Part shown: positions 1 through 64,000 of the stretch, one piece after another
How positions within the stretch are numbered: the stretch's first letter is position 1
Layout of the letters: each line of letters starts with the position of its first letter
Source: an uncultured Methanosarcinales archaeon
Lineage (GTDB): Archaea; Nanobdellota; Nanobdellia; Woesearchaeales; GW2011-AR9
Direction of reading: 5' to 3'
Length of the DNA: 64,000 nt
NCBI GenBank assembly: GCA_964498285.1
Contig: CAZCGN010000001.1
Coordinates: forward strand, 175,916-239,915
Program-made: the position numbers and the translations under genes
The notes under the pieces: model-generated
Databases searched by the model: none
What the model was told of the DNA's origin: nothing
The model's input: the letters and a program-made list of their open reading frames with translations, nothing else

Positions 1-2316
1 TCAGGCAAATCTTCTATCTTACTTGCGCTCGAGTTCGGTCTTTTTGGCGCTCTTAGGTCTGATTTAAGCGCAGATGCTCTTTTACGCAAAGGCACTATGA
101 CTGGCTCAGTTGAGCTTTCCTGCGAAATTGAGGGCAAAGAAATTATTCTATTTCGGCCACTCAAAAAAAACACGAATGGCATCAAACAAATGCCTGGACA
201 CATTGTTGTAAATGGCGCAAAAAAAGAGTTAACAGCGCTTGAAATGAAAGCAGAGATTATTGGCCATCTCAAATACCCTAAAGAGTTTATCACAAAATCA
301 AAAAATTATGTATTTAGATACACTGTATATTGCCCGCAAGAAGAGATGAAACGAATCTTGCAGGAGTCACCACAAGAAAGGTTAAACATTTTACGCAAAA
401 TCTTCAACATTGATAAATACAAAACGATCCGCGATAACTTACAGAATTATCTTAAGCAATATAGAAAAGATCTTCTAGTCCTTGAAACTAAAATTGAACC
501 ACTTGAAGGGTTGAAAAAGAACGTTCTTGAAATTGAGCAAAGAATAGATGCAACAGAAAAAGAACTTACCATAAAATTTGTAGAAAAACAAGCAATTGAA
601 AAGAAAGTTAACCTCTCTTACAAGATCTTTGAAAATGAACAGCGAGAACAAGCGTACTCTAAAGAGGTTCACCAAAAATCTGAGCAACTTATACAACTGA
701 ATAAAGAAATAAGAATATTACTCTCAAAAAAGCAAGAAAGAGCAAACCTTGCAAAATCAAAACTACAAGAGATACTTGTTGACAGCTCCCTTACAAAAGA
801 AAAAATTGAAGAAGAGTTAGCATCTCTTAGAGAAAAAAAGGTTGAATGGCTCAAAAAGCAATCTGAAGCGAAAACAAAGCTTGCTGCTCTGCAAGAAAGA
901 ATTTCTATACTTCATAAAGAAATTTCTCAAAAAGAGGATGTTGAAAATGAACATAATACTCTTGTAGAAAAACAGAAAGAACTCCAGAAGAATATTGCTC
1001 ACAAAAGTATTCTTCTGCAGGAAAAAGAGAATCTTACAAAAGAGATCTCAAAGTTAGACAGGGACTTATCTGAGAAAAATGCTTTATCCAAGAATGCTCA
1101 AACTATTTTAAAGGGCATTTCATCGCTTGAGAACTGCCCAACCTGCTTACAAATTGTAGGAAATGAACATAAAGAAGGTGTGTGTAGAAAAGAAGAGGAG
1201 AAGATCGAGAATCTTACTTGCGAAATTGAAATCATACAAGTTTCTAAGAATAATACAAATCACGAGCTTAAACATATTCTTGAAAGAATTGAGAAAATTG
1301 AGTTAGAAGAAAGGAAACAACATGAAGTTATTGCAAGACTTTCTACTCTTCAAGAAAAACTTTCATCGTTTGATCTCAAATCTCAAGAGATGAGAGAAAA
1401 CGTACAAAAAAACAACGAAATTATGGCTCAAATTAAGATTCTGAATCAAGATGGAGAAACAACAATTCCACGAATTGAGCAAAGAATTGAAACTCTTCAA
1501 GATTTCATGATCAAACTTGCACAGAAAAAAGAGTTAGAACTTTCGTATGAGAGATCTGTTACAGAGATTGAGGAGTTGAAATTGCGAGAAGAAAGGTATT
1601 GTGAGCGATTAGAAACAGTTCAAAAAATACTCTCTCTTTTTGAGAATAATACCTCCTATATCCTCAAGGCAAAAGAGATGCTTTCAGCCTCTCAAGAAAA
1701 AGAAAAAAGCCTCCTCTCAGAACACTCTGCACTCCTCTCAACACATAAGCATATTAAAGCTAGATTTGAAGAACTATCTCAAGAAGTGAAACGATTAGAG
1801 CTTCTTGCATCCACACTTCTTCAAAAACGCGAATTATATCGCTGGCTCAATTCTTTTTTCATGAAGCTTACCTACACTATTGAAAAAGAAGTTCTCTTAC
1901 GTATCTACCATAGGTTCAATGATCTTTTTACAGAATGGTTCGCATTATTGATGGATGAGAGTGGCATCTCATCAAGACTAGATGATGCATTCACTCCAGT
2001 AATTGAACAAAATGGTCATGAGATTGATTTTGCGCATTTGAGTGGAGGTGAGAGAACCGCAGTCTCTTTAGCGTATCGTTTGGCACTCAACAAAGTTATT
2101 AATGATGTGGTTCACACGATTACAACAAAGAATGTGTTGATATTAGATGAGCCAACAGACGGATTTTCATCTGAACAACTAGATAAAGTTCGAGATGTGT
2201 TGGATCGGTTGAATTTAGGACAGATTCTGATTGTCTCGCATGAAACTAAAATTGAAAGTTTTGTTGAAAATATTATTCGAGTAGAAAAAGTTGATCATGT
2301 GAGCAGAGTGTTTTAA
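1..2316 (+). CDS. rad50: Rad50/SbcC-family DNA double-strand break repair ATPase (5' end truncated by window edge)
   Basis: Frame 1 is open from nt 1 and encodes SGKSSILLALEFGLFGAL (Walker A GKSS) ahead of the first Met at 97. Long coiled-coil with a central CPTC zinc-hook (nt ~1133-1144). C-terminal signature LSGGERTAVSLAYRLAL followed by Walker B/D-loop LILDEPTDGFS. Confidence 0.8.
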   Translation, partial: SGKSSILLALEFGLFGALRSDLSADALLRKGTMTGSVELSCEIEGKEIILFRPLKKNTNGIKQMPGHIVVNGAKKELTALEMKAEIIGHLKYPKEFITKSKNYVFRYTVYCPQEEMKRILQESPQERLNILRKIFNIDKYKTIRDNLQNYLKQYRKDLLVLETKIEPLEGLKKNVLEIEQRIDATEKELTIKFVEKQAIEKKVNLSYKIFENEQREQAYSKEVHQKSEQLIQLNKEIRILLSKKQERANLAKSKLQEILVDSSLTKEKIEEELASLREKKVEWLKKQSEAKTKLAALQERISILHKEISQKEDVENEHNTLVEKQKELQKNIAHKSILLQEKENLTKEISKLDRDLSEKNALSKNAQTILKGISSLENCPTCLQIVGNEHKEGVCRKEEEKIENLTCEIEIIQVSKNNTNHELKHILERIEKIELEERKQHEVIARLSTLQEKLSSFDLKSQEMRENVQKNNEIMAQIKILNQDGETTIPRIEQRIETLQDFMIKLAQKKELELSYERSVTEIEELKLREERYCERLETVQKILSLFENNTSYILKAKEMLSASQEKEKSLLSEHSALLSTHKHIKARFEELSQEVKRLELLASTLLQKRELYRWLNSFFMKLTYTIEKEVLLRIYHRFNDLFTEWFALLMDESGISSRLDDAFTPVIEQNGHEIDFAHLSGGERTAVSLAYRLALNKVINDVVHTITTKNVLILDEPTDGFSSEQLDKVRDVLDRLNLGQILIVSHETKIESFVENIIRVEKVDHVSRVF

Positions 2317-2318
2317 GA

Positions 2319-3143
2319 TTACTTCACAACAGCCTTCAATGAAGCGATCCCTACTTCTAACTGTTTATCTGTTGGCTCTTTTGTTGTGATTTTTTGAAGC
2401 CACAAACCAGGAGCAATAAGTGCCTTTACAACAGTATTATTTTGAAACTTCCCACTCAATTTGATTAGTTCATACCCTATCCCTGCAATAACAGGAAGTA
2501 AGAGTAATCTTCCAATTAACTTTGCCCACAATCCTCCAGGGATTAGAGAGAAAATAAAAATCGAGAGAAGAAGTACTAAAAAGAGAAATGAAGTCCCGCA
2601 TCGTGGATGGAACCGTGAGAACTTTCGTACATTCTTAACTGTAAGTTTTTGTTTTGCTTCATAACAATAGATCGTTTTATGTTCTGCTCCGTGATACGCA
2701 AATAATGTTTTGACATCTTGCATAAACGAGATTGCAAACAAATACCCTAAGAAAAGTATTACTCTAAATACGCCGTCCAATGCATCAAACCAGAACCCTT
2801 CTGAATGAATCGCTCGTGCTGAGAAAAAAGGAATTATCACAAAAAGAAGGATTGCAAAAAGAAATGATCCACCTATTGTTAGAACAATTTCTTTTTTTGA
2901 AAGTTTTTCTTCTTCACCTAATTGCTGATTAGAACTCCAGGTGAGTGCTCTCACTCCATCGTAGAGGGTATATGCAAGCCCCACAACTCCCCGAACAAAA
3001 GGGAAATCGAAAAACTTTGGAAACTTAGTACTTTGATCTTTTTTTATTTTGATTTTACCGTTTGGAAGCCGTACGGCTACTGCGAACTTCTTTTTGTTAC
3101 GCATCATAACGCCTTCAATAACTGCTTGTCCCCCAACGTCCAT
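2319..3143 (-). CDS. DUF1385 family membrane-associated protein
   Basis: GGQAVIEGVMMR N-terminus, HGAEHK and HPRCGTSF motifs and two hydrophobic segments are typical of DUF1385 (YqhQ-like). Confidence 0.55.
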   Translation of the reverse strand: MDVGGQAVIEGVMMRNKKKFAVAVRLPNGKIKIKKDQSTKFPKFFDFPFVRGVVGLAYTLYDGVRALTWSSNQQLGEEEKLSKKEIVLTIGGSFLFAILLFVIIPFFSARAIHSEGFWFDALDGVFRVILFLGYLFAISFMQDVKTLFAYHGAEHKTIYCYEAKQKLTVKNVRKFSRFHPRCGTSFLFLVLLLSIFIFSLIPGGLWAKLIGRLLLLPVIAGIGYELIKLSGKFQNNTVVKALIAPGLWLQKITTKEPTDKQLEVGIASLKAVVK

Positions 3144-3185
3144 AAAAATGAGGGGAGCTTAAGAATTTATAAAGGTTTGTTAGAA

Positions 3186-4595
3186 TTACTCTGCCAGCAT
3201 GGTTTGAAAAGTTGCAATATCACAAAGGGCACCAGTTGTATTATATGCTGCTCGTGCCACTTTCAGCCTACCATGCTGTTGAATTGCCCTCCCAACTACT
3301 TGTCGCCCGATTTCATAACCAGCTCCATACATTGGACCAACTAAGGGATGTGCAGCCCAACCCCACACCTTTGTAGGCAAAGCGCCAGTTAAAGCATACA
3401 TTTCTTCACAATCTCTCTTTATTGCTTCCTCTCCAATCCCTTTAACTTGATGAAGAACAGGCCCATCATGTTTTCCTGCATCTAGTAGATCCTCCATCGC
3501 ATATTGAATTTTAATATCAATTGGTTCAACATCAAAAAGTGTAGCTATTACTGTGTATGCTTCTTCCCGAGTATCAAAAAGGAGATCTAATGCATTCTGT
3601 GCAACACCCTCCCATAGGGTCACTTGCGGACTACACATTGTTGGCATACTTGCTTCAACGCCCAGGCCCGATGCAAGATCTGTTGCAACAGCATGAAAGT
3701 AATGTCCTGGCATGATCTCATGTAAGCAGAGTGAAACCAAAGAGAGAAGTGTCATTTCATATTCGGTGTTATATTCAAAAAGAGCTCGTAAAGCCGGTCT
3801 TCCATTCTCTTTAGCTCCACCAAAATATGCCTGAGAGCCAGTAACATGCGGTTTCCCTTCAAATGTATGCATCTCAAAATTAAACCCGTCAAAAGGAACT
3901 TCCTCAAGCTTTCCCCAAGGGTGAATTGAAGCAAGCTGCACGTTCATTGGAACAATTAATCTTTCAAGAGCAAGTGGTGTGACTTTATTCAAAATTCTTC
4001 GAATTTCAGTAGGGATTTGAGCGGATTCAAGTTTTCCATGCTCGCTATTCCATGCTGTTGCTCTATCAACAAGATAACCTTTTTCAAAACCTCTCATTTT
4101 AAGGAGAGCCGCAAGTCTTTCTCTTCGTAAATGTAACTGAGTGTTACCTAATATTGGACGCATAGTTCCCGCAGCGTATCTTTCCATGAATTCAGGCATT
4201 TCAACATCTGAAACACCTGCTAATGATAAGCCAGTATTTAATGCAACCTCTAAACTAATTGCTAGATTTTGTATAAAGAGAGACCTGTGCCAAGGAAGGC
4301 CTCTTGTTTGACCAATTATTCTTGAAGGAAGCTCTCGCAAAGAATACTTTTGAACAAAAGCAGCAACATCTTGATCTCTTCCTTCTCCTTTCAAACGAGT
4401 AACTCCTCCTACTTCCATTAATTCTGCAGCAAAGTTATCTTCATAAACAGGCGGTGTTTCAAGATCCTCATCAGACCAAGGTTCTGCGATAAAATGTGCC
4501 CCGCCACTTGGATGACGAAAGTCTCCCCCGTGAAGAAGATCTGTACCTACAATAAGAGCTCCCAAATCTTCTTCCCAAGTCTGTTCAAATGGCAT
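3186..4595 (-). CDS. DUF885-family putative metallopeptidase
   Basis: 469 aa containing HEIMPGHYFH, resembling the DUF885 HExxPGHH zinc-binding motif. No canonical M32 HEGGH motif is present. Confidence 0.45.
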   Translation of the reverse strand: MPFEQTWEEDLGALIVGTDLLHGGDFRHPSGGAHFIAEPWSDEDLETPPVYEDNFAAELMEVGGVTRLKGEGRDQDVAAFVQKYSLRELPSRIIGQTRGLPWHRSLFIQNLAISLEVALNTGLSLAGVSDVEMPEFMERYAAGTMRPILGNTQLHLRRERLAALLKMRGFEKGYLVDRATAWNSEHGKLESAQIPTEIRRILNKVTPLALERLIVPMNVQLASIHPWGKLEEVPFDGFNFEMHTFEGKPHVTGSQAYFGGAKENGRPALRALFEYNTEYEMTLLSLVSLCLHEIMPGHYFHAVATDLASGLGVEASMPTMCSPQVTLWEGVAQNALDLLFDTREEAYTVIATLFDVEPIDIKIQYAMEDLLDAGKHDGPVLHQVKGIGEEAIKRDCEEMYALTGALPTKVWGWAAHPLVGPMYGAGYEIGRQVVGRAIQQHGRLKVARAAYNTTGALCDIATFQTMLAE

Positions 4596-4641
4596 TAGGA
4601 GTTCTTGAAACTTACTGTTTTAAAAGAATTACTATGATTAA

Positions 4642-7134
4642 TCACATAAACCCCACCAAACCCTTCTGCGCGCCTTTGCCCAATAACTCATCTTCATCCA
4701 CTCCAAACACATCAAAAATTGCTTGAATGGCTGGAAGAACTTGGTGTGTAAGATAGTACTGTGCATCATACTCGCCTTCCTGTATGTCAATTGGAATTTG
4801 AGCACGTTCACGAATGATACCTTTGCCCTTTCCCACAACATACGAGATTATCGTTCCTGCCCCAACTCTGTATCCTGCTTCCTGCATTTTCTGTGCAACT
4901 TTAACATGAGGACCAATTGCTTTGTATTTAGAAAGGTCACGCGTTAATTTAGTTTTAATAATCAACTTTTCTTTTGCAATCCTACCAGACAGTAACTTTT
5001 TAATCATTTTCTGAACATACACTATTGCTTCATCCTTCTTATCAGATAACACAAGGTCAAGAACTTTTGTTTGGATTTCTTTTCCAATTTCTGACCAGTT
5101 ACGTCTCACCGCTGCAAACCCAGTTACTTTTAGATTTCCCTTTGCATCCATTAAGGCATACTTCTTTTTAGCGCCCTTAGTCGTTCCTTTAATTGCAACA
5201 AACAGCGCGCGAGGAAAATAGCCTTCATATTCAAGCTCCATAAGGCCAGGAAGTGTCTTATTGATTTTCTTCATGAAATTCAGAGCATCTTTCTCTTTTT
5301 TTTCTCCTAATACAAAGAACACACTATCAGTATCGCCATATAACACTTCAAATTTTTCTTTTTTTGCTTTTGCAATAGTTTGCTTGATGTAATTACGTGC
5401 ATACGCCGTTGTGGACGCTGCACTTTCAAACGAGTACCATCGTGCACCATAGAACGCCAAATATCCATAAAATGAATTTGCTAAGATCTTAAACGCGTAA
5501 CTTCGCGCTTCTAAATAGTCAGTCTTCTTCCCCTTCTTTTTATGTTCTTTAATTTCTTGCTTAATCTTTGATCGTTTGGTAATAATATCGGCTAAGATTT
5601 CTGGTAAGAAGGCTGGCGTATCCGAAAACCAATATTGCTTTCGTTCTGGAACAGATATCTTCTTCCCGCCAGTAGCTTTAAATGATTCGGGACTCAAATT
5701 ATGAGAACTTATAATTGTTGGGTACAATGATCTAAAATCAAACACAACTACATCTTTGTACAATCCTGGTTTTGGTGAGTAGACAAACGCTCCTTGAATA
5801 CTTTCATTCATTCGTTCTCGAATTTCATCATCATCAGGCTTGTTTGGAGCAAGAACAGTACGCTCTATTGCACGTCTCAGAATATAACTCTCAACTAATC
5901 GTGAAAAACGCATACGTGACACATCGAATGCTGGAAGGCCAACGGTTTTTGTAAACTCAATTATATCAAATAACAGTAATGTACATAGATCAAATGTAAG
6001 ATGAGCATCCTCCAAGTTATACTTACAAAAATCTTCCAATTTCGCAGCATTATTTGAATCCCAAGATGGTGCAAGTTCTTCAAGATTCACAACATGCTTT
6101 TTGGAGCCCAATAATTCATGTGCTACATTATCAAGTTTGAAGCTATCTGTCTTTAGGTTTTGCCCAAAAATGTAACGAACAAATTTGAACACATCTAAAT
6201 GCAATGTGCCAACTATTTTTGTTTCAGCAGGACGCCCACCTTGACGTTTACGTGCAAAAAGGTTTTCGCCTCGCACGCCAAGGTCTAATTTGACATCAAG
6301 CAAACGTGCACGCGTACTAATATAGGGGAAATCAAACCCATCTGTGAAATAGCCAGTAATGATATCTGGAGAGAGTTTTTTCACAAATGTAACAAATGCC
6401 TCAAGCATTTCCTTTTCTGTTGTAAACTGTTCAATATATGTTTGTGCATGTTTAAATTTTTTCCAAGTAAACACCTTACGATAGGTTTTTGATCTTTTTT
6501 TCCCATACAACCCAATCATCAAAATTGGATTTTTCTCAGGATTAATCTCTCGTTTTTTTGCATACGTTTCAATATCAACTGCAAGAATGTTGTATCTTCC
6601 TGAATCATTAACATCTTTTTGAGTCAGTTTACTTGCTTGAAACACAGGGATTCTAAGATGGGCATCTTCTGTGAACTCGCCTTGAGCTTCAATAAGAGTC
6701 ATTGGCGTTATTTGCAGATCACGCAAGTATCTGTGAACAAAAAGAATATCTCTTTCATAACACGTAACACCCCAACTTTCAATTTCTTTAGCAAGGGCAG
6801 GAACCGCCTTAGGATAATTTGCAGAAATCTTGTAGAATTCTTGTGATTTTCCAAGCAATTCCTTTGTAACCTTTCCAAACGAAAGAACTTTAGCTTTATA
6901 GCTTTTTGTTGAAACTTCAAGGCCTTTAAGTTTTTCTTCAAACTTTGATTTTGCAACACCCTTAGTTGTTGCATAAAAAATGGGGACATGTTCATGAACT
7001 ACACAAATCTTTTTTCCGTTCGTATCACGACCATATGAATATACATACGTGTGAAGGTTGCCATTTGAATCTTCTTCTACTTTATATTCAAAATCATAGG
7101 GGTAAAATAAGAGCCGCGTCATACGAGGTTTCAA
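4642..7134 (-). CDS. polB: Family B DNA polymerase
   Basis: 830 aa. Exo I motif in ILAVDIETYA, pol motif A DFRSLYPTIISSHNLSPE and motif C VLYGDTDSVFF. Motifs are contiguous and length is normal, so no intein. Confidence 0.9.
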   Translation of the reverse strand: MKPRMTRLLFYPYDFEYKVEEDSNGNLHTYVYSYGRDTNGKKICVVHEHVPIFYATTKGVAKSKFEEKLKGLEVSTKSYKAKVLSFGKVTKELLGKSQEFYKISANYPKAVPALAKEIESWGVTCYERDILFVHRYLRDLQITPMTLIEAQGEFTEDAHLRIPVFQASKLTQKDVNDSGRYNILAVDIETYAKKREINPEKNPILMIGLYGKKRSKTYRKVFTWKKFKHAQTYIEQFTTEKEMLEAFVTFVKKLSPDIITGYFTDGFDFPYISTRARLLDVKLDLGVRGENLFARKRQGGRPAETKIVGTLHLDVFKFVRYIFGQNLKTDSFKLDNVAHELLGSKKHVVNLEELAPSWDSNNAAKLEDFCKYNLEDAHLTFDLCTLLLFDIIEFTKTVGLPAFDVSRMRFSRLVESYILRRAIERTVLAPNKPDDDEIRERMNESIQGAFVYSPKPGLYKDVVVFDFRSLYPTIISSHNLSPESFKATGGKKISVPERKQYWFSDTPAFLPEILADIITKRSKIKQEIKEHKKKGKKTDYLEARSYAFKILANSFYGYLAFYGARWYSFESAASTTAYARNYIKQTIAKAKKEKFEVLYGDTDSVFFVLGEKKEKDALNFMKKINKTLPGLMELEYEGYFPRALFVAIKGTTKGAKKKYALMDAKGNLKVTGFAAVRRNWSEIGKEIQTKVLDLVLSDKKDEAIVYVQKMIKKLLSGRIAKEKLIIKTKLTRDLSKYKAIGPHVKVAQKMQEAGYRVGAGTIISYVVGKGKGIIRERAQIPIDIQEGEYDAQYYLTHQVLPAIQAIFDVFGVDEDELLGKGAQKGLVGFM

Positions 7135-7180
7135 GAATTGTGGATATATAAAGGTTGTGTGGAGTTGTCAAGTGGGTATA

Positions 7181-7714
7181 TTACGGCCTTCGCCTCAATG
7201 ACTTAATCAAATAATTATCATCTTCATCTTTTTCCATGACAACTTCGCTTTCTTCACCATCAACTTCTACGACTTCTTTTTCTTCTTCCTCAACATTTAA
7301 CCCTTCAGTATTTGCAGTTATCTGGATAAATGCATCTTCCATTGTCGGTTCATCAAGTTCTTGTGGTGCCCACTCTAATGTAAGTCCATCATTTTCCTTT
7401 CGAGGGACTACATGCATAGAAAAGTGAGGAATACTTTGCCCTGCAGCTAACCCATTTTGTACAAATACATTTGTTCCAGTAGCTCCAAGGCCATCAAACA
7501 CAGACATTCCAATTTTGTTTACGATATCTGTCATTTTAACAAGCAATGTATGTGGAATCATCTCTAAGATAGTATGATGTTCTTTTGGGATGATGGTAAT
7601 CTGCCCATCGTTGAACGCCATATACGAGACAAATGCAACCACTTCTTTGTCTTGATAGATAATTTGGGCAGGCTCTCTTCCTGCTACAATATCACAATAG
7701 TCGCATGTTGCCAT
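7181..7714 (-). CDS. HIT-family (histidine triad) protein with acidic C-terminal tail
   Basis: CDYCDIVAG N-terminal motif and histidine triad PHFSMHVVPR. C-terminus EEEEKEVVEVDGEESEVVMEKDEDD. Confidence 0.7.
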   Translation of the reverse strand: MATCDYCDIVAGREPAQIIYQDKEVVAFVSYMAFNDGQITIIPKEHHTILEMIPHTLLVKMTDIVNKIGMSVFDGLGATGTNVFVQNGLAAGQSIPHFSMHVVPRKENDGLTLEWAPQELDEPTMEDAFIQITANTEGLNVEEEEKEVVEVDGEESEVVMEKDEDDNYLIKSLRRRP

Positions 7715-8481
7715 TATTTGAATAAATTTGCAATGTCATCTAAACTTGCATCAACCTCATCTTCGTTTTCATCTTGCTCAGGTTCTTCATCATCTGTTTC
7801 GTCGTCTGATTCGTCAGTATCATCTTCTACTTCATCATCCCCTTCAATATCAGCATCTTCTCCTAACTCGCTAGATTCATCTTCAGGTTCTTCTATTTCT
7901 TCTTCAGGCTCATCTTCCTCTACTTCTGGTTCTTCTTCTACAGCGCGAGGAAGCGTTTGTTGTGTTTCAATTCCCATAAGCCCCTTGAAATGATTCTGAA
8001 CTTTTGTAAGAACTTGTTTTTGAACTTCTAAATTAACACCTTTCTCTTCAAGTTGGAACAAGCCATCAGCATCTTTTCGAGGGATGAGATGTATCATAAA
8101 ATGTGGCGCCCTCTGTCCTGCTGCAAGACCATTTGCTATGAAAATATTCGTACCACCTGCTCGAAGACTTTTGAGCAGAATTTTAGAAAGAACTTTTGTT
8201 GTAACAAATAATTTCTCAAGTGTAGGGTCCGGTATTTGTGGCATAATACTAAAGTGCTCTTTAGGAATGATTAAACAATGCCCCTTAGTTGCGGGTCTAA
8301 TATCTAAGACAACAAGGCACGTTTCATCTTCATAGACTTTTTTAGAAGGAACTTTGCCATCAATTATTTGGCAGAAAATACATTGTTGCCGTTGAAGTTG
8401 CGCAATCTCCTCTGGAGACATATTTTTGAGCTTTTCTTCAAGCTCTTTACGCTGCTCTGGCGTTAGTTGTGAAGGATCCAT
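7714..8481 (-). CDS. HIT-family protein paralogue with long polyacidic tail
   Basis: CIFCQIIDGKVP and APHFMIHLIPRK histidine triad. About 75-aa Glu/Asp-rich C-terminal tail. Start overlaps the stop of the downstream HIT gene by 1 nt. Confidence 0.7.
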   Translation of the reverse strand: MDPSQLTPEQRKELEEKLKNMSPEEIAQLQRQQCIFCQIIDGKVPSKKVYEDETCLVVLDIRPATKGHCLIIPKEHFSIMPQIPDPTLEKLFVTTKVLSKILLKSLRAGGTNIFIANGLAAGQRAPHFMIHLIPRKDADGLFQLEEKGVNLEVQKQVLTKVQNHFKGLMGIETQQTLPRAVEEEPEVEEDEPEEEIEEPEDESSELGEDADIEGDDEVEDDTDESDDETDDEEPEQDENEDEVDASLDDIANLFK

Positions 8482-8534
8482 CTATAGAAAAAAAGAGATG
8501 AAAAGAGAATATAAATGTTTGTGAGAATGCATTC

Positions 8535-9140
8535 CTATATTCTGTATTCTATACCATCGGGCTGAACACTGGTTAACCTAGGAGATCTTTCAGACACATA
8601 TCCTGATTCTGGAGAGGCTGTTTCTAATCTAGGAAGTCCCCTAACGAAAGAAACTGGAAGTTCGGGTTTTCCTCCTGCTTTATAGACTACACCATTAGAA
8701 ACTAAACTATCTAACTCCGGACCATATTCTTCATCTCTTCCAGTATTTAGAAAGATAGTAGAGTCGGGACAGATTTCATTAATTCTTCTTGCTAGAGTTA
8801 GTCCTGAACCGGGATCATAATTATCTAAATCTACGTCACAAAGAACATATTCTGGTCGAAAGCCATCTTTTATTGCTTTGAGAGCATCGGCTGAATTTTC
8901 TCTAAATACGACTCCGTAACCCTTAGCCTTTGCAAGACCAATAACTACTTTGACAGCATCAGGCATATCATCAATTACCAAAACCGTTCCTTTTAAGATT
9001 CCATATTGTTCGTCTGCCTTCGGAGCAATCATAGCTGGGTCATCATCGAGAGTTTGCACTATAGGATCGTCGCCAAAGGCATACCCTGCTGGTCTTAAAT
9101 CTCCAAATGTTTGATTTCCGTCTGAATCCATTGTAATCAC
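8535..9140 (-). CDS. Response-regulator receiver (CheY-like) domain protein
   Basis: VLVIDDMPDAVKV...EYVLCDVDLDN pattern gives an acidic pocket plus a phospho-acceptor Asp. No output domain is recognised and no histidine kinase lies nearby. Confidence 0.45.
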   Translation of the reverse strand: MITMDSDGNQTFGDLRPAGYAFGDDPIVQTLDDDPAMIAPKADEQYGILKGTVLVIDDMPDAVKVVIGLAKAKGYGVVFRENSADALKAIKDGFRPEYVLCDVDLDNYDPGSGLTLARRINEICPDSTIFLNTGRDEEYGPELDSLVSNGVVYKAGGKPELPVSFVRGLPRLETASPESGYVSERSPRLTSVQPDGIEYRI

Positions 9141-9227
9141 TAATTGGTGGTAAGCATATGCTTAATATATTACTAGAATTTGGTCTATTTAAAAAGCTTT
9201 CGGTTATTTCAGCCCATGAGCCTAAAT

Positions 9228-10055
9228 TCACTCTTCTAAGAATTTTTGCACGTTCTTAAAGTGCATTTTTACAAATTGTTTATACGGCAGCTTCCGCCCC
9301 TTAAGCTCATCAAGTGCCCATTTCACATGAGTAGAGCCCTTAGGTACTGCAAATGTTGCTTGCCTTGAAAGAAAGTTAATTTGTTCAAGAGCAGCGGCTC
9401 GAGCCAAGATTGATGCTGCTGCCACCTCAACAAACTTCTGCTCAGCCTTCGTTTCGCGAATATCACCCACACTACAACCAGGGTACTTATCTACTGCATG
9501 AACGCCTGGTTTAAGGTACTTTGCAGCTTTTTTGTGTAATTTGTTAAGAAGCTGCGTTACACCTTTCTCTTTATTATACTTAATTGGAGGTAGACTTATA
9601 ATTTGACACTCCGCTACTTTTTTTACTTCTTGTGCCATCCGCAGTATCTCTTTATCAGCAAGTGCCTTGCTATCTGCAACGCCAATATCAAGAAGTTTTG
9701 TTCGAATCTCATCATTTGCTTTAACAGCAGCAACTACAAGCCCACCAAACGTATCGCCCTTGAGGGATTCGTCTGAACCAATTACCCATCCACGCTCTTT
9801 TCTAAACGTGATTGGTGTAACTTTTGTTCCTATACCAAAACTATGCAACTGAGCTGAGGTTTTATCAATAGCTCCCGAATCTCCTTGTAGAAGTAGTTTC
9901 CCGGAGTTATAGAGAATCATGAGTACTCGTTTTTTAATTCCCTTAAAGAAACGAGCCTTTTCGTGTACCGTTCGAATTTCAAGTGTTTTGAATTTATGCT
10001 TAGAGCAAAACCGCGCAAGATCTTCTACATCAACCTCTGTAAAGACTACCATCAA
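9228..10055 (-). CDS. RNase HIII-like ribonuclease H (RNase H2 superfamily) with N-terminal extension
   Basis: IGSDESLKGDTFGGLVVAAV matches the RNase HIII catalytic motif GSDEVGKGDYFGPLVVAA rather than the RNase HII DEAGRGP motif. A downstream ADSK motif is present, and the ~80-aa N-terminal domain is consistent with the HIII TBP-like domain. Confidence 0.5.
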   Translation of the reverse strand: MMVVFTEVDVEDLARFCSKHKFKTLEIRTVHEKARFFKGIKKRVLMILYNSGKLLLQGDSGAIDKTSAQLHSFGIGTKVTPITFRKERGWVIGSDESLKGDTFGGLVVAAVKANDEIRTKLLDIGVADSKALADKEILRMAQEVKKVAECQIISLPPIKYNKEKGVTQLLNKLHKKAAKYLKPGVHAVDKYPGCSVGDIRETKAEQKFVEVAAASILARAAALEQINFLSRQATFAVPKGSTHVKWALDELKGRKLPYKQFVKMHFKNVQKFLEE

Positions 10056-10099
10056 GAAGAAACTAGAATTCTAAGGAATTTAAATGTTTTGGGTAAAGA

Positions 10100-10492
10100 C
10101 TAAAGCAATTCTCCTATCGCTGCAACAAATTTTCGAGTGGCATTCATTTGCAAAGGATGACCATATACTGTTGAATCTATATGTGCATCATAACAGGTCC
10201 CTGACATTGGAAGACCATAGCCCACAATTCTTGCTCCAGCATATTTTGCTCGTAACACCCCCCACACATTAAACGTTGTTGGGTTGAGAACTAAAGAAAA
10301 AGGACCCGGAACATCTCGAAGCTGAGCTTCAAGTAGAGGAGTGATTTCATCTATCCTACCACTCTGCGCAGCAAGAACTTGTACCCCAAAACGAGCATCG
10401 CTTGTTGAAAGAACTTGCTCAATTCCTGCAGTAAGAAGCGCTGCTGCAGTATCTCCTTTCTGACGAACAATAAGAACGTTAGGTAATGGCAT
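10100..10492 (-). CDS. Hypothetical protein (GC-richer than neighbours)
   Basis: 130-aa ORF between the two RNase H genes on the same strand. No motif recognised. Confidence 0.3.
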   Translation of the reverse strand: MPLPNVLIVRQKGDTAAALLTAGIEQVLSTSDARFGVQVLAAQSGRIDEITPLLEAQLRDVPGPFSLVLNPTTFNVWGVLRAKYAGARIVGYGLPMSGTCYDAHIDSTVYGHPLQMNATRKFVAAIGELL

Positions 10493-10504
10493 TTCAAAGA
10501 GAAA

Positions 10505-11185
10505 TTATTGATCCTGTTTTAAAAAGTCTCCCATCGTTTTTTGCTTACCTTTCTCAACAGCGTTCTTGTAGCTTTGCCACTCGCACCGAAAGATATGTTT
10601 GAACGTTGCATAATGTTCATTCAAAAAGTTCTGTGTTCGAACATCACTCATATATCCTGAACCAAAATCATGCCCAACTTCTTTTTTGATATGGTCAATT
10701 GCGCGATCACGTATCACTTTTGCAATGATTGATGCTGCAGCAACCACAAAATGGCGCGCATCTGCCTTATGTTCCATAACAACTCTTGTTGAAGAACGAA
10801 CACCATCAGAAAGTCTACTTACAAAATAGTGTTTATAATTTTCAAGATTAATACTTGGACAATCAACAATAACTGTATCAGGATTAAGTTCACTTATCAT
10901 GCGTGCTGAAGTTTCAGCTTCAAGCCAGTTAAGATTCAAATTATTATCGCGCAAAGCATGGTCAATTGCATCTGCCTCAATTACTTCTACTCGAAAATCC
11001 TCAACTATTTCGTGGATCCTATCAAACATCTCTTCACGCGCTTCTCGAGAAAGTAGCTTACTATCTTTCACGCCAAGCCATTCTAACTGTTTATCTTGCT
11101 CTGGTGTTGCAACTAGTGCTACCATTACGAGTGGACCAATGACGCAACCCCGACCAGCTTCATCAATTCCTGCTTTAAGACCCAT
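10505..11185 (-). CDS. rnhB: Ribonuclease HII
   Basis: GIDEAGRGCVIGPLVMVAL catalytic motif and GVKDSKLLS. 226 aa, typical for archaeal RNase HII. Confidence 0.85.
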   Translation of the reverse strand: MGLKAGIDEAGRGCVIGPLVMVALVATPEQDKQLEWLGVKDSKLLSREAREEMFDRIHEIVEDFRVEVIEADAIDHALRDNNLNLNWLEAETSARMISELNPDTVIVDCPSINLENYKHYFVSRLSDGVRSSTRVVMEHKADARHFVVAAASIIAKVIRDRAIDHIKKEVGHDFGSGYMSDVRTQNFLNEHYATFKHIFRCEWQSYKNAVEKGKQKTMGDFLKQDQ

Positions 11186-11231
11186 TTTAATCTATGAGAT
11201 AACTAAATATAAATAATTTGTTAAAGAAAAA

Positions 11232-11516
11232 CTACAACCCAAACGCATTTGTGAACTCACGCATTCGCCTAAATTCAGCTAAAAATCCAAGACCTTTATC
11301 AGTTATATGTACTATCTTTGAAGAACTCTTTTTTGTTTTAACTTCTTCAATATGTATCATCTCTTTTGCGAGCAACTCCTCGACATACGAGTTCAACAAC
11401 TTATGTGAAAGGTTTGATTTGTACATGAGGTGCGTGGGCTTAATTTTTCCTCCCTTATTTTGAATTGCAACAAGGATGTCAAAAATAAGTTCCAATCGTG
11501 ATCTACGTCCTGCCAT
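11232..11516 (-). CDS. Small winged-helix DNA-binding protein (putative transcription regulator)
   Basis: 94 aa. ELIFDILVAIQNKGGKIKPTHLMYKSNLS pattern matches archaeal winged-HTH regulators. Confidence 0.4.
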   Translation of the reverse strand: MAGRRSRLELIFDILVAIQNKGGKIKPTHLMYKSNLSHKLLNSYVEELLAKEMIHIEEVKTKKSSSKIVHITDKGLGFLAEFRRMREFTNAFGL

Positions 11517-11519
11517 AAT

Positions 11520-12230
11520 TTACCTTTTTGTTGTTACCAATCTATACACGTACAATATAAGTAGGAATCCTAACAGTAAGAAGGCTTCTCCAAAAAAGTA
11601 GAAGACATCACTTACAAAAAGGAATGTGAAAAAGAGTTGTGCTAAAAGCAAGAACATGAATGCAATCATAACAAGGTATGAATTACTATTTCTATCACTG
11701 TTAAGATAGTTCTTATAATAGTTAAGCACAATAAGTGAAATTAACACAGTCATTGTTAAGGGAAAGACAAAATACTTGAACGTTGCAAGTACTGCAATTA
11801 ATCCCACAAGATACACAAATAAACCAATTTGTGCAAGCTCATGAAATCTATGAAGACGCGCACGCGACTTTTGTGACACCAAAAAAAGCAGTAGAAAGGC
11901 ACCTAGAAAGCTTGCCATCTCTAAGAAGAACCCTCCCCTATAAAAGAGGTCCATGATCGATACTCGAGATTGTGTTACTGGAAGTAAAACTTGATGTGCC
12001 GTTTCACGAAGTGGATGAAAATATAATACTCCAAACGTGATAAGTTTGAAAACAAACGCGCAACTTATCAAGACAAATGCAAAAGAGAAATACTTAAATT
12101 TGTTTTCGGAACTTATCTTGTATACTCGCCAACTGTATCCGGCAATGAGCAATGCTATTACAAGCGCTACAGCATCAAAAATCAAATCAAGTCCGTTGAA
12201 CCAGCTAGGGGTTGTAAACAATGCAAACAT
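11520..12230 (-). CDS. Polytopic membrane protein
   Basis: 236 aa with about 7 hydrophobic helices. No motif recognised. Confidence 0.4.
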   Translation of the reverse strand: MFALFTTPSWFNGLDLIFDAVALVIALLIAGYSWRVYKISSENKFKYFSFAFVLISCAFVFKLITFGVLYFHPLRETAHQVLLPVTQSRVSIMDLFYRGGFFLEMASFLGAFLLLFLVSQKSRARLHRFHELAQIGLFVYLVGLIAVLATFKYFVFPLTMTVLISLIVLNYYKNYLNSDRNSNSYLVMIAFMFLLLAQLFFTFLFVSDVFYFFGEAFLLLGFLLILYVYRLVTTKR

Positions 12231-12496
12231 ATAATTCCACCAATATTTCTTATTTAGTACTACTTAATAGTCGTTTCTAATAAAGCTTTCGATTTCTGCT
12301 TTAAAAAACTTATGTTTTAGACGCCCAGACACTTATACTAGAGAATACATTCAAAGTCATTAATAAAAAAAATGAATTTTAGATGTTTTGAGGTGAATAA
12401 AAATGAAATCAAAAGAATTAGTTCGTTTTGTAGAAAGTTTAAGCACCCAAGATATTGTGTATCTATTGTATGCAAGAGGAATAAAGACATAAAAGT

Positions 12497-14701
12497 TTAT
12501 TCGAGTGGCACTCCGCTCCATAACGTCCAATCTTCAGAAGGAGTGTATGGTTGGAATGAAAAGTACGGTGGTGCTGTTTGTCCAAAATGATTATACTGTA
12601 CTTGCCCCCAGCGTGTGCTCTCGCCACGTGCGCTTCCAAACGAGCCGGTTGTGCCATACACTGGTGAATCGAATAATCTCCAGGTTTTCATAACCGAATG
12701 AAACCCTCCAAGGTCTGTTGTAAAATCTGCCCCAGGTTCAACAATTAAATCCCCATCATATCCTTCTTCTTTTAAGATTCGAATCATTGCTTTAATTGGT
12801 GCATTTCCTTCACCAGGTGCAAGATGCTCATCTTGATATCCATAATTATCATCTAAATGAACGTGCCCGATCATATCTTCCTTAGCAAGCTTTTTGAGCA
12901 TATCATCACTCCACTGATCAAACGCTTTATGGTTCTCTTCAATGGTTGCTTTAGGATCCCCTTTCCAATATTTTCGCCACATGTTAAAATGGCCCGTATC
13001 AAACGTTATTTTGATCGTATCTTTTGCAAGTTTTCGCGCCTTTTCAACATGCATTCCTCTTTCTTTTTTAAGAACCTCAACCATTTTCTCTCGAGAACCT
13101 TTAATGATTTTAATAATTTCATCTGGATGCGCACCGTACGCTTCAGGAAACAAGTTTTCAAGACCCAAAAACAAGTCTCGCTTAAGTTCACCTTTTTTAC
13201 GTAACTCCTCGTTCTTATCGTGCGCGTACACAGCAGCTCGCGCGTACGAATCATAACTTTCTCGAAGAGCGTATGTCTCAGCGCTTTCAACATGTTTCAT
13301 TGTCTCAACACTTTCCTGAGCCTGTGCCCACTGTGAGGCTGAAGCTTCTTGTGATTGCCGTAATCCTCGTTTAAGAATATCTAACTGGTTTTTGAGAATT
13401 TCATGAGGAAATTTTGCATCGGGAGGTACTAGCCCTGCAAAATCACGATCAACAACTTTTTTGAGTTTCCACTTCTCTTCCTCATCTGTTTCAGCATAAA
13501 TTTGTGTATAGAGTTTGAGTGCTTTTTCTAGCTTTTCTTTCTGCTTAAGTTCATTTTTGAAATCCCGAGTGTACTGTAGAGCCCATCCACGTGCATTCCC
13601 TGCATTCGTTTCTAACGTGTTTAAGATATATGCTTCTTCTGCTCTAACACGTACCTGTTCTTGATCTACTGCCCGACCTTTATCCCTATCATAAAACCGG
13701 TACCATTTACTCTCTTTCCACACTTTCTCACTTGCATTCTTGTTTTTTCGCCAAAATGCCTTTGCTTGATCAGTTAGTTCATCAGCTTCTGTCACTAAAT
13801 CTTTCCACTCCATTTGATGAATCTCAAACTCTCCACCTTCATCGCCAATTTTAGCATTAAACTTTGGAACACGAACTGAAGGATCGATCTTATTTCCCCA
13901 ATAATCTACATAGTCACCCTGATGAACAGTTACTCCATTCTCATCAACATACCAACTTTTTCCCCTACTCTTTTCCATTCCAAGTTCCCACATATCTTCA
14001 TTCTTTTTCTCGAACCGGTTCCACACAGGCCGTGCAACTGATCTTCCTTTTCGCGCTTCAGCAACAAGCCCACCAGTTCTGGTATCAACCACCCTATAAC
14101 TTGCCCTCTCTTCTTCTCCTCTGAACGATTCAAATTTATCTTTCCATTTACCGTCGGTGTTCCATGTTGAATCACTAATTGGCCTATGAAACTCACCAGT
14201 ATGTACTACTACAGGACCACCCCTTCCAACATCAGCTGCAAATTCAATTGCACGCTGGATTTCTTGCATGGAATTCGCTTTTGATTCACGAGAAAAGTTT
14301 CCTTGTCTATCTTGACCTGCAAGACCAAAGACCCCAACAGAAGTGTGCGTTGTAAAATCCATCCTATTTGCAAGGGCTGCTTCACGAAGTGCCTGACGTT
14401 GCTTTTTACCATACATCCCTGCAGTATGACCCTGGCCACCACCCTTACCCATCCCCATAAAGCCAAGTTCTAATTTTTTTGCTCCTGACCGCATTTTAGC
14501 TAAGATTGCAGGAACGTTAGGTACTGGCCCAAGACCAAAACTCATCCCAAAATCGCCAGTAGAAAGTCCTACGCTTCCGGTGTTATGAGAATGGTTATGA
14601 GAAGAATGATCGTGCGTGTCTGATGGCGCTTCAATTGTAGAGTTTGGAGCATACTCTCTATCCATTGCATGAAAATAATTGCCACCACCTGTTTCTACCA
14701 T
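12497..14701 (-). CDS. Xylose-isomerase-like TIM-barrel (AP endonuclease 2 / sugar-phosphate isomerase) protein with very large internal insertion
   Basis: The N-terminal region (KKLELGFMGMG...AADVGRGGPVVVHTGE) and C-terminal region (GHVHLDDNYGYQDEHLAPGEGNAPIKAMIRILKEEGYDGDLIVEP) look like the two halves of a xylose-isomerase-like barrel. They are separated by a ~430-aa K/E/W-rich insertion. His-rich N-terminus HDHSSHNHSHN. Confidence 0.5.
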   Translation of the reverse strand: MVETGGGNYFHAMDREYAPNSTIEAPSDTHDHSSHNHSHNTGSVGLSTGDFGMSFGLGPVPNVPAILAKMRSGAKKLELGFMGMGKGGGQGHTAGMYGKKQRQALREAALANRMDFTTHTSVGVFGLAGQDRQGNFSRESKANSMQEIQRAIEFAADVGRGGPVVVHTGEFHRPISDSTWNTDGKWKDKFESFRGEEERASYRVVDTRTGGLVAEARKGRSVARPVWNRFEKKNEDMWELGMEKSRGKSWYVDENGVTVHQGDYVDYWGNKIDPSVRVPKFNAKIGDEGGEFEIHQMEWKDLVTEADELTDQAKAFWRKNKNASEKVWKESKWYRFYDRDKGRAVDQEQVRVRAEEAYILNTLETNAGNARGWALQYTRDFKNELKQKEKLEKALKLYTQIYAETDEEEKWKLKKVVDRDFAGLVPPDAKFPHEILKNQLDILKRGLRQSQEASASQWAQAQESVETMKHVESAETYALRESYDSYARAAVYAHDKNEELRKKGELKRDLFLGLENLFPEAYGAHPDEIIKIIKGSREKMVEVLKKERGMHVEKARKLAKDTIKITFDTGHFNMWRKYWKGDPKATIEENHKAFDQWSDDMLKKLAKEDMIGHVHLDDNYGYQDEHLAPGEGNAPIKAMIRILKEEGYDGDLIVEPGADFTTDLGGFHSVMKTWRLFDSPVYGTTGSFGSARGESTRWGQVQYNHFGQTAPPYFSFQPYTPSEDWTLWSGVPLE

Positions 14702-14784
14702 TCTAACTTTACGCTTCTTTACTATTTTAGAAGTAATTTAGGTTATATAATTGTTTTGTGTGGTAGCAAACATTCCATGCAGTT

Positions 14785-15678
14785 TTACGCTTCTGTAAAA
14801 AATTCATTTTCTAAAAAGTTTATTGCTTCTGATACTCTTGTTTCTAAACCTGCAACATAATCGTGCCAAGGAACATGAACCGGATCTTCTTCCGTTTGGA
14901 GGTGAGTTGCCAAAAAATCGACATGCCCGCCCCCTACAATCACAGCCTTCTTCCCTTCAAGTTCAGAACTATATGATTTAAGACTTGGTAAGATATACTC
15001 AACATCACGCGCTCTTCGAAGAAATGACCCAAAAGCCCTTCCAACTAAAAGGACTCTTTCTACAAAATCATCTGGAAAAACTCGATCTAACTCACCTATT
15101 GCTAGAGTTACTGTTTCTACCAAGTGGTCGACATCTAACCCAAAATATCCCGAACAGAGATCACTCTTATTCTTCCAATGTCTCCTAATATTCCTCTCAA
15201 AATCAGCAAAGCTTCCTGTATGAAGCGTGTGGAAAGATCTAAAAATATCATATGAGAAAAAAGCATCTGATTCTACTCCCAACCTAGTTGCAAGCACAGG
15301 CAAATTTGTCCTTTCTTCAAGATAATAAACTGTCCCAGTATAAAGCCTTCGAGCTTCCGCCTCAAAATTTCTTCGATGTTCGTCATTTATTGCAACGACT
15401 GTAGCTGAACCTTCCATAAGAAGGTGATCAGAAGACCTAATTTCTCTTCTAAACCGATAATATCTTTGAGAACTTCGTTTGAATTTCGCTTGATGATCCA
15501 CTCCTATTAAAAGAACATCATCTACTCCAACATATCTTGGAAGAGTATTGCCTCGCAGTTTTCTTCTAGTTTGTCCCACACAAGTGCGAAACCAACTGTT
15601 TTTTATAAGAATGTTCCCAACAAACAAAAATTTATAAATTTGCAAAAACCTTGCCCTCTTATGAGTAAAGAACGCCAT
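14785..15678 (-). CDS. Hypothetical protein (start uncertain; overlaps divergent NUDIX gene)
   Basis: 297-aa ORF with no confident motif. Confidence 0.3.
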   Translation of the reverse strand: MAFFTHKRARFLQIYKFLFVGNILIKNSWFRTCVGQTRRKLRGNTLPRYVGVDDVLLIGVDHQAKFKRSSQRYYRFRREIRSSDHLLMEGSATVVAINDEHRRNFEAEARRLYTGTVYYLEERTNLPVLATRLGVESDAFFSYDIFRSFHTLHTGSFADFERNIRRHWKNKSDLCSGYFGLDVDHLVETVTLAIGELDRVFPDDFVERVLLVGRAFGSFLRRARDVEYILPSLKSYSSELEGKKAVIVGGGHVDFLATHLQTEEDPVHVPWHDYVAGLETRVSEAINFLENEFFTEA

Positions 15679-16104
15679 AAAAATGTTCCTGCATGTAACC
15701 TCTTGTTAATTCAGGACAATAAAGTTCTTCTTTTACGACGCGCAAATACTAACCATGAACTTGGAAATTATAGTATGGCAGGAGGGCATGTTGAAAAACA
15801 AGAAACCTTTGTTCAAGCAATGATTCGTGAGGCTAAAGAAGAAGTTGGGATTGATATTCTACCACAAGACCTGCGTATTGTCCACCTTATGCATCGTGGT
15901 TTGAAGCAGAACGACTTCGAGTATGTTAACATCTTTTTTACTGCTACTAAATGGACCGGTAAGATTGTGAATGCCGAACCACATAAATGTGACGATCTTT
16001 CGTGGTTTGACTTAGATAAACTCCCGAACAATACTGTTTCATACATTAGGCAAGCAATAAAGAATGTAAAAGAAAACAGATTATACAGTGAACACGGTTG
16101 GTGA
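15661..16104 (+). CDS. NUDIX hydrolase
   Basis: Nudix box GGHVEKQETFVQAMIREAKEEVGI. The ORF-track start at 15571 would overlap the divergent gene by 108 nt. The internal Met at 15661 (MSKERH) is the more plausible start. Confidence 0.7.
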   Translation: MSKERHKNVPACNLLLIQDNKVLLLRRANTNHELGNYSMAGGHVEKQETFVQAMIREAKEEVGIDILPQDLRIVHLMHRGLKQNDFEYVNIFFTATKWTGKIVNAEPHKCDDLSWFDLDKLPNNTVSYIRQAIKNVKENRLYSEHGW

Positions 16105-16105
16105 A

Positions 16106-16801
16106 CTAATTCTTATCATACCAGTTACTCATATCTTTTTTACCAGGGCTATTTCCATGATACATAATATCTAAACTTTTAGCAATTGCTTGTGATGCAG
16201 ATGCTGCGGATGCAGCTTCTTTTGTCATAGAATAATCGCCTACATCAGCATCTTCAACCTTCTTTTCAATTGCTGAACTAAGCTGCATGAGGCGCTGTTG
16301 TTGTGTTTGAGAGATGTACCCACTCTCTTTTGCAGTATCATACACTTGAACTATTTCTTGATACAAATTTTGCATTGGAACTTGCGAGAGTTCCATGATA
16401 TACGCCGTTTTAAGTGGATCGAATCCAGGATCTATTGCGCCAGGCGGAATCTCAACATCACGAAGACTTTCTTCTAAATCTTCCTCTTTCTTTGTAGATC
16501 CACGGCGCTCTTCTTGCTCACCCAGCTTCTTATCAATCGCTTTTTTCCAGGTACTTGCATCTTCCCCGCGCTGCGCTTTAACAATGATCTTTCCTTCCTC
16601 ACTTAATGTAGAAGTATCGCGCGTTGCAACCTGAGGGATTGGCACTTTATCTTCCCAAGCTTGTTTATCTTTTATCTCATCTTCAGCTTCATGCATAAGG
16701 GCTTCTGCCTCTTGTATCTCCTTTTCACGCTCTTTTTTGAGTTTCTTCAATCGTGTAAGACGTTCTTCTGCCGTGAGATTTTCTACTTCTTCTTTGACCA
16801 T
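16106..16801 (-). CDS. Hypothetical highly charged protein
   Basis: 231 aa with a K/E-rich N-terminal coiled coil. Co-directional with the next gene. Confidence 0.3.
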   Translation of the reverse strand: MVKEEVENLTAEERLTRLKKLKKEREKEIQEAEALMHEAEDEIKDKQAWEDKVPIPQVATRDTSTLSEEGKIIVKAQRGEDASTWKKAIDKKLGEQEERRGSTKKEEDLEESLRDVEIPPGAIDPGFDPLKTAYIMELSQVPMQNLYQEIVQVYDTAKESGYISQTQQQRLMQLSSAIEKKVEDADVGDYSMTKEAASAASASQAIAKSLDIMYHGNSPGKKDMSNWYDKN

Positions 16802-16866
16802 AAATTATAATAGAACACAGAACTATAAAAACCTTGAGACTATAAAACACATACTAAATCAAATAA

Positions 16867-18384
16867 TTACCACGTAATCATTCGATGAGCCTTTTTGAAC
16901 GTATGATATACCTGGAACGCTACAAACCCATGAAATTTGAGGGCATTTCCTTGCTTTTTTGGTTGGTATGCTTTAGCTGAAGAGGCCGCCGCTGCACCTT
17001 TCTTTTCAGGAGGGAGAAAATCACCAAACATTTTTCTAAATATACTTTGGTTTGTTTTGCTTTTCGGCGTTTTCTTCTCTTCACCTTTATCTTCTGCTGC
17101 AGCTTTTTTTGCTTGATCTAAGTACTTTTTAAGATCTCCACCAAGAGCATCCATCGATTCTTGGATTGAACCAGAAATATCACCAATGAGCGCGAACACT
17201 TCTTTCTCCTTCAGTTTCTTATAACTCATCACTTGTTCATAGTTCCAATCATAAAGACGTATTTCCATGTCCATCTTTCCAACATGAACAGGCCCGCGCT
17301 GATATCCTTCTTGTACAAATTTCATGTGAGGCCTAGTCCTATAATTAAATGTTACAAGAACACATGTTTGTGAACCCGGATTGTACCCCAAAAACTCAAC
17401 ATCCATCATTGCTCCTTCAAATGATGACACAAGGTCGGCTGAGTCTTGGTGCTTTCCTTTCATACTCAAACGTTGCGCAGTTTTAAGATATGGTTTAATC
17501 CATGTAATATACATCTGGATAATTTCATAATGCTGGTTAAGATAATTGAGCATGAATTCTTTTCGTGTCTCATGTTCTTGATGTGTTCTCTGTTTCCACA
17601 TGGAAAAATGATTCAAATGTCTTTTAAGCACTCTGAGAACCGCATCGTTAAATCCTTTCAAGTTATCTACATACGTTTCAAGTTCGTTTTCTCGTAGTGG
17701 AGGAGTATCAAAAAATAGGTCTGGTAACGTTACAAACTCTAGCTCTCGGGCCATTCCATAGACTGAAGCTGGAGACTTTCCTCCACCTTGCACAAGATCA
17801 ATGAAAATCCCTTTAAGTGTGATTTCATCTTTCTTTCGTCGCTGTTCAATTGGCTTACTAACTTCAGCCTTAGATTTACGATAGTACGCTAACCTCTCAT
17901 CTAGGATTCGCAGTTCACGAATCATTTGAAAGAGTTCTTTGACCATCTTTCCAATTGTTGCAAGATACTGGCCAACTTTATCTTGCTGTATCCCCAATCG
18001 TTGTTGAGTCACGCCAAAAAACGCTGAATTTTCTGAAGCTGAAAAACTATCTTCTAGCTTATCAACTATTGGGAAAAACATACGAAGCGTGTCAAGAACC
18101 CAAAAATAAGGTTCCTCAATACTCAAGTCTGGTACTTGGTACGAAATTCTGTGTTTAAGAAGAGGTGCTGGAAAATCTACTTCAATAAAACTGTATCGTT
18201 GATGTTCTGCCCATTCTTGATGTACTTTTTTGAGCAGTTCCCTATACCTTTTTGGATCTTTAAGCTGTGCTACTCCATTCTCATCATATTTGTAATATTC
18301 ATAGAATGTATCGGTTGCTTTTCCACCTTTGTACATCCCCTTAACAAATCCATGCTCTGCAAGCAGCCTCTTATAATCTACCAT
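16867..18384 (-). CDS. Hypothetical protein
   Basis: 505 aa with no recognisable motif. Lys/Ala-rich C-terminal tail. Confidence 0.3.
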   Translation of the reverse strand: MVDYKRLLAEHGFVKGMYKGGKATDTFYEYYKYDENGVAQLKDPKRYRELLKKVHQEWAEHQRYSFIEVDFPAPLLKHRISYQVPDLSIEEPYFWVLDTLRMFFPIVDKLEDSFSASENSAFFGVTQQRLGIQQDKVGQYLATIGKMVKELFQMIRELRILDERLAYYRKSKAEVSKPIEQRRKKDEITLKGIFIDLVQGGGKSPASVYGMARELEFVTLPDLFFDTPPLRENELETYVDNLKGFNDAVLRVLKRHLNHFSMWKQRTHQEHETRKEFMLNYLNQHYEIIQMYITWIKPYLKTAQRLSMKGKHQDSADLVSSFEGAMMDVEFLGYNPGSQTCVLVTFNYRTRPHMKFVQEGYQRGPVHVGKMDMEIRLYDWNYEQVMSYKKLKEKEVFALIGDISGSIQESMDALGGDLKKYLDQAKKAAAEDKGEEKKTPKSKTNQSIFRKMFGDFLPPEKKGAAAASSAKAYQPKKQGNALKFHGFVAFQVYHTFKKAHRMITW

Positions 18385-18437
18385 TCTCTTATCTCTACTT
18401 TAGAAATAGTCTTTCTATCCTTAATTAAGTTTTCTCT

Positions 18438-19073
18438 TTATAGTTTTGGTGTGCAAGTAAAAAACCATAGATCAGACTCATCACATCGTGTTACATCAAA
18501 TCCTGAATTTTTAAATATCTTACACCACTCTTTTTGGGTATGGTTACTCTTCTCATGCCGTTTATGCCGAGAATTTACACCCTTTGCACTTAAGATTGCA
18601 ACAAATGTTCCTCTCTCTTGTAGGATTCTCTTCACTTCAGTTAGAAAAGAGGGGATTTTTTCAAGATAATTGAGAAGAAATACAGCAGTAATTGAAGTAA
18701 ATTCATTTTCTTTGAAAGGAAGATGTTTTTCAAGATCACCAACTACTTTTTCCATTGCATTCGCATTCTTATCTAGCATTTTTGCTGAACAATCAAACGC
18801 GATAGATGGGACATAACTATGCGCTCCTGCACCAAGGTCAAGGTTTGTTCCTTTTGGAAGCATTTCTCTTAGTTTTTCAGTGATACATCTTCGTTTAGCT
18901 TCATCAATTTTTGTATGCCATAAATAACTCTCGGCACTCCAAAACGCTTCTTTTTTTTCCGGCAAGCCTTCTGCCCATGGAATCTTCCTCGAAAGTTGCA
19001 TGAGTGAATCTTCTACTTTTTCTCCAAGACTTTGCTTGATTAATAATTTGAAAAATTCTGCTTCTGTATCCAT
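18438..19073 (-). CDS. Class I SAM-dependent methyltransferase
   Basis: Motif I TNLDLGAGAHSY and Rossmann-like secondary pattern. Confidence 0.6.
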   Translation of the reverse strand: MDTEAEFFKLLIKQSLGEKVEDSLMQLSRKIPWAEGLPEKKEAFWSAESYLWHTKIDEAKRRCITEKLREMLPKGTNLDLGAGAHSYVPSIAFDCSAKMLDKNANAMEKVVGDLEKHLPFKENEFTSITAVFLLNYLEKIPSFLTEVKRILQERGTFVAILSAKGVNSRHKRHEKSNHTQKEWCKIFKNSGFDVTRCDESDLWFFTCTPKL

Positions 19074-19131
19074 GTATAGTACTAAAAGGGCAAAAAGTTA
19101 TAAAAGGCTTTAGATGATTCTCTTTCTATGT

Positions 19132-19343
19132 GGGCTTGTGGTCTAGTGGCTACATATCAATAGAGATATGCCATAAATGATACCGCCTCGACATACACGA
19201 TCGTGTTCGATATGGCGGGGATCCCCGGTTCGAGCGCAATTCAATCAAAAACGCCGGGCGTTTTTGGTGTGCCAGAAAAATCTTTGTTTTTCTGAGCACT
19301 TTCGCCAACTGGCTGATTGAATCCGAAAATCCGGGCAGGCCCA
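19132..19343 (+). tRNA. Putative intron-containing tRNA gene (T-loop intron ~95 nt plus additional 5' intron(s)); anticodon not resolved
   Basis: 5' end GGGCTTG-TG-GTCT-AGTGGCTA is a canonical acceptor, D-stem and D-loop start. The 3' end CAGGCCC-A (19336-19343) pairs with GGGCTTG (one G:U). T-stem CCCGG (19224-28) pairs CCGGG (19331-35). Joining TTCGA (19229-33) to AT (19329-30) gives a canonical TTCGAAT loop, implying an intron at 19234-19328 closed by the 9-bp helix ATTCAATCA / TGATTGAAT. Anticodon stem candidate CCGCC (19183-87) / GGCGG (19214-18) leaves a 5-nt variable loop GGATC. The D-arm 3' strand and the anticodon loop need further intron(s). Confidence 0.35.
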
Positions 19344-19357
19344 TTATATTCACAAAG

Positions 19358-19828
19358 ATGGAACAACAAGAACAGCCAATTTACAAACTTGCAAAGAAAA
19401 AATCGCGCATGCTTATCCCTCACTTTTTCATGCTCGTGATTCTCTCCCTAATCTTTTATTTGGGAATACTTCTTAACCTCTCACTACTCAAATTGAAAGG
19501 AAGTACAGAAAGCACTGCAAAAACATATGTTCTTCTCATAATCTTTCTTCTTATCTTCTTAGGAATGATTCTTAAGTTTGCTAAATCAAAACAAACATAC
19601 AAGTTTTTCAGGCACAAAATCCTAATAGGGGGAAAAAAGAGTGTTTTGTTTATCAACATAAGTGAACTTGCAAAAAAGCGAGGAGTGTTGGATAAAATGT
19701 TTGGTACATATACCCTTGTTTTAACACACGATGCTAAGCTCGAGTTTATTCCACTATCGATTGACATGGAAAGTTATGTGAACCAGCTTGTCCAGTACAA
19801 TAAGGACCAAGCAACACAAGTGTATTGA
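19358..19828 (+). CDS. Small membrane protein (two TM helices followed by a PH-like soluble domain, DUF304-like)
   Basis: Two hydrophobic helices near the N-terminus, then a ~90-aa soluble domain. Confidence 0.3.
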   Translation: MEQQEQPIYKLAKKKSRMLIPHFFMLVILSLIFYLGILLNLSLLKLKGSTESTAKTYVLLIIFLLIFLGMILKFAKSKQTYKFFRHKILIGGKKSVLFINISELAKKRGVLDKMFGTYTLVLTHDAKLEFIPLSIDMESYVNQLVQYNKDQATQVY

Positions 19829-19831
19829 AAG

Positions 19832-21364
19832 TCACATCCCAATTCCGACAAACTCTGTTTCAACAGAATTAGATGGTCTTTCTTCCTTCCTTTTCTTCAC
19901 AAACTCAGAAAATAATGGAATCTTTAATGGCACTGCAAACCGAGTAAAGGTGGAGGTAAGCAAAGCTTCACCCTTATCCAAACTTGCAATGGTTCTGCTA
20001 TCAGAACTTAGATCCTGCGCAGCACTCTCGATAACTGCTGTGCGTTCTGAGGACATTTCCATCCCCAAAATGATTTTTGTGTTCATATTTGCTAGGATAT
20101 TTTTTGGAATCTCGGAAGGAAGTTGCGTGATTGCAACTAATCCTATTTGAAATTTACGTCCTTCACGTGCGATCGTATCAAACACATTTGTTCCTTGCTC
20201 TAACACTTTTTTACCCAAAACACGTGGCGCTTCTTCAAGAACAATACTGATAACCGGTTTCTGAGACAAAACTCCTTGCTTTTTATAATAACGATACTTC
20301 TTGAGTGCTTCGGTTGCAATCATAGAACCAATCATCACTTCCAAGGCTCCCGCAAAATAGCTAGTATCAACAATAACAGTTTTTCCTTGTTCTAATTCAC
20401 GACAAATGTCATTAATTGTGTTCTCTCCGGCATGCATATCAAATATTCCTTGTGTTGTAAGCTGTCCATTTTGCAACTCAAGTTGCAACAACGAAATTAA
20501 TTTCCGTTTGACAACAGCGATCGTATCTTCATGGAACCTGATCCCTTCAATTCTTCGTTCTGCAATAAGTGATTCAATCCAGTTTGTTCCAAAGATTTTG
20601 TGGTACACATGTAAACACTGGCGCTGCGGATCTGAAAGTGTAATTGCACCAGAAAAATATTCTGGTTTGAGCGTATGCAAATGAATTTTGAGTGTTCGTG
20701 CGCCTGGTGGAGGTGACGCTGGTGTGTAATACACAACATTGCTCCTTGAAGGATGGTCTTTAAGGCCTAAACCAGTTCTTCCGTAATACTCATCATGTGG
20801 GTCTAAAACAAGCATACCCACATATTCTTTGTCCAAAGAATCCCACAAAATTGTTGACATTAAATTTGATTTTCCTTTCCCAGTTGATGCTGGAATAAGA
20901 ACATGATGAGAAAATACTTCTCGTCCAGGTAGATATATGTCAAAGTCAAGTACTTGTGAGCCTGACCGAAGATTCCCTGTATACAACGGATTCTGAGGTG
21001 TTGTAATAAATGAACAGTCTTCTTTTGTAAGAGCCCTAACATGTGAAAAAAAGGTTGGCAACTTTTTACACGTTGCACTTTTTTTACCCAACGTAAGGAT
21101 TGGTTTTAAGTATGCTAAAGAATAATTACGTAATTTCTGATCAACTATTGAAAAAGAGGTATCTTCTTCTAAATTTAGGCCAGAGACCATTTCAAGATTT
21201 TGCTGACTTATTTGCGATGCGTACACCAAATCAAATACTTGTAGAAGAACTTTTTGTTCTTGCTCTTCGATCACAAGAAGTTCACCCAACTCAACGTATT
21301 CATCTGATTTCACACGCACTATAATTTTGCTAAAATCTCCACCAATAACCTGCCCCTTAATCAT
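19832..21364 (-). CDS. HerA/DUF87-family P-loop ATPase
   Basis: HAS-barrel-like N-terminus ([15 protein letters not shown]), Walker [23 protein letters not shown] (the DUF87 DPHGEY motif), [15 protein letters not shown] and NTKIILGM. No NurA-like gene adjacent. Confidence 0.7.
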
Positions 21365-21514
21365 AGGATTTGAGGTAGGTTAAGACCTTTTAAGCATTGT
21401 GGGGCCTTGGTAAACAAACGAGAAATCTAGGGATTTCTGCTCATTCTTTGCTAGTAAAGATAGCAAAGAATAAAACAACAATATTTATAAAGAGATGAGC
21501 AAAATAAGACTATT

Positions 21515-21769
21515 ATGGAAGCAATTGTAATGCACTTTAGGCAAGGACGCCACCATGTAAACCCACACCAGATGATTCTAAAAGTAGCTGATACTGCTGA
21601 GGCTGCTCAAAAGGTTGTTGGAAAAAAAGTTGTATGGAAGTCTCCTTCCGGAAAAGAGATTACAGGAGAGATTTCAGCTCTCCACGGCAGGAAAGGTAAT
21701 GTTCGAGCAATATTTGCAGAGAAAGGACTTCCGGGCCAAGCATTAGGTCAGAAAGTAAAAATTCTATAA
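21515..21769 (+). CDS. rpl35ae: Ribosomal protein L35Ae (eL33)
   Basis: 84 aa. HFRQGRHHVNPHQMILKV...GKKVVWKSPSGKEITGEISALHGRKGNVRAIFAEKGLPGQALG matches the archaeal L35Ae pattern. Confidence 0.7.
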   Translation: MEAIVMHFRQGRHHVNPHQMILKVADTAEAAQKVVGKKVVWKSPSGKEITGEISALHGRKGNVRAIFAEKGLPGQALGQKVKIL

Positions 21770-22435
21770 TTATTCAGAACTTCCAGCACCGCTTTTAATA
21801 AACTTCTCAATTTTTGTTGTAAGAGCACCGCAATTGCCAGTAATTTCAGTAATGATTGGCTTAAGTTCAGCAACACGTGCTTCCCACGCATCTGGTGCCA
21901 TATCAGCAGCAGGTAATTTTCCTTTAAGTTCGAGTGTTTTTTCTAAGATCACTTGAGTATGAGTATACAAATCTGCCATTAAATCTCTTTCAGCACCCTT
22001 CACATGTAAATGAGCAAGATGAACTCTTCTATACGCACGCTTCAAATCAGCTTCCATCTTCTCAACCTTCTTTTTTGCCTCTTCAAGCGGCTCTTCCCCC
22101 TTCTCTCGAAGCAAAATTTCGTACACTTCATCAGCACCATGGTGAACATAGAGTAACCATCCACGCACTCTGTCAATCAAATTGTGGCGTTTATGGTGTG
22201 CTGCTTGCTTTTCTGCTTTTTCTTGACCTTCTTTTACTTTGCCTGTCACAAACTCGCGAAGTTCTTTGTTTTTTTCTTCATCTTCTGGCGTTTCCTTCCC
22301 AAACACCATAAAGAATTTCACAATATACCATACAATCATAATAGCTACAAGAAACAGAGCATAGTCAATAAAATCAAGAACACTTCTTCCAACAATAGTG
22401 CTAATGACAACCATTCTAGACAACTCCCCCGCCAA
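21770..22435 (-). CDS. N-terminally membrane-anchored coiled-coil protein
   Basis: One TM helix then a K/E-rich coiled coil. Overlaps the upstream gene by 20 nt, suggesting an operon. Confidence 0.35.
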   Translation of the reverse strand: MAGELSRMVVISTIVGRSVLDFIDYALFLVAIMIVWYIVKFFMVFGKETPEDEEKNKELREFVTGKVKEGQEKAEKQAAHHKRHNLIDRVRGWLLYVHHGADEVYEILLREKGEEPLEEAKKKVEKMEADLKRAYRRVHLAHLHVKGAERDLMADLYTHTQVILEKTLELKGKLPAADMAPDAWEARVAELKPIITEITGNCGALTTKIEKFIKSGAGSSE

Positions 22436-22997
22436 GAACTGCTACATGGTATCGCATAACAGTGAGCACCCAGAAAAGTACAAGAACAATAACAAGCTTA
22501 AGAGAAACTGACATAATGTCTTCTGGTTTAGATTTTCCATCTTTATCTTTTCCAGGCAACTGGAAGAGTAAAAGGGCAACTGCAACAACTGGTCCACCAA
22601 CAAGAAGTAACCCGAATATTGTTGCCATGCCAGCACCTGTTGCGAGCAAGACTTGGTTTGGCAAATATACAGCAGAGATTGTTGCAATGATTGCTGCAAT
22701 AATCATTCCTTGACTTTTTGACAAGAATCCTAAAGGTCCAGACTTCTTTTTGCTATTAAACCCAAACGAACTTGTAACTGCAAAAAGTAATGTGAAGATC
22801 AGTGTCCAAATCAGAACTCGTGTGAATCCTACAATTACACTTCCGTGCGAAAACCCAAGAAAACTGAGGTTTCCCATTCCTACAATAGTATCAAACACAC
22901 TTGCCATGGTTGATGAAAGATCAGCAAATGCAAGAGGCATGCTTAGAAATGTAAGCAAAGCAAACAGTGTACTTTTAAGAATACCACCTCTTTTCAT
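22416..22997 (-). CDS. Membrane module protein, paralogue family A
   Basis: Signal/TM then FTRVLIWTLIFTLLF and IIAAIIATISAVYLPNQVLLATGAGMATIFGLLLV. Homologous to the N-terminal regions of 23843-25279 and 32308-34377. Confidence 0.4.
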   Translation of the reverse strand: MKRGGILKSTLFALLTFLSMPLAFADLSSTMASVFDTIVGMGNLSFLGFSHGSVIVGFTRVLIWTLIFTLLFAVTSSFGFNSKKKSGPLGFLSKSQGMIIAAIIATISAVYLPNQVLLATGAGMATIFGLLLVGGPVVAVALLLFQLPGKDKDGKSKPEDIMSVSLKLVIVLVLFWVLTVMRYHVAVLGGGVV

Positions 22998-23050
22998 ACA
23001 CCAAAGTAAGAAGTTATCGTTTATAAGGTTTCTGGGTGGAGTTAGAAATT

Positions 23051-23785
23051 CTAAAGAAGTTTTTGAATGCCTGCACAGATTGCTTGTAAATCCCCAACTA
23101 CAGTGTGCTGTTTTCCTAATAGTTCATCTGCAATACCAGAAAGCTGGTCTAAAGAATTTACATTGCTAAGAAGACCTCGAGCATGTTCCAAATTAAACTC
23201 CTTCTTATCTCCAGTATGTGACTCTTCTAACAAAAGCCCTTCGGAAAGTGCTTGATGATATTCATTAAACACAGAGTATAACCCTCTTAATTCATCTTTC
23301 GTTTCTTTGTGAAGCCGAGCTATTTCATTTTCAAGCGCCTTAATTTCAGTCATTTGGGTCTTTGTATCAGGATGTATTGAAAGCCCTTTAATGACTCCTT
23401 TAATAAACCGCTGATGCCGGAACCTTGTCCGTTCAGCTTCTTCCCATAAATTAAGGATTCTTTCTACATCATCCATCATTTCACTTACGTGGCTCTTAAC
23501 TGATAGAAAATCTCCTCGTTTTGGTGGTGGTGAACGACTAGGTTCTAAGAGTCGTTGTATTAGGCTTATTGTTGCATGAACATCATGCCTCAAGGTCTTG
23601 ATTTCCTTGAATTCAGCATTCTCAGGTATAAACTCTCTTAATGCTGATTTAAAGGCCCTTTTTGATGGAACTCGCACGTCAATAAATCTCCTTCTATGCT
23701 GCTTAGTAAACGGGATCCATCCCTTATACCATGAAAGATTAGAATTTCTTGCAGGTTTTTGTTTAAGTACTCGCTTAAGGCCCAT
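23051..23785 (-). CDS. Soluble protein homologous to the C-terminal domain of 23843-25279
   Basis: Shares IPFTK[QE]HR[RT]RF and the following helical region (KHQRF/KHQRK ... KALENEIARLHKE / LEVLEGQILSYHK). Confidence 0.4.
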   Translation of the reverse strand: MGLKRVLKQKPARNSNLSWYKGWIPFTKQHRRRFIDVRVPSKRAFKSALREFIPENAEFKEIKTLRHDVHATISLIQRLLEPSRSPPPKRGDFLSVKSHVSEMMDDVERILNLWEEAERTRFRHQRFIKGVIKGLSIHPDTKTQMTEIKALENEIARLHKETKDELRGLYSVFNEYHQALSEGLLLEESHTGDKKEFNLEHARGLLSNVNSLDQLSGIADELLGKQHTVVGDLQAICAGIQKLL

Positions 23786-23842
23786 GCACTAAAGTAATGA
23801 ATCTGCATTTATAAGTTTTATGCCAGGTCAAACTGGAGAAGA

Positions 23843-25279
23843 TTAGCGAAGAAGTGGTTTAACTCGAGAAGCGACATCCCTTAAGTCAGTTATTACCTTT
23901 TCTTGGTGGTCAATCATTGCCTCAACAAGGTCAAGGGCAGGATCAAAATCGTGCGCACCCACTGTTCCTTTTGCGTGATCGGGATCAAATGGTTCTACTT
24001 GCGCGTTATCAAGTGCATGGGCCAAAGCTATAAGTTCACTTGCAAGTGCTTGTGCAGAAACATAAGTATCCTTATGATATGATAAAATTTGGCCCTCAAG
24101 CACTTCAAGATCTCGAGCTTGTGTTTGATGGTCTGAATACTTCCGTAGGTTTTTAATCACTTTTCGAATTTTACGTTGATGTTTAAACGTGGTTCGTTTT
24201 ACCTTTCGGTACTTTTGCATAACAGTATTTAGCTGATCTTCAGCATCAGTTAATTCTATTCGCAACTTTTTGAGTTGGCTTAATACATTATGTTCAGGAG
24301 TAGTATCTGGGAGAGCTTCAAAATTATCTTTTGTATGCTCAAGAAGAGCCATCTTTGCCCCAAGCTCTTTCATTTCACGTAGCTCCGCTGTTTCAGGATC
24401 ATACTGTGCCATTGCTGAATCAAATGCATCTCTGGCAGGAAGCATAAACCGTGTTCTATGCTCTTTTGTGAACGGAATTGCTCCTTTTTCCTTAACAGAC
24501 TGAAATGCCTCACCAGCATCCAAACCAGTAACATCAGCAGCCTTACCACCTATTCCACTAATTACGCTCCAAATCAGAAAAATCCATGCAATCACAATTG
24601 CAATGTCTAAAAGACCACTGAGTGGTGCAAAAGCTGCAGCCAAGGGTGACGCTGCAAACAAGCCTCCAGGTGTCCCTGGTGTTATGGAAAAACCACCGAA
24701 AAAAGGAACCATCTTCAAAACCGCAGGTGTTCCTGGCGAAACTAATCCCACTAGATGAGCTTTCATTTGATGCATCATCCAAATAAGAAGCGCCATAAGA
24801 CCAACACGTAAAAGTGGTTGTCCTTTCATTGCCATGTACAAAAAGACACATAAACCGATCGGAAGCCCTAAGAGTACAACTCCTGTGACAAGCGCATAAC
24901 TTGTTGCTGCTGCTATTAAAACGGTAGATGGAATAAAAATCGTTGTCATAGCAGCAATTGCAAACGCAATCACCATTGCAGCGTTATTTCCTGCCTTAAT
25001 AAATTGGGCAGCTCTGTAAAGTAACGTAAAAAGAACAACGAACACAAGGAACCTAACAAGACCTTCCAAAGGATCTGCTGAAGTATTGATCCCAATATGC
25101 CTCATAAAATCAAGCGTGATTATGTGTTGAAAATGATACCAAATAAGTGTACCACTTGTTGGTTTTGGATGAGATGCCAATACTACTTGGGAGAAGAGTG
25201 TGAAAAGTGTTGTTAAAAACCCAAACTGTAAAAATCTTCTAGCTCTCAATAGTACACCTCTATACCCTACGAGAACCAA
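23843..25279 (-). CDS. Fusion of membrane module A with the conserved soluble domain
   Basis: N-terminal ~250 aa hydrophobic and paralogous to 22416-22997 (LVRFLVFVVLFTLLY; AMVIAFAIAAMTTIFIPSTVLIAAATSYALVTGVVLL). C-terminal ~230 aa paralogous to 23051-23785. Confidence 0.45.
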   Translation of the reverse strand: MVLVGYRGVLLRARRFLQFGFLTTLFTLFSQVVLASHPKPTSGTLIWYHFQHIITLDFMRHIGINTSADPLEGLVRFLVFVVLFTLLYRAAQFIKAGNNAAMVIAFAIAAMTTIFIPSTVLIAAATSYALVTGVVLLGLPIGLCVFLYMAMKGQPLLRVGLMALLIWMMHQMKAHLVGLVSPGTPAVLKMVPFFGGFSITPGTPGGLFAASPLAAAFAPLSGLLDIAIVIAWIFLIWSVISGIGGKAADVTGLDAGEAFQSVKEKGAIPFTKEHRTRFMLPARDAFDSAMAQYDPETAELREMKELGAKMALLEHTKDNFEALPDTTPEHNVLSQLKKLRIELTDAEDQLNTVMQKYRKVKRTTFKHQRKIRKVIKNLRKYSDHQTQARDLEVLEGQILSYHKDTYVSAQALASELIALAHALDNAQVEPFDPDHAKGTVGAHDFDPALDLVEAMIDHQEKVITDLRDVASRVKPLLR

Positions 25280-25345
25280 AAGTAGATATATAAACCTTTC
25301 TCATTACCAAAATCTATTCGAAAAGGTTTATATACTATCCAGAGT

Positions 25346-26473
25346 ATGCTATGCAATAGATATCTTCAACTAAACCTTACTAAAATGGAAAGCGAAAAAA
25401 GTTATTTTCACCTATACACACCGCTCATCTTTTTCTTGATCTTGGTTGTTGCGGCGTACTTTATACTCAAACCATTTTTTCTTCCACTGTTCCTAGCAGG
25501 ACTTTTAGCATACACCCTCTATCCAATTTACAAAAAATTGCTTACAAGAATTAAGAGTAAAACCATTAGCTCTCTTGCTCTTACGGTAAGTGTCTTTGTT
25601 ATCATTGTGCTTCCTGCAGGATACTTTGCCAATATTATTGTGCGCCAATCATACTTCATCTACATTATAATTAAACAACGTCTCGCGACAGGAATCTTTC
25701 AGGAATGTGCTTCGCCAATCTGTAATTCTCTCACTGAATTTTTGCAAGGCCCAGAGATCACTTCATATATCACTTCGGCCTCAAACAGCATCACACAATA
25801 CTTCATTCAAAAAGGATCGACTCTTATTTTTAGTATTCCTACACTTATCCTAAACTTGTTCATCTTTTTATTCGTCCTGTACTATCTCTTGCGTGATGGA
25901 GAAAATCTGATCCACAGAGTTGGATATTATCTAAGTGTACAGAAAAAAACGTATGCAATAATTATAAGCCGCCTTAAAGAAGTGACGCATGGAATTGTCT
26001 ATGGCTATTTGCTTGTTGCACTTATGCAGGGTGTCTTAGGCGGGCTCGGATTTTTTCTTGTTGGTCTTCCATCCCCTGTATTTTGGGGAGTAATCATGGC
26101 GTTTTTAGCTCTGTTCCCATTTGTAGGAACGGGCGTAGTATGGGGGCCTGCCGGAATCATTCTTATCGTAAACGGACTCTCACAAGATAGTACGTTCATT
26201 GTTGTGAAAGGGATTGCGCTTTTGATATATGGCGCGCTTATTGTAAGCAGTTTAGATAACCTTGTTAGACCAAAAGTTGTGAGTGGTAAAGCTAAAATTC
26301 ATCCAGTCATTATTTTATTAGGTATTTTTGGCGGACTGTTTGTATTCGGTCCTTTTGGAGTAATTATTGGACCTATGATTCTCTCACTGATTGCTATTAT
26401 TATTGAAGCATACTTGGGAAAAGAACCAACGAAAAGCCAGATCAAAAAAGTGTTACATGCAAAACCAAAATAG
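25346..26473 (+). CDS. AI-2E family transporter (PerM/UPF0118-type permease)
   Basis: 375 aa with 8 TM helices and the typical AI-2E architecture. Confidence 0.65.
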   Translation: MLCNRYLQLNLTKMESEKSYFHLYTPLIFFLILVVAAYFILKPFFLPLFLAGLLAYTLYPIYKKLLTRIKSKTISSLALTVSVFVIIVLPAGYFANIIVRQSYFIYIIIKQRLATGIFQECASPICNSLTEFLQGPEITSYITSASNSITQYFIQKGSTLIFSIPTLILNLFIFLFVLYYLLRDGENLIHRVGYYLSVQKKTYAIIISRLKEVTHGIVYGYLLVALMQGVLGGLGFFLVGLPSPVFWGVIMAFLALFPFVGTGVVWGPAGIILIVNGLSQDSTFIVVKGIALLIYGALIVSSLDNLVRPKVVSGKAKIHPVIILLGIFGGLFVFGPFGVIIGPMILSLIAIIIEAYLGKEPTKSQIKKVLHAKPK

Positions 26474-27415
26474 ATGAAACATACAACAACTGTAACGCTT
26501 ATACTTCTCATTATTTTTGTTATTGCACAGTATGCTGGACTTGCAGTAACTAATGAGTACATCGACACACAGCAAACACAAGAGCAAGGAGAAGTTGTGT
26601 TCTCAGATCTTCCAATTGGTGAAAGGCCTGATCTAAATGAGAGGACATCGTATATCTCTATTATCTTAGCAATTCTAATAGGAACTGGCATATTGCTACT
26701 GTTAATCAAATTCAAAGCATTTCGAGTATGGAAAGCGTGGTTCTTTTTGGCTGTTGTCATTACAACAATTGTTACGTTAGGTGCATTTTTGAACACTATT
26801 CTTGCAATAGTCCTTGCGTTTCTCCTTGCAGCATGGAAATTATTCAAACCGAATCCAATCATCCATAACCTAACTGAAATTTTTATCTACGCTGGTCTTG
26901 CTGCAATATTTGTACCTGTTCTTAACCTTACTTCCATCCTCATTTTACTTCTCCTTATTTCAATATATGACATGTATGCTGTGTGGAAATCTAAACATAT
27001 GATCAAGCTTGCAAAAGCGCAAGCAAAAGCAAAAGTGTTTGCTGGCCTTATGATCCCATACACACTCAAAGGCTTTAGTAAAAATCAAGAATTGGTTGGC
27101 GCAAAAAAGAAGAAGAAGAAGAAGAAGAAGAAGAAAAGTAACAAAAAAACTACAAAGAAAACAAAGAGAACAAAAAATCTTGGTCGCATGGCAATCCTCG
27201 GTGGTGGTGATATTGGGTTCCCGCTTCTGTTTGCAGGCGTAATACTCAAAACATACGGAATGATGCCTGCATTAATTATTCCGCTTTTTTCTACCGCAGG
27301 CCTTGCTGGCCTTTTCTACTTCGGAAAAAAAGATAGATTTTATCCTGCAATGCCATATCTTTCTGCTGCATGCCTCATTGGATTCGGGTTTGTATGGGTA
27401 ATTGGTCTTTTGTAA
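26474..27415 (+). CDS. Presenilin / signal-peptide-peptidase homologue (A22 intramembrane aspartyl protease)
   Basis: YD motif (ISIYDMYAVW), GxGD motif (ILGGGDIGFPLLF) and PAL motif (MPALIIPLF) in the correct order within TM helices. Poly-Lys cytoplasmic loop between them. Start codon directly abuts the AI-2E stop. Confidence 0.7.
   Translation: MKHTTTVTLILLIIFVIAQYAGLAVTNEYIDTQQTQEQGEVVFSDLPIGERPDLNERTSYISIILAILIGTGILLLLIKFKAFRVWKAWFFLAVVITTIVTLGAFLNTILAIVLAFLLAAWKLFKPNPIIHNLTEIFIYAGLAAIFVPVLNLTSILILLLLISIYDMYAVWKSKHMIKLAKAQAKAKVFAGLMIPYTLKGFSKNQELVGAKKKKKKKKKKKSNKKTTKKTKRTKNLGRMAILGGGDIGFPLLFAGVILKTYGMMPALIIPLFSTAGLAGLFYFGKKDRFYPAMPYLSAACLIGFGFVWVIGLL
27107..27133 (+). repeat. (AAG)9 microsatellite encoding poly-lysine inside the presenilin homologue
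   Basis: Nine perfect in-frame AAG units within a longer purine run (27103-27138). Confidence 0.85.
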
Positions 27416-27462
27416 GTAAGAAACAGAATAATTTTAAAATCTACCTCACTTCAACCTGAATT

Positions 27463-27861
27463 ATGGGCGTTTTTATCAGTGTTGGACCAAACAGAGTTGT
27501 TCCCACACAAGATTTTCTGAAGAATGATACGATATTATTTATTCTAACCTGCTACAGAGATAACACACTTGATAAACTTCCACCACCTCCAATTGTGCGC
27601 GAAGATCCTGTAACAAAACAGCTCGTTGCAATCGATGGACATAATTTGCTTGCAGTGAATACATCACTGGAAAAAGATACAAAAGTGTATATTGCAACAT
27701 CGCAAAATGATTTTCTTGAAGGAAATAGTAAGGCTATCAAAGAACGTAACCAAGATTTGCTTGAAAAATTTGAACAAGTTCTTCAAACTGTAAACAAGAA
27801 AAATACATTCAAATCTCTTTTCAAAAAACATTCTTTAGGTAAAAGAACAAAACAGAACTAA
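27463..27861 (+). CDS. Hypothetical protein
   Basis: 132-aa ORF with no motif. Confidence 0.3.
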   Translation: MGVFISVGPNRVVPTQDFLKNDTILFILTCYRDNTLDKLPPPPIVREDPVTKQLVAIDGHNLLAVNTSLEKDTKVYIATSQNDFLEGNSKAIKERNQDLLEKFEQVLQTVNKKNTFKSLFKKHSLGKRTKQN

Positions 27862-28664
27862 TCATATCCTCGAATTGGAGAATGAGTTATGTTATATCCT
27901 TCCGGTGCAAGGACTAATCCATCTTTTGCTGCAATGGTCTGAACGCCCGTTACACGCTGAATCATTCGTGCTTCGTTTATAGGATCGGCCCTGAGCATGT
28001 CCATTCCAAAATGTGTAAGAATTGCAACTTTTGGTCGAACTTTAGAAATAATTTGAAGCGCTGAGTCTGAATCCAAATTAAGATCCTTACCATTTTTTGC
28101 AGAATATGGAACATTAAGAATTAATATATCCGTTCCTGAGAGTTGTTCACAAAGTTCATCAGAATATGCTGTATCTCCAGTATACCCTACGACAAATTTT
28201 GGACAAAAGAGTTTAAATCCAAGTGCAGTTGGGTCGGTATGTTTCGCAGCAAGCGTATGAATTTCTACTAATTCAACCCCAACTTTCTGGTTTTTCTCCA
28301 GAACAAGCATCTTTTCAAGAAACTTTTGATGATACCGCGTGAGGAACGGGTGCTCATCTCCTTGTGAGTGTACGACCGATTTAGGTGCGATCAGAACCCC
28401 ACGGCTCTCAAGGCCAGAATAACTCATAGCTTCAATTACCATGTTTAGATCATTACAGTGATTTAGATGCTTGTGGGAAACTAACACTGCAGTATTATGC
28501 CTCAAATTCACTCCATACTTTACTGCTTGACTAAGCGCGCCAGGCCCAGGATCAAGATGGAACTGCAAATCTTCAACTTGAATAATAATTCCGCCTGATG
28601 CTCGAAGTCCACGGCTTACAACGGTTGAACTACCTGCTGTTCCTAAGAAAACGATACGTGCCAT
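27858..28664 (-). CDS. MBL-fold metallo-hydrolase
   Basis: VLVSHKHLNHCNDL (HxHxDH-like) and additional His/Asp ligands downstream. 268 aa. Confidence 0.55.
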   Translation of the reverse strand: MARIVFLGTAGSSTVVSRGLRASGGIIIQVEDLQFHLDPGPGALSQAVKYGVNLRHNTAVLVSHKHLNHCNDLNMVIEAMSYSGLESRGVLIAPKSVVHSQGDEHPFLTRYHQKFLEKMLVLEKNQKVGVELVEIHTLAAKHTDPTALGFKLFCPKFVVGYTGDTAYSDELCEQLSGTDILILNVPYSAKNGKDLNLDSDSALQIISKVRPKVAILTHFGMDMLRADPINEARMIQRVTGVQTIAAKDGLVLAPEGYNITHSPIRGYD

Positions 28665-28815
28665 CTAAGAATAAATTATTCAAAATTCGATTATAAATAT
28701 TATTGTAGTGGGATAAGAGTATTGGAGGGGCGAGATCTAGGAGAGATATCTGAGAATTTACCTAATCACTCTACCCCAGATATGTTTATATACGCAAAAT
28801 GAGCCAAATGTATGT

Positions 28816-30435
28816 ATGACAAACCCAATGCAGCCGATATTTATCTTGCCTGAAGAGACAAAACAAAGTACAGGTAAATCAGCGCAGCAAAATAATATTG
28901 CAGCAGCATATGCTACAGCACAAGCTGTGCGCACAACGCTCGGTCCAAAAGGCATGGATAAGATGATTGTAACAAGTTCTGGTGAGACCATCATCACAAA
29001 TGACGGAGTTACAATTCTTAGAGAAATGAACATTGAACATCCTGCTGCAAAAATGCTTGTTGATGTTGCAAAAAACCAAGAACAAAATGTGGGAGATGGC
29101 ACAACTTCAGCAGTGATTCTTTCAGGAGAACTCCTCAAACAAGCTGAAAGCCTTCTGGATCTAAACATTCATCCAACAATGATTGCAAAAGGGTACCATC
29201 TTGCTGCACGCGAGGCACGCCACAATTTAAACATGATGGCAAGAGACATCTCAATTACAAATACTTCTCTTCTCAAGCAAATTGCGCTCACCGCAATGAC
29301 TGGAAAAGGTGCTGAGACCCATAAAGAGTTTTTAGCAGAGCTCGTAACAAAAGCAGTCACAACAATTGCTGTGCGAAAAGAGGGCGACACATACTCTGTC
29401 GAACTAGAAAATCTTAAACTTGAAAGTTGCGAACAAGAATCCGTAACAAAAAGCAAACTGGTACGAGGAATTGTTCTTGACAAGGAAAGAGTACACCCAC
29501 AAATGCCAACAATCTTGAAAAATCCTCAGATTGCACTTCTTAACACGCCACTTGAAATCCGCAACACAGAAATTGATGCAAAAATTCAAATCACAAGCCC
29601 GGATCAACTCACCTCTTTTCTTGAACAAGAAGAGCGAATGCTTCGATCCATGGTGGAACACATCAAGCAAAGTGGTGCAACTGTTGTAATTTCACAGAAA
29701 GGGATTGATGAGATCGCGCAACATTTTTTAGCAAGTTCCGGGATTCTTGCGGTGCGCAGAGTACGGAAAAGTGATATGGAAAAACTTAGCAAAGCAACTG
29801 GCGCTACAATCCTTAATTCATATAAAGATTTGAGCGCGCAACATTTGGGCTCAGCTGGACTAGTTGAAGAACGAAAACATAAAGATGAGAGTATGCTCTA
29901 TATCGAAGAGTGTCCTAATCCCAAAGCAATTACGTTACTTGTATGTGGGCCAACCGAGCATATCACTTCAGAAATTACCCGGTCTTGTGAAGATGCAATT
30001 GGTGATGTTGCAGCAACACTTCGGTGCGGCAAGGTTGTTGCAGGAGCTGGCGCAACAGAAATCTTGCTTGCAAAAGAACTGCAAAACTATGCACAAAAAT
30101 TGCATGGAAGAGAACAACTTGCAGTTAAGGCCTTTTCACAGGCGCTTGAAGTTATTCCAAGAACACTTGCAGAAAACGCCGGGATCGATCCTATAAATGT
30201 ATTAACCTCACTTAAGGCTTCACACTTAGAGTGGCCAGGAATCGATGTCTTTACTGGATCCATTATGAATGCATGGGATAAAGGGGTTATTGAACCACTA
30301 ACTATCAAAACACAAGCACTTGAAAATGCTGCACAAGTAGCGCAACTTTTGCTTAGAATTGATGATGTGATTGTAAGTGCGCAACACACACAAACAAATC
30401 CTCAGATGCCTCCGCCAGGCTCAATGATGCAATAG
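28816..30435 (+). CDS. ths: Thermosome subunit (group II chaperonin)
   Basis: [21 protein letters not shown] and ATP-binding motifs. 539 aa with C-terminal MMQ tail. Confidence 0.9.
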
Positions 30436-30645
30436 AGAGATTTGTTTCTTTTCATCAAAAGATTTTTATAGAATTCGTGGTTTCAGATACCTATGTCACA
30501 AGCTAGTAGAGTAAACGGAGATGATTGTATTCATCATCGAAGACCGACTTCTTACTAGCTTGAGCACTTCTCAAAACCAGGTTCTTTCTGCAGTTTCAAA
30601 AATGAAATTTTTGGAAGGTCTTAGAAATTTTAGGGATTTCCAAAA

Positions 30646-30658
30646 CCTTTTTAAAACA
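30646..30658 (+). promoter_or_regulatory. Putative archaeal TATA box for tRNA-His
   Basis: TTTTTAAAA centred about 30 nt upstream of the tRNA 5' end. Confidence 0.35.
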
Positions 30659-30682
30659 CCTAGCTGTAGAAGGTGCTATCTT

Positions 30683-30758
30683 GGCGACCGTCGTACAACG
30701 GTTAGTATACGAGACTGTGGATCTCGTGACGGGGGTTCAACTCCCCCCGGTCGCCCCA
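30683..30758 (+). tRNA. tRNA-His (anticodon GTG) with genomically encoded G-1 and 3' CCA
   Basis: Acceptor GCGACCG/CGGTCGC. D-arm GTAC-AACGGTTA-GTAT. Anticodon arm CGAGA-CTGTGGA-TCTCG with GTG at 34-36. T-arm GGGGG-TTCAACT-CCCCC. Discriminator C73 pairs with an extra G at -1 (30683). CCA at 30756-58. Confidence 0.85.
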
Positions 30759-30854
30759 TTTATTTCTTACGTATTTTACTGCATAGTTAGTTCTTCAGTA
30801 AAAACATAACAACAAGATATATAAACAAAAAAAGCTTAGGAGAAACTAACAAAA

Positions 30855-32147
30855 ATGGCACAGAAATTAAAAGTACAATCAGCAAAAGGTGTACGAGATA
30901 TCACTCCACAAACTAAAATACTCAAAAACCGAGTCGTTGCGACCCTACAAGAAGTCTTCGAACTCTATGGTTTTGCTCCACTAGAAAGTGCTCTTCTGCA
31001 ACGCTACGCAACCCTTTCTGCAAAATTTGCTGCAGGGGAAGAAAGTGATGCACTCAAAGAGATATTCAAACTAAGTGACCAAGGAAAGCGCAAGCTTGCA
31101 CTGAGGTTTGATTTAACAGTACCACTTGCAGCGTTCGTTGCGCAGAATCCCACAATGAAAATGCCGTTCAAACGCTATGAAGTTGGAAGAGTGTTTCGGG
31201 ATGGACCAATCAAGCTTGGAAGATACAGAGAATTTACACAGATGGATATTGATACGGTAGGAACCTCCAGTATGCTTGCTGATGCTGAAATTCTTGCTAT
31301 GACACAATCAGTATTTGATAAACTCAAATTTAATATTATCATCAAAGTAAATAATCGAAAACTTCTCAGCGGTATTCTAGAACAATGCTCGATCGATAAA
31401 AAAGAAGAAGCAATTATCTCTATTGATAAGCTCGATAAGATTGGCAAAAAAGGTGTTACACAAGAGCTCAAAGAGAAAGGGTACACACAAAAACAGGTTG
31501 ATCAGGTATTTACGCTCGTAAAAGAAGGCATAACTCTTAAAGAGCTCACAAAGAAGGTGACTGATCCGGAAGGTATTGAAGGTCTTAAGGAACTTGAAGA
31601 ACTGTTTGGATACCTTAAGAATATGGGTATTAAAAAGGCACAGTTTGATGTATCTTTAGCACGTGGTCTTGCATATTATACTGGAACAGCGTTTGAAGTA
31701 TTTTTCAAAAGCAAAAAGCCAATTTCATCATCTCTTGCAGGGGGCGGGAGATACGATAAAATGGTTGGAGATTTTGTAGGTGGAGGAAGAACCATTCCTG
31801 CCGTAGGTATATCGTTTGGCGTAGCACCCATTATGGATGCTATAAAAATCCAAGAGAAGAAGCAAGCCAAGACTCCTGCAAAAGTGTATGTTATTCCAAT
31901 CAACACAACGGTTGAGTCATTAAAAATTGCACAAGAGTTACGTGAAGGAAAAATTCCAACTAGTTTTGCTATGGGCAAGAAAGGTGTTTCTAAGAACTTG
32001 GAGTATGCAAGTAGTTTAGGAATTGAATATGTTGCAATCATTGGCGAAAAAGAACTGAGTAAAAAGAAAGTTCTTCTGCGTAACATGCTTGATGGAAACG
32101 AAGAATTGCTAAGTTGCGCGCAAGTAATTAAGAAACTGGGAAAATGA
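30855..32147 (+). CDS. hisS: Histidyl-tRNA synthetase
   Basis: Class II motifs (ALRFDLTVPLA, FRDGPIKLGRYREFTQMD, GGGRYDKMV) and C-terminal anticodon-binding domain. 430 aa. Confidence 0.9.
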   Translation: MAQKLKVQSAKGVRDITPQTKILKNRVVATLQEVFELYGFAPLESALLQRYATLSAKFAAGEESDALKEIFKLSDQGKRKLALRFDLTVPLAAFVAQNPTMKMPFKRYEVGRVFRDGPIKLGRYREFTQMDIDTVGTSSMLADAEILAMTQSVFDKLKFNIIIKVNNRKLLSGILEQCSIDKKEEAIISIDKLDKIGKKGVTQELKEKGYTQKQVDQVFTLVKEGITLKELTKKVTDPEGIEGLKELEELFGYLKNMGIKKAQFDVSLARGLAYYTGTAFEVFFKSKKPISSSLAGGGRYDKMVGDFVGGGRTIPAVGISFGVAPIMDAIKIQEKKQAKTPAKVYVIPINTTVESLKIAQELREGKIPTSFAMGKKGVSKNLEYASSLGIEYVAIIGEKELSKKKVLLRNMLDGNEELLSCAQVIKKLGK

Positions 32148-32311
32148 ACGAGAAAGCTGTTAAGATTTTAGGAAGCCTTGTAATGATTATTGTACTTCTT
32201 AATTTGGTACTGTTTGCGTTACGAAAGATTAATCAAACTATTTTTTGGGGCGTTATTATTTTCGGTGCTGTGTTTGCATATGTTGTTCTGCCAAGGTTGA
32301 AGAAGAGTTAA
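32144..32311 (+). CDS. Possible 55-aa two-helix membrane protein overlapping hisS stop
   Basis: ATGA overlap with the hisS stop. Translation MNEKAVKILGSLVMIIVLLNLVLFALRKINQTIFWGVIIFGAVFAYVVLPRLKKS. Below the ORF-track size cut-off. Confidence 0.25.
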   Translation: MNEKAVKILGSLVMIIVLLNLVLFALRKINQTIFWGVIIFGAVFAYVVLPRLKKS

Positions 32312-34377
32312 AGAATTTTGACAGCTTGTTCTCCTCGTTTCGGCCTTCCATCTTTGTCTTGTACTTGAGCATGAACTGCAACCCAACCCTTAGGCAAGTC
32401 TTCCATTTTTAGTTTAAACCCCTTTAAGGTTATCCTTCCTGTACTTTGAGAAGTGCTTCTCTTTTGCTTTGGGTTAGCAAATACTTGTTCCCCATTCGGC
32501 TTAACATAATACGCGATTACTTTGTATGGTGGGTTTGGTGTTTCATACCGGAAAGAAACCCTAACTGTCACAACATCATTAAGATACACATCGGTTTTAT
32601 CGAATCCAACATCTACATTATAATCAATTTTTCGCCCAGGTGGATTAGGGGGGACTGGAGGGTCTGGTGGCGGAACAGGCGGATCCGGTTGAGGCCCGGG
32701 ACCACCGCCACCTTCTGCTTTGGCCTTAGCTTTTGCTTCCAATTGAGCTATATTAGCTAACATAATTTCAATCTTCTCAAGATTCTCAAAGAGATGTATT
32801 GCAGGAGGGTTAATTATGATAGTTCTTTCTTCTTCTCTTTTAAGTTCGCGAACTAAATCCATTAAGAGTTCTAATCGCATCCGTAAGTCTTGAACTGAAA
32901 TTTCTTTTGCGCACTCTAACTTGAGAACGTCCACACTCGTCTTCAGATCTTTTAGTGTCCCATGAGTCGCTGCAAAGCCTTCATTAACATACCTTCTTAT
33001 TTCATCTATTCTTCTCGCTTCCGCCTCTAGTTCTGCTAAGATTTTCCTTGTTTGAGCTTCAGCTTCAGCCCGAAGTGCTCTTGTCTGAGCTTCAATCTCG
33101 GAACTGACATGCGTTTTAACATCCAAACTAGATCTTCTTGCCTCCTCAGCAAGTCTTTGTTCAGCTTCTCGTATTTCCTTTTTGATATCCCTTTCTGCAC
33201 CCTCAAGTCTTTCAATAAGAAGATTAAAACCTTGATCAAACCTTCTTCTAATTCTTCTACGTGTTTCTTCTGCAAGCTCGACAGCTACTCTTCGAACTTC
33301 TCTGATTTCATCTCTGTTAAGAATTATTTCTCTTCTATTCTCCAGGGTTGTTTCATTATTACGGTCAACTTTTGCTTCAATGTCATTAAGCTGTCCTGCA
33401 AGTGGTCCGATCCGACTGGTAAACTCACCTTCTAAATCTTCAAAACGTAGTGCTAATGCTGCGATCGCTTCAAGAATTTCATTTAATTGCTCATCATTTG
33501 GAGGTGGAACTGGTGGATTAGGAGGTACTGGGGGGTTAGGGGGAACAGGAGGATTGGGTGGCACTGGCGGATTAGGAGGTACAGGGGGGTTTGGAGGTAC
33601 TGGTGGAACCGGTGGATTAGGGGGGACAGGTGGATCGGGACCTGGCGGTGGAGGATTGGGCCTTGGTGGTAGAGGGCCTGGAGGATTCGGGTTTTTTCTT
33701 CTATCTTGCCTGAATCTCTCTACTAAGTCTGCAATTGCAGCAGGATCTAACCCATCTGAGCTGCCACCACAAGTGAGCAAACGAATCAAATAGTAAATGA
33801 GTAACAAAGTGGCAATCAAAACCTGCCACTCAATAAAATCATCAACTGCAGAAAAGACAGCGCCAGGATTGACCAACTGCGTTAAATGAAACTGCATGGC
33901 AGCAACGACCCATAAAAAAATCAAAGCGATCAAAGATTTCAAAGCATACATGGGGCAACTTGTCCCCATAGCATTCAATAAAAAGACCAAACCAACCAAA
34001 GGAAGAGCAACAAGAGCTAAACCAACAACAGTTGCAAAACCAGCACCTGCAGCTAGCAACACAGGAACTGGCAAGAAAATTGCAGAAATGGTAGCTATTA
34101 TACCAGTTATGATCAAACGCTGGTTACGAGAAAAAATGTTACTAAGCAAGCGAGATACACCAAACAAAATAGCGAACACTAAAAGCCAAACCAAAAGGCG
34201 AGTGAATGCGTCCAAAGAACTAGTACCAACACCCAAATAACTCAAACCAGCAACATATAAAATCCTACTCCAAACATTCTGTAAAGTCTGAGTCAAAGTG
34301 GCACCATGGACTAGAGGAAAGGAAAGGAGAATACCAACTAGCCACACACCTCTTACAATACGTTTCATGCTAACCAA
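32308..34377 (-). CDS. Large membrane/surface protein: membrane module A + proline-rich repeats + coiled coil + C-terminal beta-rich domain
   Basis: N-terminus paralogous to 22416-22997 (FTRLLVWLLVFAILF; IITGIIATISAIFLPVPVLLAAGAGFATVVGLALV). (PNPPVP)n array, long charged coiled coil, second Pro-rich stretch, then ~110-aa beta-sandwich-like domain. Confidence 0.5.
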   Translation of the reverse strand: MVSMKRIVRGVWLVGILLSFPLVHGATLTQTLQNVWSRILYVAGLSYLGVGTSSLDAFTRLLVWLLVFAILFGVSRLLSNIFSRNQRLIITGIIATISAIFLPVPVLLAAGAGFATVVGLALVALPLVGLVFLLNAMGTSCPMYALKSLIALIFLWVVAAMQFHLTQLVNPGAVFSAVDDFIEWQVLIATLLLIYYLIRLLTCGGSSDGLDPAAIADLVERFRQDRRKNPNPPGPLPPRPNPPPPGPDPPVPPNPPVPPVPPNPPVPPNPPVPPNPPVPPNPPVPPNPPVPPPNDEQLNEILEAIAALALRFEDLEGEFTSRIGPLAGQLNDIEAKVDRNNETTLENRREIILNRDEIREVRRVAVELAEETRRRIRRRFDQGFNLLIERLEGAERDIKKEIREAEQRLAEEARRSSLDVKTHVSSEIEAQTRALRAEAEAQTRKILAELEAEARRIDEIRRYVNEGFAATHGTLKDLKTSVDVLKLECAKEISVQDLRMRLELLMDLVRELKREEERTIIINPPAIHLFENLEKIEIMLANIAQLEAKAKAKAEGGGGPGPQPDPPVPPPDPPVPPNPPGRKIDYNVDVGFDKTDVYLNDVVTVRVSFRYETPNPPYKVIAYYVKPNGEQVFANPKQKRSTSQSTGRITLKGFKLKMEDLPKGWVAVHAQVQDKDGRPKRGEQAVKIL
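33500..33695 (-). repeat. Imperfect 18-nt tandem repeats encoding (PNPPVP)n
   Basis: GGNGGNACNGGNGGATTAGG-type units repeated about 9 times on the + strand. Confidence 0.6.
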
Positions 34378-34454
34378 ACTAAAGAATTAGAGTATATAAA
34401 GATTTACGTATACTTAACGCCTAAAAATACATCATTTTCAAACAAGAAATAGCC

Positions 34455-35369
34455 TTACCAACTATCATCTTCGTGACGAGTATACACTTCAGTCTTATCT
34501 CCGACAACCATTGAATGCTCAAATTGGGCAATACGCTTACTTGAAACATCAACAAGAGGAGGGTAAGAAGTGATTATTTTTGAGCGTAACAACTCACGCA
34601 ATCCTAATTTTGCGGTCCCCGAACCAAACTTGCGCGTAAGCCAACGTGTCGTAAAGGGCAATCCATTCAAGCTTTTAACATATTCCAATATTTTTTTTGC
34701 GTGGGGCGTGCGAACTCCCCTATCTGCACTCTGCATAAAGATGGTTGCTGGCTGTTTTTCTTTGACAAGCCCATGACCCGATGTTATGAACGGCTCGATT
34801 GCAATTTGCCATCCTGCTTGCAGTTCAGTTTTATCTTTACTATTAAATGTAGGAATAGAAACACCACCATGTACCTTGTATTGATCTATAGTATGGCCTG
34901 AAAGATTCTTAATTGTTGTAAACCCTAACGCTTCTGCTTCGCTTAACTGCGCTTCTCCTAATTCCCAAAGCTGGCACCCCGGCTTCACAAGCTTAATTGC
35001 GGAGCGTAAAGCATTTTTGGATGCTTTGATCAAATCAGAATATTCAGTTGATTTCCCAACTTCTACTGTCTGAGCATTATCAGCAATCCATCCGTCAAGA
35101 TGAACGCCAATATCAATTTTAATAACATCACCTTCATGACTCATGCCAGTATCATCATCTTGTGGACAAAAATGTGCCGCTGCATCGTTCACTGCCATTT
35201 GCGCCCAGGCAACTTGCCCACCTAACTGTTGAATTCTCTCCTCACAAAAATCCATTACTGACAAAAACGAAGCGCCAGGAACTTTCAGTTTTGCAGCACC
35301 TTCCCTGCGAACTTGTGCTGCAACTTTTCCTGCCTTTCGTATTTTTTGAAGAGTTTCTGCATCAATCAT
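34455..35369 (-). CDS. map: Methionine aminopeptidase, type 2 (archaeal)
   Basis: M24 pita-bread fold with metal ligands (DIGVHLDGWIADNAQT, HGGVSIPTF, IAIEPF). 304 aa. Confidence 0.85.
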   Translation of the reverse strand: MIDAETLQKIRKAGKVAAQVRREGAAKLKVPGASFLSVMDFCEERIQQLGGQVAWAQMAVNDAAAHFCPQDDDTGMSHEGDVIKIDIGVHLDGWIADNAQTVEVGKSTEYSDLIKASKNALRSAIKLVKPGCQLWELGEAQLSEAEALGFTTIKNLSGHTIDQYKVHGGVSIPTFNSKDKTELQAGWQIAIEPFITSGHGLVKEKQPATIFMQSADRGVRTPHAKKILEYVKSLNGLPFTTRWLTRKFGSGTAKLGLRELLRSKIITSYPPLVDVSSKRIAQFEHSMVVGDKTEVYTRHEDDSW

Positions 35370-35441
35370 AGAATGAAAAGAGCAAAAAGAATGTTATAAA
35401 TGTTTGGATGATAGAAAGGAGGGATACCATTTTCAGAAAGT

Positions 35442-36122
35442 CTAAAGTTGTTCTATAAGTTCTAAAGTGATTTCATCAAAACCATGAACTATCTTGTCTG
35501 CAAATTCTAAATCACTAGTAGAATTTCTCCCATTCAAAATCCCTATGACCTTCATTCCTGCGCGTGTTGCTGCAAGAACACCTGAACTAGAATCTTCAAT
35601 GACAACACATTCTTCTGGTGAAACATCAAGCATCTTTGCTGTTTTAAGATATATGTCCGGATGTGGCTTTCCGTTCTTAATAGCTTCTCCGGCATGAATT
35701 ATTTGAAAATATTTTTTTAGATCTATTGTTCTGAGAATACTATCTACCCCCATAAAAGAAGAACTAGAAGCAAGGCCCAAGGTATAATTCTGAGTATACA
35801 AGAATTCAATTAATCTACAGGATCCAGATATGGCTGATACCTTCCCTTGAACGATTGAACCAACTAGATTTGCTTTGCGTCGAATCAGAGCATCCGAATC
35901 AGCCTGTACATTGAAATCCTGCAATACTAATGCTGTCGAAAGAGATCCATGTTTGCCACAAATCCGCGAGTAGTAATATTTCTCATCGATCTCTATTCCT
36001 AATTCACTATACGCTAGGATCCATGCTTTGCAATGAAATGGTTCAGAATCAACAAGAACACCATCCATATCGAATATTATTGTTTTTTTTGCGCCCATCT
36101 TTTGCCTTATTTCATCCCCCAC
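35442..36122 (-). CDS. HAD-IA family hydrolase / beta-phosphoglucomutase-like
   Basis: Motif I IIFDMDGVLVDSEP, with motif II/III spacing typical of the beta-PGM subfamily. Confidence 0.65.
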   Translation of the reverse strand: MGDEIRQKMGAKKTIIFDMDGVLVDSEPFHCKAWILAYSELGIEIDEKYYYSRICGKHGSLSTALVLQDFNVQADSDALIRRKANLVGSIVQGKVSAISGSCRLIEFLYTQNYTLGLASSSSFMGVDSILRTIDLKKYFQIIHAGEAIKNGKPHPDIYLKTAKMLDVSPEECVVIEDSSSGVLAATRAGMKVIGILNGRNSTSDLEFADKIVHGFDEITLELIEQL

Positions 36123-37261
36123 TAATTTTTTATGGGCAGATCTACCGTTTCAAGAACATGTCCTTTCGAAGAAACGTTATACGGAATTAATTTGAAGTGA
36201 GGAGTTAGTCTACTTCGTAGAGCAATAAGATCTTCTGGGTTCGCTGCATACACCATGACTGATCCGCCGCCGCCGCCCAAAGGAAAACAAACTGCGTTAT
36301 AGTTTTGACATTCTTCGTAGATTTTCCACGCAGCAGAGCTCATATAATCATTACATAATTGTGTACGAATCTTTCTATACTCTTCAATTGGTTCAGAAAG
36401 TGCTGTCCAATTCTTAGTTCGAATAGCTTCACGATACTTGTATGCTAAAATTGGTTTTTTGCTATGAAGAAGGAATCCTGCCTTACGTTGAAGTTCTTCA
36501 CGCCATTTTACGTTAACATCACTACTATGCCGCTGAATACAAAAGTATACGTCCATCCTTTTTTCGAGCTCAGCATAATCAGAAGGAGAAAGTAATTCCA
36601 TGCGAGTCGATGAACCATAAAAATTCTCTTCTCCAGGAATTCCAAAAGGATGCCAGATATAATCTCTTATGCCACCATACATGACACAACTCTGTTCTTG
36701 CGTTCCTGTAAGACTTATTCCAAAATCTTGTTCCATCATTGAGGCCATACCAATTAGTTGAGTTTTAGAAAATGGTCTCCCACTTAGCTCATTAGCAAGA
36801 AGACACACGCCAGTTGTTACCGCTGCACTTCCCCCAAGACCCGCAGATTTGAGGGCTGGATGCTTATTTTGAATAGTAAACTTCACGCCATCTAAATCAA
36901 ACACTTTCATTATTCTTAGTAACCAGTTTTCTTTAATAGGAGGAATAAGATCCTTATCAAAGGTATAACAAAAACCATAATCTACCGATTCCACACACAA
37001 CTTCCCACGCTCAATTGGTTGAGCAAAAATTTCAATCCCTACATCAATACAAATTCCAACTGTTCGAGGGAGGTTACGTGACCAGAAAGCACACTCCTCA
37101 CCCTCTTGAGTAGGCGATTTCCCAGATATACTTGAAAAGGTTTGCTGCCAAAGTCTAAGATCTAAGCTTGAACCGGGACCGTCTATGCGCAAAAAAACTG
37201 TAAGTTTTCGACGCTTTCCGGAAAGTTCCAATTCTTGTAGAATATCATGAGCATCCATCAA
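36122..37261 (-). CDS. GHMP-family sugar kinase
   Basis: GHMP motif KSAGLGGSAAVTTGVCLL and C-terminal glycine-rich PLGGGGGSVMVY. Stop overlaps the HAD start. Confidence 0.65.
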   Translation of the reverse strand: MMDAHDILQELELSGKRRKLTVFLRIDGPGSSLDLRLWQQTFSSISGKSPTQEGEECAFWSRNLPRTVGICIDVGIEIFAQPIERGKLCVESVDYGFCYTFDKDLIPPIKENWLLRIMKVFDLDGVKFTIQNKHPALKSAGLGGSAAVTTGVCLLANELSGRPFSKTQLIGMASMMEQDFGISLTGTQEQSCVMYGGIRDYIWHPFGIPGEENFYGSSTRMELLSPSDYAELEKRMDVYFCIQRHSSDVNVKWREELQRKAGFLLHSKKPILAYKYREAIRTKNWTALSEPIEEYRKIRTQLCNDYMSSAAWKIYEECQNYNAVCFPLGGGGGSVMVYAANPEDLIALRSRLTPHFKLIPYNVSSKGHVLETVDLPIKN

Positions 37262-37311
37262 GAGATCGGAGTACTGTTTGTTTTTAAACTATTATGAAAA
37301 ACTGATCGCAA

Positions 37312-37323
37312 TCTTTATAAATG
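37312..37323 (+). promoter_or_regulatory. Putative TATA box for 5S rRNA
   Basis: CTTTATAAATGG about 25 nt upstream of the 5S 5' end. Confidence 0.35.
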
Positions 37324-37341
37324 GGTGAAAAAGTTGCAATA

Positions 37342-37455
37342 CCGGACGGTCATAGGGATGTGGTTCACCTGTTCCCATTTCGAACACAGAAGTTAAACAC
37401 GTTTCCGTATTGCCTGGTACTATACTTATGTATGGGAAGAGTGGTAAGCTGTCCT
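37342..37455 (+). rRNA. rrf: 5S ribosomal RNA (stand-alone gene)
   Basis: GGACGGTCATAGGGATGTGGTTCACCTGTTCCCATTTCGAACACAGAAGTTAAACACG...TATGGGAAGAGTGGTAAGCTGTCC. Conserved CCCAUxxCGAACACxGAAGUUAA core. 5' GGACGGU pairs with 3' GCUGUCC. Followed by a T6 archaeal terminator. Confidence 0.75.
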
Positions 37456-37530
37456 TTTTTCTTACTTAACTTTCCATAAGGTTTTTAACTGTATCCTCAA
37501 GTATCTAGTAGCTTATTGAGGTGAAGTTAC

Positions 37531-38277
37531 GTGAAATGTATTATTCCTTGTGCTGGTTACGCGACAAGACTCTATCCTTTAACAAAAGATAGACCAAAAG
37601 CTCTTCTGGATGTGCAAGGAAAACCCATATTAAATCATATCATTGCAAAGATTCAACAAATTGATGAGATTGATGAGATTTTTATTGTAAGTAATGAAAG
37701 ATTCTATAAACACTTTGATAGTTGGCTTAAAACAATTGACTGTTCAATACCAATCAGACTTATTAATGACCATACGAACTCTAACGAAGATAGACTTGGT
37801 CAAATTGGAGACATTAATCTCGCGCTCAAAGAGATGAGTGAGCCCACAGACATGCTTTTTATTTCAGGGGATAACCTCTTCAACTTTTCACTCAAAAAGC
37901 TGCATACATTTTTCAAAGAAAACAACGAATTCACTAATGGATTATACGATACAAAATCCTTTGAAGTTGCCCGAAACCTAGGTGTTGCAACTATGGATAC
38001 AAGTGGCAAGATTATTTCGTTCGAAGAAAAGCCGCAAAACCCAAAATCGACCCTCGTTTCATTAGGGATTTATTTTTTGCCCAAAAAACATTTTCACCTG
38101 ATGCAAAAATATCTTGCTTTAGGAAATAAGCCAGACAAAATTGGATATTTTCTAGTATGGCTTCTAGAAAATTATTGTTTATATGGCTTTGCCTATGAAG
38201 AAAAATGGTTTGATATTGGTTGGCAAGCGTCACTTGAGGAAGCGAGACAAGAGTTTGTTTGGAAGGATGAAAAATGA
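37531..38277 (+). CDS. Sugar-1-phosphate nucleotidyltransferase
   Basis: N-terminal MKCIIPCAGYATRLYPLTKDRPKALL (G-x-G-T-R-L motif), GT-A-like NTP_transferase fold. 248 aa. Confidence 0.75.
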   Translation: MKCIIPCAGYATRLYPLTKDRPKALLDVQGKPILNHIIAKIQQIDEIDEIFIVSNERFYKHFDSWLKTIDCSIPIRLINDHTNSNEDRLGQIGDINLALKEMSEPTDMLFISGDNLFNFSLKKLHTFFKENNEFTNGLYDTKSFEVARNLGVATMDTSGKIISFEEKPQNPKSTLVSLGIYFLPKKHFHLMQKYLALGNKPDKIGYFLVWLLENYCLYGFAYEEKWFDIGWQASLEEARQEFVWKDEK

Positions 38278-39479
38278 AACTCAAAGAATTTGAAGCAAAG
38301 AAACTTATCCAAGAAGTTGGGATTCCGACAAGTAAAGGGATTCTCATTACTGCAGAAGATGAAGTGCCAACAATCGCTGGGCCAACAATTGCCAAAGTTC
38401 AAACCATTGCAAATGGGCGGGGAAAGGCTGGCGGCATAAAAGTTATTGAAACATCGAAAGATGCTCAAGAATTTGCACGCAATTTTCTAGGAACAAAATT
38501 TTTAGGTGAGAAAATCGCTGAAATTCTCTTTGATCAGAAAGTTGATATAGCACAAGAATTCTATTTAGGTCTTCTTTTTGATACAACAAAACGCATGCCA
38601 GTGTTGGTTTTCTCTACACAAGGTGGAGTTGACATTGAAACACTAAGTAAAGAGTCTCCTGAAAAGATTCTTACACTTGAGATTGATTATCTTCAGGAAA
38701 TTACTCCTGCCCAAGCAGGTCTTGTAACACAGAGTTTGGAAATTGAAGAAAATGCAAAAAAGCAGCTACAAGATATTTTTACAAAACTCTTTACAGCATT
38801 CAAACGATTTGATTGTAAGATGATTGAGGTTAATCCACTTGTTCTCACGCCAAGCAATGATCTCATTGCTGTTGATTGTGTCGCTGTGCTTGACGATGAT
38901 GCAAAATATCGAAGGGAGATTGAATTTCCTGAGCGAACCGATACCCGTAAGGCAACAGACAGGGAAATAAGAGCACATCAAATTGATAAGGATGATCACA
39001 GAGGCGTTGCAGGAAAAACATACCTTGACCTTGATGGAGATATTGCGATCTTAACAAGTGGGGGTGGCGCTTCTATGACTCTTATGGACGCACTAGTAGA
39101 ATGTGGGGGTAAACCAGCAAACTTTACAGAGTATAGTGGAAACCCACCAATGGAAAAGGTTGAAAAGCTCACACAAATTGTGCTAGAAAAAGAAAATCTT
39201 TCTGGCCTTTTAATTGGAGGTGTTATTGCTAATTTTACTGATATTGCTGCAACTTTGCAAGGCGTTGTAAACATTTTGAAAGTAGTTAAGCCAACATATC
39301 CTATTGTTATTCGGCGTGCTGGACCGAATGATGATGAAGCAAAAAAAATGCTCGAAGAAGCCAGACAAGATTTTGGATTAAACATCCATTATTTTGATGA
39401 AAAAGTCCCACTTACAAAAGCTGCAAAGATCATGGTAGAACTATCAAACAAGTATAAAACAGAAAAAGGTGTGATGTGA
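38274..39479 (+). CDS. ATP-grasp subunit of citryl-CoA/succinyl-CoA synthetase type (SucC/CcsA/AclB-like)
   Basis: MKLKEFEAKKLIQEVGIPTSKG N-terminus like SucC, ATP-grasp region and C-terminal CoA-ligase domain. Overlaps the next gene by 4 nt. Confidence 0.6.
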   Translation: MKLKEFEAKKLIQEVGIPTSKGILITAEDEVPTIAGPTIAKVQTIANGRGKAGGIKVIETSKDAQEFARNFLGTKFLGEKIAEILFDQKVDIAQEFYLGLLFDTTKRMPVLVFSTQGGVDIETLSKESPEKILTLEIDYLQEITPAQAGLVTQSLEIEENAKKQLQDIFTKLFTAFKRFDCKMIEVNPLVLTPSNDLIAVDCVAVLDDDAKYRREIEFPERTDTRKATDREIRAHQIDKDDHRGVAGKTYLDLDGDIAILTSGGGASMTLMDALVECGGKPANFTEYSGNPPMEKVEKLTQIVLEKENLSGLLIGGVIANFTDIAATLQGVVNILKVVKPTYPIVIRRAGPNDDEAKKMLEEARQDFGLNIHYFDEKVPLTKAAKIMVELSNKYKTEKGVM

Positions 39480-40402
39480 TGAGCATACTCATAGATGAAC
39501 GGACTACTTTCCTAATTCAAGGGATTACTGGAAAACAAGGTGCTAGGGCGTGCTCAGAGATGCTCAAAGCTGGATCAAAAGTTGTGTGCGGCGTCACACC
39601 AAAAAAAGGTGGGCAAGAAGTTGAAGGAGTACCTGTCTTTAACTCTATTCAAGAAGCACTTGATTCTGGTCACACACCAACATGTAGTGTCATACTTGTG
39701 CCACCAAGATTTGCAAAAGGTGCAATTAAAGAAGCAATTACCGCATCAATTCCACTCATTAATGTCGTAACCGAAAATATCCCCATTCATGATATGGCAG
39801 AATGTTTTGCACTTGCAAAAAAGCAAGGGATTAGAATAGTTGGCCCCACCTCGGCAGGCATTTATTCTGTAGGAAAGTCAAAGTGCGGCCCAATTGCTTC
39901 AGGCAAATCAAAAATCGCATTTAGCAAAGGAACAATTGGCGTTATTTCTCGTAGTGGAGGAATGTCTTCTGAAACATCGTTAGTACTTAGTCAAGCGAGA
40001 CTCGGTCAATCAACTGTTGTAAGTTGCGGGAGTGACGTCCTTATGGGAGAAGCGTTTAGGGAACTTGTTCCACTCTTCGAAGAAGATTCCAAAACGCAAG
40101 GCATTGCTATTTTTGGGGAGATTGGAGGAACATCTGAAGAAGATCTTGCGGCATACTTAATACAACGTAAAAAGGAAGGCAAACCATTTACAAAACCAAT
40201 TGTAGCATTCATTTCAGGAACATTTGCTGAAAACCTAGGGATTCAAAATGTCTCGTTGGGACACGCTGGCGCCATTATCGAAGGAAATAAGGGAACACGA
40301 GAAAACAAAGTAAAAACTTTAAAAGAGGCAGGCGTTATTATTGCTCAAGTGCATCATGAAGTAGGTAACCTTATGAGAAAAGCGCTTGAAGAAGAGAGAT
40401 AG
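39476..40402 (+). CDS. CoA-binding/phosphohistidine subunit (SucD/CcsB-like)
   Basis: FLIQGITGKQGARACSEMLKAGSKVVCGVTPKKGG matches the SucD N-terminus. Active-site loop SLGHAGAIIEGNKGT. Confidence 0.65.
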   Translation: MMSILIDERTTFLIQGITGKQGARACSEMLKAGSKVVCGVTPKKGGQEVEGVPVFNSIQEALDSGHTPTCSVILVPPRFAKGAIKEAITASIPLINVVTENIPIHDMAECFALAKKQGIRIVGPTSAGIYSVGKSKCGPIASGKSKIAFSKGTIGVISRSGGMSSETSLVLSQARLGQSTVVSCGSDVLMGEAFRELVPLFEEDSKTQGIAIFGEIGGTSEEDLAAYLIQRKKEGKPFTKPIVAFISGTFAENLGIQNVSLGHAGAIIEGNKGTRENKVKTLKEAGVIIAQVHHEVGNLMRKALEEER

Positions 40403-40411
40403 CAATTAAAA

Positions 40412-41137
40412 ATGGAATATAAAACAAGAATCTCAAAATTACAAGAAGAACATACAATTAGAGGAGAAAAACTTTCCACGCTTGTGCAAAAAAATTCCTT
40501 TTCATACAATATTTTCTTTTTAGTTCTAGGAAGAAAGCCATCTGAAGCTGAAGCAACATTATTTGATAAGATGCTCAGTTGCGTGATTGACCATGGCATG
40601 GGTACAACTTCTTCTCAAACCGCAAGGTTCATAGCATCAGGTGGGAACGAGGTTAATGTTGCTGTTGGTGGCGCTCTTTTAAGTATTGGTGATTACCATG
40701 GTGGAGCTATTAAAAATGCAATGTCACAGTTCTATGCGTGGGAAAAATCGCAAAATGTCCAAGAACTTGTTGAGGAGATGATCACGCACAAGAAAACACT
40801 TTTTGGATTTGGTCATAAACACTATAAGAAAGGAGATCCGAGAGTTGCTGCACTTAAGGAAGAAATGAAACGTTTAGGATTTGAATCACGTTTTAGTAAA
40901 TATCTTGACATAGTTGAGGCAGCATTTGTAAAAGTAAAAGGAAGAGCAATTCTTGCAAATATCGATGGAATGATTGCTGCGCTCCTATGTGATTTTGGAG
41001 CTGATCCCAAACTTGGCAAAGGTTTTTTCCTTATTGGAAGAACTCCTGGACTTGTCGCACAGACAATTGAAGAACTCACGCATGAAAAGCCCGTTCGAAG
41101 AGTCCCTGAAGGCCAAATAGAGTACACTGAAGAGTAA
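40412..41137 (+). CDS. Short citrate-synthase-like protein (citryl-CoA lyase-type)
   Basis: 241 aa with citrate synthase C-terminal catalytic region (GGALLSIGDYHGGA, FGFGHKHYKKGDPRV) but lacking the N-terminal half of full-length citrate synthase. Confidence 0.5.
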   Translation: MEYKTRISKLQEEHTIRGEKLSTLVQKNSFSYNIFFLVLGRKPSEAEATLFDKMLSCVIDHGMGTTSSQTARFIASGGNEVNVAVGGALLSIGDYHGGAIKNAMSQFYAWEKSQNVQELVEEMITHKKTLFGFGHKHYKKGDPRVAALKEEMKRLGFESRFSKYLDIVEAAFVKVKGRAILANIDGMIAALLCDFGADPKLGKGFFLIGRTPGLVAQTIEELTHEKPVRRVPEGQIEYTEE

Positions 41138-41143
41138 TTGAGC

Positions 41144-41704
41144 TCATTTTGGTTTAATCCCTCGTTCTCTTAAACGATCTCGTAATCTTTGTCTTGCACG
41201 AAAAAGTCGATTCATAGCAGTCCCTTTTGGAATTGCTAAATGCTCTTGGATTTCTGAGTATGTTAAACCATCATAATGCCTAAGCCTAATTATCTGAGCG
41301 TGCGCAGGCGAAATTGTATCGAGCGCTTCTTCAATTCCTTCTCTAATTTGTCTAGCCCAAACTGGATCTGAATCATAACTAGGAGTTACCCAATTCTCGT
41401 CGAAACTAACTCTTCTTCCAACCAGATCTCTTCTTTTCTTTCTAGACCAATAATCTCTCACAACATTAACAGTAACCACCGTTGCCCAAGCCTTAAACGG
41501 CTTATCAGGATGATACGTATGTATGCCTCTAGTTATTCGCAGTAATGCTTCTTGTAAAAGATCCTCAGCAGTTGCTTCATCCCCCCTCAATAATTTCAAG
41601 ACCAACATATATGCCGATGGTTGGTACGAACGAAGAAGAGAATCTAAAGCTGAACTATCTCCTGCTACTGCTAACCTACCAAGATCTACTTCATCACAAC
41701 CCAT
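41144..41704 (-). CDS. ECF-type sigma-70 family RNA polymerase sigma factor (bacterial-type)
   Basis: Region 2 (EDLLQEALLRITRGIHTYHPDKPFKAWATVVTVNVVRDYWSRKKRR) and region 4 (LDTISPAHAQIIRLRHYDGLTYSEIQEHLAIPKGTAMNRLFRARQRLR). Confidence 0.7.
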   Translation of the reverse strand: MGCDEVDLGRLAVAGDSSALDSLLRSYQPSAYMLVLKLLRGDEATAEDLLQEALLRITRGIHTYHPDKPFKAWATVVTVNVVRDYWSRKKRRDLVGRRVSFDENWVTPSYDSDPVWARQIREGIEEALDTISPAHAQIIRLRHYDGLTYSEIQEHLAIPKGTAMNRLFRARQRLRDRLRERGIKPK

Positions 41705-41816
41705 CCCTTTCTCAATTTAAGACATTTATAAAAGTGTTTTGACATCTTTAAGCTAAAATTGCATCTTGTTTCTCACTTCCACAATCTTTTTAAGCCAAAC
41801 TTTACGATAAAATCTC

Positions 41817-43118
41817 ATGAAAATTAGTCTTTTTGGAACAGGTTATGTTGGCCTTGTGACTGGAGCATGTTTAGCAAACCTTGGTCACCAAGTTCTTTGT
41901 TGTGATGTTGACGAGCAGAAAGTTACTCTACTTAAAGAGAACAAAATTCCATTCTATGAACCAGGCCTTAAAGATCTTGTCGAAAGAGGACAAAAAACAG
42001 GCCGCCTTATGTTCACAACAGAAAATAAAAAGGCAGTGGAATTCGCACAAGTCATCTTTAATTGTGTAGGAACCCCAGCTAACGAAGATGGTTCGGCTGA
42101 TTTACAGTATATTTTCTCAGTAGTTGAGACAGTTGCACAAAATGCCACACTTCCAACTATTCTTATCAACAAAAGTACTGTTCCACCTGGAACTGCAAGA
42201 CGTTGTCAAGAAAAAATATTGTTGACCAATAATCAAAGTTTAGTGAGAGTTGTCTCAAACCCAGAATTTCTTAAAGAAGGAAGTGCCGTACATGATTTTA
42301 CACATCCTGACAAGATTGTTGTTGGTGCAAAGGATGCAATCGCATATGAAATTCTTCACAAGGTCTATTTTGGATTAGAAAGACCCTACATGAAAATTCT
42401 TGAAACGAGCTGGGAGACTTCAGAGATGATAAAATATGCAAATAATGCGTTTCTCTCAACTAAGATCAGTTTCATCAATGAAATTGCAAACATAAGTGAT
42501 GTTGTTGGAGCAGACATAAAAGTGATTTCACAAGCCCTTGGAAAGGACTACCGAATCAGCCCTAAATTCCTTAATGCAGGTATTGGCTACGCTGGAAGTT
42601 GCTTTCCTAAAGATGTCCAAGCATTAGCATCTGTTGCACAAACTAAAGGATACACTGCAAAATTGCTTAAAGAAGTGCACGAACTTAACGAAAGGCAAAA
42701 ACGGCTACTTCTGGGAAAAATTTCTTTGCGTTTTCCAGATCTTACTGGAAAAACGATCTCTCTTTTAGGTCTTTCATTCAAACCAAAAACAAGTGACATC
42801 AGATCCTCAGCCTCTCTTATTCTTATCAAAGAATTGCTCGAAAAAGGAGCAAATATTAGAGTGCACGATCCTGTTGCTAATAATGAAGTTGAAAAAATCT
42901 TTGGAAAACAAGTGACATACTGTTCATCTCCAATAGAGTGCGCAAAGGAAAGCTCAGCTCTTGTACTTGTGACAGAGTGGGACGAATTCCGTAACGTTGA
43001 TTTTAACCAGATTGGAAGTGTAATGAGAAAGAGAGTACTGTTTGATGGAAGAAATATTTACGATCCAGCAACACTTAAGTCATTAGGTTTTGAGTATGTA
43101 GGTATTGGAAGACAATGA
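41817..43118 (+). CDS. ugd: UDP-glucose/nucleotide-sugar 6-dehydrogenase
   Basis: MKISLFGTGYVGLVTGACLA Rossmann N-terminus and catalytic Cys region GYAGSCFPKD. 433 aa. Confidence 0.8.
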   Translation: MKISLFGTGYVGLVTGACLANLGHQVLCCDVDEQKVTLLKENKIPFYEPGLKDLVERGQKTGRLMFTTENKKAVEFAQVIFNCVGTPANEDGSADLQYIFSVVETVAQNATLPTILINKSTVPPGTARRCQEKILLTNNQSLVRVVSNPEFLKEGSAVHDFTHPDKIVVGAKDAIAYEILHKVYFGLERPYMKILETSWETSEMIKYANNAFLSTKISFINEIANISDVVGADIKVISQALGKDYRISPKFLNAGIGYAGSCFPKDVQALASVAQTKGYTAKLLKEVHELNERQKRLLLGKISLRFPDLTGKTISLLGLSFKPKTSDIRSSASLILIKELLEKGANIRVHDPVANNEVEKIFGKQVTYCSSPIECAKESSALVLVTEWDEFRNVDFNQIGSVMRKRVLFDGRNIYDPATLKSLGFEYVGIGRQ

Positions 43119-43984
43119 AAAAACCAAAAGTCTCTATTGTAATTATTTTTGATAAAATTAGGAAAGAAAAACTATTGCGCCTTCTTAACTCCTTTGCAAA
43201 ACAGATAGACCAGTATGAGACAGAAATTCTCTTTATGCACGAATCAGATACACACAAAAACTTCCCTCCCCTCCCAGTAGATGTCAGATACATTATAATT
43301 CCAAAAAATAAAGGCATCCCATTTAATAGGAATAAAGGTATTGAACATGCACAAGGAGACATTATTGTTTTCATTGATGATGATTGTTGGGTCCAACACA
43401 CCTGGCTCTCATCTCTAATTGAGCCATTACAAAAAGATGAAACAATTCTTGCAGTTACAAGCGGAACAAAAATACCTAAATCAAACCTTGTGGGGGACTG
43501 CATTTCTGCTCTGGGCTTTCCAGGAGGTGGCTCTTTAGGTTTTACAAAGGTGTGGAAAGTTTCTGGAAAAGGTTTTACAAACCATCTTGCTGTTGGAAAT
43601 TGTGCCTTACGAAGAGAATTATTTAAGAAAGTTGGCAAGTTTGATGAAACTATGAAATCCGGCGCTGAGGATGCTGAACTTTCTTTTAGAATGGAGCAAG
43701 CTAACATTCCAATCAAGTTTGCAAGTGGCGCATATGCATTTCATGAAGCCCGAACAACCCTCTCTTCCTTTATTAAGTGGCAACTACGCAGGGGGAAGGC
43801 AAACTATCAGTTTAAACAAAAAATAGGAAAAGTAGGTGGGTTCATTAAGCTACGATTGTGGTCTGCCAAAAACATTTTTTTGCAGAATATGTTTAATTGG
43901 AGATTGCCACTCATTTTTTCCTTCTTGATCCTTAGCTTTGTACTTCAACAAGTTGGATATTTCCTAGAGAAGCGAAGACACTAA
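43115..43984 (+). CDS. Family 2 glycosyltransferase
   Basis: VSIVIIFDK N-terminus, DDDC (DxD) motif and C-terminal TM helix. Overlaps ugd by 4 nt. Confidence 0.7.
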   Translation: MKKPKVSIVIIFDKIRKEKLLRLLNSFAKQIDQYETEILFMHESDTHKNFPPLPVDVRYIIIPKNKGIPFNRNKGIEHAQGDIIVFIDDDCWVQHTWLSSLIEPLQKDETILAVTSGTKIPKSNLVGDCISALGFPGGGSLGFTKVWKVSGKGFTNHLAVGNCALRRELFKKVGKFDETMKSGAEDAELSFRMEQANIPIKFASGAYAFHEARTTLSSFIKWQLRRGKANYQFKQKIGKVGGFIKLRLWSAKNIFLQNMFNWRLPLIFSFLILSFVLQQVGYFLEKRRH

Positions 43985-44280
43985 CAATGAGGAAGTTATG
44001 CTTAAGAGATAAGATTGTAGACTTTGTTTATACTGGAGCATAAAGGTTTGCAACAGAAACACTTTCTCCTGCGATATACGAGAGAAGAAATAACAGGAGT
44101 AATATCACTAATGGAGTTATCCACCATGCTTTTCGTACCTTAAGAAAATTCCAGGCCTTTTTTAGAAAAGAGGGATTTGAGTTTTCTGCTGCTGACATGG
44201 GAGAAAAGGAAAGTGAAAATTATTTAAATCTTTCTTTTAAACAGATAGCTTTTTAAAGAAGATCTCCCGTTGTCTAATTC

Positions 44281-44517
44281 ATGGATAAGGTAGATTTCAT
44301 AGAGTTTTGTGCGGAATTTTGGCAAATAGATAGGTCTGAGATCAGAGATGAAATGCAGCTTGATGATACAAATTTACCAAATAACAGCTCAATTAGATTC
44401 TACCAGTTCATAGCCATGCTCGAAGCCAAATTTGGTCTTCATGTACAAAACATCAACTCAATATCGACTTTTGGGGATTTGTACTTAGATCTTACAAAAT
44501 CCAGAGAACATTTATAA
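44281..44517 (+). CDS. Small carrier-protein-like protein (possible acyl/peptidyl carrier)
   Basis: 78 aa, four-helix-bundle-like pattern with a candidate Ser in NNSSIRFYQFIAMLE. Immediately upstream of acpS. Confidence 0.35.
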   Translation: MDKVDFIEFCAEFWQIDRSEIRDEMQLDDTNLPNNSSIRFYQFIAMLEAKFGLHVQNINSISTFGDLYLDLTKSREHL

Positions 44518-44541
44518 TTCTTTGTAAGTTTTGGGAACTCA

Positions 44542-44874
44542 ATGGTCCAAGGCATAGGAGTGGATATAGAAGAGATTGCACGTTTTAAAGAATCATATAA
44601 AGATGAACATTTTATCAACTTAGTTTTTACCCCTCGTGAAATTGCGTACTGTCAGAAGAAGAAAGAACCGTATATTAGTTTTGCAGGAAAATTTTGTGCC
44701 AAAGAAGCCGTAATTAAAGCAAGCAGCAAACCCCTTAGTGTTAAACAAATAGAGATTATAAATGAAAAAGATGGACAACCCACTGTCTTTATTAACGGGA
44801 TTAAAGAACCCTTCATTTCCTGTAGTATTTCGCACACAAAAGATAACGCCATAGCCTTTGTCATTATGAAATAA
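44542..44874 (+). CDS. acpS: Holo-ACP synthase (4'-phosphopantetheinyl transferase, AcpS type)
   Basis: GIGVDIEEIARF, FTPREIAYC, AGKFCAKEAVIKA and ISHTKDNAIAFV match AcpS signature blocks. 110 aa. Confidence 0.75.
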   Translation: MVQGIGVDIEEIARFKESYKDEHFINLVFTPREIAYCQKKKEPYISFAGKFCAKEAVIKASSKPLSVKQIEIINEKDGQPTVFINGIKEPFISCSISHTKDNAIAFVIMK

Positions 44875-44876
44875 AA

Positions 44877-45506
44877 ATGGAAGAGACGATTAGCAAGAAA
44901 CATAATTATTCCCAAGGTACCACCAGTTCTATTACAGTTCAGATTAAAAGTAGTAATATCCAAAAGGTAATTGAAAAGTTTAGAGAAGAAGAAAAACTGA
45001 ACATTAGTCCTGGAGATATAATTACCCATGCTGCTGGTCAGGCTTTACTAGATTTTCCTGAGTTTAATTCATCCTTTGCTAAGAAAGGAGAGCCATATCC
45101 TGATGTAAACATAGGCTATGCCATTAACCTTGGGCACGGACCAAAAACAGTTGTCATAAAAAGTGTTGCAAACAAATCTATTATTGAAGTTGCAAGTGAA
45201 GTTAAAAAATTGGCAGTAAAATATATTCGAAAAGAACTCTCAGAGGAAGATATGAATGGAGGGACTTTTTCTATATCGAACCTGTCTTCATTTGGAGTCC
45301 ACACAATGAACACCCCTACATTTGAGGATCAGTCCGCGTTACTTTCAATAAATTCAGAATATGACTCTATTGAATTCATTAAAGAAAGACCAATTCCAAT
45401 AAAACTATTTAACCTCTCACTCTCTTTTGATTTCCGTGTAGCAAACTGCCAACAAGCAGCTCAATTTTTAAAAAAAATTAAACATTTGCTTGAGAAATGT
45501 GACTAA
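44877..45506 (+). CDS. CAT / 2-oxoacid-dehydrogenase-E2-like acyltransferase fold protein
   Basis: C-terminal LSLSFDFRVANCQQAAQFL resembles the E2 DHRxxDG catalytic block, with Phe in place of the catalytic His. Confidence 0.35.
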   Translation: MEETISKKHNYSQGTTSSITVQIKSSNIQKVIEKFREEEKLNISPGDIITHAAGQALLDFPEFNSSFAKKGEPYPDVNIGYAINLGHGPKTVVIKSVANKSIIEVASEVKKLAVKYIRKELSEEDMNGGTFSISNLSSFGVHTMNTPTFEDQSALLSINSEYDSIEFIKERPIPIKLFNLSLSFDFRVANCQQAAQFLKKIKHLLEKCD

Positions 45507-45946
45507 CTTTTCAATTCCATAGTTTTATCTTCGAGAACGGTTACTTTGGCATTTCCATCAACAACAACTTCACCATTACAAATGATTTCTGTTTCCATAA
45601 TAATAACTCTTACACTATCAATCTTATCTTTAACTTTTCCCCGTATTAAAAGGGTAGAATTCGGATAGACTGGTTTTTTGAAATTTAGCTGTTGTGTTAA
45701 ACAAAGACATTTCTCACCTGGGCAAAGCATTCCAAAAAGAGTTGAAAAGTAGCTTGAAAGATGCAATCCGTGTGCAATAATTCCGTTAAACTGGGTCTTT
45801 TTGGCAAATGCTTCATCACAATGAAGGGGTTGCTTATTTCCCGTCAAAGAAATAAAATCATCAATACTCTCTTTTGTAAGAAGCTGAGTAAACTCAAACA
45901 CAGAACCAATTTTAATTTCCTCATAACTAAAACAGTTTGCATCCAT
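45503..45946 (-). CDS. MaoC-like hot-dog fold dehydratase
   Basis: 147 aa. Hot-dog core with GKVKDKIDSVRVIIMETEIICNGEVVVDG pattern. Confidence 0.55.
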   Translation of the reverse strand: MDANCFSYEEIKIGSVFEFTQLLTKESIDDFISLTGNKQPLHCDEAFAKKTQFNGIIAHGLHLSSYFSTLFGMLCPGEKCLCLTQQLNFKKPVYPNSTLLIRGKVKDKIDSVRVIIMETEIICNGEVVVDGNAKVTVLEDKTMELKS

Positions 45947-45949
45947 CTT

Positions 45950-46438
45950 TTATGTATTTTCACCTAAAGCCCCATGTTTTTTGAGAGCTTCTTTGATTTG
46001 GCCATATGTTCTAAGTTGCATAACTTCCTGTGTTGTAAACCTAACATTGAATGCTTTTTCTAAATCAGAAAAGAGCATCATACCTGCAAATGAATCATTT
46101 GATGTGAGCAAATCGCTGTTCAGACCTGCTTTAAGATCCTTTGTATCGATATTAAGATTTTTTTGAAGTATCTCCTGAAGTTTCTCTTCAGGAGTTTCCT
46201 TTTTCAACACTATCTGCTTACTTTGAAGAATTGTAATAATTTGTTCAACGTTGTTGAGTCGTAATATCTCTTCTTCTCTAAACGTAATGAGAAAAGATTT
46301 TTCAAGTTCAGCAATGATCTTAAAGTGGGCAAGAGAATCCCATCCTTCAACATTAAGCATTGAAGAATCAAGAGTGATTTTTGCTTGATCCAGACCTAAT
46401 GCTTGAGCCACAACTTCTTTAACTTTCTCATCAATCAT
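45950..46438 (-). CDS. Tandem (didomain) acyl carrier protein
   Basis: First domain has canonical LNVEGWDSLAHFKIIAELEKSF (DSL phosphopantetheine site). Second domain has TSNDSFAGMMLFSDLEKAF. Confidence 0.55.
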   Translation of the reverse strand: MIDEKVKEVVAQALGLDQAKITLDSSMLNVEGWDSLAHFKIIAELEKSFLITFREEEILRLNNVEQIITILQSKQIVLKKETPEEKLQEILQKNLNIDTKDLKAGLNSDLLTSNDSFAGMMLFSDLEKAFNVRFTTQEVMQLRTYGQIKEALKKHGALGENT

Positions 46439-46468
46439 TTTTTGCTCCCTCTAGCCAAATGGAGTTAT

Positions 46469-49276
46469 TTACTTTATATATTTGTCTGTATAATATGCTC
46501 GCAATTTTCGATAGAGTATCTTTTTTGTCGGCCCTTTGGGGATATTATCTAAATCTTCAAGTGTATTAATTATGATTATTTCTTTTGGTTGCTTGTATCC
46601 TGCAAGCTTTCCTGACAAAAAATCTATTAACTCTTCTTTTGTTGTAGAGCCATTTTCATGCAGCTTCACAAAAGCGCAAACTTCTTCTCCAAGTAGAGGG
46701 TGAGGAATCCCAATCACTGCGCATTCAGAAACACTATTATGTTTGAACAAAACATTCTCAACCTCACTTGGATAAATGTTCTCTCCCCCCTTAATGATCA
46801 AGAAATCTTTACGTGTCTTAAAGTAGATATAACCATCTTCATCTTTGTATCCAAAATCTCCACTACGAAACCAGCCATCTCTAAAATTCTGTTTGTTCTT
46901 CTCTTCAAGGTCAAAATATTCGTTCACAACATTCAAGCCGCGAATACAAATCTCTCCTTCTTGATGAGGTTGGAGTTCACAATCATTTTCATCACGTATA
47001 GTAATTCTATTAATAGGAAATTCTCTTCCAACTGATCCTTCTTTCCGCTTTTCTTTTGGATAATTGTTAAAACAAGCAAACGATGTTGTTTCTGTAAGAC
47101 CATAGCCTTCAAAAATTGGAACACTGAATCTTTCTTCAAATTTTCGTTGCACTTCTCTTGTAAGTACTTGCCCCCCACAGATTATCCCCCGCATTGATGT
47201 GTCTTTCCGCTCAATTGGCATACTAAGTAATATTGATAAAATTGAGGGCATAACACTTGTCCAGTTAACATTGTACTTATCAACAACAGACCAAAATGCA
47301 AGTAAGCTTGCCTTTCCTTGGATAATTACTGTTGACCCACCTGAATAAAGAGGTGTGAGAAGAGTTATCACCTGCCCATTGTTGTGAAATAACGGAAGAA
47401 TACAAAGTGTTCTTGTGGTTTTAGTAAAATGAAACCACTCAGAGATCACTTTGGCATCAGAAAGAAGGTTAAGATGAGTTAGCACTGCTCCTTTAGGATT
47501 TCCAGTGGTACCCGAAGTATAAATAATAACTGCTTCATCAGTAAGGTTTACCTTTGGAAAAGTGGATCTCACCTCCAAGATAGAATCATCCAAATCCCTC
47601 TCTTTAAGATTGCGAATCTCTGTTGCAGGACAAATCTCGACTTCTGATGAGACTTGACCTTTCAGTTCCTCAATTTTGGTTTTCAGTGATGAATCATAGA
47701 AAACTGTCTTGGATCTTGATTGGGTGATAATATAAGCCATTTCAGGCGCAGAAAGAGCTGGGTTAATTGGAACAACAGTTATGCCTAAGCGCAAAGCTGC
47801 AAAGTAAAGTAAAACAAATTCAGGAGAGTTTGGAATTATCAGGTTTATTCGCTCACCTTTGGAAACCTTTTTCTCTAAAAGATAATTTGCAACTTTTAGC
47901 AACATGTAATCAAACTCTTGATATGAAAATGATTCATTCATTCCTGGGAAAAAGGCAAAGGTTTTGTCTGGATCTTCTTGCACTTTTGCAGAAAATAGTT
48001 CATACACATTGTTATACTCAATTGGAAATGGCTCTCCTAACTTTTGGTGATCAAAAAGTTGCTCATCTTCCACAAGTATTGATGCTTCTTGTAGGGCAGG
48101 TTTTTCTAAGTATTGTTCTACAACATCCATTATATCTTGTAGAGTAGTCATCTTTAGAGAATCTCGAAACTTTATCTCGATACCAAACTTTTTTTCTACT
48201 GCAGAGAGGAGTTGAATATGTTTTAAAGAGTCCCACTCAAGATATTTTTCCATTGAGATATTCTCTTCATCTAATGAAAGATTGAGTACTTGCTCAAACA
48301 CTTCCTTAAGCCCTTCTCTAATTAAACTGTTAACCGAACTTTGTTTTGTGTTTGTATTAAAATGGCCTATAATATTTTGTGCCGCAAGTTGTGCCATATT
48401 ATGCCTGCATTCCTTTGTTGCAGTTCCAATGTGAGGAATTACAATACAATTCGGAAGATTACAAATAGGATGATTACCAGAAATTGGCTCAGGATCTGTA
48501 ACATCTAAACATGCCCCACGAACTTGCCCACTTTTTAAGGCAGCATAAAGATGATCAGTGTTTACGACTCCTCCACGAGCCATGTTAAGAAGGATAGGTT
48601 TTCTCGCCATTTTATTAAATGCAATTTGATCAATCAAGCCTTTTGTTTCTTCAGATAAAGGAACGTGTAAAGAAATATAATCTGAATGCGCAAGTAAGTA
48701 GTCCAGATCAACTTGTTTTACAGGAGGATCTTCTGAATCTACTTTTGAACGGTTGTGATATATTACATTAAGATCAAACCCCCGAGCTCGCTGGGCGACA
48801 GCTTTCCCTATTTTTCCAAAACCAATTATCCCAAAAGTCTTTCCACTCAACTCTTCTCCTAAGAACAGTTCTGGATCCCATGATTTCCAATTATCACTCC
48901 TGACAAATTCCTGTGCCAAAGATACTTGCCGTATTAGTTGCAAGAGAAGAGCAAAAGTCATATCCGCAGTGCTATTAGTTACAACGTTCGGCGTGTTATA
49001 AATAAAGATCCCTCTCTTTTTTGCATATTCCAAATCAATGTTGTCAAGACCTACTGCAAAATTTGAGATTACTTGAAGGTTGTTTTTAAGATCAAGAATC
49101 TCGGGAGTAAACTTTTCAGTAACTGAAGAGAGAATGCCATCATAACTGGAGACAACTTCTTTAAGTTTTTCTACAGAAAGAGGAGCATTATCATAACTTT
49201 CGTCCACGTGAAAATGTGCAGAGAGAATCTCTCTTGCAACCTTAGGCAACCTTCTTGTGATAAATATCTTTTTCAT
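46469..49276 (-). CDS. Tridomain enzyme: D-isomer 2-hydroxyacid dehydrogenase - carrier protein - AMP-binding adenylation domain
   Basis: The N-terminal ~310 aa form a D-isomer 2-hydroxyacid dehydrogenase domain (NAD-binding GKTFGIIGFGKIGKAV, catalytic His/Glu/Arg pattern). The middle ~70 aa are a carrier domain (EKYLEWDSLKHIQLLSAVEKKFG). The C-terminal ~530 aa are an adenylation domain (IIYTSGTTGNPKGAVLTH, YGLTETT, YFKTRKDFLIIKGGENIYPSEVE). 935 aa. Confidence 0.7.
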   Translation of the reverse strand: MKKIFITRRLPKVAREILSAHFHVDESYDNAPLSVEKLKEVVSSYDGILSSVTEKFTPEILDLKNNLQVISNFAVGLDNIDLEYAKKRGIFIYNTPNVVTNSTADMTFALLLQLIRQVSLAQEFVRSDNWKSWDPELFLGEELSGKTFGIIGFGKIGKAVAQRARGFDLNVIYHNRSKVDSEDPPVKQVDLDYLLAHSDYISLHVPLSEETKGLIDQIAFNKMARKPILLNMARGGVVNTDHLYAALKSGQVRGACLDVTDPEPISGNHPICNLPNCIVIPHIGTATKECRHNMAQLAAQNIIGHFNTNTKQSSVNSLIREGLKEVFEQVLNLSLDEENISMEKYLEWDSLKHIQLLSAVEKKFGIEIKFRDSLKMTTLQDIMDVVEQYLEKPALQEASILVEDEQLFDHQKLGEPFPIEYNNVYELFSAKVQEDPDKTFAFFPGMNESFSYQEFDYMLLKVANYLLEKKVSKGERINLIIPNSPEFVLLYFAALRLGITVVPINPALSAPEMAYIITQSRSKTVFYDSSLKTKIEELKGQVSSEVEICPATEIRNLKERDLDDSILEVRSTFPKVNLTDEAVIIYTSGTTGNPKGAVLTHLNLLSDAKVISEWFHFTKTTRTLCILPLFHNNGQVITLLTPLYSGGSTVIIQGKASLLAFWSVVDKYNVNWTSVMPSILSILLSMPIERKDTSMRGIICGGQVLTREVQRKFEERFSVPIFEGYGLTETTSFACFNNYPKEKRKEGSVGREFPINRITIRDENDCELQPHQEGEICIRGLNVVNEYFDLEEKNKQNFRDGWFRSGDFGYKDEDGYIYFKTRKDFLIIKGGENIYPSEVENVLFKHNSVSECAVIGIPHPLLGEEVCAFVKLHENGSTTKEELIDFLSGKLAGYKQPKEIIIINTLEDLDNIPKGPTKKILYRKLRAYYTDKYIK

Positions 49277-49303
49277 ATTTTTATATGCATTAGTCCTTCT
49301 TGT

Positions 49304-50611
49304 TTAGAGATCATTTGTGTAGTTAACTTCTGAAGATCTCTCCATTGAGGAAGTATTTGGAAGCGTTTCTTTTTTTCTTCTCAAATATTCGCCGACTTTC
49401 TTCATCCCTTGTTCTATAACTTCCAAATTATTGACTAATGGTCCAAAAGACACTCGTACTGCACCTGATAGAGTCCTACCAAAACCCCAACCTGGTACAA
49501 AAAGAACTGCAGATTCCTTAAGCACTTCTTCAACAAATTTTGCCCCATCATCACCAACTTTAATACAAGTATATAAACCACCTTTAGGTGTGAGTGCTGG
49601 AAGACCGATATATTCTTTGATTGCTTTAACTGTATGTTCGCCTGCTCGCCTATATTGTTCACTAATTTGTTTTGTATACGATCTTAAAGTGTTATTTTCT
49701 ATTGCATCGTTGAGATACTTTGTTAAAGCCATCTGATGAAGATTGTCGGGACAAAGAATGGATGACCCTTGAATTGATTCTAATGCGTGAACAATTTCAC
49801 TACTTGCCTCAATCCATCCTAACCGTCTTCCAAGACTTCTGCTCCACTTGGAGTTTGAATGAATTGTTAAGAAATGATCATCTGGTTTCCAGGAAAAGTA
49901 TTCTGGAAGATTTTCATCAAAGACCATATCCTTATACGCAAAATCAACAATGAGAAAACTTCCAACCTCCTTTACTGCTCTGAGGGCTGATGCAACAAAA
50001 TCATCTGACAAGACTTGTGAGGTTGGATTATCAGGCGAGACTAATAACACTACTTTTGGTCGTTCCTGAAGAATAAAATCATAAAACTCTTGGCATCGTC
50101 GATCCGCAACGTACTCCCATCGCTCAGTATCAATAACAGGAAAGCGTACAACTTCAACGTCTAAAGCAGTCGTTACCTGCGAAGGAAGATTACAATAACT
50201 TGGATCAAGAAGCGCCACTTTATCACCAGGGTTTAACAATACTTGCATAAGGTTAAAGGTAAGTTGAGTTGAACTCGCACCAATTGCTATATGCTGTGGC
50301 TCAAGCCCCAGGGTGCCATACAAATGGCTTTCATACCGAATAATGGCCTTTTTGCACTCAGGACTTCCAAGCGTTGCAGAATAACCACCGGACATGTGAA
50401 AACTTGCCTCATTTGAAACTATTTCTTGGTATGCTTTTTGTAATAATGATGGAGCTTTGTGATTAACCCACCCCCCGGCAAATGAGATAACTTCTGATGC
50501 TTCAACCCCTATTTTTTTAAAGTACGCTGGATCTGCATAGTCCATAATTTGCCTAATTGGAGAGATTGTTCTCCGAAAACTAAGTGATTTATCTGATAAC
50601 ATTGGTTTCAT
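49304..50611 (-). CDS. Class I/II PLP-dependent aminotransferase
   Basis: SNSKWSRSLGRRLGW (PLP-lysine region) and fold-type-I spacing. 435 aa. Confidence 0.7.
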   Translation of the reverse strand: MKPMLSDKSLSFRRTISPIRQIMDYADPAYFKKIGVEASEVISFAGGWVNHKAPSLLQKAYQEIVSNEASFHMSGGYSATLGSPECKKAIIRYESHLYGTLGLEPQHIAIGASSTQLTFNLMQVLLNPGDKVALLDPSYCNLPSQVTTALDVEVVRFPVIDTERWEYVADRRCQEFYDFILQERPKVVLLVSPDNPTSQVLSDDFVASALRAVKEVGSFLIVDFAYKDMVFDENLPEYFSWKPDDHFLTIHSNSKWSRSLGRRLGWIEASSEIVHALESIQGSSILCPDNLHQMALTKYLNDAIENNTLRSYTKQISEQYRRAGEHTVKAIKEYIGLPALTPKGGLYTCIKVGDDGAKFVEEVLKESAVLFVPGWGFGRTLSGAVRVSFGPLVNNLEVIEQGMKKVGEYLRRKKETLPNTSSMERSSEVNYTNDL

Positions 50612-50649
50612 TCTAGTATACCTCTTGTCGTGATTATTTTGTGATCATT

Positions 50650-51402
50650 TTATACGACCATCCCCCCGTCAATAACGAGAACCTGGCCTGTAACATAGCT
50701 TGACATTGCAGTTGCTAAGAACAGTGCACCTTTTGCAATCTCTTCTGGTTTTGCAATTCTTCGTAGTGAAGTTCTACTAACAAGTTTTTCCACGCGAGCC
50801 TTATCTAACGCATCTAGCATGTCTGTTTGAGTCAATCCTGGTGCTAGAGCATTTACTCGTATGCCCACCTCTCCCAACTCTTTTGCCGCAGCTTTTGTAA
50901 GCCCTATTACTCCTGCTTTACTTGAACAATACGGGGTTTGGCCCGCGTTTCCATAAATCCCAACCGAAGAAGTAACATTTATGATCCTGCCTCCATTTGG
51001 ATTGCTCATCATAAGTTTAGTTGCTTCATGCAAACAGTTATATGTTCCTTTTAAGTTAACATTCAAAATAGCATCCCAATCCTGCTCCTCTGTTTTTACA
51101 ATAAGATTATCTTTTAAGATTCCCGCATTATTAACAAGAACATCTATTTTGCCAAATTTTTCTTTGATCGTACGAAACATTTCAGCAACTTCATAAGAAT
51201 TACTTACATCTGCCTTAACCAAAAGCACTGTTGCTCCAATTTGTATGATCTCTTCTGCGGTTCTTTGTGCCTCAATATGATTCTTCAAATAATTTACTAT
51301 AACCATAGCTCCTTGCTTTGCAAACTCTAAAGCTATCGCTCGTCCAATTCCCCGACTTGCCCCAGTTACTAGGGCCACTTCCCCACGCATAAGGTCGATC
51401 AT
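50650..51402 (-). CDS. fabG: SDR-family 3-oxoacyl-(ACP) reductase (FabG-like)
   Basis: TGASRGIGRAIA, NNAG, and the YCSSKAG catalytic tetrad region. Confidence 0.8.
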   Translation of the reverse strand: MIDLMRGEVALVTGASRGIGRAIALEFAKQGAMVIVNYLKNHIEAQRTAEEIIQIGATVLLVKADVSNSYEVAEMFRTIKEKFGKIDVLVNNAGILKDNLIVKTEEQDWDAILNVNLKGTYNCLHEATKLMMSNPNGGRIINVTSSVGIYGNAGQTPYCSSKAGVIGLTKAAAKELGEVGIRVNALAPGLTQTDMLDALDKARVEKLVSRTSLRRIAKPEEIAKGALFLATAMSSYVTGQVLVIDGGMVV

Positions 51403-51491
51403 TTATAAACCTCTTCTGGTTGCATCAGGAGTATAAATAGATTATGGTCTTAGGGAACAGCAATCATCATGGGGGAAATCTACGAGGAGAA

Positions 51492-52415
51492 TTAGGGAGA
51501 CTTATGCTTGAGAATGCATGCATAATTTATTGGGGTTTTTTTATCTTCGGGTTTCTTTGCTGAAAATACATTTAAAACAAGTTCTTTTTCAATATCAAAA
51601 AATTCTTCAAGCATGTCCCGTACCTCTTGAGCTGATTTGAAAAGATAAATATGGTCTATTGCAGCAGCCCAAACTGCAGTTGTAAGGAAAAGTGTACCGC
51701 CCTTTTTAAGAAGCCCTTTGAGCTTTTTGAGAAGTGCTTTTGGATCTTCGAGATGTTCAAGTAATTCTCCACAAACTACCTTATCATATTGGCCTTCACT
51801 AGGAATATCAAAAATATTCTCTTTATGAATCATAGCCTTAATTCCATTATACTCTAAGACCTTTTTGCTAAACGTAACAGAGCTTGCACTAATATCATAT
51901 CCTTCAGCAACCCATTGTGGATTAGATCTCATAAACTCCGAAATAAACACTCCTGAGCCCACTGGAACCTCAATTATCTTGCCATTAGGAGAAAAAGGAG
52001 CTGAAAATTCCTTTAGAAAAAAAAGGAGCATCTTGTGATGGTTTATCCATAATGCCTGTGAAAGAAGAAGACCATTAAGATACCTTGTTTCCATAACTAA
52101 AGGATTATCATATACCTTTTCTTGGGCTTGTGAATAAGAGGAAAAAAGATATTTCCCCGTTTTTTCAAGTTCAATTTGCAATCGCAAAAACTCCATAGAA
52201 TATTCAATAAAATCTTTGATTGCTTTCGTGTACCTCTCCAAACTTTGGTTACAAAGAGCAAACATAGTTTGACACATCTTCTCGCCAAGCTCTCTGTCAT
52301 ATTTTGGATCAAGCAGTTTATCAGGAATACTCCTTGTTACAGGAGACTGCTTGAGTTGATCAAGAGTGTATGCAAATAGATCATCTGGTTTTGTATCGCC
52401 CATTGTTTCATTCAA
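51492..52415 (-). CDS. Class I SAM-dependent methyltransferase
   Basis: Motif I IIEVPVGSGVF and post-I acidic residue. 307 aa. Confidence 0.6.
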   Translation of the reverse strand: MNETMGDTKPDDLFAYTLDQLKQSPVTRSIPDKLLDPKYDRELGEKMCQTMFALCNQSLERYTKAIKDFIEYSMEFLRLQIELEKTGKYLFSSYSQAQEKVYDNPLVMETRYLNGLLLSQALWINHHKMLLFFLKEFSAPFSPNGKIIEVPVGSGVFISEFMRSNPQWVAEGYDISASSVTFSKKVLEYNGIKAMIHKENIFDIPSEGQYDKVVCGELLEHLEDPKALLKKLKGLLKKGGTLFLTTAVWAAAIDHIYLFKSAQEVRDMLEEFFDIEKELVLNVFSAKKPEDKKTPINYACILKHKSP

Positions 52416-53520
52416 TTAGATATTCTTCTTTTATTAATTCTCCCAACAAAGCTGCATAAACTTGATTCCCGTCAGCATTAAAATGACCATCAAAATTCCA
52501 ATGCATTTGAGTCGCTCGAGGGTGCTCTATTAAATCTTGAGTTGGATCAAAAAAATCAAGTCCTAAACGTTGTGTAATAATCGTATAGATTTCCTGAGCT
52601 ATCCTTGGGTTAAGATTTGCTTCATCCAAGTTATAACTCTCACTGATCACATCCAATCGTTCAGGATTTATTTGGTATGGTGGTGGAAGAAAAAGTACCA
52701 GAAGAGGGATATCTTGAGCTTGGGCTGATTTTTTCATCTCTGCAAGATTTTGGTATGTGCTATGGATACTATCTTGTATTGCAGGTGTGTTTCTTCCCTG
52801 CAGGAGAGCAAGATCAAAAGCATTAGAATTCCTCCCATGCCTATTAATTCCTAAGGTAGTAATTAATGTATGGCCAAGTGGCGTTGTTTTTGCTTTCCAA
52901 TAGAGGTGATTTATAAACTTGGAGTTCTCGTATACCCAAAGAGTAAAGGATTTTCTTTGTTGGGTACTACTTCTTTTATCAAATAGATTTGTTGCATACA
53001 AATTGCCGAGTCCTACTTCTACAACAATTAAATCAGGATTATATTTTGGTGCATACTCCTGGAGAATATAATTCATTTCACCAAGTCCACTACCCCCAAG
53101 GCCCAAATTTATAACTTCAACTCCTCCCATGGAAGATTCAAGAATACTAGGATATGTTTGTTCAAGATCAACCGTGTTGCCAAATACTGAAGATGACCCA
53201 ATTATTGCAATTCTATAAACTCCCTCTTCCTTTTGCAGGCTATGAAAGTCACGAAAACCTAAATGGTTTGTATTAATTGTGTATGAAAATTCTGAGGTGG
53301 ATTTTGTAAAGTTCGTCAAATTCACATAAACATTCTTCTTCAGTTCAGGAACAAATTGAGCATTTTCTTTTGGCCAAAGTCCTGGTGCCACTTCATCACT
53401 TTTAAATACGCGTACTCCTGCTTCCCCTGCTGCTAGACAAAGTAAGAGGACAACAAACAAAACAAGAAAGTTTATTCCTAAGTTGCGTAACTTTTTTTGA
53501 GTGTTCTTTGAAGGAGACAT
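52408..53520 (-). CDS. Membrane-anchored SGNH-hydrolase-like protein (AlgX/AlgJ/DltD-like O-acyltransferase candidate)
   Basis: N-terminal TM helix, then IAIIGSSSVFGN and GLGGSGLGE blocks consistent with an SGNH fold. Confidence 0.4.
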   Translation of the reverse strand: MSPSKNTQKKLRNLGINFLVLFVVLLLCLAAGEAGVRVFKSDEVAPGLWPKENAQFVPELKKNVYVNLTNFTKSTSEFSYTINTNHLGFRDFHSLQKEEGVYRIAIIGSSSVFGNTVDLEQTYPSILESSMGGVEVINLGLGGSGLGEMNYILQEYAPKYNPDLIVVEVGLGNLYATNLFDKRSSTQQRKSFTLWVYENSKFINHLYWKAKTTPLGHTLITTLGINRHGRNSNAFDLALLQGRNTPAIQDSIHSTYQNLAEMKKSAQAQDIPLLVLFLPPPYQINPERLDVISESYNLDEANLNPRIAQEIYTIITQRLGLDFFDPTQDLIEHPRATQMHWNFDGHFNADGNQVYAALLGELIKEEYLIE

Positions 53521-53649
53521 TTGCTTGAAATTTTCGAAGTATGTAGATATATAAAGATTTAGGAACGGTGAATTTGTTAACTTCCCAGGTAGCTATTTAC
53601 TACTCCCAAAAGCTAAATATTTTTAAACACTCAACTTGCTTAAAACCTC

Positions 53650-54630
53650 ATGGGGGAGAAAAAGTTCTATCTTCTAGTACCAATCATAGCATTAGTTATA
53701 AGCACCATCATATATGTCTCCTTTGCAAGTTCTTTTAATAGTCTTGGGCCAGAAAGTTCCAGGTTTCAGACCATACTACACGAATATGATACACTTCCTG
53801 CCGAAAGCCTCTTATTTTTGGGAGATAGTCAAATCCAAGATGGAATTGATTGTAATTTAATAGACCAAATAGTTGAAGAAAAATGTTTCAACTTTGGATT
53901 AGCAGGCTTGGTACCGGTCCAATTAGCTCTTCAAAAAGAGTTGATTATCTCAAGTAGTCCAAAGACAGTTGTTATTGGAACTTCCGCTGCATTCTATGAT
54001 GAATCTATGAATAAAAATGATGATCTATTTATGGTTATGAGCCAGTTCAAAAAAATCTCATATGATGCATTTCTTCTAACAAAGGTTACCGAACAAGAAA
54101 AAAAACTCTTAACAATGAACATCTTTCAAAGGTCTCTTTATAAGCGAAAATTCATTCTCCCTTTCTATACATCACTCTTTAAGCAAGTGTTCTTCTCGCA
54201 AGAAGTATACCCAAACATAATCAACAATTTTAAAAATCCACATTTCTTTATTCACCAACAACCTATTGAGACATTAATCTCGAAACTTGAAGATCCAAAC
54301 ATCACACAAATTTTTGAAATTGAAAAATCTCAGAAACGAGAACGAGAAGCGTTTCATTATCTCATTGCAGAGATGAAAAAAGAAGGAATCCACGTTGTCG
54401 TGATCCATATGCCAACGCACCCTTTAGTTTGGCAAACTGTTCCCTCTTCATCGCAGGAAACATTTCAGCAATATCTTGAAGAGCTCTCAGATGTCCTCAA
54501 CTTTACGTTAATAAACACTCAAGAAGATTTTCTCCCAGAACATTTTACAGATCTAACTCACCTTAACAGGGCTGGTTCAGAACATTTATCCAAAAAAATT
54601 GTAGAAGGTGAGTATAATATTATTCAATAG
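53650..54630 (+). CDS. DltD-like membrane-anchored SGNH-fold protein
   Basis: N-terminal TM anchor and LFLGDSQIQDGID (GDS block). Size and topology as DltD/AlgJ. Overlaps the MBOAT start by 23 nt. Confidence 0.5.
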   Translation: MGEKKFYLLVPIIALVISTIIYVSFASSFNSLGPESSRFQTILHEYDTLPAESLLFLGDSQIQDGIDCNLIDQIVEEKCFNFGLAGLVPVQLALQKELIISSSPKTVVIGTSAAFYDESMNKNDDLFMVMSQFKKISYDAFLLTKVTEQEKKLLTMNIFQRSLYKRKFILPFYTSLFKQVFFSQEVYPNIINNFKNPHFFIHQQPIETLISKLEDPNITQIFEIEKSQKREREAFHYLIAEMKKEGIHVVVIHMPTHPLVWQTVPSSSQETFQQYLEELSDVLNFTLINTQEDFLPEHFTDLTHLNRAGSEHLSKKIVEGEYNIIQ

Positions 54631-56068
54631 TCTTGCTTTTCTCTATTTTGGACTTGTTATTCTCCTCTTTTTACTCATTGTTCAACATAAAAAATGGCAG
54701 TATCTTTTCTTACTTGCTGCAAGCTATTTTTTTTATGCATATTCTAGCGGATACTTGTTTCTGTTGTTACTCTTCTCATCAGTCTTAGATTTTTACTGTG
54801 GGAGATCTATTTCTAACTCGACAAAAAAAAGAACACGTAACCTGTTTCTTACGTTAAGTTTAGTGGGGAATATTGGTGTTCTTGCATTTTTCAAGTATAC
54901 TGATTTTGCTATAACAACAGTAAATAGTGTTGCGGGATTTTTTGGATATTCAACTTCAATTCCTCTCTTGCATCTTGTTCTACCAATTGGAATTTCCTTT
55001 TTCACATTTCAAACAATGAGTTATACTCTTGATATTTATATGAACAAACTTAAACCAACTTCTTCCTTCCTCAATTTTGCCCTCTACGTTTCCTTTTTCC
55101 CTCAACTCGTTGCAGGACCAATTGTACGAGCAGCAGATTTCCTTCCACAGCTTAGTAAGAAAATTGTTGTAACAAAGGAAAATTTCATGCAGGGACTTAC
55201 CCTCGTTATGTGGGGCCTTGTTAAAAAAATCGTTATTGCAGATAATATTGCACTTTTCGTAAATTCTTTTTATGCTGATCCTACAGCGATCCCTGGAAGT
55301 CTTCCCATTATCCTTGCTGCAATCGCTTTTACAATCCAAGTATATTGTGATTTTTCAGGATACTCCGATATTGCAATCGGACTTGCACGCATAATGGGCT
55401 TTCATTTTAATTTAAACTTTGATAAACCGTTCTTCTCACAATCTATTGCTGAATTTTGGAAAAGATGGCACATCTCCCTTTCAACATGGTTTAGGGACTA
55501 TCTTTTTACTCCGATTATGGGAAAACGTTTCACACTCAAAAAACTGTATGCAAGTGTATTTTTCGTCTATTTAGTGAGTGGCCTTTGGCATGGAGCTGGA
55601 TGGAATTTTGTTGCATGGGGCGCTCTTCATGGCACATTTCTGGTTATTTCTATGGTAAGTAGTCAGTGGAGAAACAAGTTCAACAAAAAGATTGGACTCC
55701 TTAAAGTTCCCAAATTTCACAGAGTATTGCGTACTGCCTGGACTTTATATTTAGTTGTTTTCTCTCTTCTGCTCTTTAGATTGTATGATGCTCGTTTTAT
55801 TTGGTATGCTGCAAAGAAATTCCTCATTCTTGATTTTAGTGAATTTACATCGCAGGTCATACAAGTTGCATCAGCATATGAAACTTCACTATTAATTATG
55901 GGCATCTTTGTTATTATTCATACAATCACGTACTTCAAAAAAGATACAATTTCACACATTGCACAAAAGGGATATTTTGAGTGGACAATGTATCTTATAG
56001 GAATGATCTTACTTTTGTACTTCCTTGCTCCAAGCGAGTCCATACAGTTTATCTATTTCCAATTCTAA
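54608..56068 (+). CDS. MBOAT-family membrane-bound O-acyltransferase (DltB/AlgI-like)
   Basis: Polytopic, with conserved FWKRWHISLSTWFRDYLFTPI block (catalytic His) and upstream QTMSYTLDIY region typical of DltB/AlgI. Confidence 0.8.
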   Translation: MSIILFNSLAFLYFGLVILLFLLIVQHKKWQYLFLLAASYFFYAYSSGYLFLLLLFSSVLDFYCGRSISNSTKKRTRNLFLTLSLVGNIGVLAFFKYTDFAITTVNSVAGFFGYSTSIPLLHLVLPIGISFFTFQTMSYTLDIYMNKLKPTSSFLNFALYVSFFPQLVAGPIVRAADFLPQLSKKIVVTKENFMQGLTLVMWGLVKKIVIADNIALFVNSFYADPTAIPGSLPIILAAIAFTIQVYCDFSGYSDIAIGLARIMGFHFNLNFDKPFFSQSIAEFWKRWHISLSTWFRDYLFTPIMGKRFTLKKLYASVFFVYLVSGLWHGAGWNFVAWGALHGTFLVISMVSSQWRNKFNKKIGLLKVPKFHRVLRTAWTLYLVVFSLLLFRLYDARFIWYAAKKFLILDFSEFTSQVIQVASAYETSLLIMGIFVIIHTITYFKKDTISHIAQKGYFEWTMYLIGMILLLYFLAPSESIQFIYFQF

Positions 56069-56118
56069 GATTCGATCTTTAACAATCTTTTTAAGGTGTC
56101 CATCTCAAGGAATTTTCT

Positions 56119-56865
56119 ATGAGTTCAAAGACCAGAAAAGATCTCTCAAATCTTACCAACAAGCAACTTCGTGCGAAGGGACGTAAAAAATGTTGGAGTG
56201 TATCACAAAAATTCTGGCTTGAAGTGTCCCTTTTCATTGCAGCGCCTCTTGCACGCACCCGTATTACACCTAACATTATCTCAATTTCGTGGATTTTCGT
56301 GCAACTAATCGCCGCGGCATTATTTATATTCGGCAGTTATTCGCTCAACCTTATTGCTATTATTCTCTTCAACTTTGTTGCCTACATTGGAGACCACCTT
56401 GATGGCAACGTTGCACGCATGAAAGAACAGTATAGTAACCTTGGCCCATACTTAGAACAACTTGCAATCTTTTTTGGAACACCCCTTATATTCCTTGGCC
56501 TTGCATTTGGGAACTTCTCACAGAATGCAAATGCAACATTTTTAGTGCTAAGTCTTCTGGGTGTACTCTTTTGGTTGTTTGAAAAGCTTATTCGAATTAA
56601 CCCGGTTTGGTTTAATGAGGAAAAACAAAAAGAGTTAGTATCAATTTATCGAAAAAAAGTCTCGTTTCGAACACAAAAGGGTTGGAAAAAATATTTCATT
56701 GAGTTTACCAGAAGAGGACAACCATTTAATTTACTCTTCTTTTTAGTGCTCTTTAATTTTGCGCAAGCGGCAGCTCTTATTTACTCCGGACTCTTTGCTG
56801 CAGAATTCGTGCGAAAGCTGACTGCAACTGTACTTAACCTCAAGAAATCAGACGCACATGGCTAA
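56119..56865 (+). CDS. CDP-alcohol phosphatidyltransferase family protein
   Basis: YIGDHLDGNVARMK contains D-G-x2-A-R of the CDP-OH_P_transf signature. Multiple TM helices. Confidence 0.6.
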   Translation: MSSKTRKDLSNLTNKQLRAKGRKKCWSVSQKFWLEVSLFIAAPLARTRITPNIISISWIFVQLIAAALFIFGSYSLNLIAIILFNFVAYIGDHLDGNVARMKEQYSNLGPYLEQLAIFFGTPLIFLGLAFGNFSQNANATFLVLSLLGVLFWLFEKLIRINPVWFNEEKQKELVSIYRKKVSFRTQKGWKKYFIEFTRRGQPFNLLFFLVLFNFAQAAALIYSGLFAAEFVRKLTATVLNLKKSDAHG

Positions 56866-58321
56866 AAAGAAAATAACCGTAAGCAAGGAATCAGCAAGCG
56901 CAGGTGTTGTATACCTCATCTTTTCACAACTCTCGCTTATTCTCTCAAACTATGGAATTCATATTGGTCTTGCCCACTTTGTGGGTGAAGCAACCTATGG
57001 TCTCTTTGGTGTTCTGATGTCTCTTTATCTTATCAACAGAGCACTTTTGAATACTGGACTTCCACGAGCAGTCTCGAAATTTGTAGCTGAGGGGAGATAC
57101 AGGTTTGAAGAAGTATTCTACACTTCACGAAAACTCCAGTATGCTCTAAGTTTCCTTTTTGCAGGAGCATACATTCTCTTTGCAAAACAAATTGCTTCCT
57201 TACTAAAAGATCCCACACTTACACCATACATAGTATACCTTGGATTTATAGTAATACCTCTCTCATTACTCGCGCTCTATAGCAGTGGATTTCTCAATGG
57301 TCTTAGACTATTCCGTAAGCAAGCAATTGTAAAGATTATATATCCCTTACTTCGCGTTTTGTTCACGCTTATATTTGTTCTGCTGGGGTTTAATTTGTAT
57401 GGTGTGCTTACTGGATATCTTTGTGGGATAGTCGGAGGCCTTTTTCTTGCCAAATTGTTCCTTCCACTCAGAAAAGTTGAAAAACCAAAAAAAAACGTGT
57501 TTACATCCTCAAAAGTGCTCAGCTTTTCTCTCTATATATCAGCAGCCTCACTTATTCTAACACTTCTTCGAAATGTGAATGTACTTTTTATCAAATCTAT
57601 GCTTGAAGATAATATTGCAACCGCCCTTTTTACAGCAGCTTCCACTATCGCAAATGTGCCACTAGTGGTATTTGGAGCTCTTCCCTTCGTGCTTCTCCCA
57701 TCCATTTCCAAAAGTATTGCAAAAAAAAACGTTGCAGCAACCAAAAAGTATATTCAAGAATCCCTTCGTTATCTCTTACTTTTATTACTTCCAATTGTTG
57801 TGCTCATTACAGCTACAGCACCTGAAATCCTTACTCTTCTCTACCCTTCAACTTATATTGCTGCTGCTTCTACTTTGAGTATTTTAGCTATCGCATCAAT
57901 TTTTTTAGCATTTTTAACAACTCTTTCATCAATCCTTGTTGGTGCAGGTAAAGCAAAAGAGCAGCTAATGTTTGTTGGTGTTGGCTTAATCATATTGGTA
58001 GGGGCAAACTTCTTTCTTGTTCCACTCTATGGAATTATTGGTGCTGCCCTCTCCTTACTTATCTCATCTTTTATTGCTGTAAGTCTTGCATATCTGTATA
58101 TTTACAAAAAATTTGGAGCAACTATATCGCTTCTTTCTACTGTGCGGATCTTTACCGCATGTGCAGGCATATTCTTCATCGTGTGGAATTGGCATAACTC
58201 AGGCTTCCAGTTAATTTTAGAATATGCTCTTTTAGGAGGCCTATACTTTCTTCTCCTCTTTTTTCTCAAAGAGATTGGAATTACAGAGTGGAAGCTGGTT
58301 AAAAAAGTTGTCAAAAGATGA
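56858..58321 (+). CDS. MOP-superfamily polysaccharide/oligosaccharide flippase (Wzx/MATE-like)
   Basis: 487 aa with about 14 TM helices, polysaccharide-biosynthesis-protein-like topology. Overlaps the previous gene. Confidence 0.65.
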   Translation: MAKKKITVSKESASAGVVYLIFSQLSLILSNYGIHIGLAHFVGEATYGLFGVLMSLYLINRALLNTGLPRAVSKFVAEGRYRFEEVFYTSRKLQYALSFLFAGAYILFAKQIASLLKDPTLTPYIVYLGFIVIPLSLLALYSSGFLNGLRLFRKQAIVKIIYPLLRVLFTLIFVLLGFNLYGVLTGYLCGIVGGLFLAKLFLPLRKVEKPKKNVFTSSKVLSFSLYISAASLILTLLRNVNVLFIKSMLEDNIATALFTAASTIANVPLVVFGALPFVLLPSISKSIAKKNVAATKKYIQESLRYLLLLLLPIVVLITATAPEILTLLYPSTYIAAASTLSILAIASIFLAFLTTLSSILVGAGKAKEQLMFVGVGLIILVGANFFLVPLYGIIGAALSLLISSFIAVSLAYLYIYKKFGATISLLSTVRIFTACAGIFFIVWNWHNSGFQLILEYALLGGLYFLLLFFLKEIGITEWKLVKKVVKR

Positions 58322-58368
58322 AAATTTTTGCATAACTCTTTTAAACCACTTTTAAGGAACAAAAAAAC

Positions 58369-59295
58369 GTGGCACGTGCAAGCAACATTGATTTTCTTAT
58401 CCCATTTGTCGTAGATCCAGCAATTTTAGACTGGGATGAAGCTAGATCATCTGGAACAGATCTTACAAGACGAGTGATTGATCTTTTTGGGCAAATTCAA
58501 GATGATCCTTCTGCTATTGGACCAAAGACACTTCGAAAAAAAGTTAGAGATCTTGTATTCCATGATGAATCACAAATAGGACGCAAGCTTCAACGTTTAA
58601 CTCATTTCTTTCATGTTGGTTCCATTAACAGACAACTCACAACAGCTCTTAGTGCACTGCACCCGGAACTTGATCTTCCAACACCACAAGCAGCGTATAC
58701 TTCTGGAGTTGTGCATGATATCAGTACTGTTTATTGTAGACGAGGTGGGAAATTCCTGGGTTTTGAAAAAGAACTTCCTCTTCTTCACCATGCAAGACAT
58801 TTGGGAGTTCCTGATCTTGCAGATGCAGCTGTACACAATGCATATCCTGATGTTTTGAATATGATCAGAGATAGAGAAGGCTTTGCACAAGCAGAGATGT
58901 ATGCTGCATGGCAAGAAGCATTGCAGGAAGAAGGTGGTTTGCATAATTATGACAGAATCATGCTCGAATATGCTGATCTTCTAGAAGGAAAGGGGAAGGC
59001 AGGTTTGATTACGCTTACTCTTGCAGATTGTCTTGATGTTACATCGGGTGGTAAAACCATAATTGATCTTGATGATCTTCAAACACCATTTGAAATCAGA
59101 CTAGGAGACATTCAAAGAAGAAACTATGATGCAAAAATAGAAGCAGGAGATACACCCACTCCTCATGGAATTGCCCTTGCAGAAAGAGGTGGACGAGAGA
59201 GAATTGAAGGGTACCTTGCTATGGTTGATGATTTATTACATGGGCGAAACCTTGAGCTCTATAACAAAGATGTGCACCCTGGTTTGTGGAAGTAG
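58369..59295 (+). CDS. Hypothetical protein, possibly HD-domain-like; GC-richer than surroundings
   Basis: His/Asp clusters (THFFHVG, VVHDIS, LLHHARHLG) hint at an HD-type metal site. Confidence 0.25.
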   Translation: MARASNIDFLIPFVVDPAILDWDEARSSGTDLTRRVIDLFGQIQDDPSAIGPKTLRKKVRDLVFHDESQIGRKLQRLTHFFHVGSINRQLTTALSALHPELDLPTPQAAYTSGVVHDISTVYCRRGGKFLGFEKELPLLHHARHLGVPDLADAAVHNAYPDVLNMIRDREGFAQAEMYAAWQEALQEEGGLHNYDRIMLEYADLLEGKGKAGLITLTLADCLDVTSGGKTIIDLDDLQTPFEIRLGDIQRRNYDAKIEAGDTPTPHGIALAERGGRERIEGYLAMVDDLLHGRNLELYNKDVHPGLWK

Positions 59296-59384
59296 TTTTT
59301 TCTTCTCTAAATTCCATATCTGAAAATAGGTCAAGATCATAATTTCTGAAAGTTTATAAACGGGAAAACTGGCGCAAATGGTTA

Positions 59385-60749
59385 ATGGATGAACAAAAAA
59401 TGTTTGGCACAGCGCCGAATCACACAAACCAAGAGGTACCTAAGATGAAAACTGTATACGTTCCAATGGCAGCAGACTTGCTGCATGATGGTCACATGAA
59501 TATTCTTAACATTGCAGAAAAACTAGGCGAAGTTACTGTTGGCCTTTTAACTGACAGTGCAATTGCTAACTACAAACGCCTTCCAGTATTAAGCTTTGAA
59601 CAACGTAAAAAAGTAATTCGGAACATTAAAGGTGTGAGTAGAGTATATGCACAAGAAGACGATGATTATATTCAAGCAATCAAGGAATTAAAACCAGACT
59701 ATTTTGTACATGGAGATGATTGGAAAACAGGTGTGCAGGCAAACAAGCGAAAACGAGTACTTGAAACTATGCAAGAATGGGGCGGACAAGTTATAGAACC
59801 GTCATATACACGTGGCATTTCCACAACACAAATGGTCTCAAAAGTTAAAAATCGTGGGATCACACCACACATGAGGCGAAACATGCTTCGTAGACTTTTG
59901 GATGCAAAAAGAATTGTTCGAATTCTTGAAGCTCATAATGGTTTAACTGGCCTTATTGTTGAAAAAACAGCAGTCCAAGTTGAGGATTCAACGAGGACAT
60001 TTGATGGGATGTGGCTTAGTAGCTTAACCCACTCAACCTCAAAGGGAAAACCAGATATTGAATATGTCGATATTACTGCAACAGGACACACGTTAAGCGA
60101 GATTTTTAGTGTAACAACAAAACCAATGATTGTTGATGCCGACACTGGCGGCTTGGTAGAACATTTCAGGTTTACTGTACGGGCCCTTGAAAGTTTAGGA
60201 GTTTCAGCTGCAATCATTGAAGATAAAGTTGGACCTAAACGTAACTCTCTTTTTGGAACAGATGTGAAACAGACACAGGATACTATTGAGAACTTTTCTC
60301 GTAAAATCTCTGAGGGGAAAAAAGCGCAACTCTCCAATGATTTTATGATCATTGCACGCATTGAAAGTCTTATTCTCAAGCAAGGTCTTGAGGATGCTCT
60401 TAGACGAGCAAAAGCATATATTGAGGCTGGTGCAGATGCTATTATGATTCATAGTAAAGTAGAATCACCAAATGAAATCTTAGAGTTCTGTGAAGAATTT
60501 AAACAGTTTGAAACAAAAGTTCCGCTCATTGCCGTCCCAAGTTCATACTCAACTATTACTGAAAAAGAGCTTATTAAAGCTGGTGTGAACATTGTAATCT
60601 ATGCAAACCATCTTCTGCGCAGTGCGTATCCTGCCATGGTTAAAACTGCTGAATCCATCTTACAGAACGAAAGATGCCACGAGGCAAGTGGTGCCCACTG
60701 TATGCCAATTAAACAAATTCTTACTTTGATTCCTAATGGTGAAGATTAA
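59385..60749 (+). CDS. Bifunctional cytidylyltransferase / phosphoenolpyruvate phosphomutase (Fom1-like architecture)
   Basis: N-terminal MAADLLHDGHMNIL (HxGH cytidylyltransferase motif). C-terminal PEP mutase/ICL superfamily domain with AAIIEDKVGPKRNSLFG (EDK..K.NS motif) and GADAIMIHS. Confidence 0.75.
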   Translation: MDEQKMFGTAPNHTNQEVPKMKTVYVPMAADLLHDGHMNILNIAEKLGEVTVGLLTDSAIANYKRLPVLSFEQRKKVIRNIKGVSRVYAQEDDDYIQAIKELKPDYFVHGDDWKTGVQANKRKRVLETMQEWGGQVIEPSYTRGISTTQMVSKVKNRGITPHMRRNMLRRLLDAKRIVRILEAHNGLTGLIVEKTAVQVEDSTRTFDGMWLSSLTHSTSKGKPDIEYVDITATGHTLSEIFSVTTKPMIVDADTGGLVEHFRFTVRALESLGVSAAIIEDKVGPKRNSLFGTDVKQTQDTIENFSRKISEGKKAQLSNDFMIIARIESLILKQGLEDALRRAKAYIEAGADAIMIHSKVESPNEILEFCEEFKQFETKVPLIAVPSSYSTITEKELIKAGVNIVIYANHLLRSAYPAMVKTAESILQNERCHEASGAHCMPIKQILTLIPNGED

Positions 60750-60859
60750 AGCTATAACAATGGAAGCATACACAAAGTTTAAGTCATTGAAAGGAAACAT
60801 ACAAAAAAGGAGATCGGATTTGATACAGTCCAAGATTATGAAAATAGTATCGAGGTGGA

Positions 60860-61816
60860 ATGATGAAAAATAAAATTGTTGTAGTACTAATACTTCTTTT
60901 ACTTTTTGTTGCCGGATGTGCAAAAGAGACACCTAATGCAAGCGGAATAGACCAAACTCTAATTCAGGTCGGAAAAGATACAGATACTTCTGGATTTGGA
61001 GAAATTAAAAAAATTAAGATGGGGCTGATCCCTGCAGACGATGCTGCTGAAATGCTACAAAATTATGAACCAATAAAGGAATATTTATCTGAAAGTTTAG
61101 GAATTGAAGTTGAAATTCAAGTCACATCAGACTACACTGCAGCAATAGAGGCCATGAGAGCAAAACACATAGATATGGCCTGGTTTGGACCTTTTTCGTA
61201 TATTATTGCTGCAAACATTGCAGATGCTCAAGCAATAGTAAATGGAGTAAAGGCAAGCACAGATAGTGCAACATATAAATCAATTATTGTAACTAACAAA
61301 GACAGTGGAATAGAAACTATCGAAGATTTAAAAGATAAAAGTTTTGCTTTTGTAGACCCTGCCTCAACATCAGGGAATTTAATCCCAAGAAAAATGCTAA
61401 TTGAAAACAATATTGATCCAGAGGAGGACTTTAGTAACAGTTATTATGCAGGAAATCATAATGCAGTGATGTACGCTGTTGCAAATGGGAAAGTAGATGC
61501 AGGTGCAACAGGTGACAATGTATATGATAGAATGATTGAAGCAGGAGAGATAGATCCTGAAGCAAATATTGTTATCTATGAATCAGAGCCAATACCTGGT
61601 TCACCCATTGTAGTTAGAAAAGACCTCCCAGCAAACTTAAAACAAGCTATCCAAGATGCACTGGTGAACATGGATCAACAAACGATTCATAAAGTTGATG
61701 GATGGGGCGGAATAATAAGATATCAAGTTGTAAGGGATAGTGATTATGACGTTATTCGCGATACAGCCAGAATATTGGGGATGGAAGTTGACAGTGCTGA
61801 GGCAGCTTCCACATAA
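60860..61816 (+). CDS. phnD: Phosphonate/phosphite ABC transporter substrate-binding protein (PhnD-like lipoprotein)
   Basis: Lipobox LLLFVAGCAKE. PhnD-like blocks KMGLIPADDAAEM...HIDMAWFGPFSYIIA. Confidence 0.65.
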   Translation: MMKNKIVVVLILLLLFVAGCAKETPNASGIDQTLIQVGKDTDTSGFGEIKKIKMGLIPADDAAEMLQNYEPIKEYLSESLGIEVEIQVTSDYTAAIEAMRAKHIDMAWFGPFSYIIAANIADAQAIVNGVKASTDSATYKSIIVTNKDSGIETIEDLKDKSFAFVDPASTSGNLIPRKMLIENNIDPEEDFSNSYYAGNHNAVMYAVANGKVDAGATGDNVYDRMIEAGEIDPEANIVIYESEPIPGSPIVVRKDLPANLKQAIQDALVNMDQQTIHKVDGWGGIIRYQVVRDSDYDVIRDTARILGMEVDSAEAAST

Positions 61817-61874
61817 ACATTTTTAAAATTTTTATTTTTTATATGTAAAATACGTAGATAAAAGAGAAAACAAA

Positions 61875-62648
61875 ATGTTAAAAATTAAAGAATTATCACA
61901 CAGCTATGCAAATCAAAATGAAAAATCTCTTAATAACATAAATATAACTGTAGATCCTGGAGAGAGTGTTGTGATAATTGGTTCAAGTGGTTCTGGCAAA
62001 TCTACTCTTCTGAAATGTATTAATAGATTAGTAGAACCTTCTGAAGGAAATATCATTATTAATGAAGAAGATATATTAAACTCAAAACATAAAGATGTAG
62101 AACGAATAAGGGGCAAAGTTGCCATGATTTTTCAAAATTTTGGGCTTATTGAAAGATCGACAGTTCTTACAAATGTGCTAAATGGTAGGCTCAGACATAA
62201 TGGTGCAGTTAGTACGATATTTGGTAAATTTTCAAATAAAGACTATGAAATTGCACACAAAAATATTGAATTAGTAGGATTGAATAAATTCATCCACAAA
62301 CGAGTTGCAGATTTGAGTGGGGGTCAAAAACAAAGAGTTGCTATTGCCAGAGCTTTATGTCAAGAGCCCGAGATTATACTTGCTGATGAACCTGTTTCAA
62401 GCCTAGATCCTAAATTGATGAAAGAAATAATGGATCTTTTAACAGAGATTTGCAAATCAAAAAACTTAACATTAATTACTTCTTTACATTTCTTGGATTT
62501 TGCAAAAAAATATGCTACGAGAATAATTGGAATAAAAGAAGGGTCTATTATATTTGATGGGGAGCCAGAGAACTTAACTGAAAAAGATATTGTTGATATT
62601 TATGGTAAAACAAAAGATTGTTTTGATCTTGGGAAAATAGGTTTCTAA
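61875..62648 (+). CDS. phnC: Phosphonate ABC transporter ATP-binding protein (PhnC-like)
   Basis: Walker A GSSGSGKST, signature LSGGQKQRVAIARAL, Walker B ILADEP. Confidence 0.75.
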   Translation: MLKIKELSHSYANQNEKSLNNINITVDPGESVVIIGSSGSGKSTLLKCINRLVEPSEGNIIINEEDILNSKHKDVERIRGKVAMIFQNFGLIERSTVLTNVLNGRLRHNGAVSTIFGKFSNKDYEIAHKNIELVGLNKFIHKRVADLSGGQKQRVAIARALCQEPEIILADEPVSSLDPKLMKEIMDLLTEICKSKNLTLITSLHFLDFAKKYATRIIGIKEGSIIFDGEPENLTEKDIVDIYGKTKDCFDLGKIGF

Positions 62649-62650
62649 TC

Positions 62651-63451
62651 ATGAAAAGAAAACTTAGAATAGAACCCAAGAAAAACCATAAGAGGTTGAT
62701 AATTGGATTAATTATTGTATTAGTATATTTTTGGGCTATTAAGGGCACAGATACCAGTTTAGTTAATTTTTCAAAAGGTGTTCCATCCATGATTGACTTT
62801 ATTGTACGAATGTTTCCACCAGATTTTAGTAATATTCAGTTATATTTATACAAGACAGTTGAAACATTACAAATGGCAATTGTTGGTTCTACAATTGGAG
62901 CAATTATTGCTTTACCACTGTCATTCCTTGCGGCAAGAAATATTAATTCAAACAAGATAATATACCACAGTATTAGAAGCATTTTCGATACCTGTAGGGG
63001 GATAAATGAGATTGTTTGGGGATTAATATTTGTATCAATGGTTGGCCTCGGACCTTTCCCGGGCGTCCTTGCACTGGCAGCACACGTAACTGGAGCTCTT
63101 GGAAGATATTTCTCAGAAGCAATTGAAACGGTAGATACAGAGATTATTAGAGCTATTATGTCAACCGGCGCAAATAAAATACAAATGATTGTCAGAGGGA
63201 TTATACCTCAAGTAAAACCCTTATTCTTAAATTATTTATTATATTATTTAGAGAATAATTTTCGTGCTGCAACAGTTTTGGGTTTAGTTGGAGCAGGAGG
63301 CATAGGTATGGAATTGCTTACCTCCATGAGATTATTTAGGAGTAAAGAAGTGTTAACAATACTCATAATTATGGTGACAACAGTTATTGCCATAGATCGG
63401 CTAAGTGCGTATATACGGAAAAAACTCATCAAAGTTGAATCTATAGAATAA
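62651..63451 (+). CDS. phnE: Phosphonate ABC transporter permease (PhnE-like)
   Basis: 6-TM permease with an EAA-like loop. Start overlaps the phnC stop. Confidence 0.65.
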   Translation: MKRKLRIEPKKNHKRLIIGLIIVLVYFWAIKGTDTSLVNFSKGVPSMIDFIVRMFPPDFSNIQLYLYKTVETLQMAIVGSTIGAIIALPLSFLAARNINSNKIIYHSIRSIFDTCRGINEIVWGLIFVSMVGLGPFPGVLALAAHVTGALGRYFSEAIETVDTEIIRAIMSTGANKIQMIVRGIIPQVKPLFLNYLLYYLENNFRAATVLGLVGAGGIGMELLTSMRLFRSKEVLTILIIMVTTVIAIDRLSAYIRKKLIKVESIE

Positions 63452-63544
63452 GTTTTAATGAACGTTCATGTAATATAAAGATTTTTAAAAATACTAACAT
63501 AAAAACTATGTGTTTCTTGATGCAAGAGTTATACTTGTTAAGAA

Positions 63545-64000
63545 CTATCCTTCAAAAGGAAACGCTTCAGCAGTAATGCGAGGATCTGTTGTTTTTGCAA
63601 CTAATCTTTCATGAATTGAACGTGTTAGCCCAGGTAGTAGAACTCCTTGCCGTTCAGCAAGAACTGTCCATGCAGGACAGAGTGGATCTTCTCTTCTTCG
63701 ACTATAATTATGTGGATCATCATTTGCAACAATAAGACCTGTTTCAACATCAACTGCTGAATATGCTGAGCGAACAGCACAACCGCCGCGACAGAGATCT
63801 TCTGCATTAAGATCACAAACATTTGGCGCGCATACATAGGTTCCAATTCCTTCGGCAAAACGTCCCCTATATGCTGCAAGCTCAGGACTCCGCGCAAGTT
63901 TTGCGAGTGAAAAATCAGGATCATTCACGTTTCCAAAGGTGTATGCAGTGGTCTCTTCTCTTCCCGGTGACTCTGAGCATGCGGTAATATCTCCATTTGC
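63545..64000 (-). CDS. Cys-rich hypothetical protein, N-terminus probably beyond window end
   Basis: The listed ORF ends at 63928 but the frame appears to remain open to nt 64000. Cys-rich YVCAPNVCDLNAEDLCRGGCAV. Confidence 0.25.
   Translation of the reverse strand, partial: ANGDITACSESPGREETTAYTFGNVNDPDFSLAKLARSPELAAYRGRFAEGIGTYVCAPNVCDLNAEDLCRGGCAVRSAYSAVDVETGLIVANDDPHNYSRRREDPLCPAWTVLAERQGVLLPGLTRSIHERLVAKTTDPRITAEAFPFEG

Follow-up and report, generated by a model that had tools for sequence, protein, structure and literature searches.

Citryl-CoA synthetase (CCS) and citryl-CoA lyase (CCL) have previously been reported in DPANN archaea and CPR bacteria in a 2022 preprint, which found the two enzymes to be the sole reductive TCA (rTCA) cycle enzymes in Nanohaloarchaea and proposed syntrophic carbon fixation for that group (bioRxiv 10.1101/2022.10.25.513756). 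The rTCA genes for 2-oxoglutarate:ferredoxin oxidoreductase, fumarate reductase, aconitase and isocitrate dehydrogenase are reported to be largely absent from the phylum of the archaeon studied here (PMC8421398; bioRxiv 10.1101/2022.10.25.513756; bioRxiv 10.64898/2026.05.13.725050), with few TCA genes in Woesearchaeota (PMC8421398). Woesearchaeales belong to the GTDB phylum Nanobdellota, for which a survey of complete genomes published in 2026 reports zero citrate synthases and no citrate-handling enzyme, and counts the α subunit as a succinyl-CoA synthetase (bioRxiv 10.64898/2026.05.13.725050). Relatives of the locus described below are already labelled CCS by JGI, the system is therefore not new as a kind.

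The locus lies in a 64-kb window (the whole stretch of DNA analysed) of a ca. 780 kb genome. Its archaeal origin, assumed in a preliminary description of the sequence, is borne out by the presence in the window of a family-B DNA polymerase, thermosome, HerA, presenilin-type SPP and M24 methionine aminopeptidase. The nearest relatives of the first protein of the locus are in Woesearchaeota and Nanoarchaeota MAGs, and the organism is a Woesearchaeota-like DPANN archaeon.

A compact three-gene locus

Three open-reading frames on the + strand, at 38274–39479, 39476/39479–40402 and 40412–41137, encode proteins of 401 aa (P1), 308 aa if read from a GTG (P2) and 241 aa (P3). The P1 stop codon and P2 start overlap as GTGATG, where gene callers start P2 at the ATG at 39479 (307 aa) rather than the GTG at 39476, the former being the probable start, whilst the TAG stop of P2 is followed by 9 nt and then the ATG of P3. 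The genes are thus as tightly linked and overlapping as had been claimed. Upstream is a sugar-1-phosphate nucleotidyltransferase (AglF/GlmU-N-like, 37531–38277, + strand, Pfam NTP_transferase), whose stop overlaps the P1 start as ATGA and whose top NCBIfam matches, archaeal GlmU and AglF, are all below cut-off. A homologue of it is close to ccsA in 9 of 15 near Woesearchaeota-type loci, and it is probably the first gene of the ccsA-ccsB-ccl transcript. All three proteins were found identical on the 780 kb NCBI contig and in an independent Logan assembly, and their Pfam domain matches are far above chance (E = 2e-47, 1.4e-27, 1.2e-21 and 9.5e-39). From these and the comparisons below, which are of sequence, P1 and P2 are very probably the two subunits of citryl-CoA synthetase and P3 citryl-CoA lyase.

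The same gene order recurs in most of 80 related loci from DPANN, CPR, Chloroflexota and Acidobacteriota. Of the 78 loci with a clustered ccsA open-reading frame, 68 have a ccsB-like gene following it, and 58 of those have a ccl-like gene following in turn. In none of the 80 loci did the P2 cluster merge with the P3 cluster, hence no fused P2–P3 open-reading frame was found among them; in our locus, a fused ATP-citrate lyase (ACL) is rejected by the stop and spacer between P2 and P3. Glycan genes resembling AglF, AglM and AglG surround the locus in Woesearchaeota, and a GNAT gene adjoins it in many CPR loci.

The synthetase subunits

P1 (ccsA, 38274–39479, +) is the SucC-like ATP-grasp subunit of the preliminary description (ATP-grasp_2, 161.9 bits), to which can be added an ACL-type citrate-binding domain (Citrate_bind PF16114, 96.8 bits, cut-off 26.8), standing in place of Ligase_CoA, for which P1 had no Pfam match. 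Its top solved structure is the large subunit of Hydrogenobacter thermophilus CCS (6hxq_B, 6.3e-61). P1 falls below both NCBIfam SucC cut-offs (274.5 vs. 375.55 and 272.5 vs. 370 bits), whereas control SucC proteins reach 532–595 bits on the curated models. P2 (ccsB, 39476–40402, +), which carries CoA_binding and Ligase_CoA domains, behaves similarly against SucD (270.9 vs. 336 and 263 vs. 353.2 bits; control SucD 446–473 bits). This matches the behaviour of authentic H. thermophilus CcsA and CcsB, which also fall below the SucC and SucD cut-offs, at 215 and 222 bits.

Phylogenetic placement was in agreement for both subunits. In neighbour-joining trees, with references rebuilt from PDB alignment printouts and ACL represented by C-terminal fragments only, the P1 family, H. 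thermophilus CcsA and ACL separated from 31 SucC in 97 of 100 bootstraps, with CcsA nested within the P1 family, and P2 and CcsB separated from 33 SucD in 60 of 60. Two loop insertions are common to the P2 family and CcsB and absent from SucD: the loop ahead of GHAGA has 11–13 residues in the P2 family and 11 in CcsB, against 9–10 in SucD, and an ‘IGxIGGxxxx’ insertion is common to the P2 family and CcsB. Pairwise scores, however, put P2 nearer to SucD than to CcsB, the top match being archaeal SucD 2yv2_A (1.4e-68).

The citrate-binding residues of AclA/CcsA, proposed earlier as a check on this reading, are present in P1. Aligned to the ACLY chains 5tde_A and 3mwd_A, P1 residues G289, N320, T322 and R348 are the equivalents of ACLY G309, N346, T348 and R379. 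We take the latter four to be citrate ligands, as Sun et al. reportedly described in 2010 (PDB 3MWD), with R379 contacting the citrate carboxylate. The P1 residues are kept in 73–75 of 75 family members (N320 and T322 each in 74, R348 in 73). The loop N320-F321-T322 (39231–39239, +) is equivalent to human ACLY N346-F347-T348, and R348, encoded with R347 at 39312–39317 (+), is also found in CcsA, AclA and ACLY. SucC has a gap at the N346 loop in 31 of 31 sequences and L, M, I or V at the R379 position.

In P2, the GHAGAIIE motif noted earlier is present (L261–I268, LGHAGAII), and G262-H263-A264-G265-A266 is invariant across a 35-sequence small-subunit alignment. His263 of this loop (40262–40264, +) is the predicted phospho-histidine, by analogy with the SCS/ACL mechanism.

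The lyase

P3 (ccl, 40412–41137, +) has a truncated citrate-synthase fold. It covers only positions 139–355 of the 357-position Pfam Citrate_synt profile and so corresponds to the C-terminal catalytic part of citrate synthase, as the preliminary description of this 241-aa protein had it; its length agrees with the ca. 240–270 aa expected of a CCL. P3 passes the NCBIfam citryl-CoA lyase model NF004869 by a narrow margin (218.7 bits, cut-off 212). Authentic H. thermophilus CCL likewise scores highest on this model, at 417 bits. The top solved structure for P3 is CCL (6hxp_A, 1.2e-50), the best citrate synthase reaching 2.3e-20. All eight residues of the active site are present (H61, H96, H135, R144, D185, F206, R210 and R230; citrate synthase residue list from PMC13147460), including the oxaloacetate- and CoA-contacting positions and the catalytic His and Asp in question. 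They are kept in 58–62 of 62 CCL-like sequences, a set made up of P3, the 239-residue H. thermophilus CCL and 60 homologues pre-selected at 215–300 aa, of which 58 of 62 are 230–259 aa long under that pre-selection. The catalytic triad spans 40697–40966 (+): H96 (40697–40699), H135 (40814–40816) and D185 (40964–40966), kept in 62 of 62 sequences, correspond to E. coli citrate synthase H264, H305 and D362 as placed by motif and spacing, without direct alignment to the E. coli enzyme.

Placement, citrate-binding residues, the P3 catalytic residues and NF004869 thus uphold the earlier reading as a split CCS/CCL gene set, whilst the cut-offs, trees, indels and truncated P3 set it apart from ordinary succinyl-CoA synthetase (SucCD) with full-length citrate synthase. 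The subunits fall outside SucCD and the P3 catalytic residues are intact, the opposite of both outcomes that were named as counting against it. The fallback then offered, an ADP-forming acyl-CoA synthetase, found no support: TIGR02717, the alpha model for ADP-forming acetyl-CoA synthetase (ACD), has a cut-off of 567 bits and gives P2 70 bits, and ATP-grasp_5, with a cut-off of 27.6 bits, gives P1 19.1 bits.

Proposed reaction and alternative functions

Identity and direction considered jointly, the three genes probably encode a two-enzyme ATP-dependent citrate-cleavage system. ATP would be bound by the ATP-grasp domain of CcsA (P1) and its phosphoryl group passed to the swinging loop of CcsB (P2), where His263 would accept it. 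Citrate on the CcsA C-terminal domain (G289, N320, T322 and R348) would then be converted to citryl-phosphate, from which CoA on the CcsB Rossmann domain would displace phosphate to give citryl-CoA, and CCL (P3) would split this by a retro-Claisen reaction, using H96, H135 and D185, into acetyl-CoA and oxaloacetate. The substrate is presumably citrate, and we lean towards an in-cell flux in the direction of cleavage. Supplying acetyl-CoA from citrate, as the preliminary description suggested, may be the role of the system. As citrate synthase is absent and TCA enzymes are scarce in the phylum according to published surveys, the citrate would be drawn from a host or the environment. Within the 64-kb window we found no acetyl-CoA sources, oxaloacetate sinks or citrate transporters, and no 2-oxoglutarate:ferredoxin oxidoreductase, fumarate reductase, aconitase or isocitrate dehydrogenase. 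Some relatives possess PDH or PFOR plus ACD, so that a need for CCS/CCL to provide acetyl-CoA is not obvious.

Being close to equilibrium, the CCS/CCL reaction could also proceed in reverse, with acetyl-CoA and oxaloacetate joined to citryl-CoA by CCL and converted to citrate and ATP by CCS. This would amount to an energy-conserving citrate synthase, providing substrate-level phosphorylation or a supply of citrate in a phylum without the ordinary enzyme, and the ACL of Desulfobacter postgatei works in this ATP-forming direction. Both steps of cleavage are only slightly exergonic (-5.9 ± 3.9 and -2.1 ± 3.9 kJ/mol; PMC13147460), and Nanobdellota reportedly have neither citrate synthase nor respiration and rely on substrate-level phosphorylation, all of which speaks for reversal. 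We nevertheless consider it unlikely, as cleavage is the direction favoured by the standard free energy, such genomes are reported to encode few or no TCA enzymes further downstream that could use the citrate, and ACD or Pta-AckA, found in many relatives, would yield ATP from acetyl-CoA more cheaply whilst sparing oxaloacetate.

It is improbable that the same chemistry acts on another hydroxy-polycarboxylate, such as 2-methylcitrate, homocitrate or a malate-type acid, with products that differ from acetyl-CoA and oxaloacetate. In favour of this, 2-methylcitrate synthases share the citrate-synthase fold and P3 weakly matches their models (104 bits vs. 421). Against it, the ACLY citrate-loop residues and every citrate-synthase oxaloacetate and CoA contact residue are conserved, and CCL is the top model and top structure by a wide margin. 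More improbable still is that citrate cleavage here is one shared step of an rTCA cycle split between symbiont and host, as in the syntrophic carbon fixation proposed for Nanohaloarchaea, where citrate cleavage is reported to be the one step missing from haloarchaeal hosts and the one step present in their nanohaloarchaeal symbionts (bioRxiv 10.1101/2022.10.25.513756); such a scheme is speculative and needs cells to trade citrate, acetyl-CoA-derived carbon and oxaloacetate in bulk, the operon also occurs in CPR bacteria, Chloroflexota and Acidobacteriota with very different lifestyles, and nothing in the 64-kb window bears on it. Finally, ordinary SucCD with a degenerate citrate synthase fragment, or an ACD, is scarcely credible, despite NCBI names for relatives (‘acetate--CoA ligase family protein’ or ‘succinate--CoA ligase subunit beta’) and the pairwise score of P2, since P1 and P2 fail cut-offs that real SucCD clear by 100–200 bits, P1 carries the citrate domain in place of the SucC Ligase_CoA signature, both trees and indels set the subunits apart, all eight P3 active-site residues are conserved across 62 sequences, and the ACD model score is far below its threshold.

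With citrate cleavage as the preferred reading, one tentative proposal is that the orphan CCS/CCL operon of DPANN and CPR without a TCA cycle plays in prokaryotes the part that cytosolic ACLY plays in eukaryotes. Host-derived citrate would then deliver acetyl-CoA and oxaloacetate to the symbiont, which might use the acetyl-CoA to acetylate envelope sugars or other targets. The glycan genes around the Woesearchaeota loci and the GNAT gene adjoining many CPR loci are hints in this direction.

The identification corrects a recurring annotation error, in which GenBank relatives are named acetate- or succinate-CoA ligase. It also raises a metabolic puzzle. Hundreds of archaea and bacteria with reduced genomes conserve a tight operon for cleaving (or forming) citrate while missing the remainder of the TCA cycle, and this conservation bears on what reduced-genome symbionts obtain from their hosts.

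Comparison with known systems

The closest described system is the CCS/CCL of H. thermophilus, which likewise consists of three separate polypeptides of equal domain make-up. Its chains are the best solved structures for P1 and P3, its CcsB groups with P2 and shares the two insertions, the citrate-loop N/T/R and CCL catalytic residues are identical, and the proteins behave equally against NCBIfam models. The CCS subunits are distant however, with Kimura-corrected distances of 1.26 (CcsA) and 1.39 (CcsB), and H. thermophilus CcsA has N where P1 has F321 (F as in ACL). Unlike in H. thermophilus, the genes here form one tight cluster, and their bearer is a non-autotrophic, reduced-genome DPANN archaeon rather than an rTCA autotroph.

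SucCD shares with P1 and P2 the two-subunit organisation, ATP-grasp domain, CoA-binding domain and phospho-histidine loop, and archaeal SucD gives P2 its highest pairwise score. SucC lacks the ACL-type citrate loop and second Arg, SucD lacks the two insertions, and P1 and P2 fall below the curated thresholds in a separate clade. P3 has the same catalytic core as citrate synthase and 2-methylcitrate synthase, with their eight active-site residues all present, but lacks the N-terminal portion (about 140 profile positions) and scores at most 104 bits on their models against cut-offs of 330–620.

We also compared ATP-citrate lyases, namely AclAB of Chlorobium limicola (PDB 6HXJ), Methanothrix ACLY-A/B (PDB 6HXI) and eukaryotic ACLY. 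The catalytic modules are the same, as presumably is the overall reaction, the ‘IANFT’ citrate loop of P1 is identical, and the gene order matches the ACLY domain order (P1 to residues 114–413, P2 to 550–802, P3 to 890–1036). ACL chains are less similar to P1–P3 than CCS/CCL, and carry in one chain the CcsB-like and CCL-like parts that are split here by a stop and 9 nt. This colinearity implies that ccsA-ccsB-ccl is an unfused form of ATP-citrate lyase, an extant case of the state before fusion from which that enzyme has been proposed to originate.

Gene cluster and host

Three linked plus-strand genes, as the preliminary description had claimed, are present at exactly the positions it gave: ccsA (38274-39479, encoding the 401 aa product P1), ccsB (39476-40402, encoding P2, 308 aa from a GTG start, or 307 aa from the ATG at 39479 chosen by gene callers) and ccl (40412-41137, encoding the 241 aa P3). 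The ccsA start is overlapped by the stop of an upstream NTP-transferase gene (ATGA) and the ccsB start by the ccsA stop (GTGATG), whilst ccsB ends in TAG with the ccl ATG 9 nt downstream. The archaeal host that had been assumed is supported by a family-B DNA polymerase, thermosome, HerA, presenilin-like SPP and M24 methionine aminopeptidase in the window, and the closest P1 relatives (55–70% identity) are in MAGs of Woesearchaeota and Nanoarchaeota and in unclassified “archaeon” MAGs. An NCBI contig of 780 kb and an independent Logan assembly both encode identical proteins in the same gene order; among species-representative genomes, a set from which the window’s own genome is absent, the best P1 locus is 63% identical. 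Scanning for bacterial-type promoters and terminators gave background level only, as expected where the consensus is bacterial and the host archaeal.

A lone 5S rRNA gene (37342-37457, +) lies directly upstream of the NTP-transferase-ccsA-ccsB-ccl cluster, with a TTTATAAAT box ~20 nt ahead of it and a T-run after it; no 16S or 23S genes were found within the 64-kb window. The 5S gene is flanked (35442-38277) by two minus-strand genes, for a GHMP-family kinase and a beta-phosphoglucomutase-family HAD hydrolase, and by the NTP-transferase (+), a set resembling a sugar-1-phosphate activation route; none of the specific NCBIfam models reached its cut-off.

Large subunit

Pfam assigns P1 an ATP-grasp_2 domain and PF16114, the citrate-binding domain of ATP-citrate lyase (96.8 bits, cut-off 26.8), with no match to the Ligase_CoA domain expected in SucC, the large subunit of succinyl-CoA synthetase (SCS, SucCD). 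On the NCBIfam SucC models it reached 274.5 and 272.5 bits, below the cut-offs of 375.55 and 370; genuine metagenomic SucC scored 532–595 bits, and the biochemically characterised control, H. thermophilus CcsA, the large subunit of citryl-CoA synthetase (CCS), scored 215 bits and was also below cut-off. The best solved structure for P1 was this CCS large subunit (6hxq_B, 6.3e-61), followed by SucC 3ufx_B (8.9e-54) and AclA of ATP-citrate lyase (ACL; 6hxj_A, 7.8e-43), and the C-terminal domain searched alone ranked CcsA first, Chlorobium AclA second, Methanothrix ACLY-A and human ACLY next and SucC last. P1 residues G289, N320-F321-T322 and R347-R348 align with G309, N346-F347-T348 and R378-R379 of human ACLY, in which G309, N346, T348 and R379 are reportedly the citrate ligands (Sun et al. 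2010, PDB 3MWD). N320 is kept in 74 of 75 family members and is a gap in all 31 SucC, T322 is likewise kept in 74 of 75 and is mostly M in SucC (19/31), and R348 is kept in 73 of 75 and is L, M, I or V in SucC.

Trees were built by neighbour-joining with Kimura-corrected distances, using reference sequences rebuilt from PDB alignment printouts. For P1 the tree combined 75 family members with CcsA, three ACL references (C-terminal fragments only), T. aquaticus SucC and 30 metagenomic SucC. The split between the family with CcsA and ACL on one side and all SucC on the other was recovered in 97 of 100 bootstraps, with H. thermophilus CcsA nested inside the P1 family, so that both the placement and the citrate-residue checks put P1 with CcsA/ACL and not with SucC. 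When the rebuilt H. thermophilus CcsA was used to look for Aquificota ccsAB in metagenomes, every locus obtained was an ordinary sucCD one (30–35% identity); these served as the outgroup panel, a sample of them being confirmed to pass the SucC/SucD models.

Small subunit

P2 carries CoA_binding and Ligase_CoA domains and the GHAGAIIE motif previously ascribed to the SucD-like subunit. It fell below the NCBIfam SucD cut-offs (270.9 vs 336 and 263 vs 353.2 bits), as did authentic CcsB (222 bits), whilst real SucD scored 446–473 bits. In pairwise comparison, P2 is nearer to archaeal SucD (2yv2_A, 1.4e-68) than to CcsB (1.6e-52), which taken alone would argue against CCS, but which is outweighed by the profile, the insertions and the tree. 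A 35-sequence family profile raised CcsB to 318.6 bits, versus 330–370 bits for SucD. The alignments reveal two insertions that SucD lacks and that CcsB has in common with the P2 family. One adds four residues to the “IGxIGGxxxx” loop; the other adds two to four residues ahead of the phospho-histidine, where the loop is 11–13 residues long in the family, 11 in CcsB and 9–10 in 33 SucD. All 60 of 60 bootstraps separated the family plus CcsB from the 33 SucD, two archaeal sequences among them. From the profile, insertions and split, the long CcsB branch rather than SucD membership is the source of the higher P2-SucD pairwise score, and P2 is placed with CcsB, outside SucD, despite its pairwise preference. 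Reading P1 and P2 as an acetate- or succinate-CoA ligase, as NCBI names do, was rejected, as both miss the SucC/SucD cut-offs and are separated from SucCD by trees and insertions.

Lyase

P3 spans only positions 139–355 of the 357-position citrate-synthase profile and is thus, as had been described, the C-terminal catalytic part of that enzyme. It narrowly passes NCBIfam NF004869 “citryl-CoA lyase” (218.7 bits vs 212), which is also the top model of authentic citryl-CoA lyase (CCL; 417 bits), and its best solved structure is CCL 6hxp_A (1.2e-50), against 2.3e-20 at best for citrate synthases and about 1e-10 for the CCL module of ACL. The active site of E. coli citrate synthase comprises H229, H264, H305, R314, D362, F383, R387 and R407 (PMC13147460), for which motif and spacing give the P3 counterparts H61, H96, H135, R144, D185, F206, R210 and R230, each kept in 58–62 of 62 CCL-like sequences. 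The preliminary description had named two observations that would count against it, subunits firmly within SCS and a short citrate-synthase-like protein lacking catalytic His/Asp; both fail, as P1 and P2 lie outside SucCD and the P3 active-site residues are intact.

Proposed mechanism and role

The mechanism of SCS and ACL is established, and the chemistry proposed here follows it. The ATP phosphoryl group would be transferred to His263 of P2, after which citryl-phosphate would form on P1, followed by citryl-CoA, and P3 would cleave citryl-CoA in a retro-Claisen reaction to acetyl-CoA and oxaloacetate. Both direction and purpose are inferred, the direction probably being cleavage. Tabulated free energies (−5.9 and −2.1 kJ/mol) favour cleavage (PMC13147460), though CCS/CCL may run in the reverse, ATP-yielding direction. 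Cleavage of citrate from an external source, with no internal citrate use, is suggested by these energies together with the few TCA genes of Woesearchaeota in a published survey (PMC8421398), the zero citrate synthases in 446 Nanobdellota genomes (bioRxiv 10.64898/2026.05.13.725050) and the Nanohaloarchaea, in which CCS and CCL are the only rTCA enzymes reported (bioRxiv 10.1101/2022.10.25.513756). As many relatives carry PFOR or PDH along with ACD (PMC8421398 among other sources), it would be unsafe to call CCS/CCL the sole source of acetyl-CoA; oxaloacetate supply and catabolism of scavenged citrate may equally be its role.

Neighbouring genes

Neither a TCA enzyme nor an oxaloacetate-using enzyme nor an obvious carboxylate transporter was found within the 64-kb window, and none recurs beside the operon among the loci compared. 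AglF-like nucleotidyltransferase, AglM-like UDP-glucose dehydrogenase and GT2 genes surround the cluster in the window and in 9 of 15 close Woesearchaeota-type loci; being confined to this clade, they are not treated as a family-wide functional link. Throughout Curtissbacteria-type loci (L004 10635-11435 and 14 related), a multi-pass DUF5656 membrane protein, a candidate carboxylate transporter, is encoded just downstream of ccl.

A small GNAT acetyltransferase gene lies near ccsA in 16 of 30 loci grouped as CPR, within about 170 bp in 11–12 of those 16 and in both orientations. The protein (~140 aa) occurs in several CPR classes (L004 6503-6928, L052 9640-9999, L078 9587-9985 and 13 other CPR-grouped loci; also L010 and L013), has generic NCBIfam GNAT matches below cut-offs, and is a possible consumer of acetyl-CoA made by CCS/CCL; no homologue was found within the 64-kb window. 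Its identification as GNA1 (glucosamine-6-phosphate N-acetyltransferase) was kept only as a lead, the resemblance being weak: the best PDB match, 3fb3/3i3g, reached 40 bits, and annotated GNA1 chains about 22.

Downstream of ccl, this archaeal window encodes an ECF-type sigma-70 factor (41144-41704, −; Sigma70_r2 and r4_2 domains). The gene is an orphan (best non-self match 34% identical; named matches bacterial, Planctomycetota) with a GC3 of 0.24, like its neighbours, and the arrangement recurs in the independent assembly; in relatives its place is taken by a short junction from ccl to UDPGDH or to GT2, which suggests an old insertion. A long surface-decoration-type cluster follows (44281-63451), comprising an ACP, a phosphopantetheinyl transferase, a free-standing 2-oxoacid_dh-type acyltransferase, a MaoC dehydratase, a second carrier protein, a 935-aa fusion of 2-hydroxyacid dehydrogenase, PP-binding and AMP-binding domains, an aminotransferase, SDR, methyltransferase, GDSL hydrolase, MBOAT, CDP-alcohol phosphatidyltransferase, flippase and a cytidylyltransferase-PEP-mutase fusion, and after it a phosphonate ABC transporter. 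Elsewhere in the window, a 689-aa protein (32308-34377, −) combines membrane segments at its N-terminus with long proline repeats (PNPPVPP) and a charged middle part resembling a coiled coil; it had no Pfam match and may be a cell-surface protein. Two tandem HIT-domain genes and two closely spaced RNase HII paralogues were seen at 7181-8481 and 9228-11185.

Distribution and comparison with known systems

P1 relatives are encoded in at least 490 stretches of species-representative genomes. The best 80 of these carry archaeal titles (Woesearchaeota, Micrarchaeota, Nanoarchaeales, Nanohaloarchaea and one Heimdallarchaeon) and bacterial ones (several CPR phyla, Chloroflexota, Acidobacteriota and Actinomycetota). 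Certain MAG titles, such as “uncultured Methanosarcinales” and “uncultured Gammaproteobacteria”, appear to be placeholders, and loci so titled were assigned to Woesearchaeota or to CPR on the basis of sequence similarity and common neighbours, so per-lineage counts are approximate. A same-strand ccsB-like gene follows ccsA in 68 of 78 loci with a clustered ccsA ORF (81 of 84 fetched loci have a ccsB-like tblastn match), and in 58 of the 78 ccsB is in turn followed by a ccl-like gene, with a ccl-like ORF present in 64 of 83 clustered loci; adjacent ccl is absent from Blastocatellia, Chloracidobacterium and Actinomycetota loci. A HAD gene is inserted between ccsA and ccsB in Nanohaloarchaea-type loci (L056 4214-4906 and seven others), and two proteins (P0064, P0070) carry a HAD-family hydrolase as an N-terminal fusion to CcsA. 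Some Woesearchaeota operons are interrupted between ccsB and ccl by foreign genes, either one with a Fic domain (L003 9201-10499, on the contig that also carries L020) or a small DUF2061 ORF (L002 9098-9307).

CCS/CCL was reportedly described by Aoshima et al. in 2004, and as the enzyme kind is known, the window cluster is a further example. Solved structures exist (6HXQ, 6HXP), the JGI annotation of relatives is already “citryl-CoA synthetase large subunit”, Cai et al. 2021 mentioned CCS/CCL in a few DPANN MAGs, and a 2022 preprint found homologues in DPANN and CPR that form a monophyletic group with CCS/CCL and are wrongly annotated in GenBank. NCBI names and the 2026 survey of complete Nanobdellota genomes (bioRxiv 10.64898/2026.05.13.725050) still give acetate-/succinate-CoA ligase, and no K15232-K15234 or ‘citryl’ entries occur in the supplementary data of the main comparative-genomics study of Woesearchaeota. 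Added here are evidence from residues and indels for the two CCS subunits, an explanation of the SucD-likeness of P2, and the operon’s breadth, colinearity and lineage-specific neighbours. No fused ccsB-ccl ORF was found among 80 related loci; the gene order ccsA-ccsB-ccl is the domain order of ACL/ACLY, with P1, P2 and P3 matching residues 114–413, 550–802 and 890–1036 of ACLY, respectively.

Follow-up and report, generated by a model that had tools for sequence, protein, structure and literature searches.

Genes at the locus

The window, which is the whole stretch of 64 kb that was analysed, contains an intact and complete gene for an ECF (group 4) sigma factor of the sigma-70 family. It is encoded on the minus strand between the genes of a citryl-CoA lyase (CCL) and a UDP-glucose 6-dehydrogenase (UDPGDH), which are the only genes adjoining it (Table 1). 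The CCL gene is convergent with the sigma gene and separated from it by a gap of 6 bp, while the UDPGDH gene is divergent, with an intergenic region of 112 bp in between and a TATA-like core of its own at -29. To the left of the sigma gene the window encodes a thermosome, a family-B DNA polymerase, Rad50, HerA and a type II methionyl aminopeptidase (MetAP), as well as a presenilin/SPP-like protease and an HTH_45 winged-helix protein. To the right UDPGDH is accompanied by a GT2 glycosyltransferase, an acyl-carrier-protein cluster, MBOAT, PEP mutase and a phosphonate ABC transporter.

Table 1. Positions of the sigma factor gene, its domains and its surroundings in the window.
Feature	Position	Strand	Remarks
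Thermosome gene	28816-30435		718 bits
5S rRNA gene	37342-37457		
NTP-transferase/CCS-beta/CCS-alpha/CCL gene string	37531-41137		CCL is the last gene
Citryl-CoA lyase (CCL), left flank	40412..41137	+	NCBIfam NF004869, 218.7 bits
Inserted segment between CCL and UDPGDH (sigma gene and divergent intergenic region)	41138..41816		~680 bp
ECF (group 4) sigma-70-family CDS	41144..41704	-	Complete, 186 aa, ATG start, TGA stop
sigma4 domain, residues 123-175, helix-turn-helix	41180..41338	-	Pfam Sigma70_r4_2 / Sigma70_r4, E 1.1e-11
sigma2-sigma4 linker, residues 99-109, disordered	41378..41410	-	AlphaFold2 pLDDT <50
sigma2 domain, residues 23-92	41429..41638	-	Pfam Sigma70_r2, E 3.7e-15
Archaeal BRE/TATA-like promoter element AAAACACTTTTATAAATG	41723..41740	-	TATA core starts 28 nt before the ATG
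UDP-glucose 6-dehydrogenase (UDPGDH), right flank	41817..43118	+	TIGR03026, 437 bits

Domains and structure of the sigma factor

A first-pass annotation made from the letters alone had recognised blocks of the sigma-70 regions 2 and 4 in this ORF. The ORF and the peptide blocks quoted for it were found again at exactly the coordinates given in Table 1, and Pfam, TIGR02937, the PDB search, the AlphaFold2 model and Foldseek agree on the assignment. The same annotation had considered that only a region-4-like helix-turn-helix without region 2 might be present. This is not the case: the Pfam model Sigma70_r2 scores 55.9 bits (cutoff 24), so that the protein is more than a lone region-4 helix-turn-helix. 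The full-length Pfam model Sigma70_ECF matches as well, and the NCBIfam model TIGR02937 (sigma70-ECF) is matched from one end to the other (model positions 2-165 of 165; 100.6 bits versus a cutoff of 42.9). None of the equivalog or subfamily models of NCBIfam scored above its own cutoff, and the protein is therefore assigned to no named ECF subgroup. Region 3 is absent, as Sigma70_r3 was not matched in the Pfam scan. With 186 aa (~20 kDa class) and regions 2 and 4 only, lacking region 1.1 as well as region 3, the architecture is minimal.

A sequence search of the PDB over the full length retrieved exclusively ECF sigma factors, namely SigE, SigL and SigH from M. tuberculosis, sigmaE from E. 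coli and SigW from B. subtilis. The AlphaFold2 model, which was calculated from an alignment of 42 sequences, has a mean pLDDT of 90.3 and consists of a helical sigma2 part (5-98), the disordered linker and a helical sigma4 part (114-180). When this model was compared to the PDB by Foldseek, all of the top matches were again ECF sigma factors. The modelled sigma2 domain superposes on region 2 of sigmaE with an rmsd of 1.7-2.0 A, and the modelled sigma4 domain on region 4 of sigmaE with -35 DNA (2h27) with an rmsd of 1.4 A.

The sigma2 domain contains both the region-2.2 motif DLLQE and the region 2.3/2.4 motif FKAW...N...D, and the conserved positions A46, D48, Q51, E52, W73, N80 and D84 are kept. 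The recognition helix of the sigma4 domain is GTAMNRLFRARQRL, in which the RLFRAR of region 4.2 is retained. Of the 45 columns conserved in the family, the protein agrees with 36, compared to 36.3 +/- 2.8 in 138 relatives. Among the 18 invariant or near-invariant alignment columns, which are reported together with the residue of the query, are D48, Q51, W73, R166, R171 and L174. A pure DNA-binding role would have no obvious need for the full retention of DLLQE.

Host and integrity of the contig

The surroundings of the gene had been described as archaeal. The thermosome, the family-B DNA polymerase, Rad50, HerA and the type II MetAP bear this out, and the host can be named more precisely as a DPANN archaeon resembling Woesearchaeota. 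The nearest relatives of the thermosome are 74% identical (on a JGI contig of 294 kb) and then 60-64% identical. The best of its matches that bear a taxon label (59-62% identity) are labelled 'Nanoarchaeota archaeon' or 'Candidatus Woesearchaeota archaeon', which places the host in the DPANN archaea of the Woesearchaeota type. The gene order that the 294-kb contig has in common with the window reaches only as far as MetAP. No archaea-specific Pfam label was assigned to any gene on the right-hand side of the sigma gene, and for this reason chimerism was examined directly.

The identical sigma protein is encoded on an NCBI contig of 780 kb and also on contigs that Logan assembled from two separate runs (SRR8146440 and SRR8146441). 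Both Logan contigs agree base for base with the window over 34296-51704, and both junctions of the sigma gene show 0 mismatches. The contig of SRR8146440 (83 kb), which begins within the 5S rRNA gene, is identical to the window again over 52651-64000. On the contig of SRR8146441 (86 kb) the stretch from the type II MetAP to the glycan genes, with the 5S rRNA, citryl-CoA and sigma genes in between, is unbroken. In related metagenome contigs the NTP-transferase, UDPGDH and GT2 genes are linked to orthologs of HisRS and MetAP. The GC skew, a break of which at the gene had been named as a sign of chimerism, changes its sign in the 41-42 kb bin; this change merely reflects the switch of the coding strand. 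The contig is thus archaeal and not chimeric.

The codon composition of the sigma gene had been judged to be only mildly different from that of its neighbours. In fact it is indistinguishable from them and typical for the window (synonymous-codon log-likelihood z = -0.51; GC3 0.241 versus 0.285 +/- 0.040). Native-looking codon usage would also result if the gene had been transferred fairly recently, from an unsampled donor of low GC.

Insertion into a conserved gene string

The best homologs of CCL are 54-67% identical, and those with a taxon label belong mostly to Nanoarchaeota, Woesearchaeota or DPANN. The orthologs of UDPGDH (55-63% identical) are located in syntenic DPANN contigs. Two related DPANN genomes, GCA_964343575.1 (L140, a 485-kb contig) and GCA_964343555.1 (L142), encode on a single strand the NTP-transferase, CCS-beta, CCS-alpha, CCL and UDPGDH, followed by an epimerase and, in both genomes, by further surface-glycan genes, which in L142 include GT2. 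The gap between CCL and UDPGDH amounts to 170 bp in L140 and 51 bp in L142, and neither of them contains a sigma gene. The string of the window is that of L140 and L142 plus one minus-strand gene with a 112-bp upstream spacer. As the collinear string is free of the sigma gene in both genomes, the segment of ~680 bp is a lineage-specific insertion. It brought a single gene, in opposite orientation, into a conserved DPANN gene string.

Other relatives differ in gene order, and the sigma gene is likewise missing nearby. When 80 UDPGDH loci were scanned with an HMM, the +/-6 kb around the eight closest UDPGDH orthologs contained no sigma ORF; sigma ORFs were present at two of the 80 loci, both of them distant (47-48% identity of UDPGDH). 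Neither target-site duplications nor terminal inverted repeats were found at the insert (41138-41816), and no integrase or transposase is encoded near the insertion. The spacer between the sigma gene and UDPGDH contains a 14-nt direct repeat (41747-41760 and 41789-41802), which is unique in the window and not statistically compelling.

Relatives and origin

A word-indexed search of 5.8 billion proteins gave best matches of 34-37% identity, and the sigma protein forms a singleton cluster. The three best homologs from this search are encoded in bacterial contexts: next to Omp85/POTRA, next to a sigma-54 activator and next to the NusG-L11-L1-L10-L7/L12 operon. An exhaustive HMMER search of 1.84 billion representatives revealed 79,783 relatives, of which none except the query itself had an E-value below 1e-30; the next-best match reached 94 bits. 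The best 150 of these 79,783 relatives form a flat list of 79-94 bits and 27-41% identity. In a search of genome contigs 51 loci were identified, all of them bacterial ECF sigma factors, with at most 36% identity in the best tblastn segment and 30-32% over the full length. The donor is thus to be sought in an unsampled or long-diverged lineage of bacterial ECF sigma factors. Judged by its sequence the protein is an orphan, yet fully typical for its family.

A co-transfer with glycosyltransferases was considered and rejected, as the GT2 beside the sigma gene does not resemble the glycosyltransferase beside the bacterial homolog P0004 (E 0.67).

Promoter of the sigma gene

The minus-strand sequence upstream of the ATG of the sigma gene is AAAACACTTTTATAAATGtcttaaattgagaaagggATG. 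It contains a TATA-like core that is preceded by an A-rich, BRE-like stretch. Such cores (TTTAWA, TTTTAA or CTTAWA) start between -36 and -26, with a sharp peak at -31 to -28, in 24 of the 38 window genes that have an upstream spacer of at least 40 nt, compared to ~11% expected from the intergenic motif density. They occur on either side of the 5S rRNA gene (15 of 26 genes to the left, 8 of 11 to the right). Scored against a position weight matrix of the 23 other sites in the window, the site of the sigma gene reaches 9.96 bits and ranks 17th of 38. A score that high is expected by chance in an 11-nt positional window with P ~0.003. It could also be fortuitous that the AT-rich spacer contains a TATA-like box, with P ranging from ~0.003 to 0.1 depending on the null model.

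No bacterial promoter of the sigma-70 type was found upstream of the sigma gene, and the generic ECF pattern GAAC-N15-18-CGTM is not enriched in the window (5 found, 4.8 expected). Since the BRE/TATA element is typical for the host and located at about -28, transcription by the archaeal TBP/TFB/RNAP is most likely, and the mRNA of the sigma gene is predicted to be leaderless.

Search for an anti-sigma factor

An anti-sigma gene adjoining an ECF sigma gene is typical, though not universal. The search for such a partner, which the first-pass annotation had suggested, revealed no anti-sigma domain in the Pfam and NCBIfam matches of 57 of the 59 predicted window ORFs of at least 90 aa; for the remaining two (44542-44874 and 45503-45946) precomputed Pfam labels were used. 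The direct neighbours CCL and UDPGDH are no anti-sigma factors. The bacterial relatives differ in this respect: in two of the three homologs whose context was examined, a zf-HC2 anti-sigma factor is encoded directly downstream. Genes for subunits of a bacterial RNAP are likewise not encoded within the 64 kb.

Proposed role in the archaeal host

We consider it nearly certain that the gene encodes an ECF sigma factor, that it was acquired by horizontal transfer and that it is no artefact, all three taken together. Taking its present role into account, the best overall explanation is probably that of a bacterial ECF sigma gene which was acquired horizontally and now likely acts as a DNA-binding regulator in a DPANN archaeon. 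A bacterial group-4 sigma gene was transferred to a Woesearchaeota/Nanoarchaeota-like DPANN archaeon, where a segment of ~680 bp bearing this gene alone was inserted between CCL and UDPGDH. The gene now has host-like codon usage and a BRE/TATA box of the type used by the host, and it is most likely transcribed by the archaeal TBP/TFB/RNAP into a leaderless mRNA.

For initiation the archaeal RNAP relies on TBP, TFB and TFE, and sigma factors are not used (PMC7289017). As archaea do not possess the bacterial core RNA polymerase, the sigma protein is most likely not an initiation factor. The gene-specific regulators of archaea are mostly bacterial-type HTH proteins. By analogy to them, the sigma protein may rather have been repurposed, as the first-pass annotation had proposed, to become a sequence-specific DNA-binding regulator that acts via the helix-turn-helix of sigma4, with or without sigma2. 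Its regulon would be expected to be small and possibly to include the divergent UDPGDH-GT2 surface-glycan genes, which would be the first candidate targets. The activity would be set by transcription of the sigma gene itself, since there is no anti-sigma factor and control is thus to be expected at this level. For the regulator mechanism as such our confidence is tentative.

Alternative explanations

The alternative which survives best is that of a non-functional passenger, i.e. a neutral gene, acquired horizontally, that is still undecayed and idle in the archaeon. The gene is indeed lineage-specific, missing from the syntenic relatives and a singleton in clustering, and it has neither a partner anti-sigma factor nor a known partner polymerase. 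Reduced DPANN genomes, however, usually shed useless DNA, and the intact ORF, the family-typical conservation (36/45), the confidently predicted fold and the host-type promoter at the correct distance speak against it. According to passages of Castelle et al. (PMC8204110), DPANN genomes acquire many bacterial genes, which would suit a passenger, but sigma-70 genes also recur across Woesearchaeota, which would not. Altogether we regard this explanation as unlikely.

A role linked to RNA polymerase, be it by docking on the clamp coiled-coil of the archaeal RNAP or by delivery to the polymerase of a bacterial partner, is entirely speculative and in our view improbable. In favour of it, the protein has kept the core-binding motif of region 2.2 together with all elements for the recognition of -10/-35 sites. 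In solved ECF holoenzymes the region-2.2 motif touches the beta-prime clamp helices, and the clamp coiled-coil of archaeal RNAP is their structural counterpart. Phage sigma factors redirect the polymerase of the host cell, and Castelle et al. reportedly propose that some Woesearchaeota may live as episymbionts of bacteria, which we count in favour of this role. On the other hand, neither a signal peptide nor a secretion context accompanies the sigma protein, the window contains generic ECF promoter patterns at chance level (5 versus 4.8 expected), and no sigma factor is known to bind archaeal RNAP. The rpoS-like genes reported for DPANN viruses (PMC12647753) would again be in line with a role of this kind.

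That the core-binding surface is functional, which would make the protein an auxiliary or alternative initiation factor or a regulatory factor of the archaeal RNAP, or else an effector acting on the RNAP of a bacterial partner, appears to be a long shot. If true, docking on the archaeal clamp would constitute a hybrid bacterial-archaeal initiation mechanism, and in the effector version the sigma factor of a putative episymbiont would reprogram the RNA polymerase of its bacterial partner.

It is very improbable that the sigma gene was left behind by a virus or mobile element that had integrated here. Sigma factors are common in phages, the protein is matched by PHROG 1740 with 96 bits, and rpoS-like genes were reported for DPANN viruses (PMC12647753). 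Nevertheless, the phage relatives found in PHROGs and INPHARED are generic sigma factors of at most 31% identity, and IMG/VR contains no relative at all. The insert consists of one gene only, it shows no target-site duplication or terminal inverted repeat, and its vicinity is free of integrase, transposase and capsid genes and of att-like repeats.

An assembly or binning artefact, in which a bacterial fragment was joined onto an archaeal contig and which the first-pass annotation had kept as an alternative, is effectively refuted: sigma factors are otherwise exclusive to bacteria and both Logan assemblies are interrupted within a few kb on the left side (34296; 37367, which lies in the 5S rRNA), but the contig of SRR8146441 spans MetAP to the glycan genes without a mismatch to the window, the two assemblies agree, the flanking genes on both sides are collinear with DPANN genomes, the best CCL matches are from DPANN, the leaderless TATA architecture is found to the left as well as to the right, the GC skew follows the coding strand, the codon usage is native, the inserted piece measures merely ~680 bp, and the bacterial proteins among the best 150 of 79,783 relatives are all at most 41% identical.

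Comparison with known sigma factors and significance

Sigma factors belong to the molecular markers that most clearly set the transcription of bacteria apart from that of archaea and eukaryotes. An archaeal genome with a sigma gene that is intact and apparently expressed raises the question what role such a protein has without its polymerase.

Compared to the bacterial ECF sigma factors with solved structures (SigE, SigL, SigH, sigmaE and SigW), the protein is alike in its length class, in the succession of sigma2, linker and sigma4 and in the conserved motifs. Its identity to them is 23-30% along the entire length, with an rmsd of 1.4-2 A for the superposed domains. The difference lies in the host, which possesses the archaeal transcription machinery, and in the promoter, which appears to be of the BRE/TATA type instead of an autoregulated ECF promoter. 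Archaea are not mentioned in the paper on the reclassification of ECF sigma factors (PMC7826278).

The mode of action proposed here would be similar to that of bacterial-type HTH regulators in archaea, e.g. the proteins similar to LuxR and sigma-70 region 4 (PMC5413776). These archaeal HTH proteins lack region 2, in contrast to the present protein with its complete sigma2 domain.

In a study from 2025 rpoS-like auxiliary genes were described on predicted DPANN viruses (PMC12647753). They have in common with the present gene that members of the sigma family are tied to the biology of DPANN archaea. The viral genes are annotated as group-2-like rpoS and located on viral genomes, whereas the present gene is a chromosomal ECF sigma gene without viral context.

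The closest parallel is found in the passages of Castelle et al. (2021, Front Microbiol, PMC8204110) on sigma-70-class genes (fam00359), which are described there as 'particularly prevalent in Woesearchaeota'. In these passages mis-binning was excluded, anti-sigma factors were not found and the mechanism was left open. The present gene resembles fam00359, as far as it is portrayed there, in being a bacterial sigma-70-family gene in a genuine genome of the Woesearchaeota type for which no anti-sigma factor could be identified. As the general observation has been published for Woesearchaeota in these passages, the present case leaves the picture unchanged; it is a very divergent addition to the reported, functionally unexplained sigma-70 genes of DPANN archaea. 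The precise insertion site and the native, predicted leaderless promoter, which were determined here for a single gene, have no counterpart in those passages. New are thus the exact site of the insertion as judged against syntenic genomes, this promoter, and the finding that the sequence is an orphan and yet fully typical for its family. With a single-gene insertion, the gene order before and after it, a native promoter, no anti-sigma factor and a confident model, the gene is an unusually clean test object. This makes it suited to heterologous expression, to binding assays with archaeal and bacterial RNAP and to DAP-seq.

Among the four best matches of the exhaustive search is one protein, P0241 (MFA6887939.1), which is annotated by NCBI as a sigma-70 family sigma factor of a 'Candidatus Woesearchaeota archaeon'. 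It is encoded on a 35-kb contig together with TrmB, HTH_10, Translin and TGT genes, and no anti-sigma gene adjoins it. P0241 comprises 351 aa, including a C-terminal extension, and is 33% identical over the whole of the present sigma factor. Since the latter has no close relative anywhere, the two genes may go back to separate acquisitions.

Promoter elements in the window

Of the 38 genes in the whole window whose upstream spacer measures 40 nt or more, 24 carry a TATA-like core (consensus CAAAAATATTTATAAACC) at -36 to -26 from the start codon, with a peak at -31 to -28. The gene architecture is leaderless throughout the window. The spacer between the ECF sigma factor gene and the divergent UDP-glucose 6-dehydrogenase gene contains two copies of the direct repeat TTTAAGCYAAAMTT, which are located 42 nt apart, and no other part of the window contains it. 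In its second copy, the repeat overlaps the TATA box of the dehydrogenase gene. It could represent either an operator or a promoter element that has been duplicated.

Coordinates of the described features
Feature	Position	Strand	Remark
HIT-domain genes, adjacent pair; two RNase HII paralogs	7181-8481 and 9228-11185	-	
5S rRNA gene	37342-37457	+	stand-alone; Rfam, 60 bits
Direct repeat TTTAAGCYAAAMTT	41747-41760 and 41789-41802	+	14 nt
4'-phosphopantetheinyl transferase (ACPS)	within 44542-51402		
2-oxoacid_dh-type acyltransferase	within 44542-51402		
MaoC dehydratase	within 44542-51402		
PP-binding carrier	within 44542-51402		162 aa
2-hydroxyacid dehydrogenase + AMP-binding ligase fusion	within 44542-51402		935 aa
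Aminotransferase	within 44542-51402		
SDR/ketoreductase	within 44542-51402		
PEP mutase-cytidylyltransferase fusion, then phosphonate-binding ABC transporter	59385-63451		
ECF-like sigma, Woesearchaeota-annotated	L143 10001-11056		351 aa; JGI Ga0376277_0005495 / NCBI MFA6887939.1

A second sigma factor annotated as woesearchaeal

The sigma protein MFA6887939.1 comprises a second, weak region-4-like stretch within its C-terminal extension. Its gene is directly preceded by a 1599-aa PEP-utilizer/PPDK-like gene and has TGT and an HTH_10 regulator on its downstream side. An adjacent anti-sigma gene is absent.

Assembly end points

The 5S rRNA gene is flanked by a GHMP-kinase gene and by the string of NTP-transferase and CCS genes. 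The Logan contig of run SRR8146440 breaks at 37367 within the 5S rRNA gene, pointing to an additional copy or to variation between strains. The Logan assemblies of both runs, SRR8146440 and SRR8146441, end at the identical base, 34296, for which a repeat or a population variant may be the cause. This shared end point falls within a 689-aa ORF (32308-34377, minus strand) without Pfam or NCBIfam matches; the closest relative has a 672-aa ORF at the equivalent position.

Other gene clusters

The acyl-carrier-protein cluster is of bacterial style in an archaeon and recalls the bacterial fatty-acid genes noted for Woesearchaeota by Castelle et al. (2021, PMC8204110).

The phosphonate transporter consists of binding protein, ATPase and permease. 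Together with the PEP mutase fusion it adjoins MBOAT, CDP-alcohol phosphatidyltransferase and flippase genes, and this combination suggests surface glycans or lipids decorated with phosphonate.

The two RNase HII paralogs, one of which is extended at its N-terminus by about 90 aa, are separated by a 130-aa ORF.

Follow-up and report, generated by a model that had tools for sequence, protein, structure and literature searches.

Gene content of the locus and its host

The window analysed here is a stretch of 64,000 nucleotides, in which an earlier note had described an archaeal cluster resembling the bacterial Dlt and Alg surface-acylation machineries. Profile searches (Pfam, NCBIfam) showed that the parts it named are real open reading frames, lying where it placed them and scoring strongly for the families it gave, with four qualifications on individual proteins described below. 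The contig encodes a thermosome (718 bits in a profile search), Rad50/HerA and PolB, and the nearest named homologues come from Nanoarchaeota/Woesearchaeota/Aenigmarchaeota MAGs, confirming that the cluster sits in an archaeal genome. The best explanation is a DPANN (Woesearchaeota/Nanoarchaeota-like) host, with the region forming part of a surface-glycan locus. Two sequencing runs independently gave an assembly of the same locus DNA.

Two glycan-building genes flank the cluster on the plus strand, a UDP-glucose 6-dehydrogenase (41817-43118; NCBIfam NDP-sugar dehydrogenase, 437 bits) and a GT2 glycosyltransferase (43115-43984; Pfam Glycos_transf_2, E 5e-18), which also flank it in three related loci (L001, L003, L004). 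Downstream of the MBOAT, on the plus strand, lie a CDP-alcohol phosphatidyltransferase-family membrane protein (56119-56865; Pfam CDP-OH_P_transf, E 2e-8), with homologues near the MBOAT in L003, L004, L048 and L050, and a Wzx/MurJ-type polysaccharide flippase (56858-58321; Pfam Polysacc_synt, E 9e-18) whose gene overlaps it by 8 nt. The phosphatidyltransferase may supply the acceptor or head group in the form of a phospho- or phosphono-alcohol. Further downstream come a Fom1-like fusion of cytidylyltransferase and PEP mutase (59385-60749, plus strand; Pfam CTP_transf_like and PEP_mutase; TIGR02320, 395 bits, above the cut-off of 320; motif EDKVGPKRNS), of a type described previously (PMC6697681), and a PhnD/C/E phosphonate ABC importer (60860-63451, plus strand; Pfam).

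Membrane transfer proteins

The MBOAT (54608-56068, plus strand, 486 aa; Pfam MBOAT, E 4e-26) carries the motifs RWHISLSTWFRDY and GLWHG, with the catalytic histidine. Its PDB sequence matches are to DltB only (8jem, E 3e-29; 6bug, E 3e-27) and cover residues 126-401 only, while the NCBIfam DltB model TIGR04091 gives 165 bits, under its cut-off of 375. These matches place the protein in the bacterial DltB/AlgI polymer-acylating group, as had been proposed, and not in the lipid-remodelling type of MBOAT. Its C-terminus, however, departs from DltB, with two extra helices and then a tyrosine shuttle hexapeptide, FIYFQF, whose FxYxxF pattern is kept in 119 of the 120 best MBOAT homologues; by the criterion given in PMC12148441, this is the PatA/AlgI architecture.

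The MBOAT start is overlapped by 23 nt by the 3' end of a gene for an N-terminally anchored, extracytoplasmic, DltD-like SGNH protein (53650-54630, plus strand, 326 aa; Pfam family LB_356 in the precomputed annotation). This protein had no Pfam match in the local library searched, but its DltD-like identity is supported by conserved SGNH blocks, by an AlphaFold model with fold searches and by a 46% identical homologue that passes the Pfam DltD threshold. A second SGNH/GDSL protein (52408-53520, minus strand, 370 aa) is extracytoplasmic and anchored by a single N-terminal transmembrane helix. It matches Lipase_GDSL_2 (E 2.5e-7) at 31.8 bits, just under the Pfam GA of 32.9, and ALGX weakly, but it has the residues of blocks I, II and V (invariant G108-x-S110, G140, D163 and H346), and these blocks are in register with those of the DltD-like family when the two are aligned. 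It is a putative second transferase or esterase.

A 56-aa DUF5989 membrane microprotein (44028-44198, minus strand; Pfam DUF5989, 35.1 bits, above the cut-off of 27) was absent from the earlier list of parts. A K/R-rich N-terminus precedes a single transmembrane helix, and the short tail outside the membrane ends in NLYAPV, in which the tyrosine is invariant across five locus homologues. DUF5989 homologues were found in seven MBOAT loci, the copies in L008 and L050 end FIYALF, and 66 of 105 family representatives terminate in exactly FxYxxF. The microprotein thus looks like a candidate for a DltX-like tyrosine 'acyl shuttle'.

Carriers and activation cassette

A plus-strand operon opens with a small carrier, CP78 (44281-44517, 78 aa; motif LPNNSSIRFYQF), followed by an AcpS-type 4'-phosphopantetheinyl transferase (44542-44874; Pfam ACPS, E 2e-18; TIGR00556, 78.8 bits, above the cut-off of 45) and a stand-alone homologue of the E2 (2-oxoacid dehydrogenase acyltransferase) catalytic domain (44877-45506; Pfam 2-oxoacid_dh, E 2.4e-35). 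CP78 gave no match in the Pfam search and a weak NCBIfam ACP match (8.4e-5), but its invariant serine aligns with the phosphopantetheine serine of 10 other carriers and its homologues always adjoin ACPS (L001, L003, L005, L048), consistent with its proposed role as a carrier. The E2-like protein co-occurs with CP78. Its homology to E2 is clear, but it reads SFDFRVANCQ at the DHRxxDG site of E2 and places a phenylalanine at the catalytic histidine position in an alignment to the E2 structure 3mae. All five homologues (5/5) similarly lack the histidine and keep D185, V188, A189, C191 and Q192, with Cys191 invariant, which qualifies its naming as an E2/CAT-like acyltransferase.

The minus-strand operon, which begins with the second SGNH gene, ends with a MaoC-type (R)-specific hydratase/dehydratase of hot-dog fold (45503-45946; Pfam MaoC_dehydratas, E 4.5e-17), a domain fused to an Antibiotic_NAT N-acyltransferase in L017. 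Between them are encoded a tandem acyl carrier protein (45950-46438; two Pfam PP-binding stretches, E 8e-15), both halves of which retain the serine (GWDSL, SNDSF), and a 935-aa tri-domain protein (46469-49276; three Pfam domains). The latter consists of a 2-Hacid_dh domain (residues 1-316, E 1e-57), a PP-binding carrier domain (residues 322-384, E 1.4e-5, motif EWDSL) and an adenylating domain of acyl-CoA-synthetase type (residues 429-935; AMP-binding match 429-907, E 8e-85); in L033 these are three separate genes. The closest matches of the dehydrogenase are glyoxylate reductases from archaea (5aov, E 4e-72), suggesting a glyoxylate/hydroxypyruvate-reductase-like D-2-hydroxyacid dehydrogenase. 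The ligase is nearest to oxalate-CoA ligase (5ie0, E 6e-73), FadD13 and malonyl-CoA synthetase, and shows PLFHNNG at the FDxS position of amino-acid adenylating enzymes.

The remaining minus-strand genes encode a class I/II PLP aminotransferase resembling aspartate aminotransferase (49304-50611; Pfam Aminotran_1_2, E 1.2e-33; best PDB match Thermus AspAT, E 3e-25), a FabG-like 3-oxoacyl-ACP reductase of the SDR family (50650-51402; Pfam adh_short_C2, E 9e-67; TIGR01830, 285 bits, below the cut-off of 298) and a class I SAM methyltransferase with an N-terminal extension of ~130 aa (51492-52415; Pfam Methyltransf_23, E 1e-13). The aminotransferase is an invariant partner of the tri-domain fusion, lying directly upstream of it in 14 of 15 metagenomic loci. 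The methyltransferase is 49-64% identical in L001-L005, where it always adjoins the adenylating gene, and a 309-aa methyltransferase adjoins the SGNH gene in the L048 gene listing.

Conservation and proposed coupling of the two halves

We defined the closest clade as contigs whose MBOAT shows 59% identity or more (the window, L001, L003, L004, L005 and L048). In all six, the MBOAT has carrier and adenylation genes as neighbours, although gene order is rearranged, which bears out the expected conservation in related archaea and argues that the clustering is not due to chance. The start of the methyltransferase gene overlaps the stop of the upstream SGNH gene by 8 nt, an arrangement conserved in L001, L003, L005 and L048 that, together with the presence of cytoplasmic activation genes in an operon headed by this SGNH gene, favours coupling. 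Also in favour, the set in L004 is limited to a DltA-like enzyme and a DltC-like carrier together with AcpS, the methyltransferase, the MBOAT and the two SGNH proteins, with no other acyltransferase among the genes called within the ±10 kb inspected.

The sister DltA-like enzymes score 390 bits against TIGR01733, above its 317 cut-off, and have the FDxS aspartate, whereas the window ligase fails this amino-acid adenylation model and lacks the aspartate. The exchange of one cassette for the other takes place at the same site, with the E2-like/AcpS genes on one side and the methyltransferase-SGNH gene pair on the other, further supporting coupling. As the same scaffold carries an amino-acid adenylating enzyme and a DltC-like carrier in the sisters, the activation cassette looks exchangeable, aminoacyl in the sisters and hydroxyacyl in the window.

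Against this, the cassette of aminotransferase and fusion is also present in L002 and in 15 other metagenomic loci 6 kb or more in length, and no MBOAT was detected in any of them. These loci often adjoin NeuB-type sugar genes and an N-acyltransferase; no NAT-type N-acyltransferase was found in the window, a point for coupling. Conversely, eight more distant archaeal loci (L008-L011, L014, L015, L049, L050) have the MBOAT/SGNH pair with no carrier genes detected, and in L015 and L049 the second SGNH protein accompanies it. Since each half thus occurs apart, we infer functional coupling of the carriers to the MBOAT with confidence that is about evenly balanced. The MBOAT's architecture also counts against a carrier donor, as the PatA/AlgI class is linked to acyl-CoA as the donor and its systems are described as lacking carrier proteins (PMC12148441). 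The six contigs represent related lineages, and their synteny may be partly inherited rather than selected. The proposal that a carrier-built acyl unit is sent across the membrane to the surface is therefore supported by its parts and synteny, and weakened by the MBOAT type and by the separate halves. A phosphonate-derived loaded unit, also raised earlier, has no co-occurrence support, with PEP mutase absent from 17 of 17 other cassette-carrying loci tested (tblastn or gene listing), and the phosphonate genes (59385-63451) probably do not contribute to the acyl pathway.

Proposed pathway

Whether the donor is CoA or a carrier protein, the acyl group is attached to an identical phosphopantetheine arm. 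This shared arm, along with the shuttle tyrosine motif of the MBOAT and the shuttle-like motif of DUF5989, counts in favour of our best explanation, which we hold to have an even chance of being correct: a surface-glycan locus combining two modules. The first would be a complete trans-membrane MBOAT-SGNH polymer-acylation machine of the bacterial kind (the MBOAT with its catalytic histidine and fused tyrosine shuttle, two SGNH proteins and the DltX-like DUF5989 protein), and the second a carrier activation module (AcpS, four carrier domains, the adenylating enzyme, aminotransferase, 2-hydroxyacid dehydrogenase, FabG-like reductase, MaoC protein and methyltransferase).

The aminotransferase would convert an amino acid into a 2-oxo acid, which the hydroxypyruvate/glyoxylate-reductase-like domain would reduce, giving a small glycerate-, glycolate- or lactate-type D-2-hydroxy acid; the substrate was assigned solely by nearest-homologue identity, a point against this reading. 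The oxalate/malonate-CoA-ligase-like domain would adenylate the hydroxy acid and load it onto the in-cis phosphopantetheinyl carrier primed by AcpS, and the methyltransferase, FabG and MaoC proteins may tailor the acyl group while it is bound to the carriers. The acyl-phosphopantetheine arm would enter the cytoplasmic tunnel of the MBOAT, on the pattern of DltC delivering to DltB (summarised in PMC12148441). Outside the membrane, the acyl group would pass to the shuttle tyrosine, then to the serine of an SGNH transferase, and finally form an ester on a polymer of the surface or on a lipid head group, the acceptor being a product of the glycosyltransferase, flippase and CDP-alcohol transferase genes close by.

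Comparison with known systems

Bacterial systems studied are described as using carrier proteins or a PatA/AlgI-type membrane enzyme, not both (PMC12148441). The cluster described here joins, in one archaeal locus, a bacterial-style surface-acylation membrane machine and carrier-protein enzymes predicted to build a small hydroxy acid. Four sister contigs hold a plain four-part set like DltABCD (an amino-acid adenylating enzyme, a DltC-like carrier, the MBOAT and a DltD-like protein), from which the window differs in having an aminotransferase and a dehydrogenase-carrier-ligase fusion, a cassette of putative hydroxy-acid type, in place of the DltA/DltC-like pair.

A predicted archaeal surface-acylation locus in three operons

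This archaeal locus is best understood as encoding an MBOAT–SGNH machine for surface acylation, with PatA/AlgI architecture, whose genes are physically intermingled with those of a carrier-protein activation cassette that looks exchangeable. Profile searches recovered every ORF named in the earlier note, each matching its named family, and the interpretation offered there is partly supported: the acylation machinery and a conserved carrier neighbourhood stand, but the MBOAT is not DltB-type by architecture and a link to phosphonates finds no support in co-occurrence.

The contig is archaeal, as seen from its marker genes and from its similarity and synteny with named MAGs. Among the window's genes are those for a thermosome (718 bits), Rad50, HerA and a DNA polymerase of family B, along with a 5S rRNA and tRNA-His; for the cluster proteins, the closest named homologues are those of Nanoarchaeota, Woesearchaeota and Aenigmarchaeota MAGs, and L001, a contig of a Nanoarchaeota MAG, is syntenic with the window. 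Separate assemblies of two sequencing runs and an NCBI genome all contain the same DNA, so the gene arrangement is not an assembly artefact.

The genes of the cluster form three tight operons. The first, on the plus strand, encodes a 78-aa small carrier (44281-44517), AcpS (44542-44874) and an E2-like protein (44877-45506). The second, on the minus strand, runs from a 370-aa SGNH protein (52408-53520) through a methyltransferase, whose gene overlaps the first by 8 nt, FabG, an aminotransferase (49304-50611), a 935-aa fusion of 2-hydroxyacid dehydrogenase, carrier domain and small-acid ligase (46469-49276) and a double ACP (45950-46438) to MaoC (45503-45946). The third, on the plus strand, begins with a DltD-like SGNH protein (53650-54630) and the MBOAT (54608-56068), a pair overlapping by 23 nt, and continues with a CDP-alcohol transferase, a flippase, an ORF of unknown function, a cytidylyltransferase–PEP mutase fusion and PhnDCE.

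Directly after PhnE lies a minus-strand gene for a 518-aa radical SAM/SPASM protein, which takes up 63545-64000 and runs past the window end (10895-12451 on contig L013). A Fom3-like identity was rejected for this protein, which is SPASM-type and has no B12-binding domain. Further along the contig are HxlR and HTH regulators, a UDP-GlcNAc 2-epimerase, a CMP-sugar synthetase and NeuB, as well as a second UDP-glucose dehydrogenase, an Fe-ADH and a second CDP-alcohol transferase; these sugar genes show that the glycan locus reaches at least 10 kb beyond the window. Directly upstream of the glycan locus, in this archaeal genome, is a minus-strand gene for an ECF-type sigma-70 factor of 186 aa (41144-41704; Sigma70_r2 E 3.7e-15, Sigma70_r4 E 1e-11). 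It is missing from the corresponding position in the syntenic L001 and is probably a bacterial acquisition.

The MBOAT and its SGNH partners

Bacterial MBOAT–SGNH systems have been split into two classes in a 2025 mechanistic paper (PMC12148441). In the first, DltB receives D-Ala from the carrier DltC and hands it to the tyrosine in the C-terminal FxYxxF of DltX; in the second, which includes PatA, AlgI, WssH and others, the FxYxxF hexapeptide is fused to the MBOAT C-terminus on two extra helices, acyl-CoA is used, and there is said to be neither a similar carrier protein nor a DltX-like membrane microprotein (PMC12148441).

A sequence search of the window MBOAT against solved structures returned DltB as the sole match (E 3e-29 and 3e-27), and the catalytic-histidine motifs RWHISLS..FRDY and GLWHG are kept and align to the DltB catalytic region. 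Past the DltB-aligned region (126-401), the protein has ~85 extra C-terminal residues, with hydrophobic segments beginning at about residues 417 and 461 and FIYFQF as the last residues; a terminal FxYxxF is found in 119 of its 120 best homologues. On the DltB model TIGR04091 it scores 165 bits against a cut-off of 375. It does not follow the DltB pattern of an MBOAT without a C-terminal shuttle motif that works with a separate DltX, but combines the catalytic histidine with a fused FxYxxF on two predicted additional TM helices, as PatA and AlgI do, and by this architecture, read from sequence, it is PatA/AlgI-type and not DltB-type. The earlier note would have abandoned its reading for an MBOAT of a lipid-remodelling clade; this was not borne out, with DltB as the only structure match and the shuttle motif present.

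A partner SGNH transferase, as in the PatA/AlgI systems, is encoded twice, by the DltD-like gene that overlaps the MBOAT gene by 23 nt and by the gene at 52408-53520; of the two, the DltD-like protein shows the features of DltD, an extracytoplasmic SGNH domain with an N-terminal anchor and a Ser-Asp-His triad. In each SGNH protein a single TM helix, with Lys/Arg before it, lies at the N-terminus, so the catalytic domain should face outward. The DltD-like family profile had no significant match among PDB sequences (best E 1.5), and fold comparison alone succeeded. The second SGNH protein matches GDSL_2 with an E of 2.5e-7, slightly below cut-off, with its blocks in register with the DltD-like family; its single-sequence structure model has a pLDDT of 37. 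Scanning a genome collection with the DltD-like profile gave 7 loci only, a sample in which taxonomic breadth is under-represented.

A candidate DltX-like microprotein of the DUF5989 family

Between a glycosyltransferase gene and the small-carrier gene, on the minus strand, lies a gene for a 56-aa DUF5989 microprotein (44028-44198; 35 bits on DUF5989), which the parts list of the earlier note had overlooked. Its predicted topology is that of DltX: the N-terminus is basic, a single TM helix follows, and the short tail holds an invariant tyrosine. Its C-terminus is NLYAPV, the tail in the window clade (the window, L001, L003, L004, L005 and L048) being x[LIV]YAP[VI], and the copies of two other MBOAT loci end in FIYALF. 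Homologues are present in 7 of the MBOAT loci examined, including five of the six members of the window clade; copies on the minus strand lie, for example, at 6108-6236 in L008, 727-888 in L050 and 253-393 in L048. A search of 1.84 billion representative proteins found an exact C-terminal FxYxxF in 66 of 105 DUF5989 homologues, the matches themselves being driven by the N-terminal and TM part and not by the tail. Pfam holds DUF5989 and DltX as different families and gives the function of DUF5989 as unknown, and the searchable literature contained nothing relevant on it. From its layout and the FxYxxF tails across the family, DUF5989 looks like a DltX-type shuttle microprotein, of which the window copy, ending in NLYAPV, would be a divergent variant.

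Carrier and activation genes beside the MBOAT

AcpS, carriers and an adenylating enzyme adjoin the MBOAT/SGNH genes, in varying order, in all six contigs with an MBOAT at least 59% identical to that of the window, that is, in the whole, mutually related window clade, so that the neighbourhood conservation on which the earlier note made its reading depend does hold. The activating enzyme differs between members. The adenylating domain of the window is not a stand-alone D-alanine-type DltA: at the FDxS position it reads PLFHNNG and so lacks the amino-group-binding Asp, and its best models are acyl-CoA ligases (PRK06187, 397 bits; among structures, oxalate-CoA ligase 5ie0, FadD13 and malonyl-CoA synthetase). 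The dehydrogenase domain fused to it is nearest to archaeal glyoxylate/hydroxypyruvate reductases (E 4e-72). The window has four carrier domains that keep the conserved serine, none of which reaches a DltC model.

The sister contigs L003, L004, L005 and L048 have a stand-alone amino-acid-type adenylating enzyme instead, each with the FDxS Asp (HFDLS/HFDIS); those of L003–L005 score 390 bits on TIGR01733 (cut-off 317) and 334-358 bits on DltA models, which is below cut-off. The small carrier ORF that follows is DltC-like in L003–L005 and a 95-aa PP-binding protein in L048, and the only matches to the DltC model came from sister-locus small ORFs, weakly (24-36 bits against a cut-off of 68). Together with the MBOAT and SGNH genes, these enzyme–carrier pairs make four-part Dlt-like sets in which the MBOAT is PatA/AlgI-type. 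The window and L001 have the aminotransferase and the tri-domain protein at the position of the pair. A methyltransferase gene adjoins the adenylating gene in L001–L005 and is beside the SGNH gene in L048.

The simplest chemistry for the window cassette would convert an amino acid to a 2-oxo acid, then to a small D-2-hydroxy acid, an acyl-adenylate and finally an acyl-S-carrier, with the methyltransferase, FabG and MaoC possibly tailoring the acyl group. The cassette would be exchangeable, delivering an amino acid in some genomes and a D-2-hydroxy acid, possibly O-methylated and conceivably phosphonolactate, in the window.

The E2-like protein has lost the catalytic histidine of DHRxxDG, which is Phe in the window protein and Pro or Val in its homologues, and in the family an invariant Cys and Gln take the place of the final Asp-Gly of the motif. 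We set it aside as an E2/CAT-like acyltransferase, the activity that the earlier note had given it, since the histidine is missing from all homologues as well; the protein could be an adaptor or a Cys-dependent transacylase. Members of this His-less subfamily (44877-45506 on the plus strand of the window, L001 13248-13886, L003 4591-5202, L005 7519-8526, where it is fused to AcpS, and L017 12832-13455) are invariably found with carrier proteins and AcpS.

A coupled machine or two neighbouring pathways

In a coupled arrangement, an MBOAT of PatA/AlgI architecture would take its acyl group from phosphopantetheinyl carriers and not from CoA, a model that we regard as evenly poised. Arguing for it, carriers accompany the MBOAT in all six members of its own clade, where the cassette is swapped in place; CoA and carriers present the same phosphopantetheine arm; and the gene for an extracytoplasmic SGNH protein shares a conserved operon, with overlapping reading frames, with cytoplasmic activation genes, an arrangement kept in five loci. 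On the other side, the architectural class of the MBOAT is linked to acyl-CoA, both modules occur independently elsewhere, and the six contigs are related.

Alternatively, the large glycan locus may hold two independent pathways side by side, a reading that we take seriously but on balance doubt. One would be a self-contained O-acetylation system of MBOAT, SGNH proteins and DUF5989, of the PatAB/AlgIJX kind, with acetyl-CoA or another acyl-CoA as donor, for which the fused C-terminal FxYxxF, typical of acyl-CoA-using MBOATs, speaks. The other would be a carrier-built cytoplasmic sugar acylation, in which a hydroxy-acyl group (glyceroyl, glycolyl or 3-hydroxybutyryl, possibly O-methylated) is placed in amide or ester linkage on a nucleotide-activated amino sugar or nonulosonic acid; the NeuB, CMP-sugar synthetase (CTP_transf_3) and 2-epimerase (Epimerase_2) genes ~10 kb downstream on the window's contig count for this.

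The distribution of the two modules also favours separate pathways. The MBOAT/SGNH pair is found with no carrier genes detected in 8 more distant archaeal loci, including Nitrosarchaeum and Aenigmarchaeota. Conversely, a metagenome scan with the fusion protein gave 32 loci (L016–L047), and among the 15 of at least 6 kb, which have the aminotransferase directly upstream of the fusion in all but one (14/15), there was no MBOAT and no DltD-like protein, while 7 contain NeuB homologues and 5 contain NAT-type N-acyltransferases. Two of them are nonulosonic-acid clusters of the Pse/Leg type, with DegT, CMP-sugar synthetase, NeuB, GNAT, TylF methyltransferases and a MaoC–NAT fusion (cassette at 8738-12799 in L017 and 8766-12727 in L033). 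Similarly, L002, which encodes homologues among the closest found (MaoC 73%, fusion 65-68%, methyltransferase 64% and AcpS 64% identity), has NAT, PIG-L and Epimerase_2 and no MBOAT. MBOAT/SGNH loci without carriers and cassette loci without MBOAT indicate that each module can work without the other. Additionally, N-glyceroyl, N-glycolyl and N-hydroxybutyryl nonulosonic acids are known while their genetics is unsolved (PMC5378307), and bacterial pseudaminic-acid islands contain sets of ACP, FabG and AMP-ligase (PMC7874193), both of which count for two pathways.

Weighing against this separation, the window contains no NAT-like or other plausible soluble acyltransferase that could complete the second pathway, its sole candidate being the E2-like protein without a catalytic histidine. 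In the sister contig L004, the DltA/DltC-like pair has no called acyltransferase other than the MBOAT within the ±10 kb inspected, and so no alternative called acceptor enzyme nearby. Returning to the coupled machine, we tentatively propose, while leaning slightly against the proposal in its full form, that DPANN archaea have a carrier-fed MBOAT with its own tyrosine shuttle and a DltX-like DUF5989, which, by way of an exchangeable cassette, would place aminoacyl or D-2-hydroxyacyl esters on surface polymers.

The cassette, as separate genes or fused, recurs beside NeuB, DegT, CMP-synthetase, NAT and O-methyltransferase genes, a setting that makes it a candidate for supplying the N-glyceroyl or N-glycolyl groups (possibly O-methylated) of nonulosonic acids, the genetics of which is reported as unsolved.

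Two more distant MBOAT/LB_356 loci (L049 4504-6820 and L050 727-7777), where carrier genes were not detected, encode a NodU/CmcH-type carbamoyltransferase, several GDSL proteins and two small ORFs without a family match; L050 additionally has DUF5989 and an OTCase-like gene. These loci may be an extracytoplasmic carbamoylation variant.

The phosphonate genes

The plus-strand fusion at 59385-60749 joins a cytidylyltransferase (PF01467) to a PEP mutase (PF13714) that carries EDKVGPKRNS and scores 395 bits on TIGR02320 (cut-off 320). The motif EDKxxxxxNS is the criterion for PEP mutases, and a cytidylyltransferase–PEP mutase fusion is a known, Fom1-like type (PMC6697681); by motif and score, the PEP mutase is genuine. 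Phosphonopyruvate from it might be turned into phosphonolactate by the fused dehydrogenase or phosphonoalanine by the aminotransferase, then adenylated, loaded on a carrier and exported. We consider this very unlikely, although the chemistry would be sound: the recognised branch-point enzymes on phosphonopyruvate include homologues of aspartate aminotransferase (PalB) and a dehydrogenase (VlpB) (PMC8942020), the ligase resembles enzymes for small anionic acids (oxalate, malonate), and the PEP mutase and MBOAT genes are co-directional with short gaps. Moreover, no phosphonopyruvate decarboxylase (Ppd) or FrbC homologue is encoded within ~15 kb of the PEP mutase gene, which means that another enzyme must pull the reaction. 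The sole nearby candidates for this are the aminotransferase and dehydrogenase of the cluster, which do not co-occur with PEP mutase elsewhere. The plus-strand ORF that precedes the fusion (58369-59295, 308 aa; no match in Pfam or NCBIfam and no tblastn hit in any of the loci compared) could be the missing phosphonopyruvate-consuming enzyme.

What decides against phosphonate loading as the main reading is that PEP mutase is missing from every other cassette locus tested, namely L001, L002 and the 15 metagenomic loci of at least 6 kb; the general substrate of the cassette is therefore not a phosphonate, and the phosphonate-derived unit suggested in the earlier note has no co-occurrence support. 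Furthermore, the mutase is fused to its own cytidylyltransferase, with a phosphonate importer and a CDP-alcohol transferase encoded nearby, an arrangement that follows the ‘nucleotidyl activation’ scheme, self-sufficient as is usual for phosphonate head groups (PMC6697681), and sister contigs have a different cytidylyltransferase fusion at that position. The cytidylyltransferase–PEP mutase is probably a separate decoration pathway and not part of the acyl system.

The sister fusion, downstream of the MBOAT, combines the cytidylyltransferase with PPDK_N and PEP-utilizer domains in 963-987 aa (L003 14825-17788 and L004 15738-18629, both on the minus strand). Between them, the window and these two contigs join one cytidylyltransferase scaffold to two PEP-related enzymes of different kinds, beside a CDP-alcohol transferase.

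We give hardly any credence to a pathway for a small molecule of the NRPS-like or lipid kind, secreted or in the membrane, with the MBOAT as a lipid-remodelling acyltransferase. Small biosynthetic gene clusters do combine multiple carrier domains with an adenylating enzyme, FabG, MaoC and a methyltransferase as here, and DPANN archaea rely on scavenged lipids; but Pfam searches found no condensation, ketosynthase or thioesterase domain, the MBOAT matches DltB alone among solved structures, has the polymer-acylation shuttle motif and is translationally coupled to an extracytoplasmic SGNH protein, and the neighbouring genes are glycan genes.

Implications

The earlier note had not seen this combination described in archaea, and our searches agree: the searchable literature yielded no description of MBOAT, SGNH, carrier protein and adenylation together, nor of a Dlt or MBOAT–SGNH system in archaea or DPANN. 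The archaeal locus mixes features of both bacterial classes. If coupling is real, the type of donor would be independent of shuttle architecture, which would break the dichotomy of carrier protein and DltX with DltB against acyl-CoA and a fused tail in all others, and surface charge and chemistry could be re-tuned by swapping the cytoplasmic activation cassette. It would also mean ester-linked aminoacyl or hydroxyacyl groups on archaeal surface polymers, and a function as a widespread acyl-shuttle microprotein for DUF5989, a family of unknown function whose C-terminal FxYxxF is the signature of acyl-shuttle peptides. For DPANN archaea, which attach to hosts by way of surfaces that are almost unstudied, the locus points to an envelope decorated with esters.

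Relation to known systems

Depsipeptide synthetases and VanH/VanA turn a 2-oxo or amino acid into a D-2-hydroxy acid with a D-isomer-specific 2-hydroxyacid dehydrogenase and then activate it with ATP, the same logic as in the cassette. Unlike them, the window has no condensation domain or ligase product, fuses the dehydrogenase to carrier and ligase, and has transfer to a surface polymer as its predicted fate. The fusion at 59385-60749 shares PF01467, PF13714 and EDKxxxxxNS with Fom1-type fusions (PMC6697681), and a nearby transferase could use the CMP-activated phosphonate; it differs in being archaeal and in having no phosphonopyruvate decarboxylase nearby.

Nonulosonic-acid islands (pseudaminic/legionaminic), for example those of Aeromonas group II (PMC7874193), likewise place ACP, AMP-dependent ligase, 3-oxoacyl-ACP reductase and methyltransferases in sugar-modification loci, and homologues of the window cassette lie in NeuB/DegT/CMP-synthetase clusters (L017, L033). 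However, these islands lack an MBOAT/SGNH machinery for export, and what they make is uncharacterised, whereas the window has an MBOAT and not the N-acyltransferase (NAT) of those NeuB clusters.

With the Dlt system of Firmicutes (DltA, C, B, D and X; teichoic-acid D-alanylation), the locus shares a predicted adenylating enzyme and phosphopantetheinyl carrier with an AcpS-type transferase alongside, an MBOAT whose only solved-structure matches are DltB, a single-TM microprotein with a conserved C-terminal Tyr and, in the sisters, a stand-alone amino-acid adenylating enzyme with a DltC-like carrier. It departs from Dlt in its MBOAT, which carries its own FxYxxF on two extra helices missing in DltB and scores far below the DltB equivalog cut-off (165 against 375 bits); in its acyl-CoA-synthetase-type ligase, which has no Asp for binding the amino group and is joined to dehydrogenase and carrier domains; in the added aminotransferase, FabG, MaoC, methyltransferase, double ACP and second SGNH protein; and in its archaeal host, which is without teichoic acid.

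PatA/PatB, AlgI/AlgJ/AlgX, WssH/WssI and PatA1/PatB1 (PMC12148441) resemble the locus in MBOAT length, catalytic His and C-terminal FxYxxF shuttle, in having one extracytoplasmic SGNH partner or two (compare AlgJ and AlgX) and in their polysaccharide-locus setting. In contrast to these systems, described as acetyl-CoA-using and as having no carrier protein or DltX-like microprotein, the window interleaves AcpS, four carrier domains, an adenylating enzyme and DUF5989 with the MBOAT/SGNH genes, has no AlgF-like gene and belongs to an archaeon. Carrier genes in six of six clade members and DUF5989 in five of six argue against plain membership of the PatA/AlgI group.
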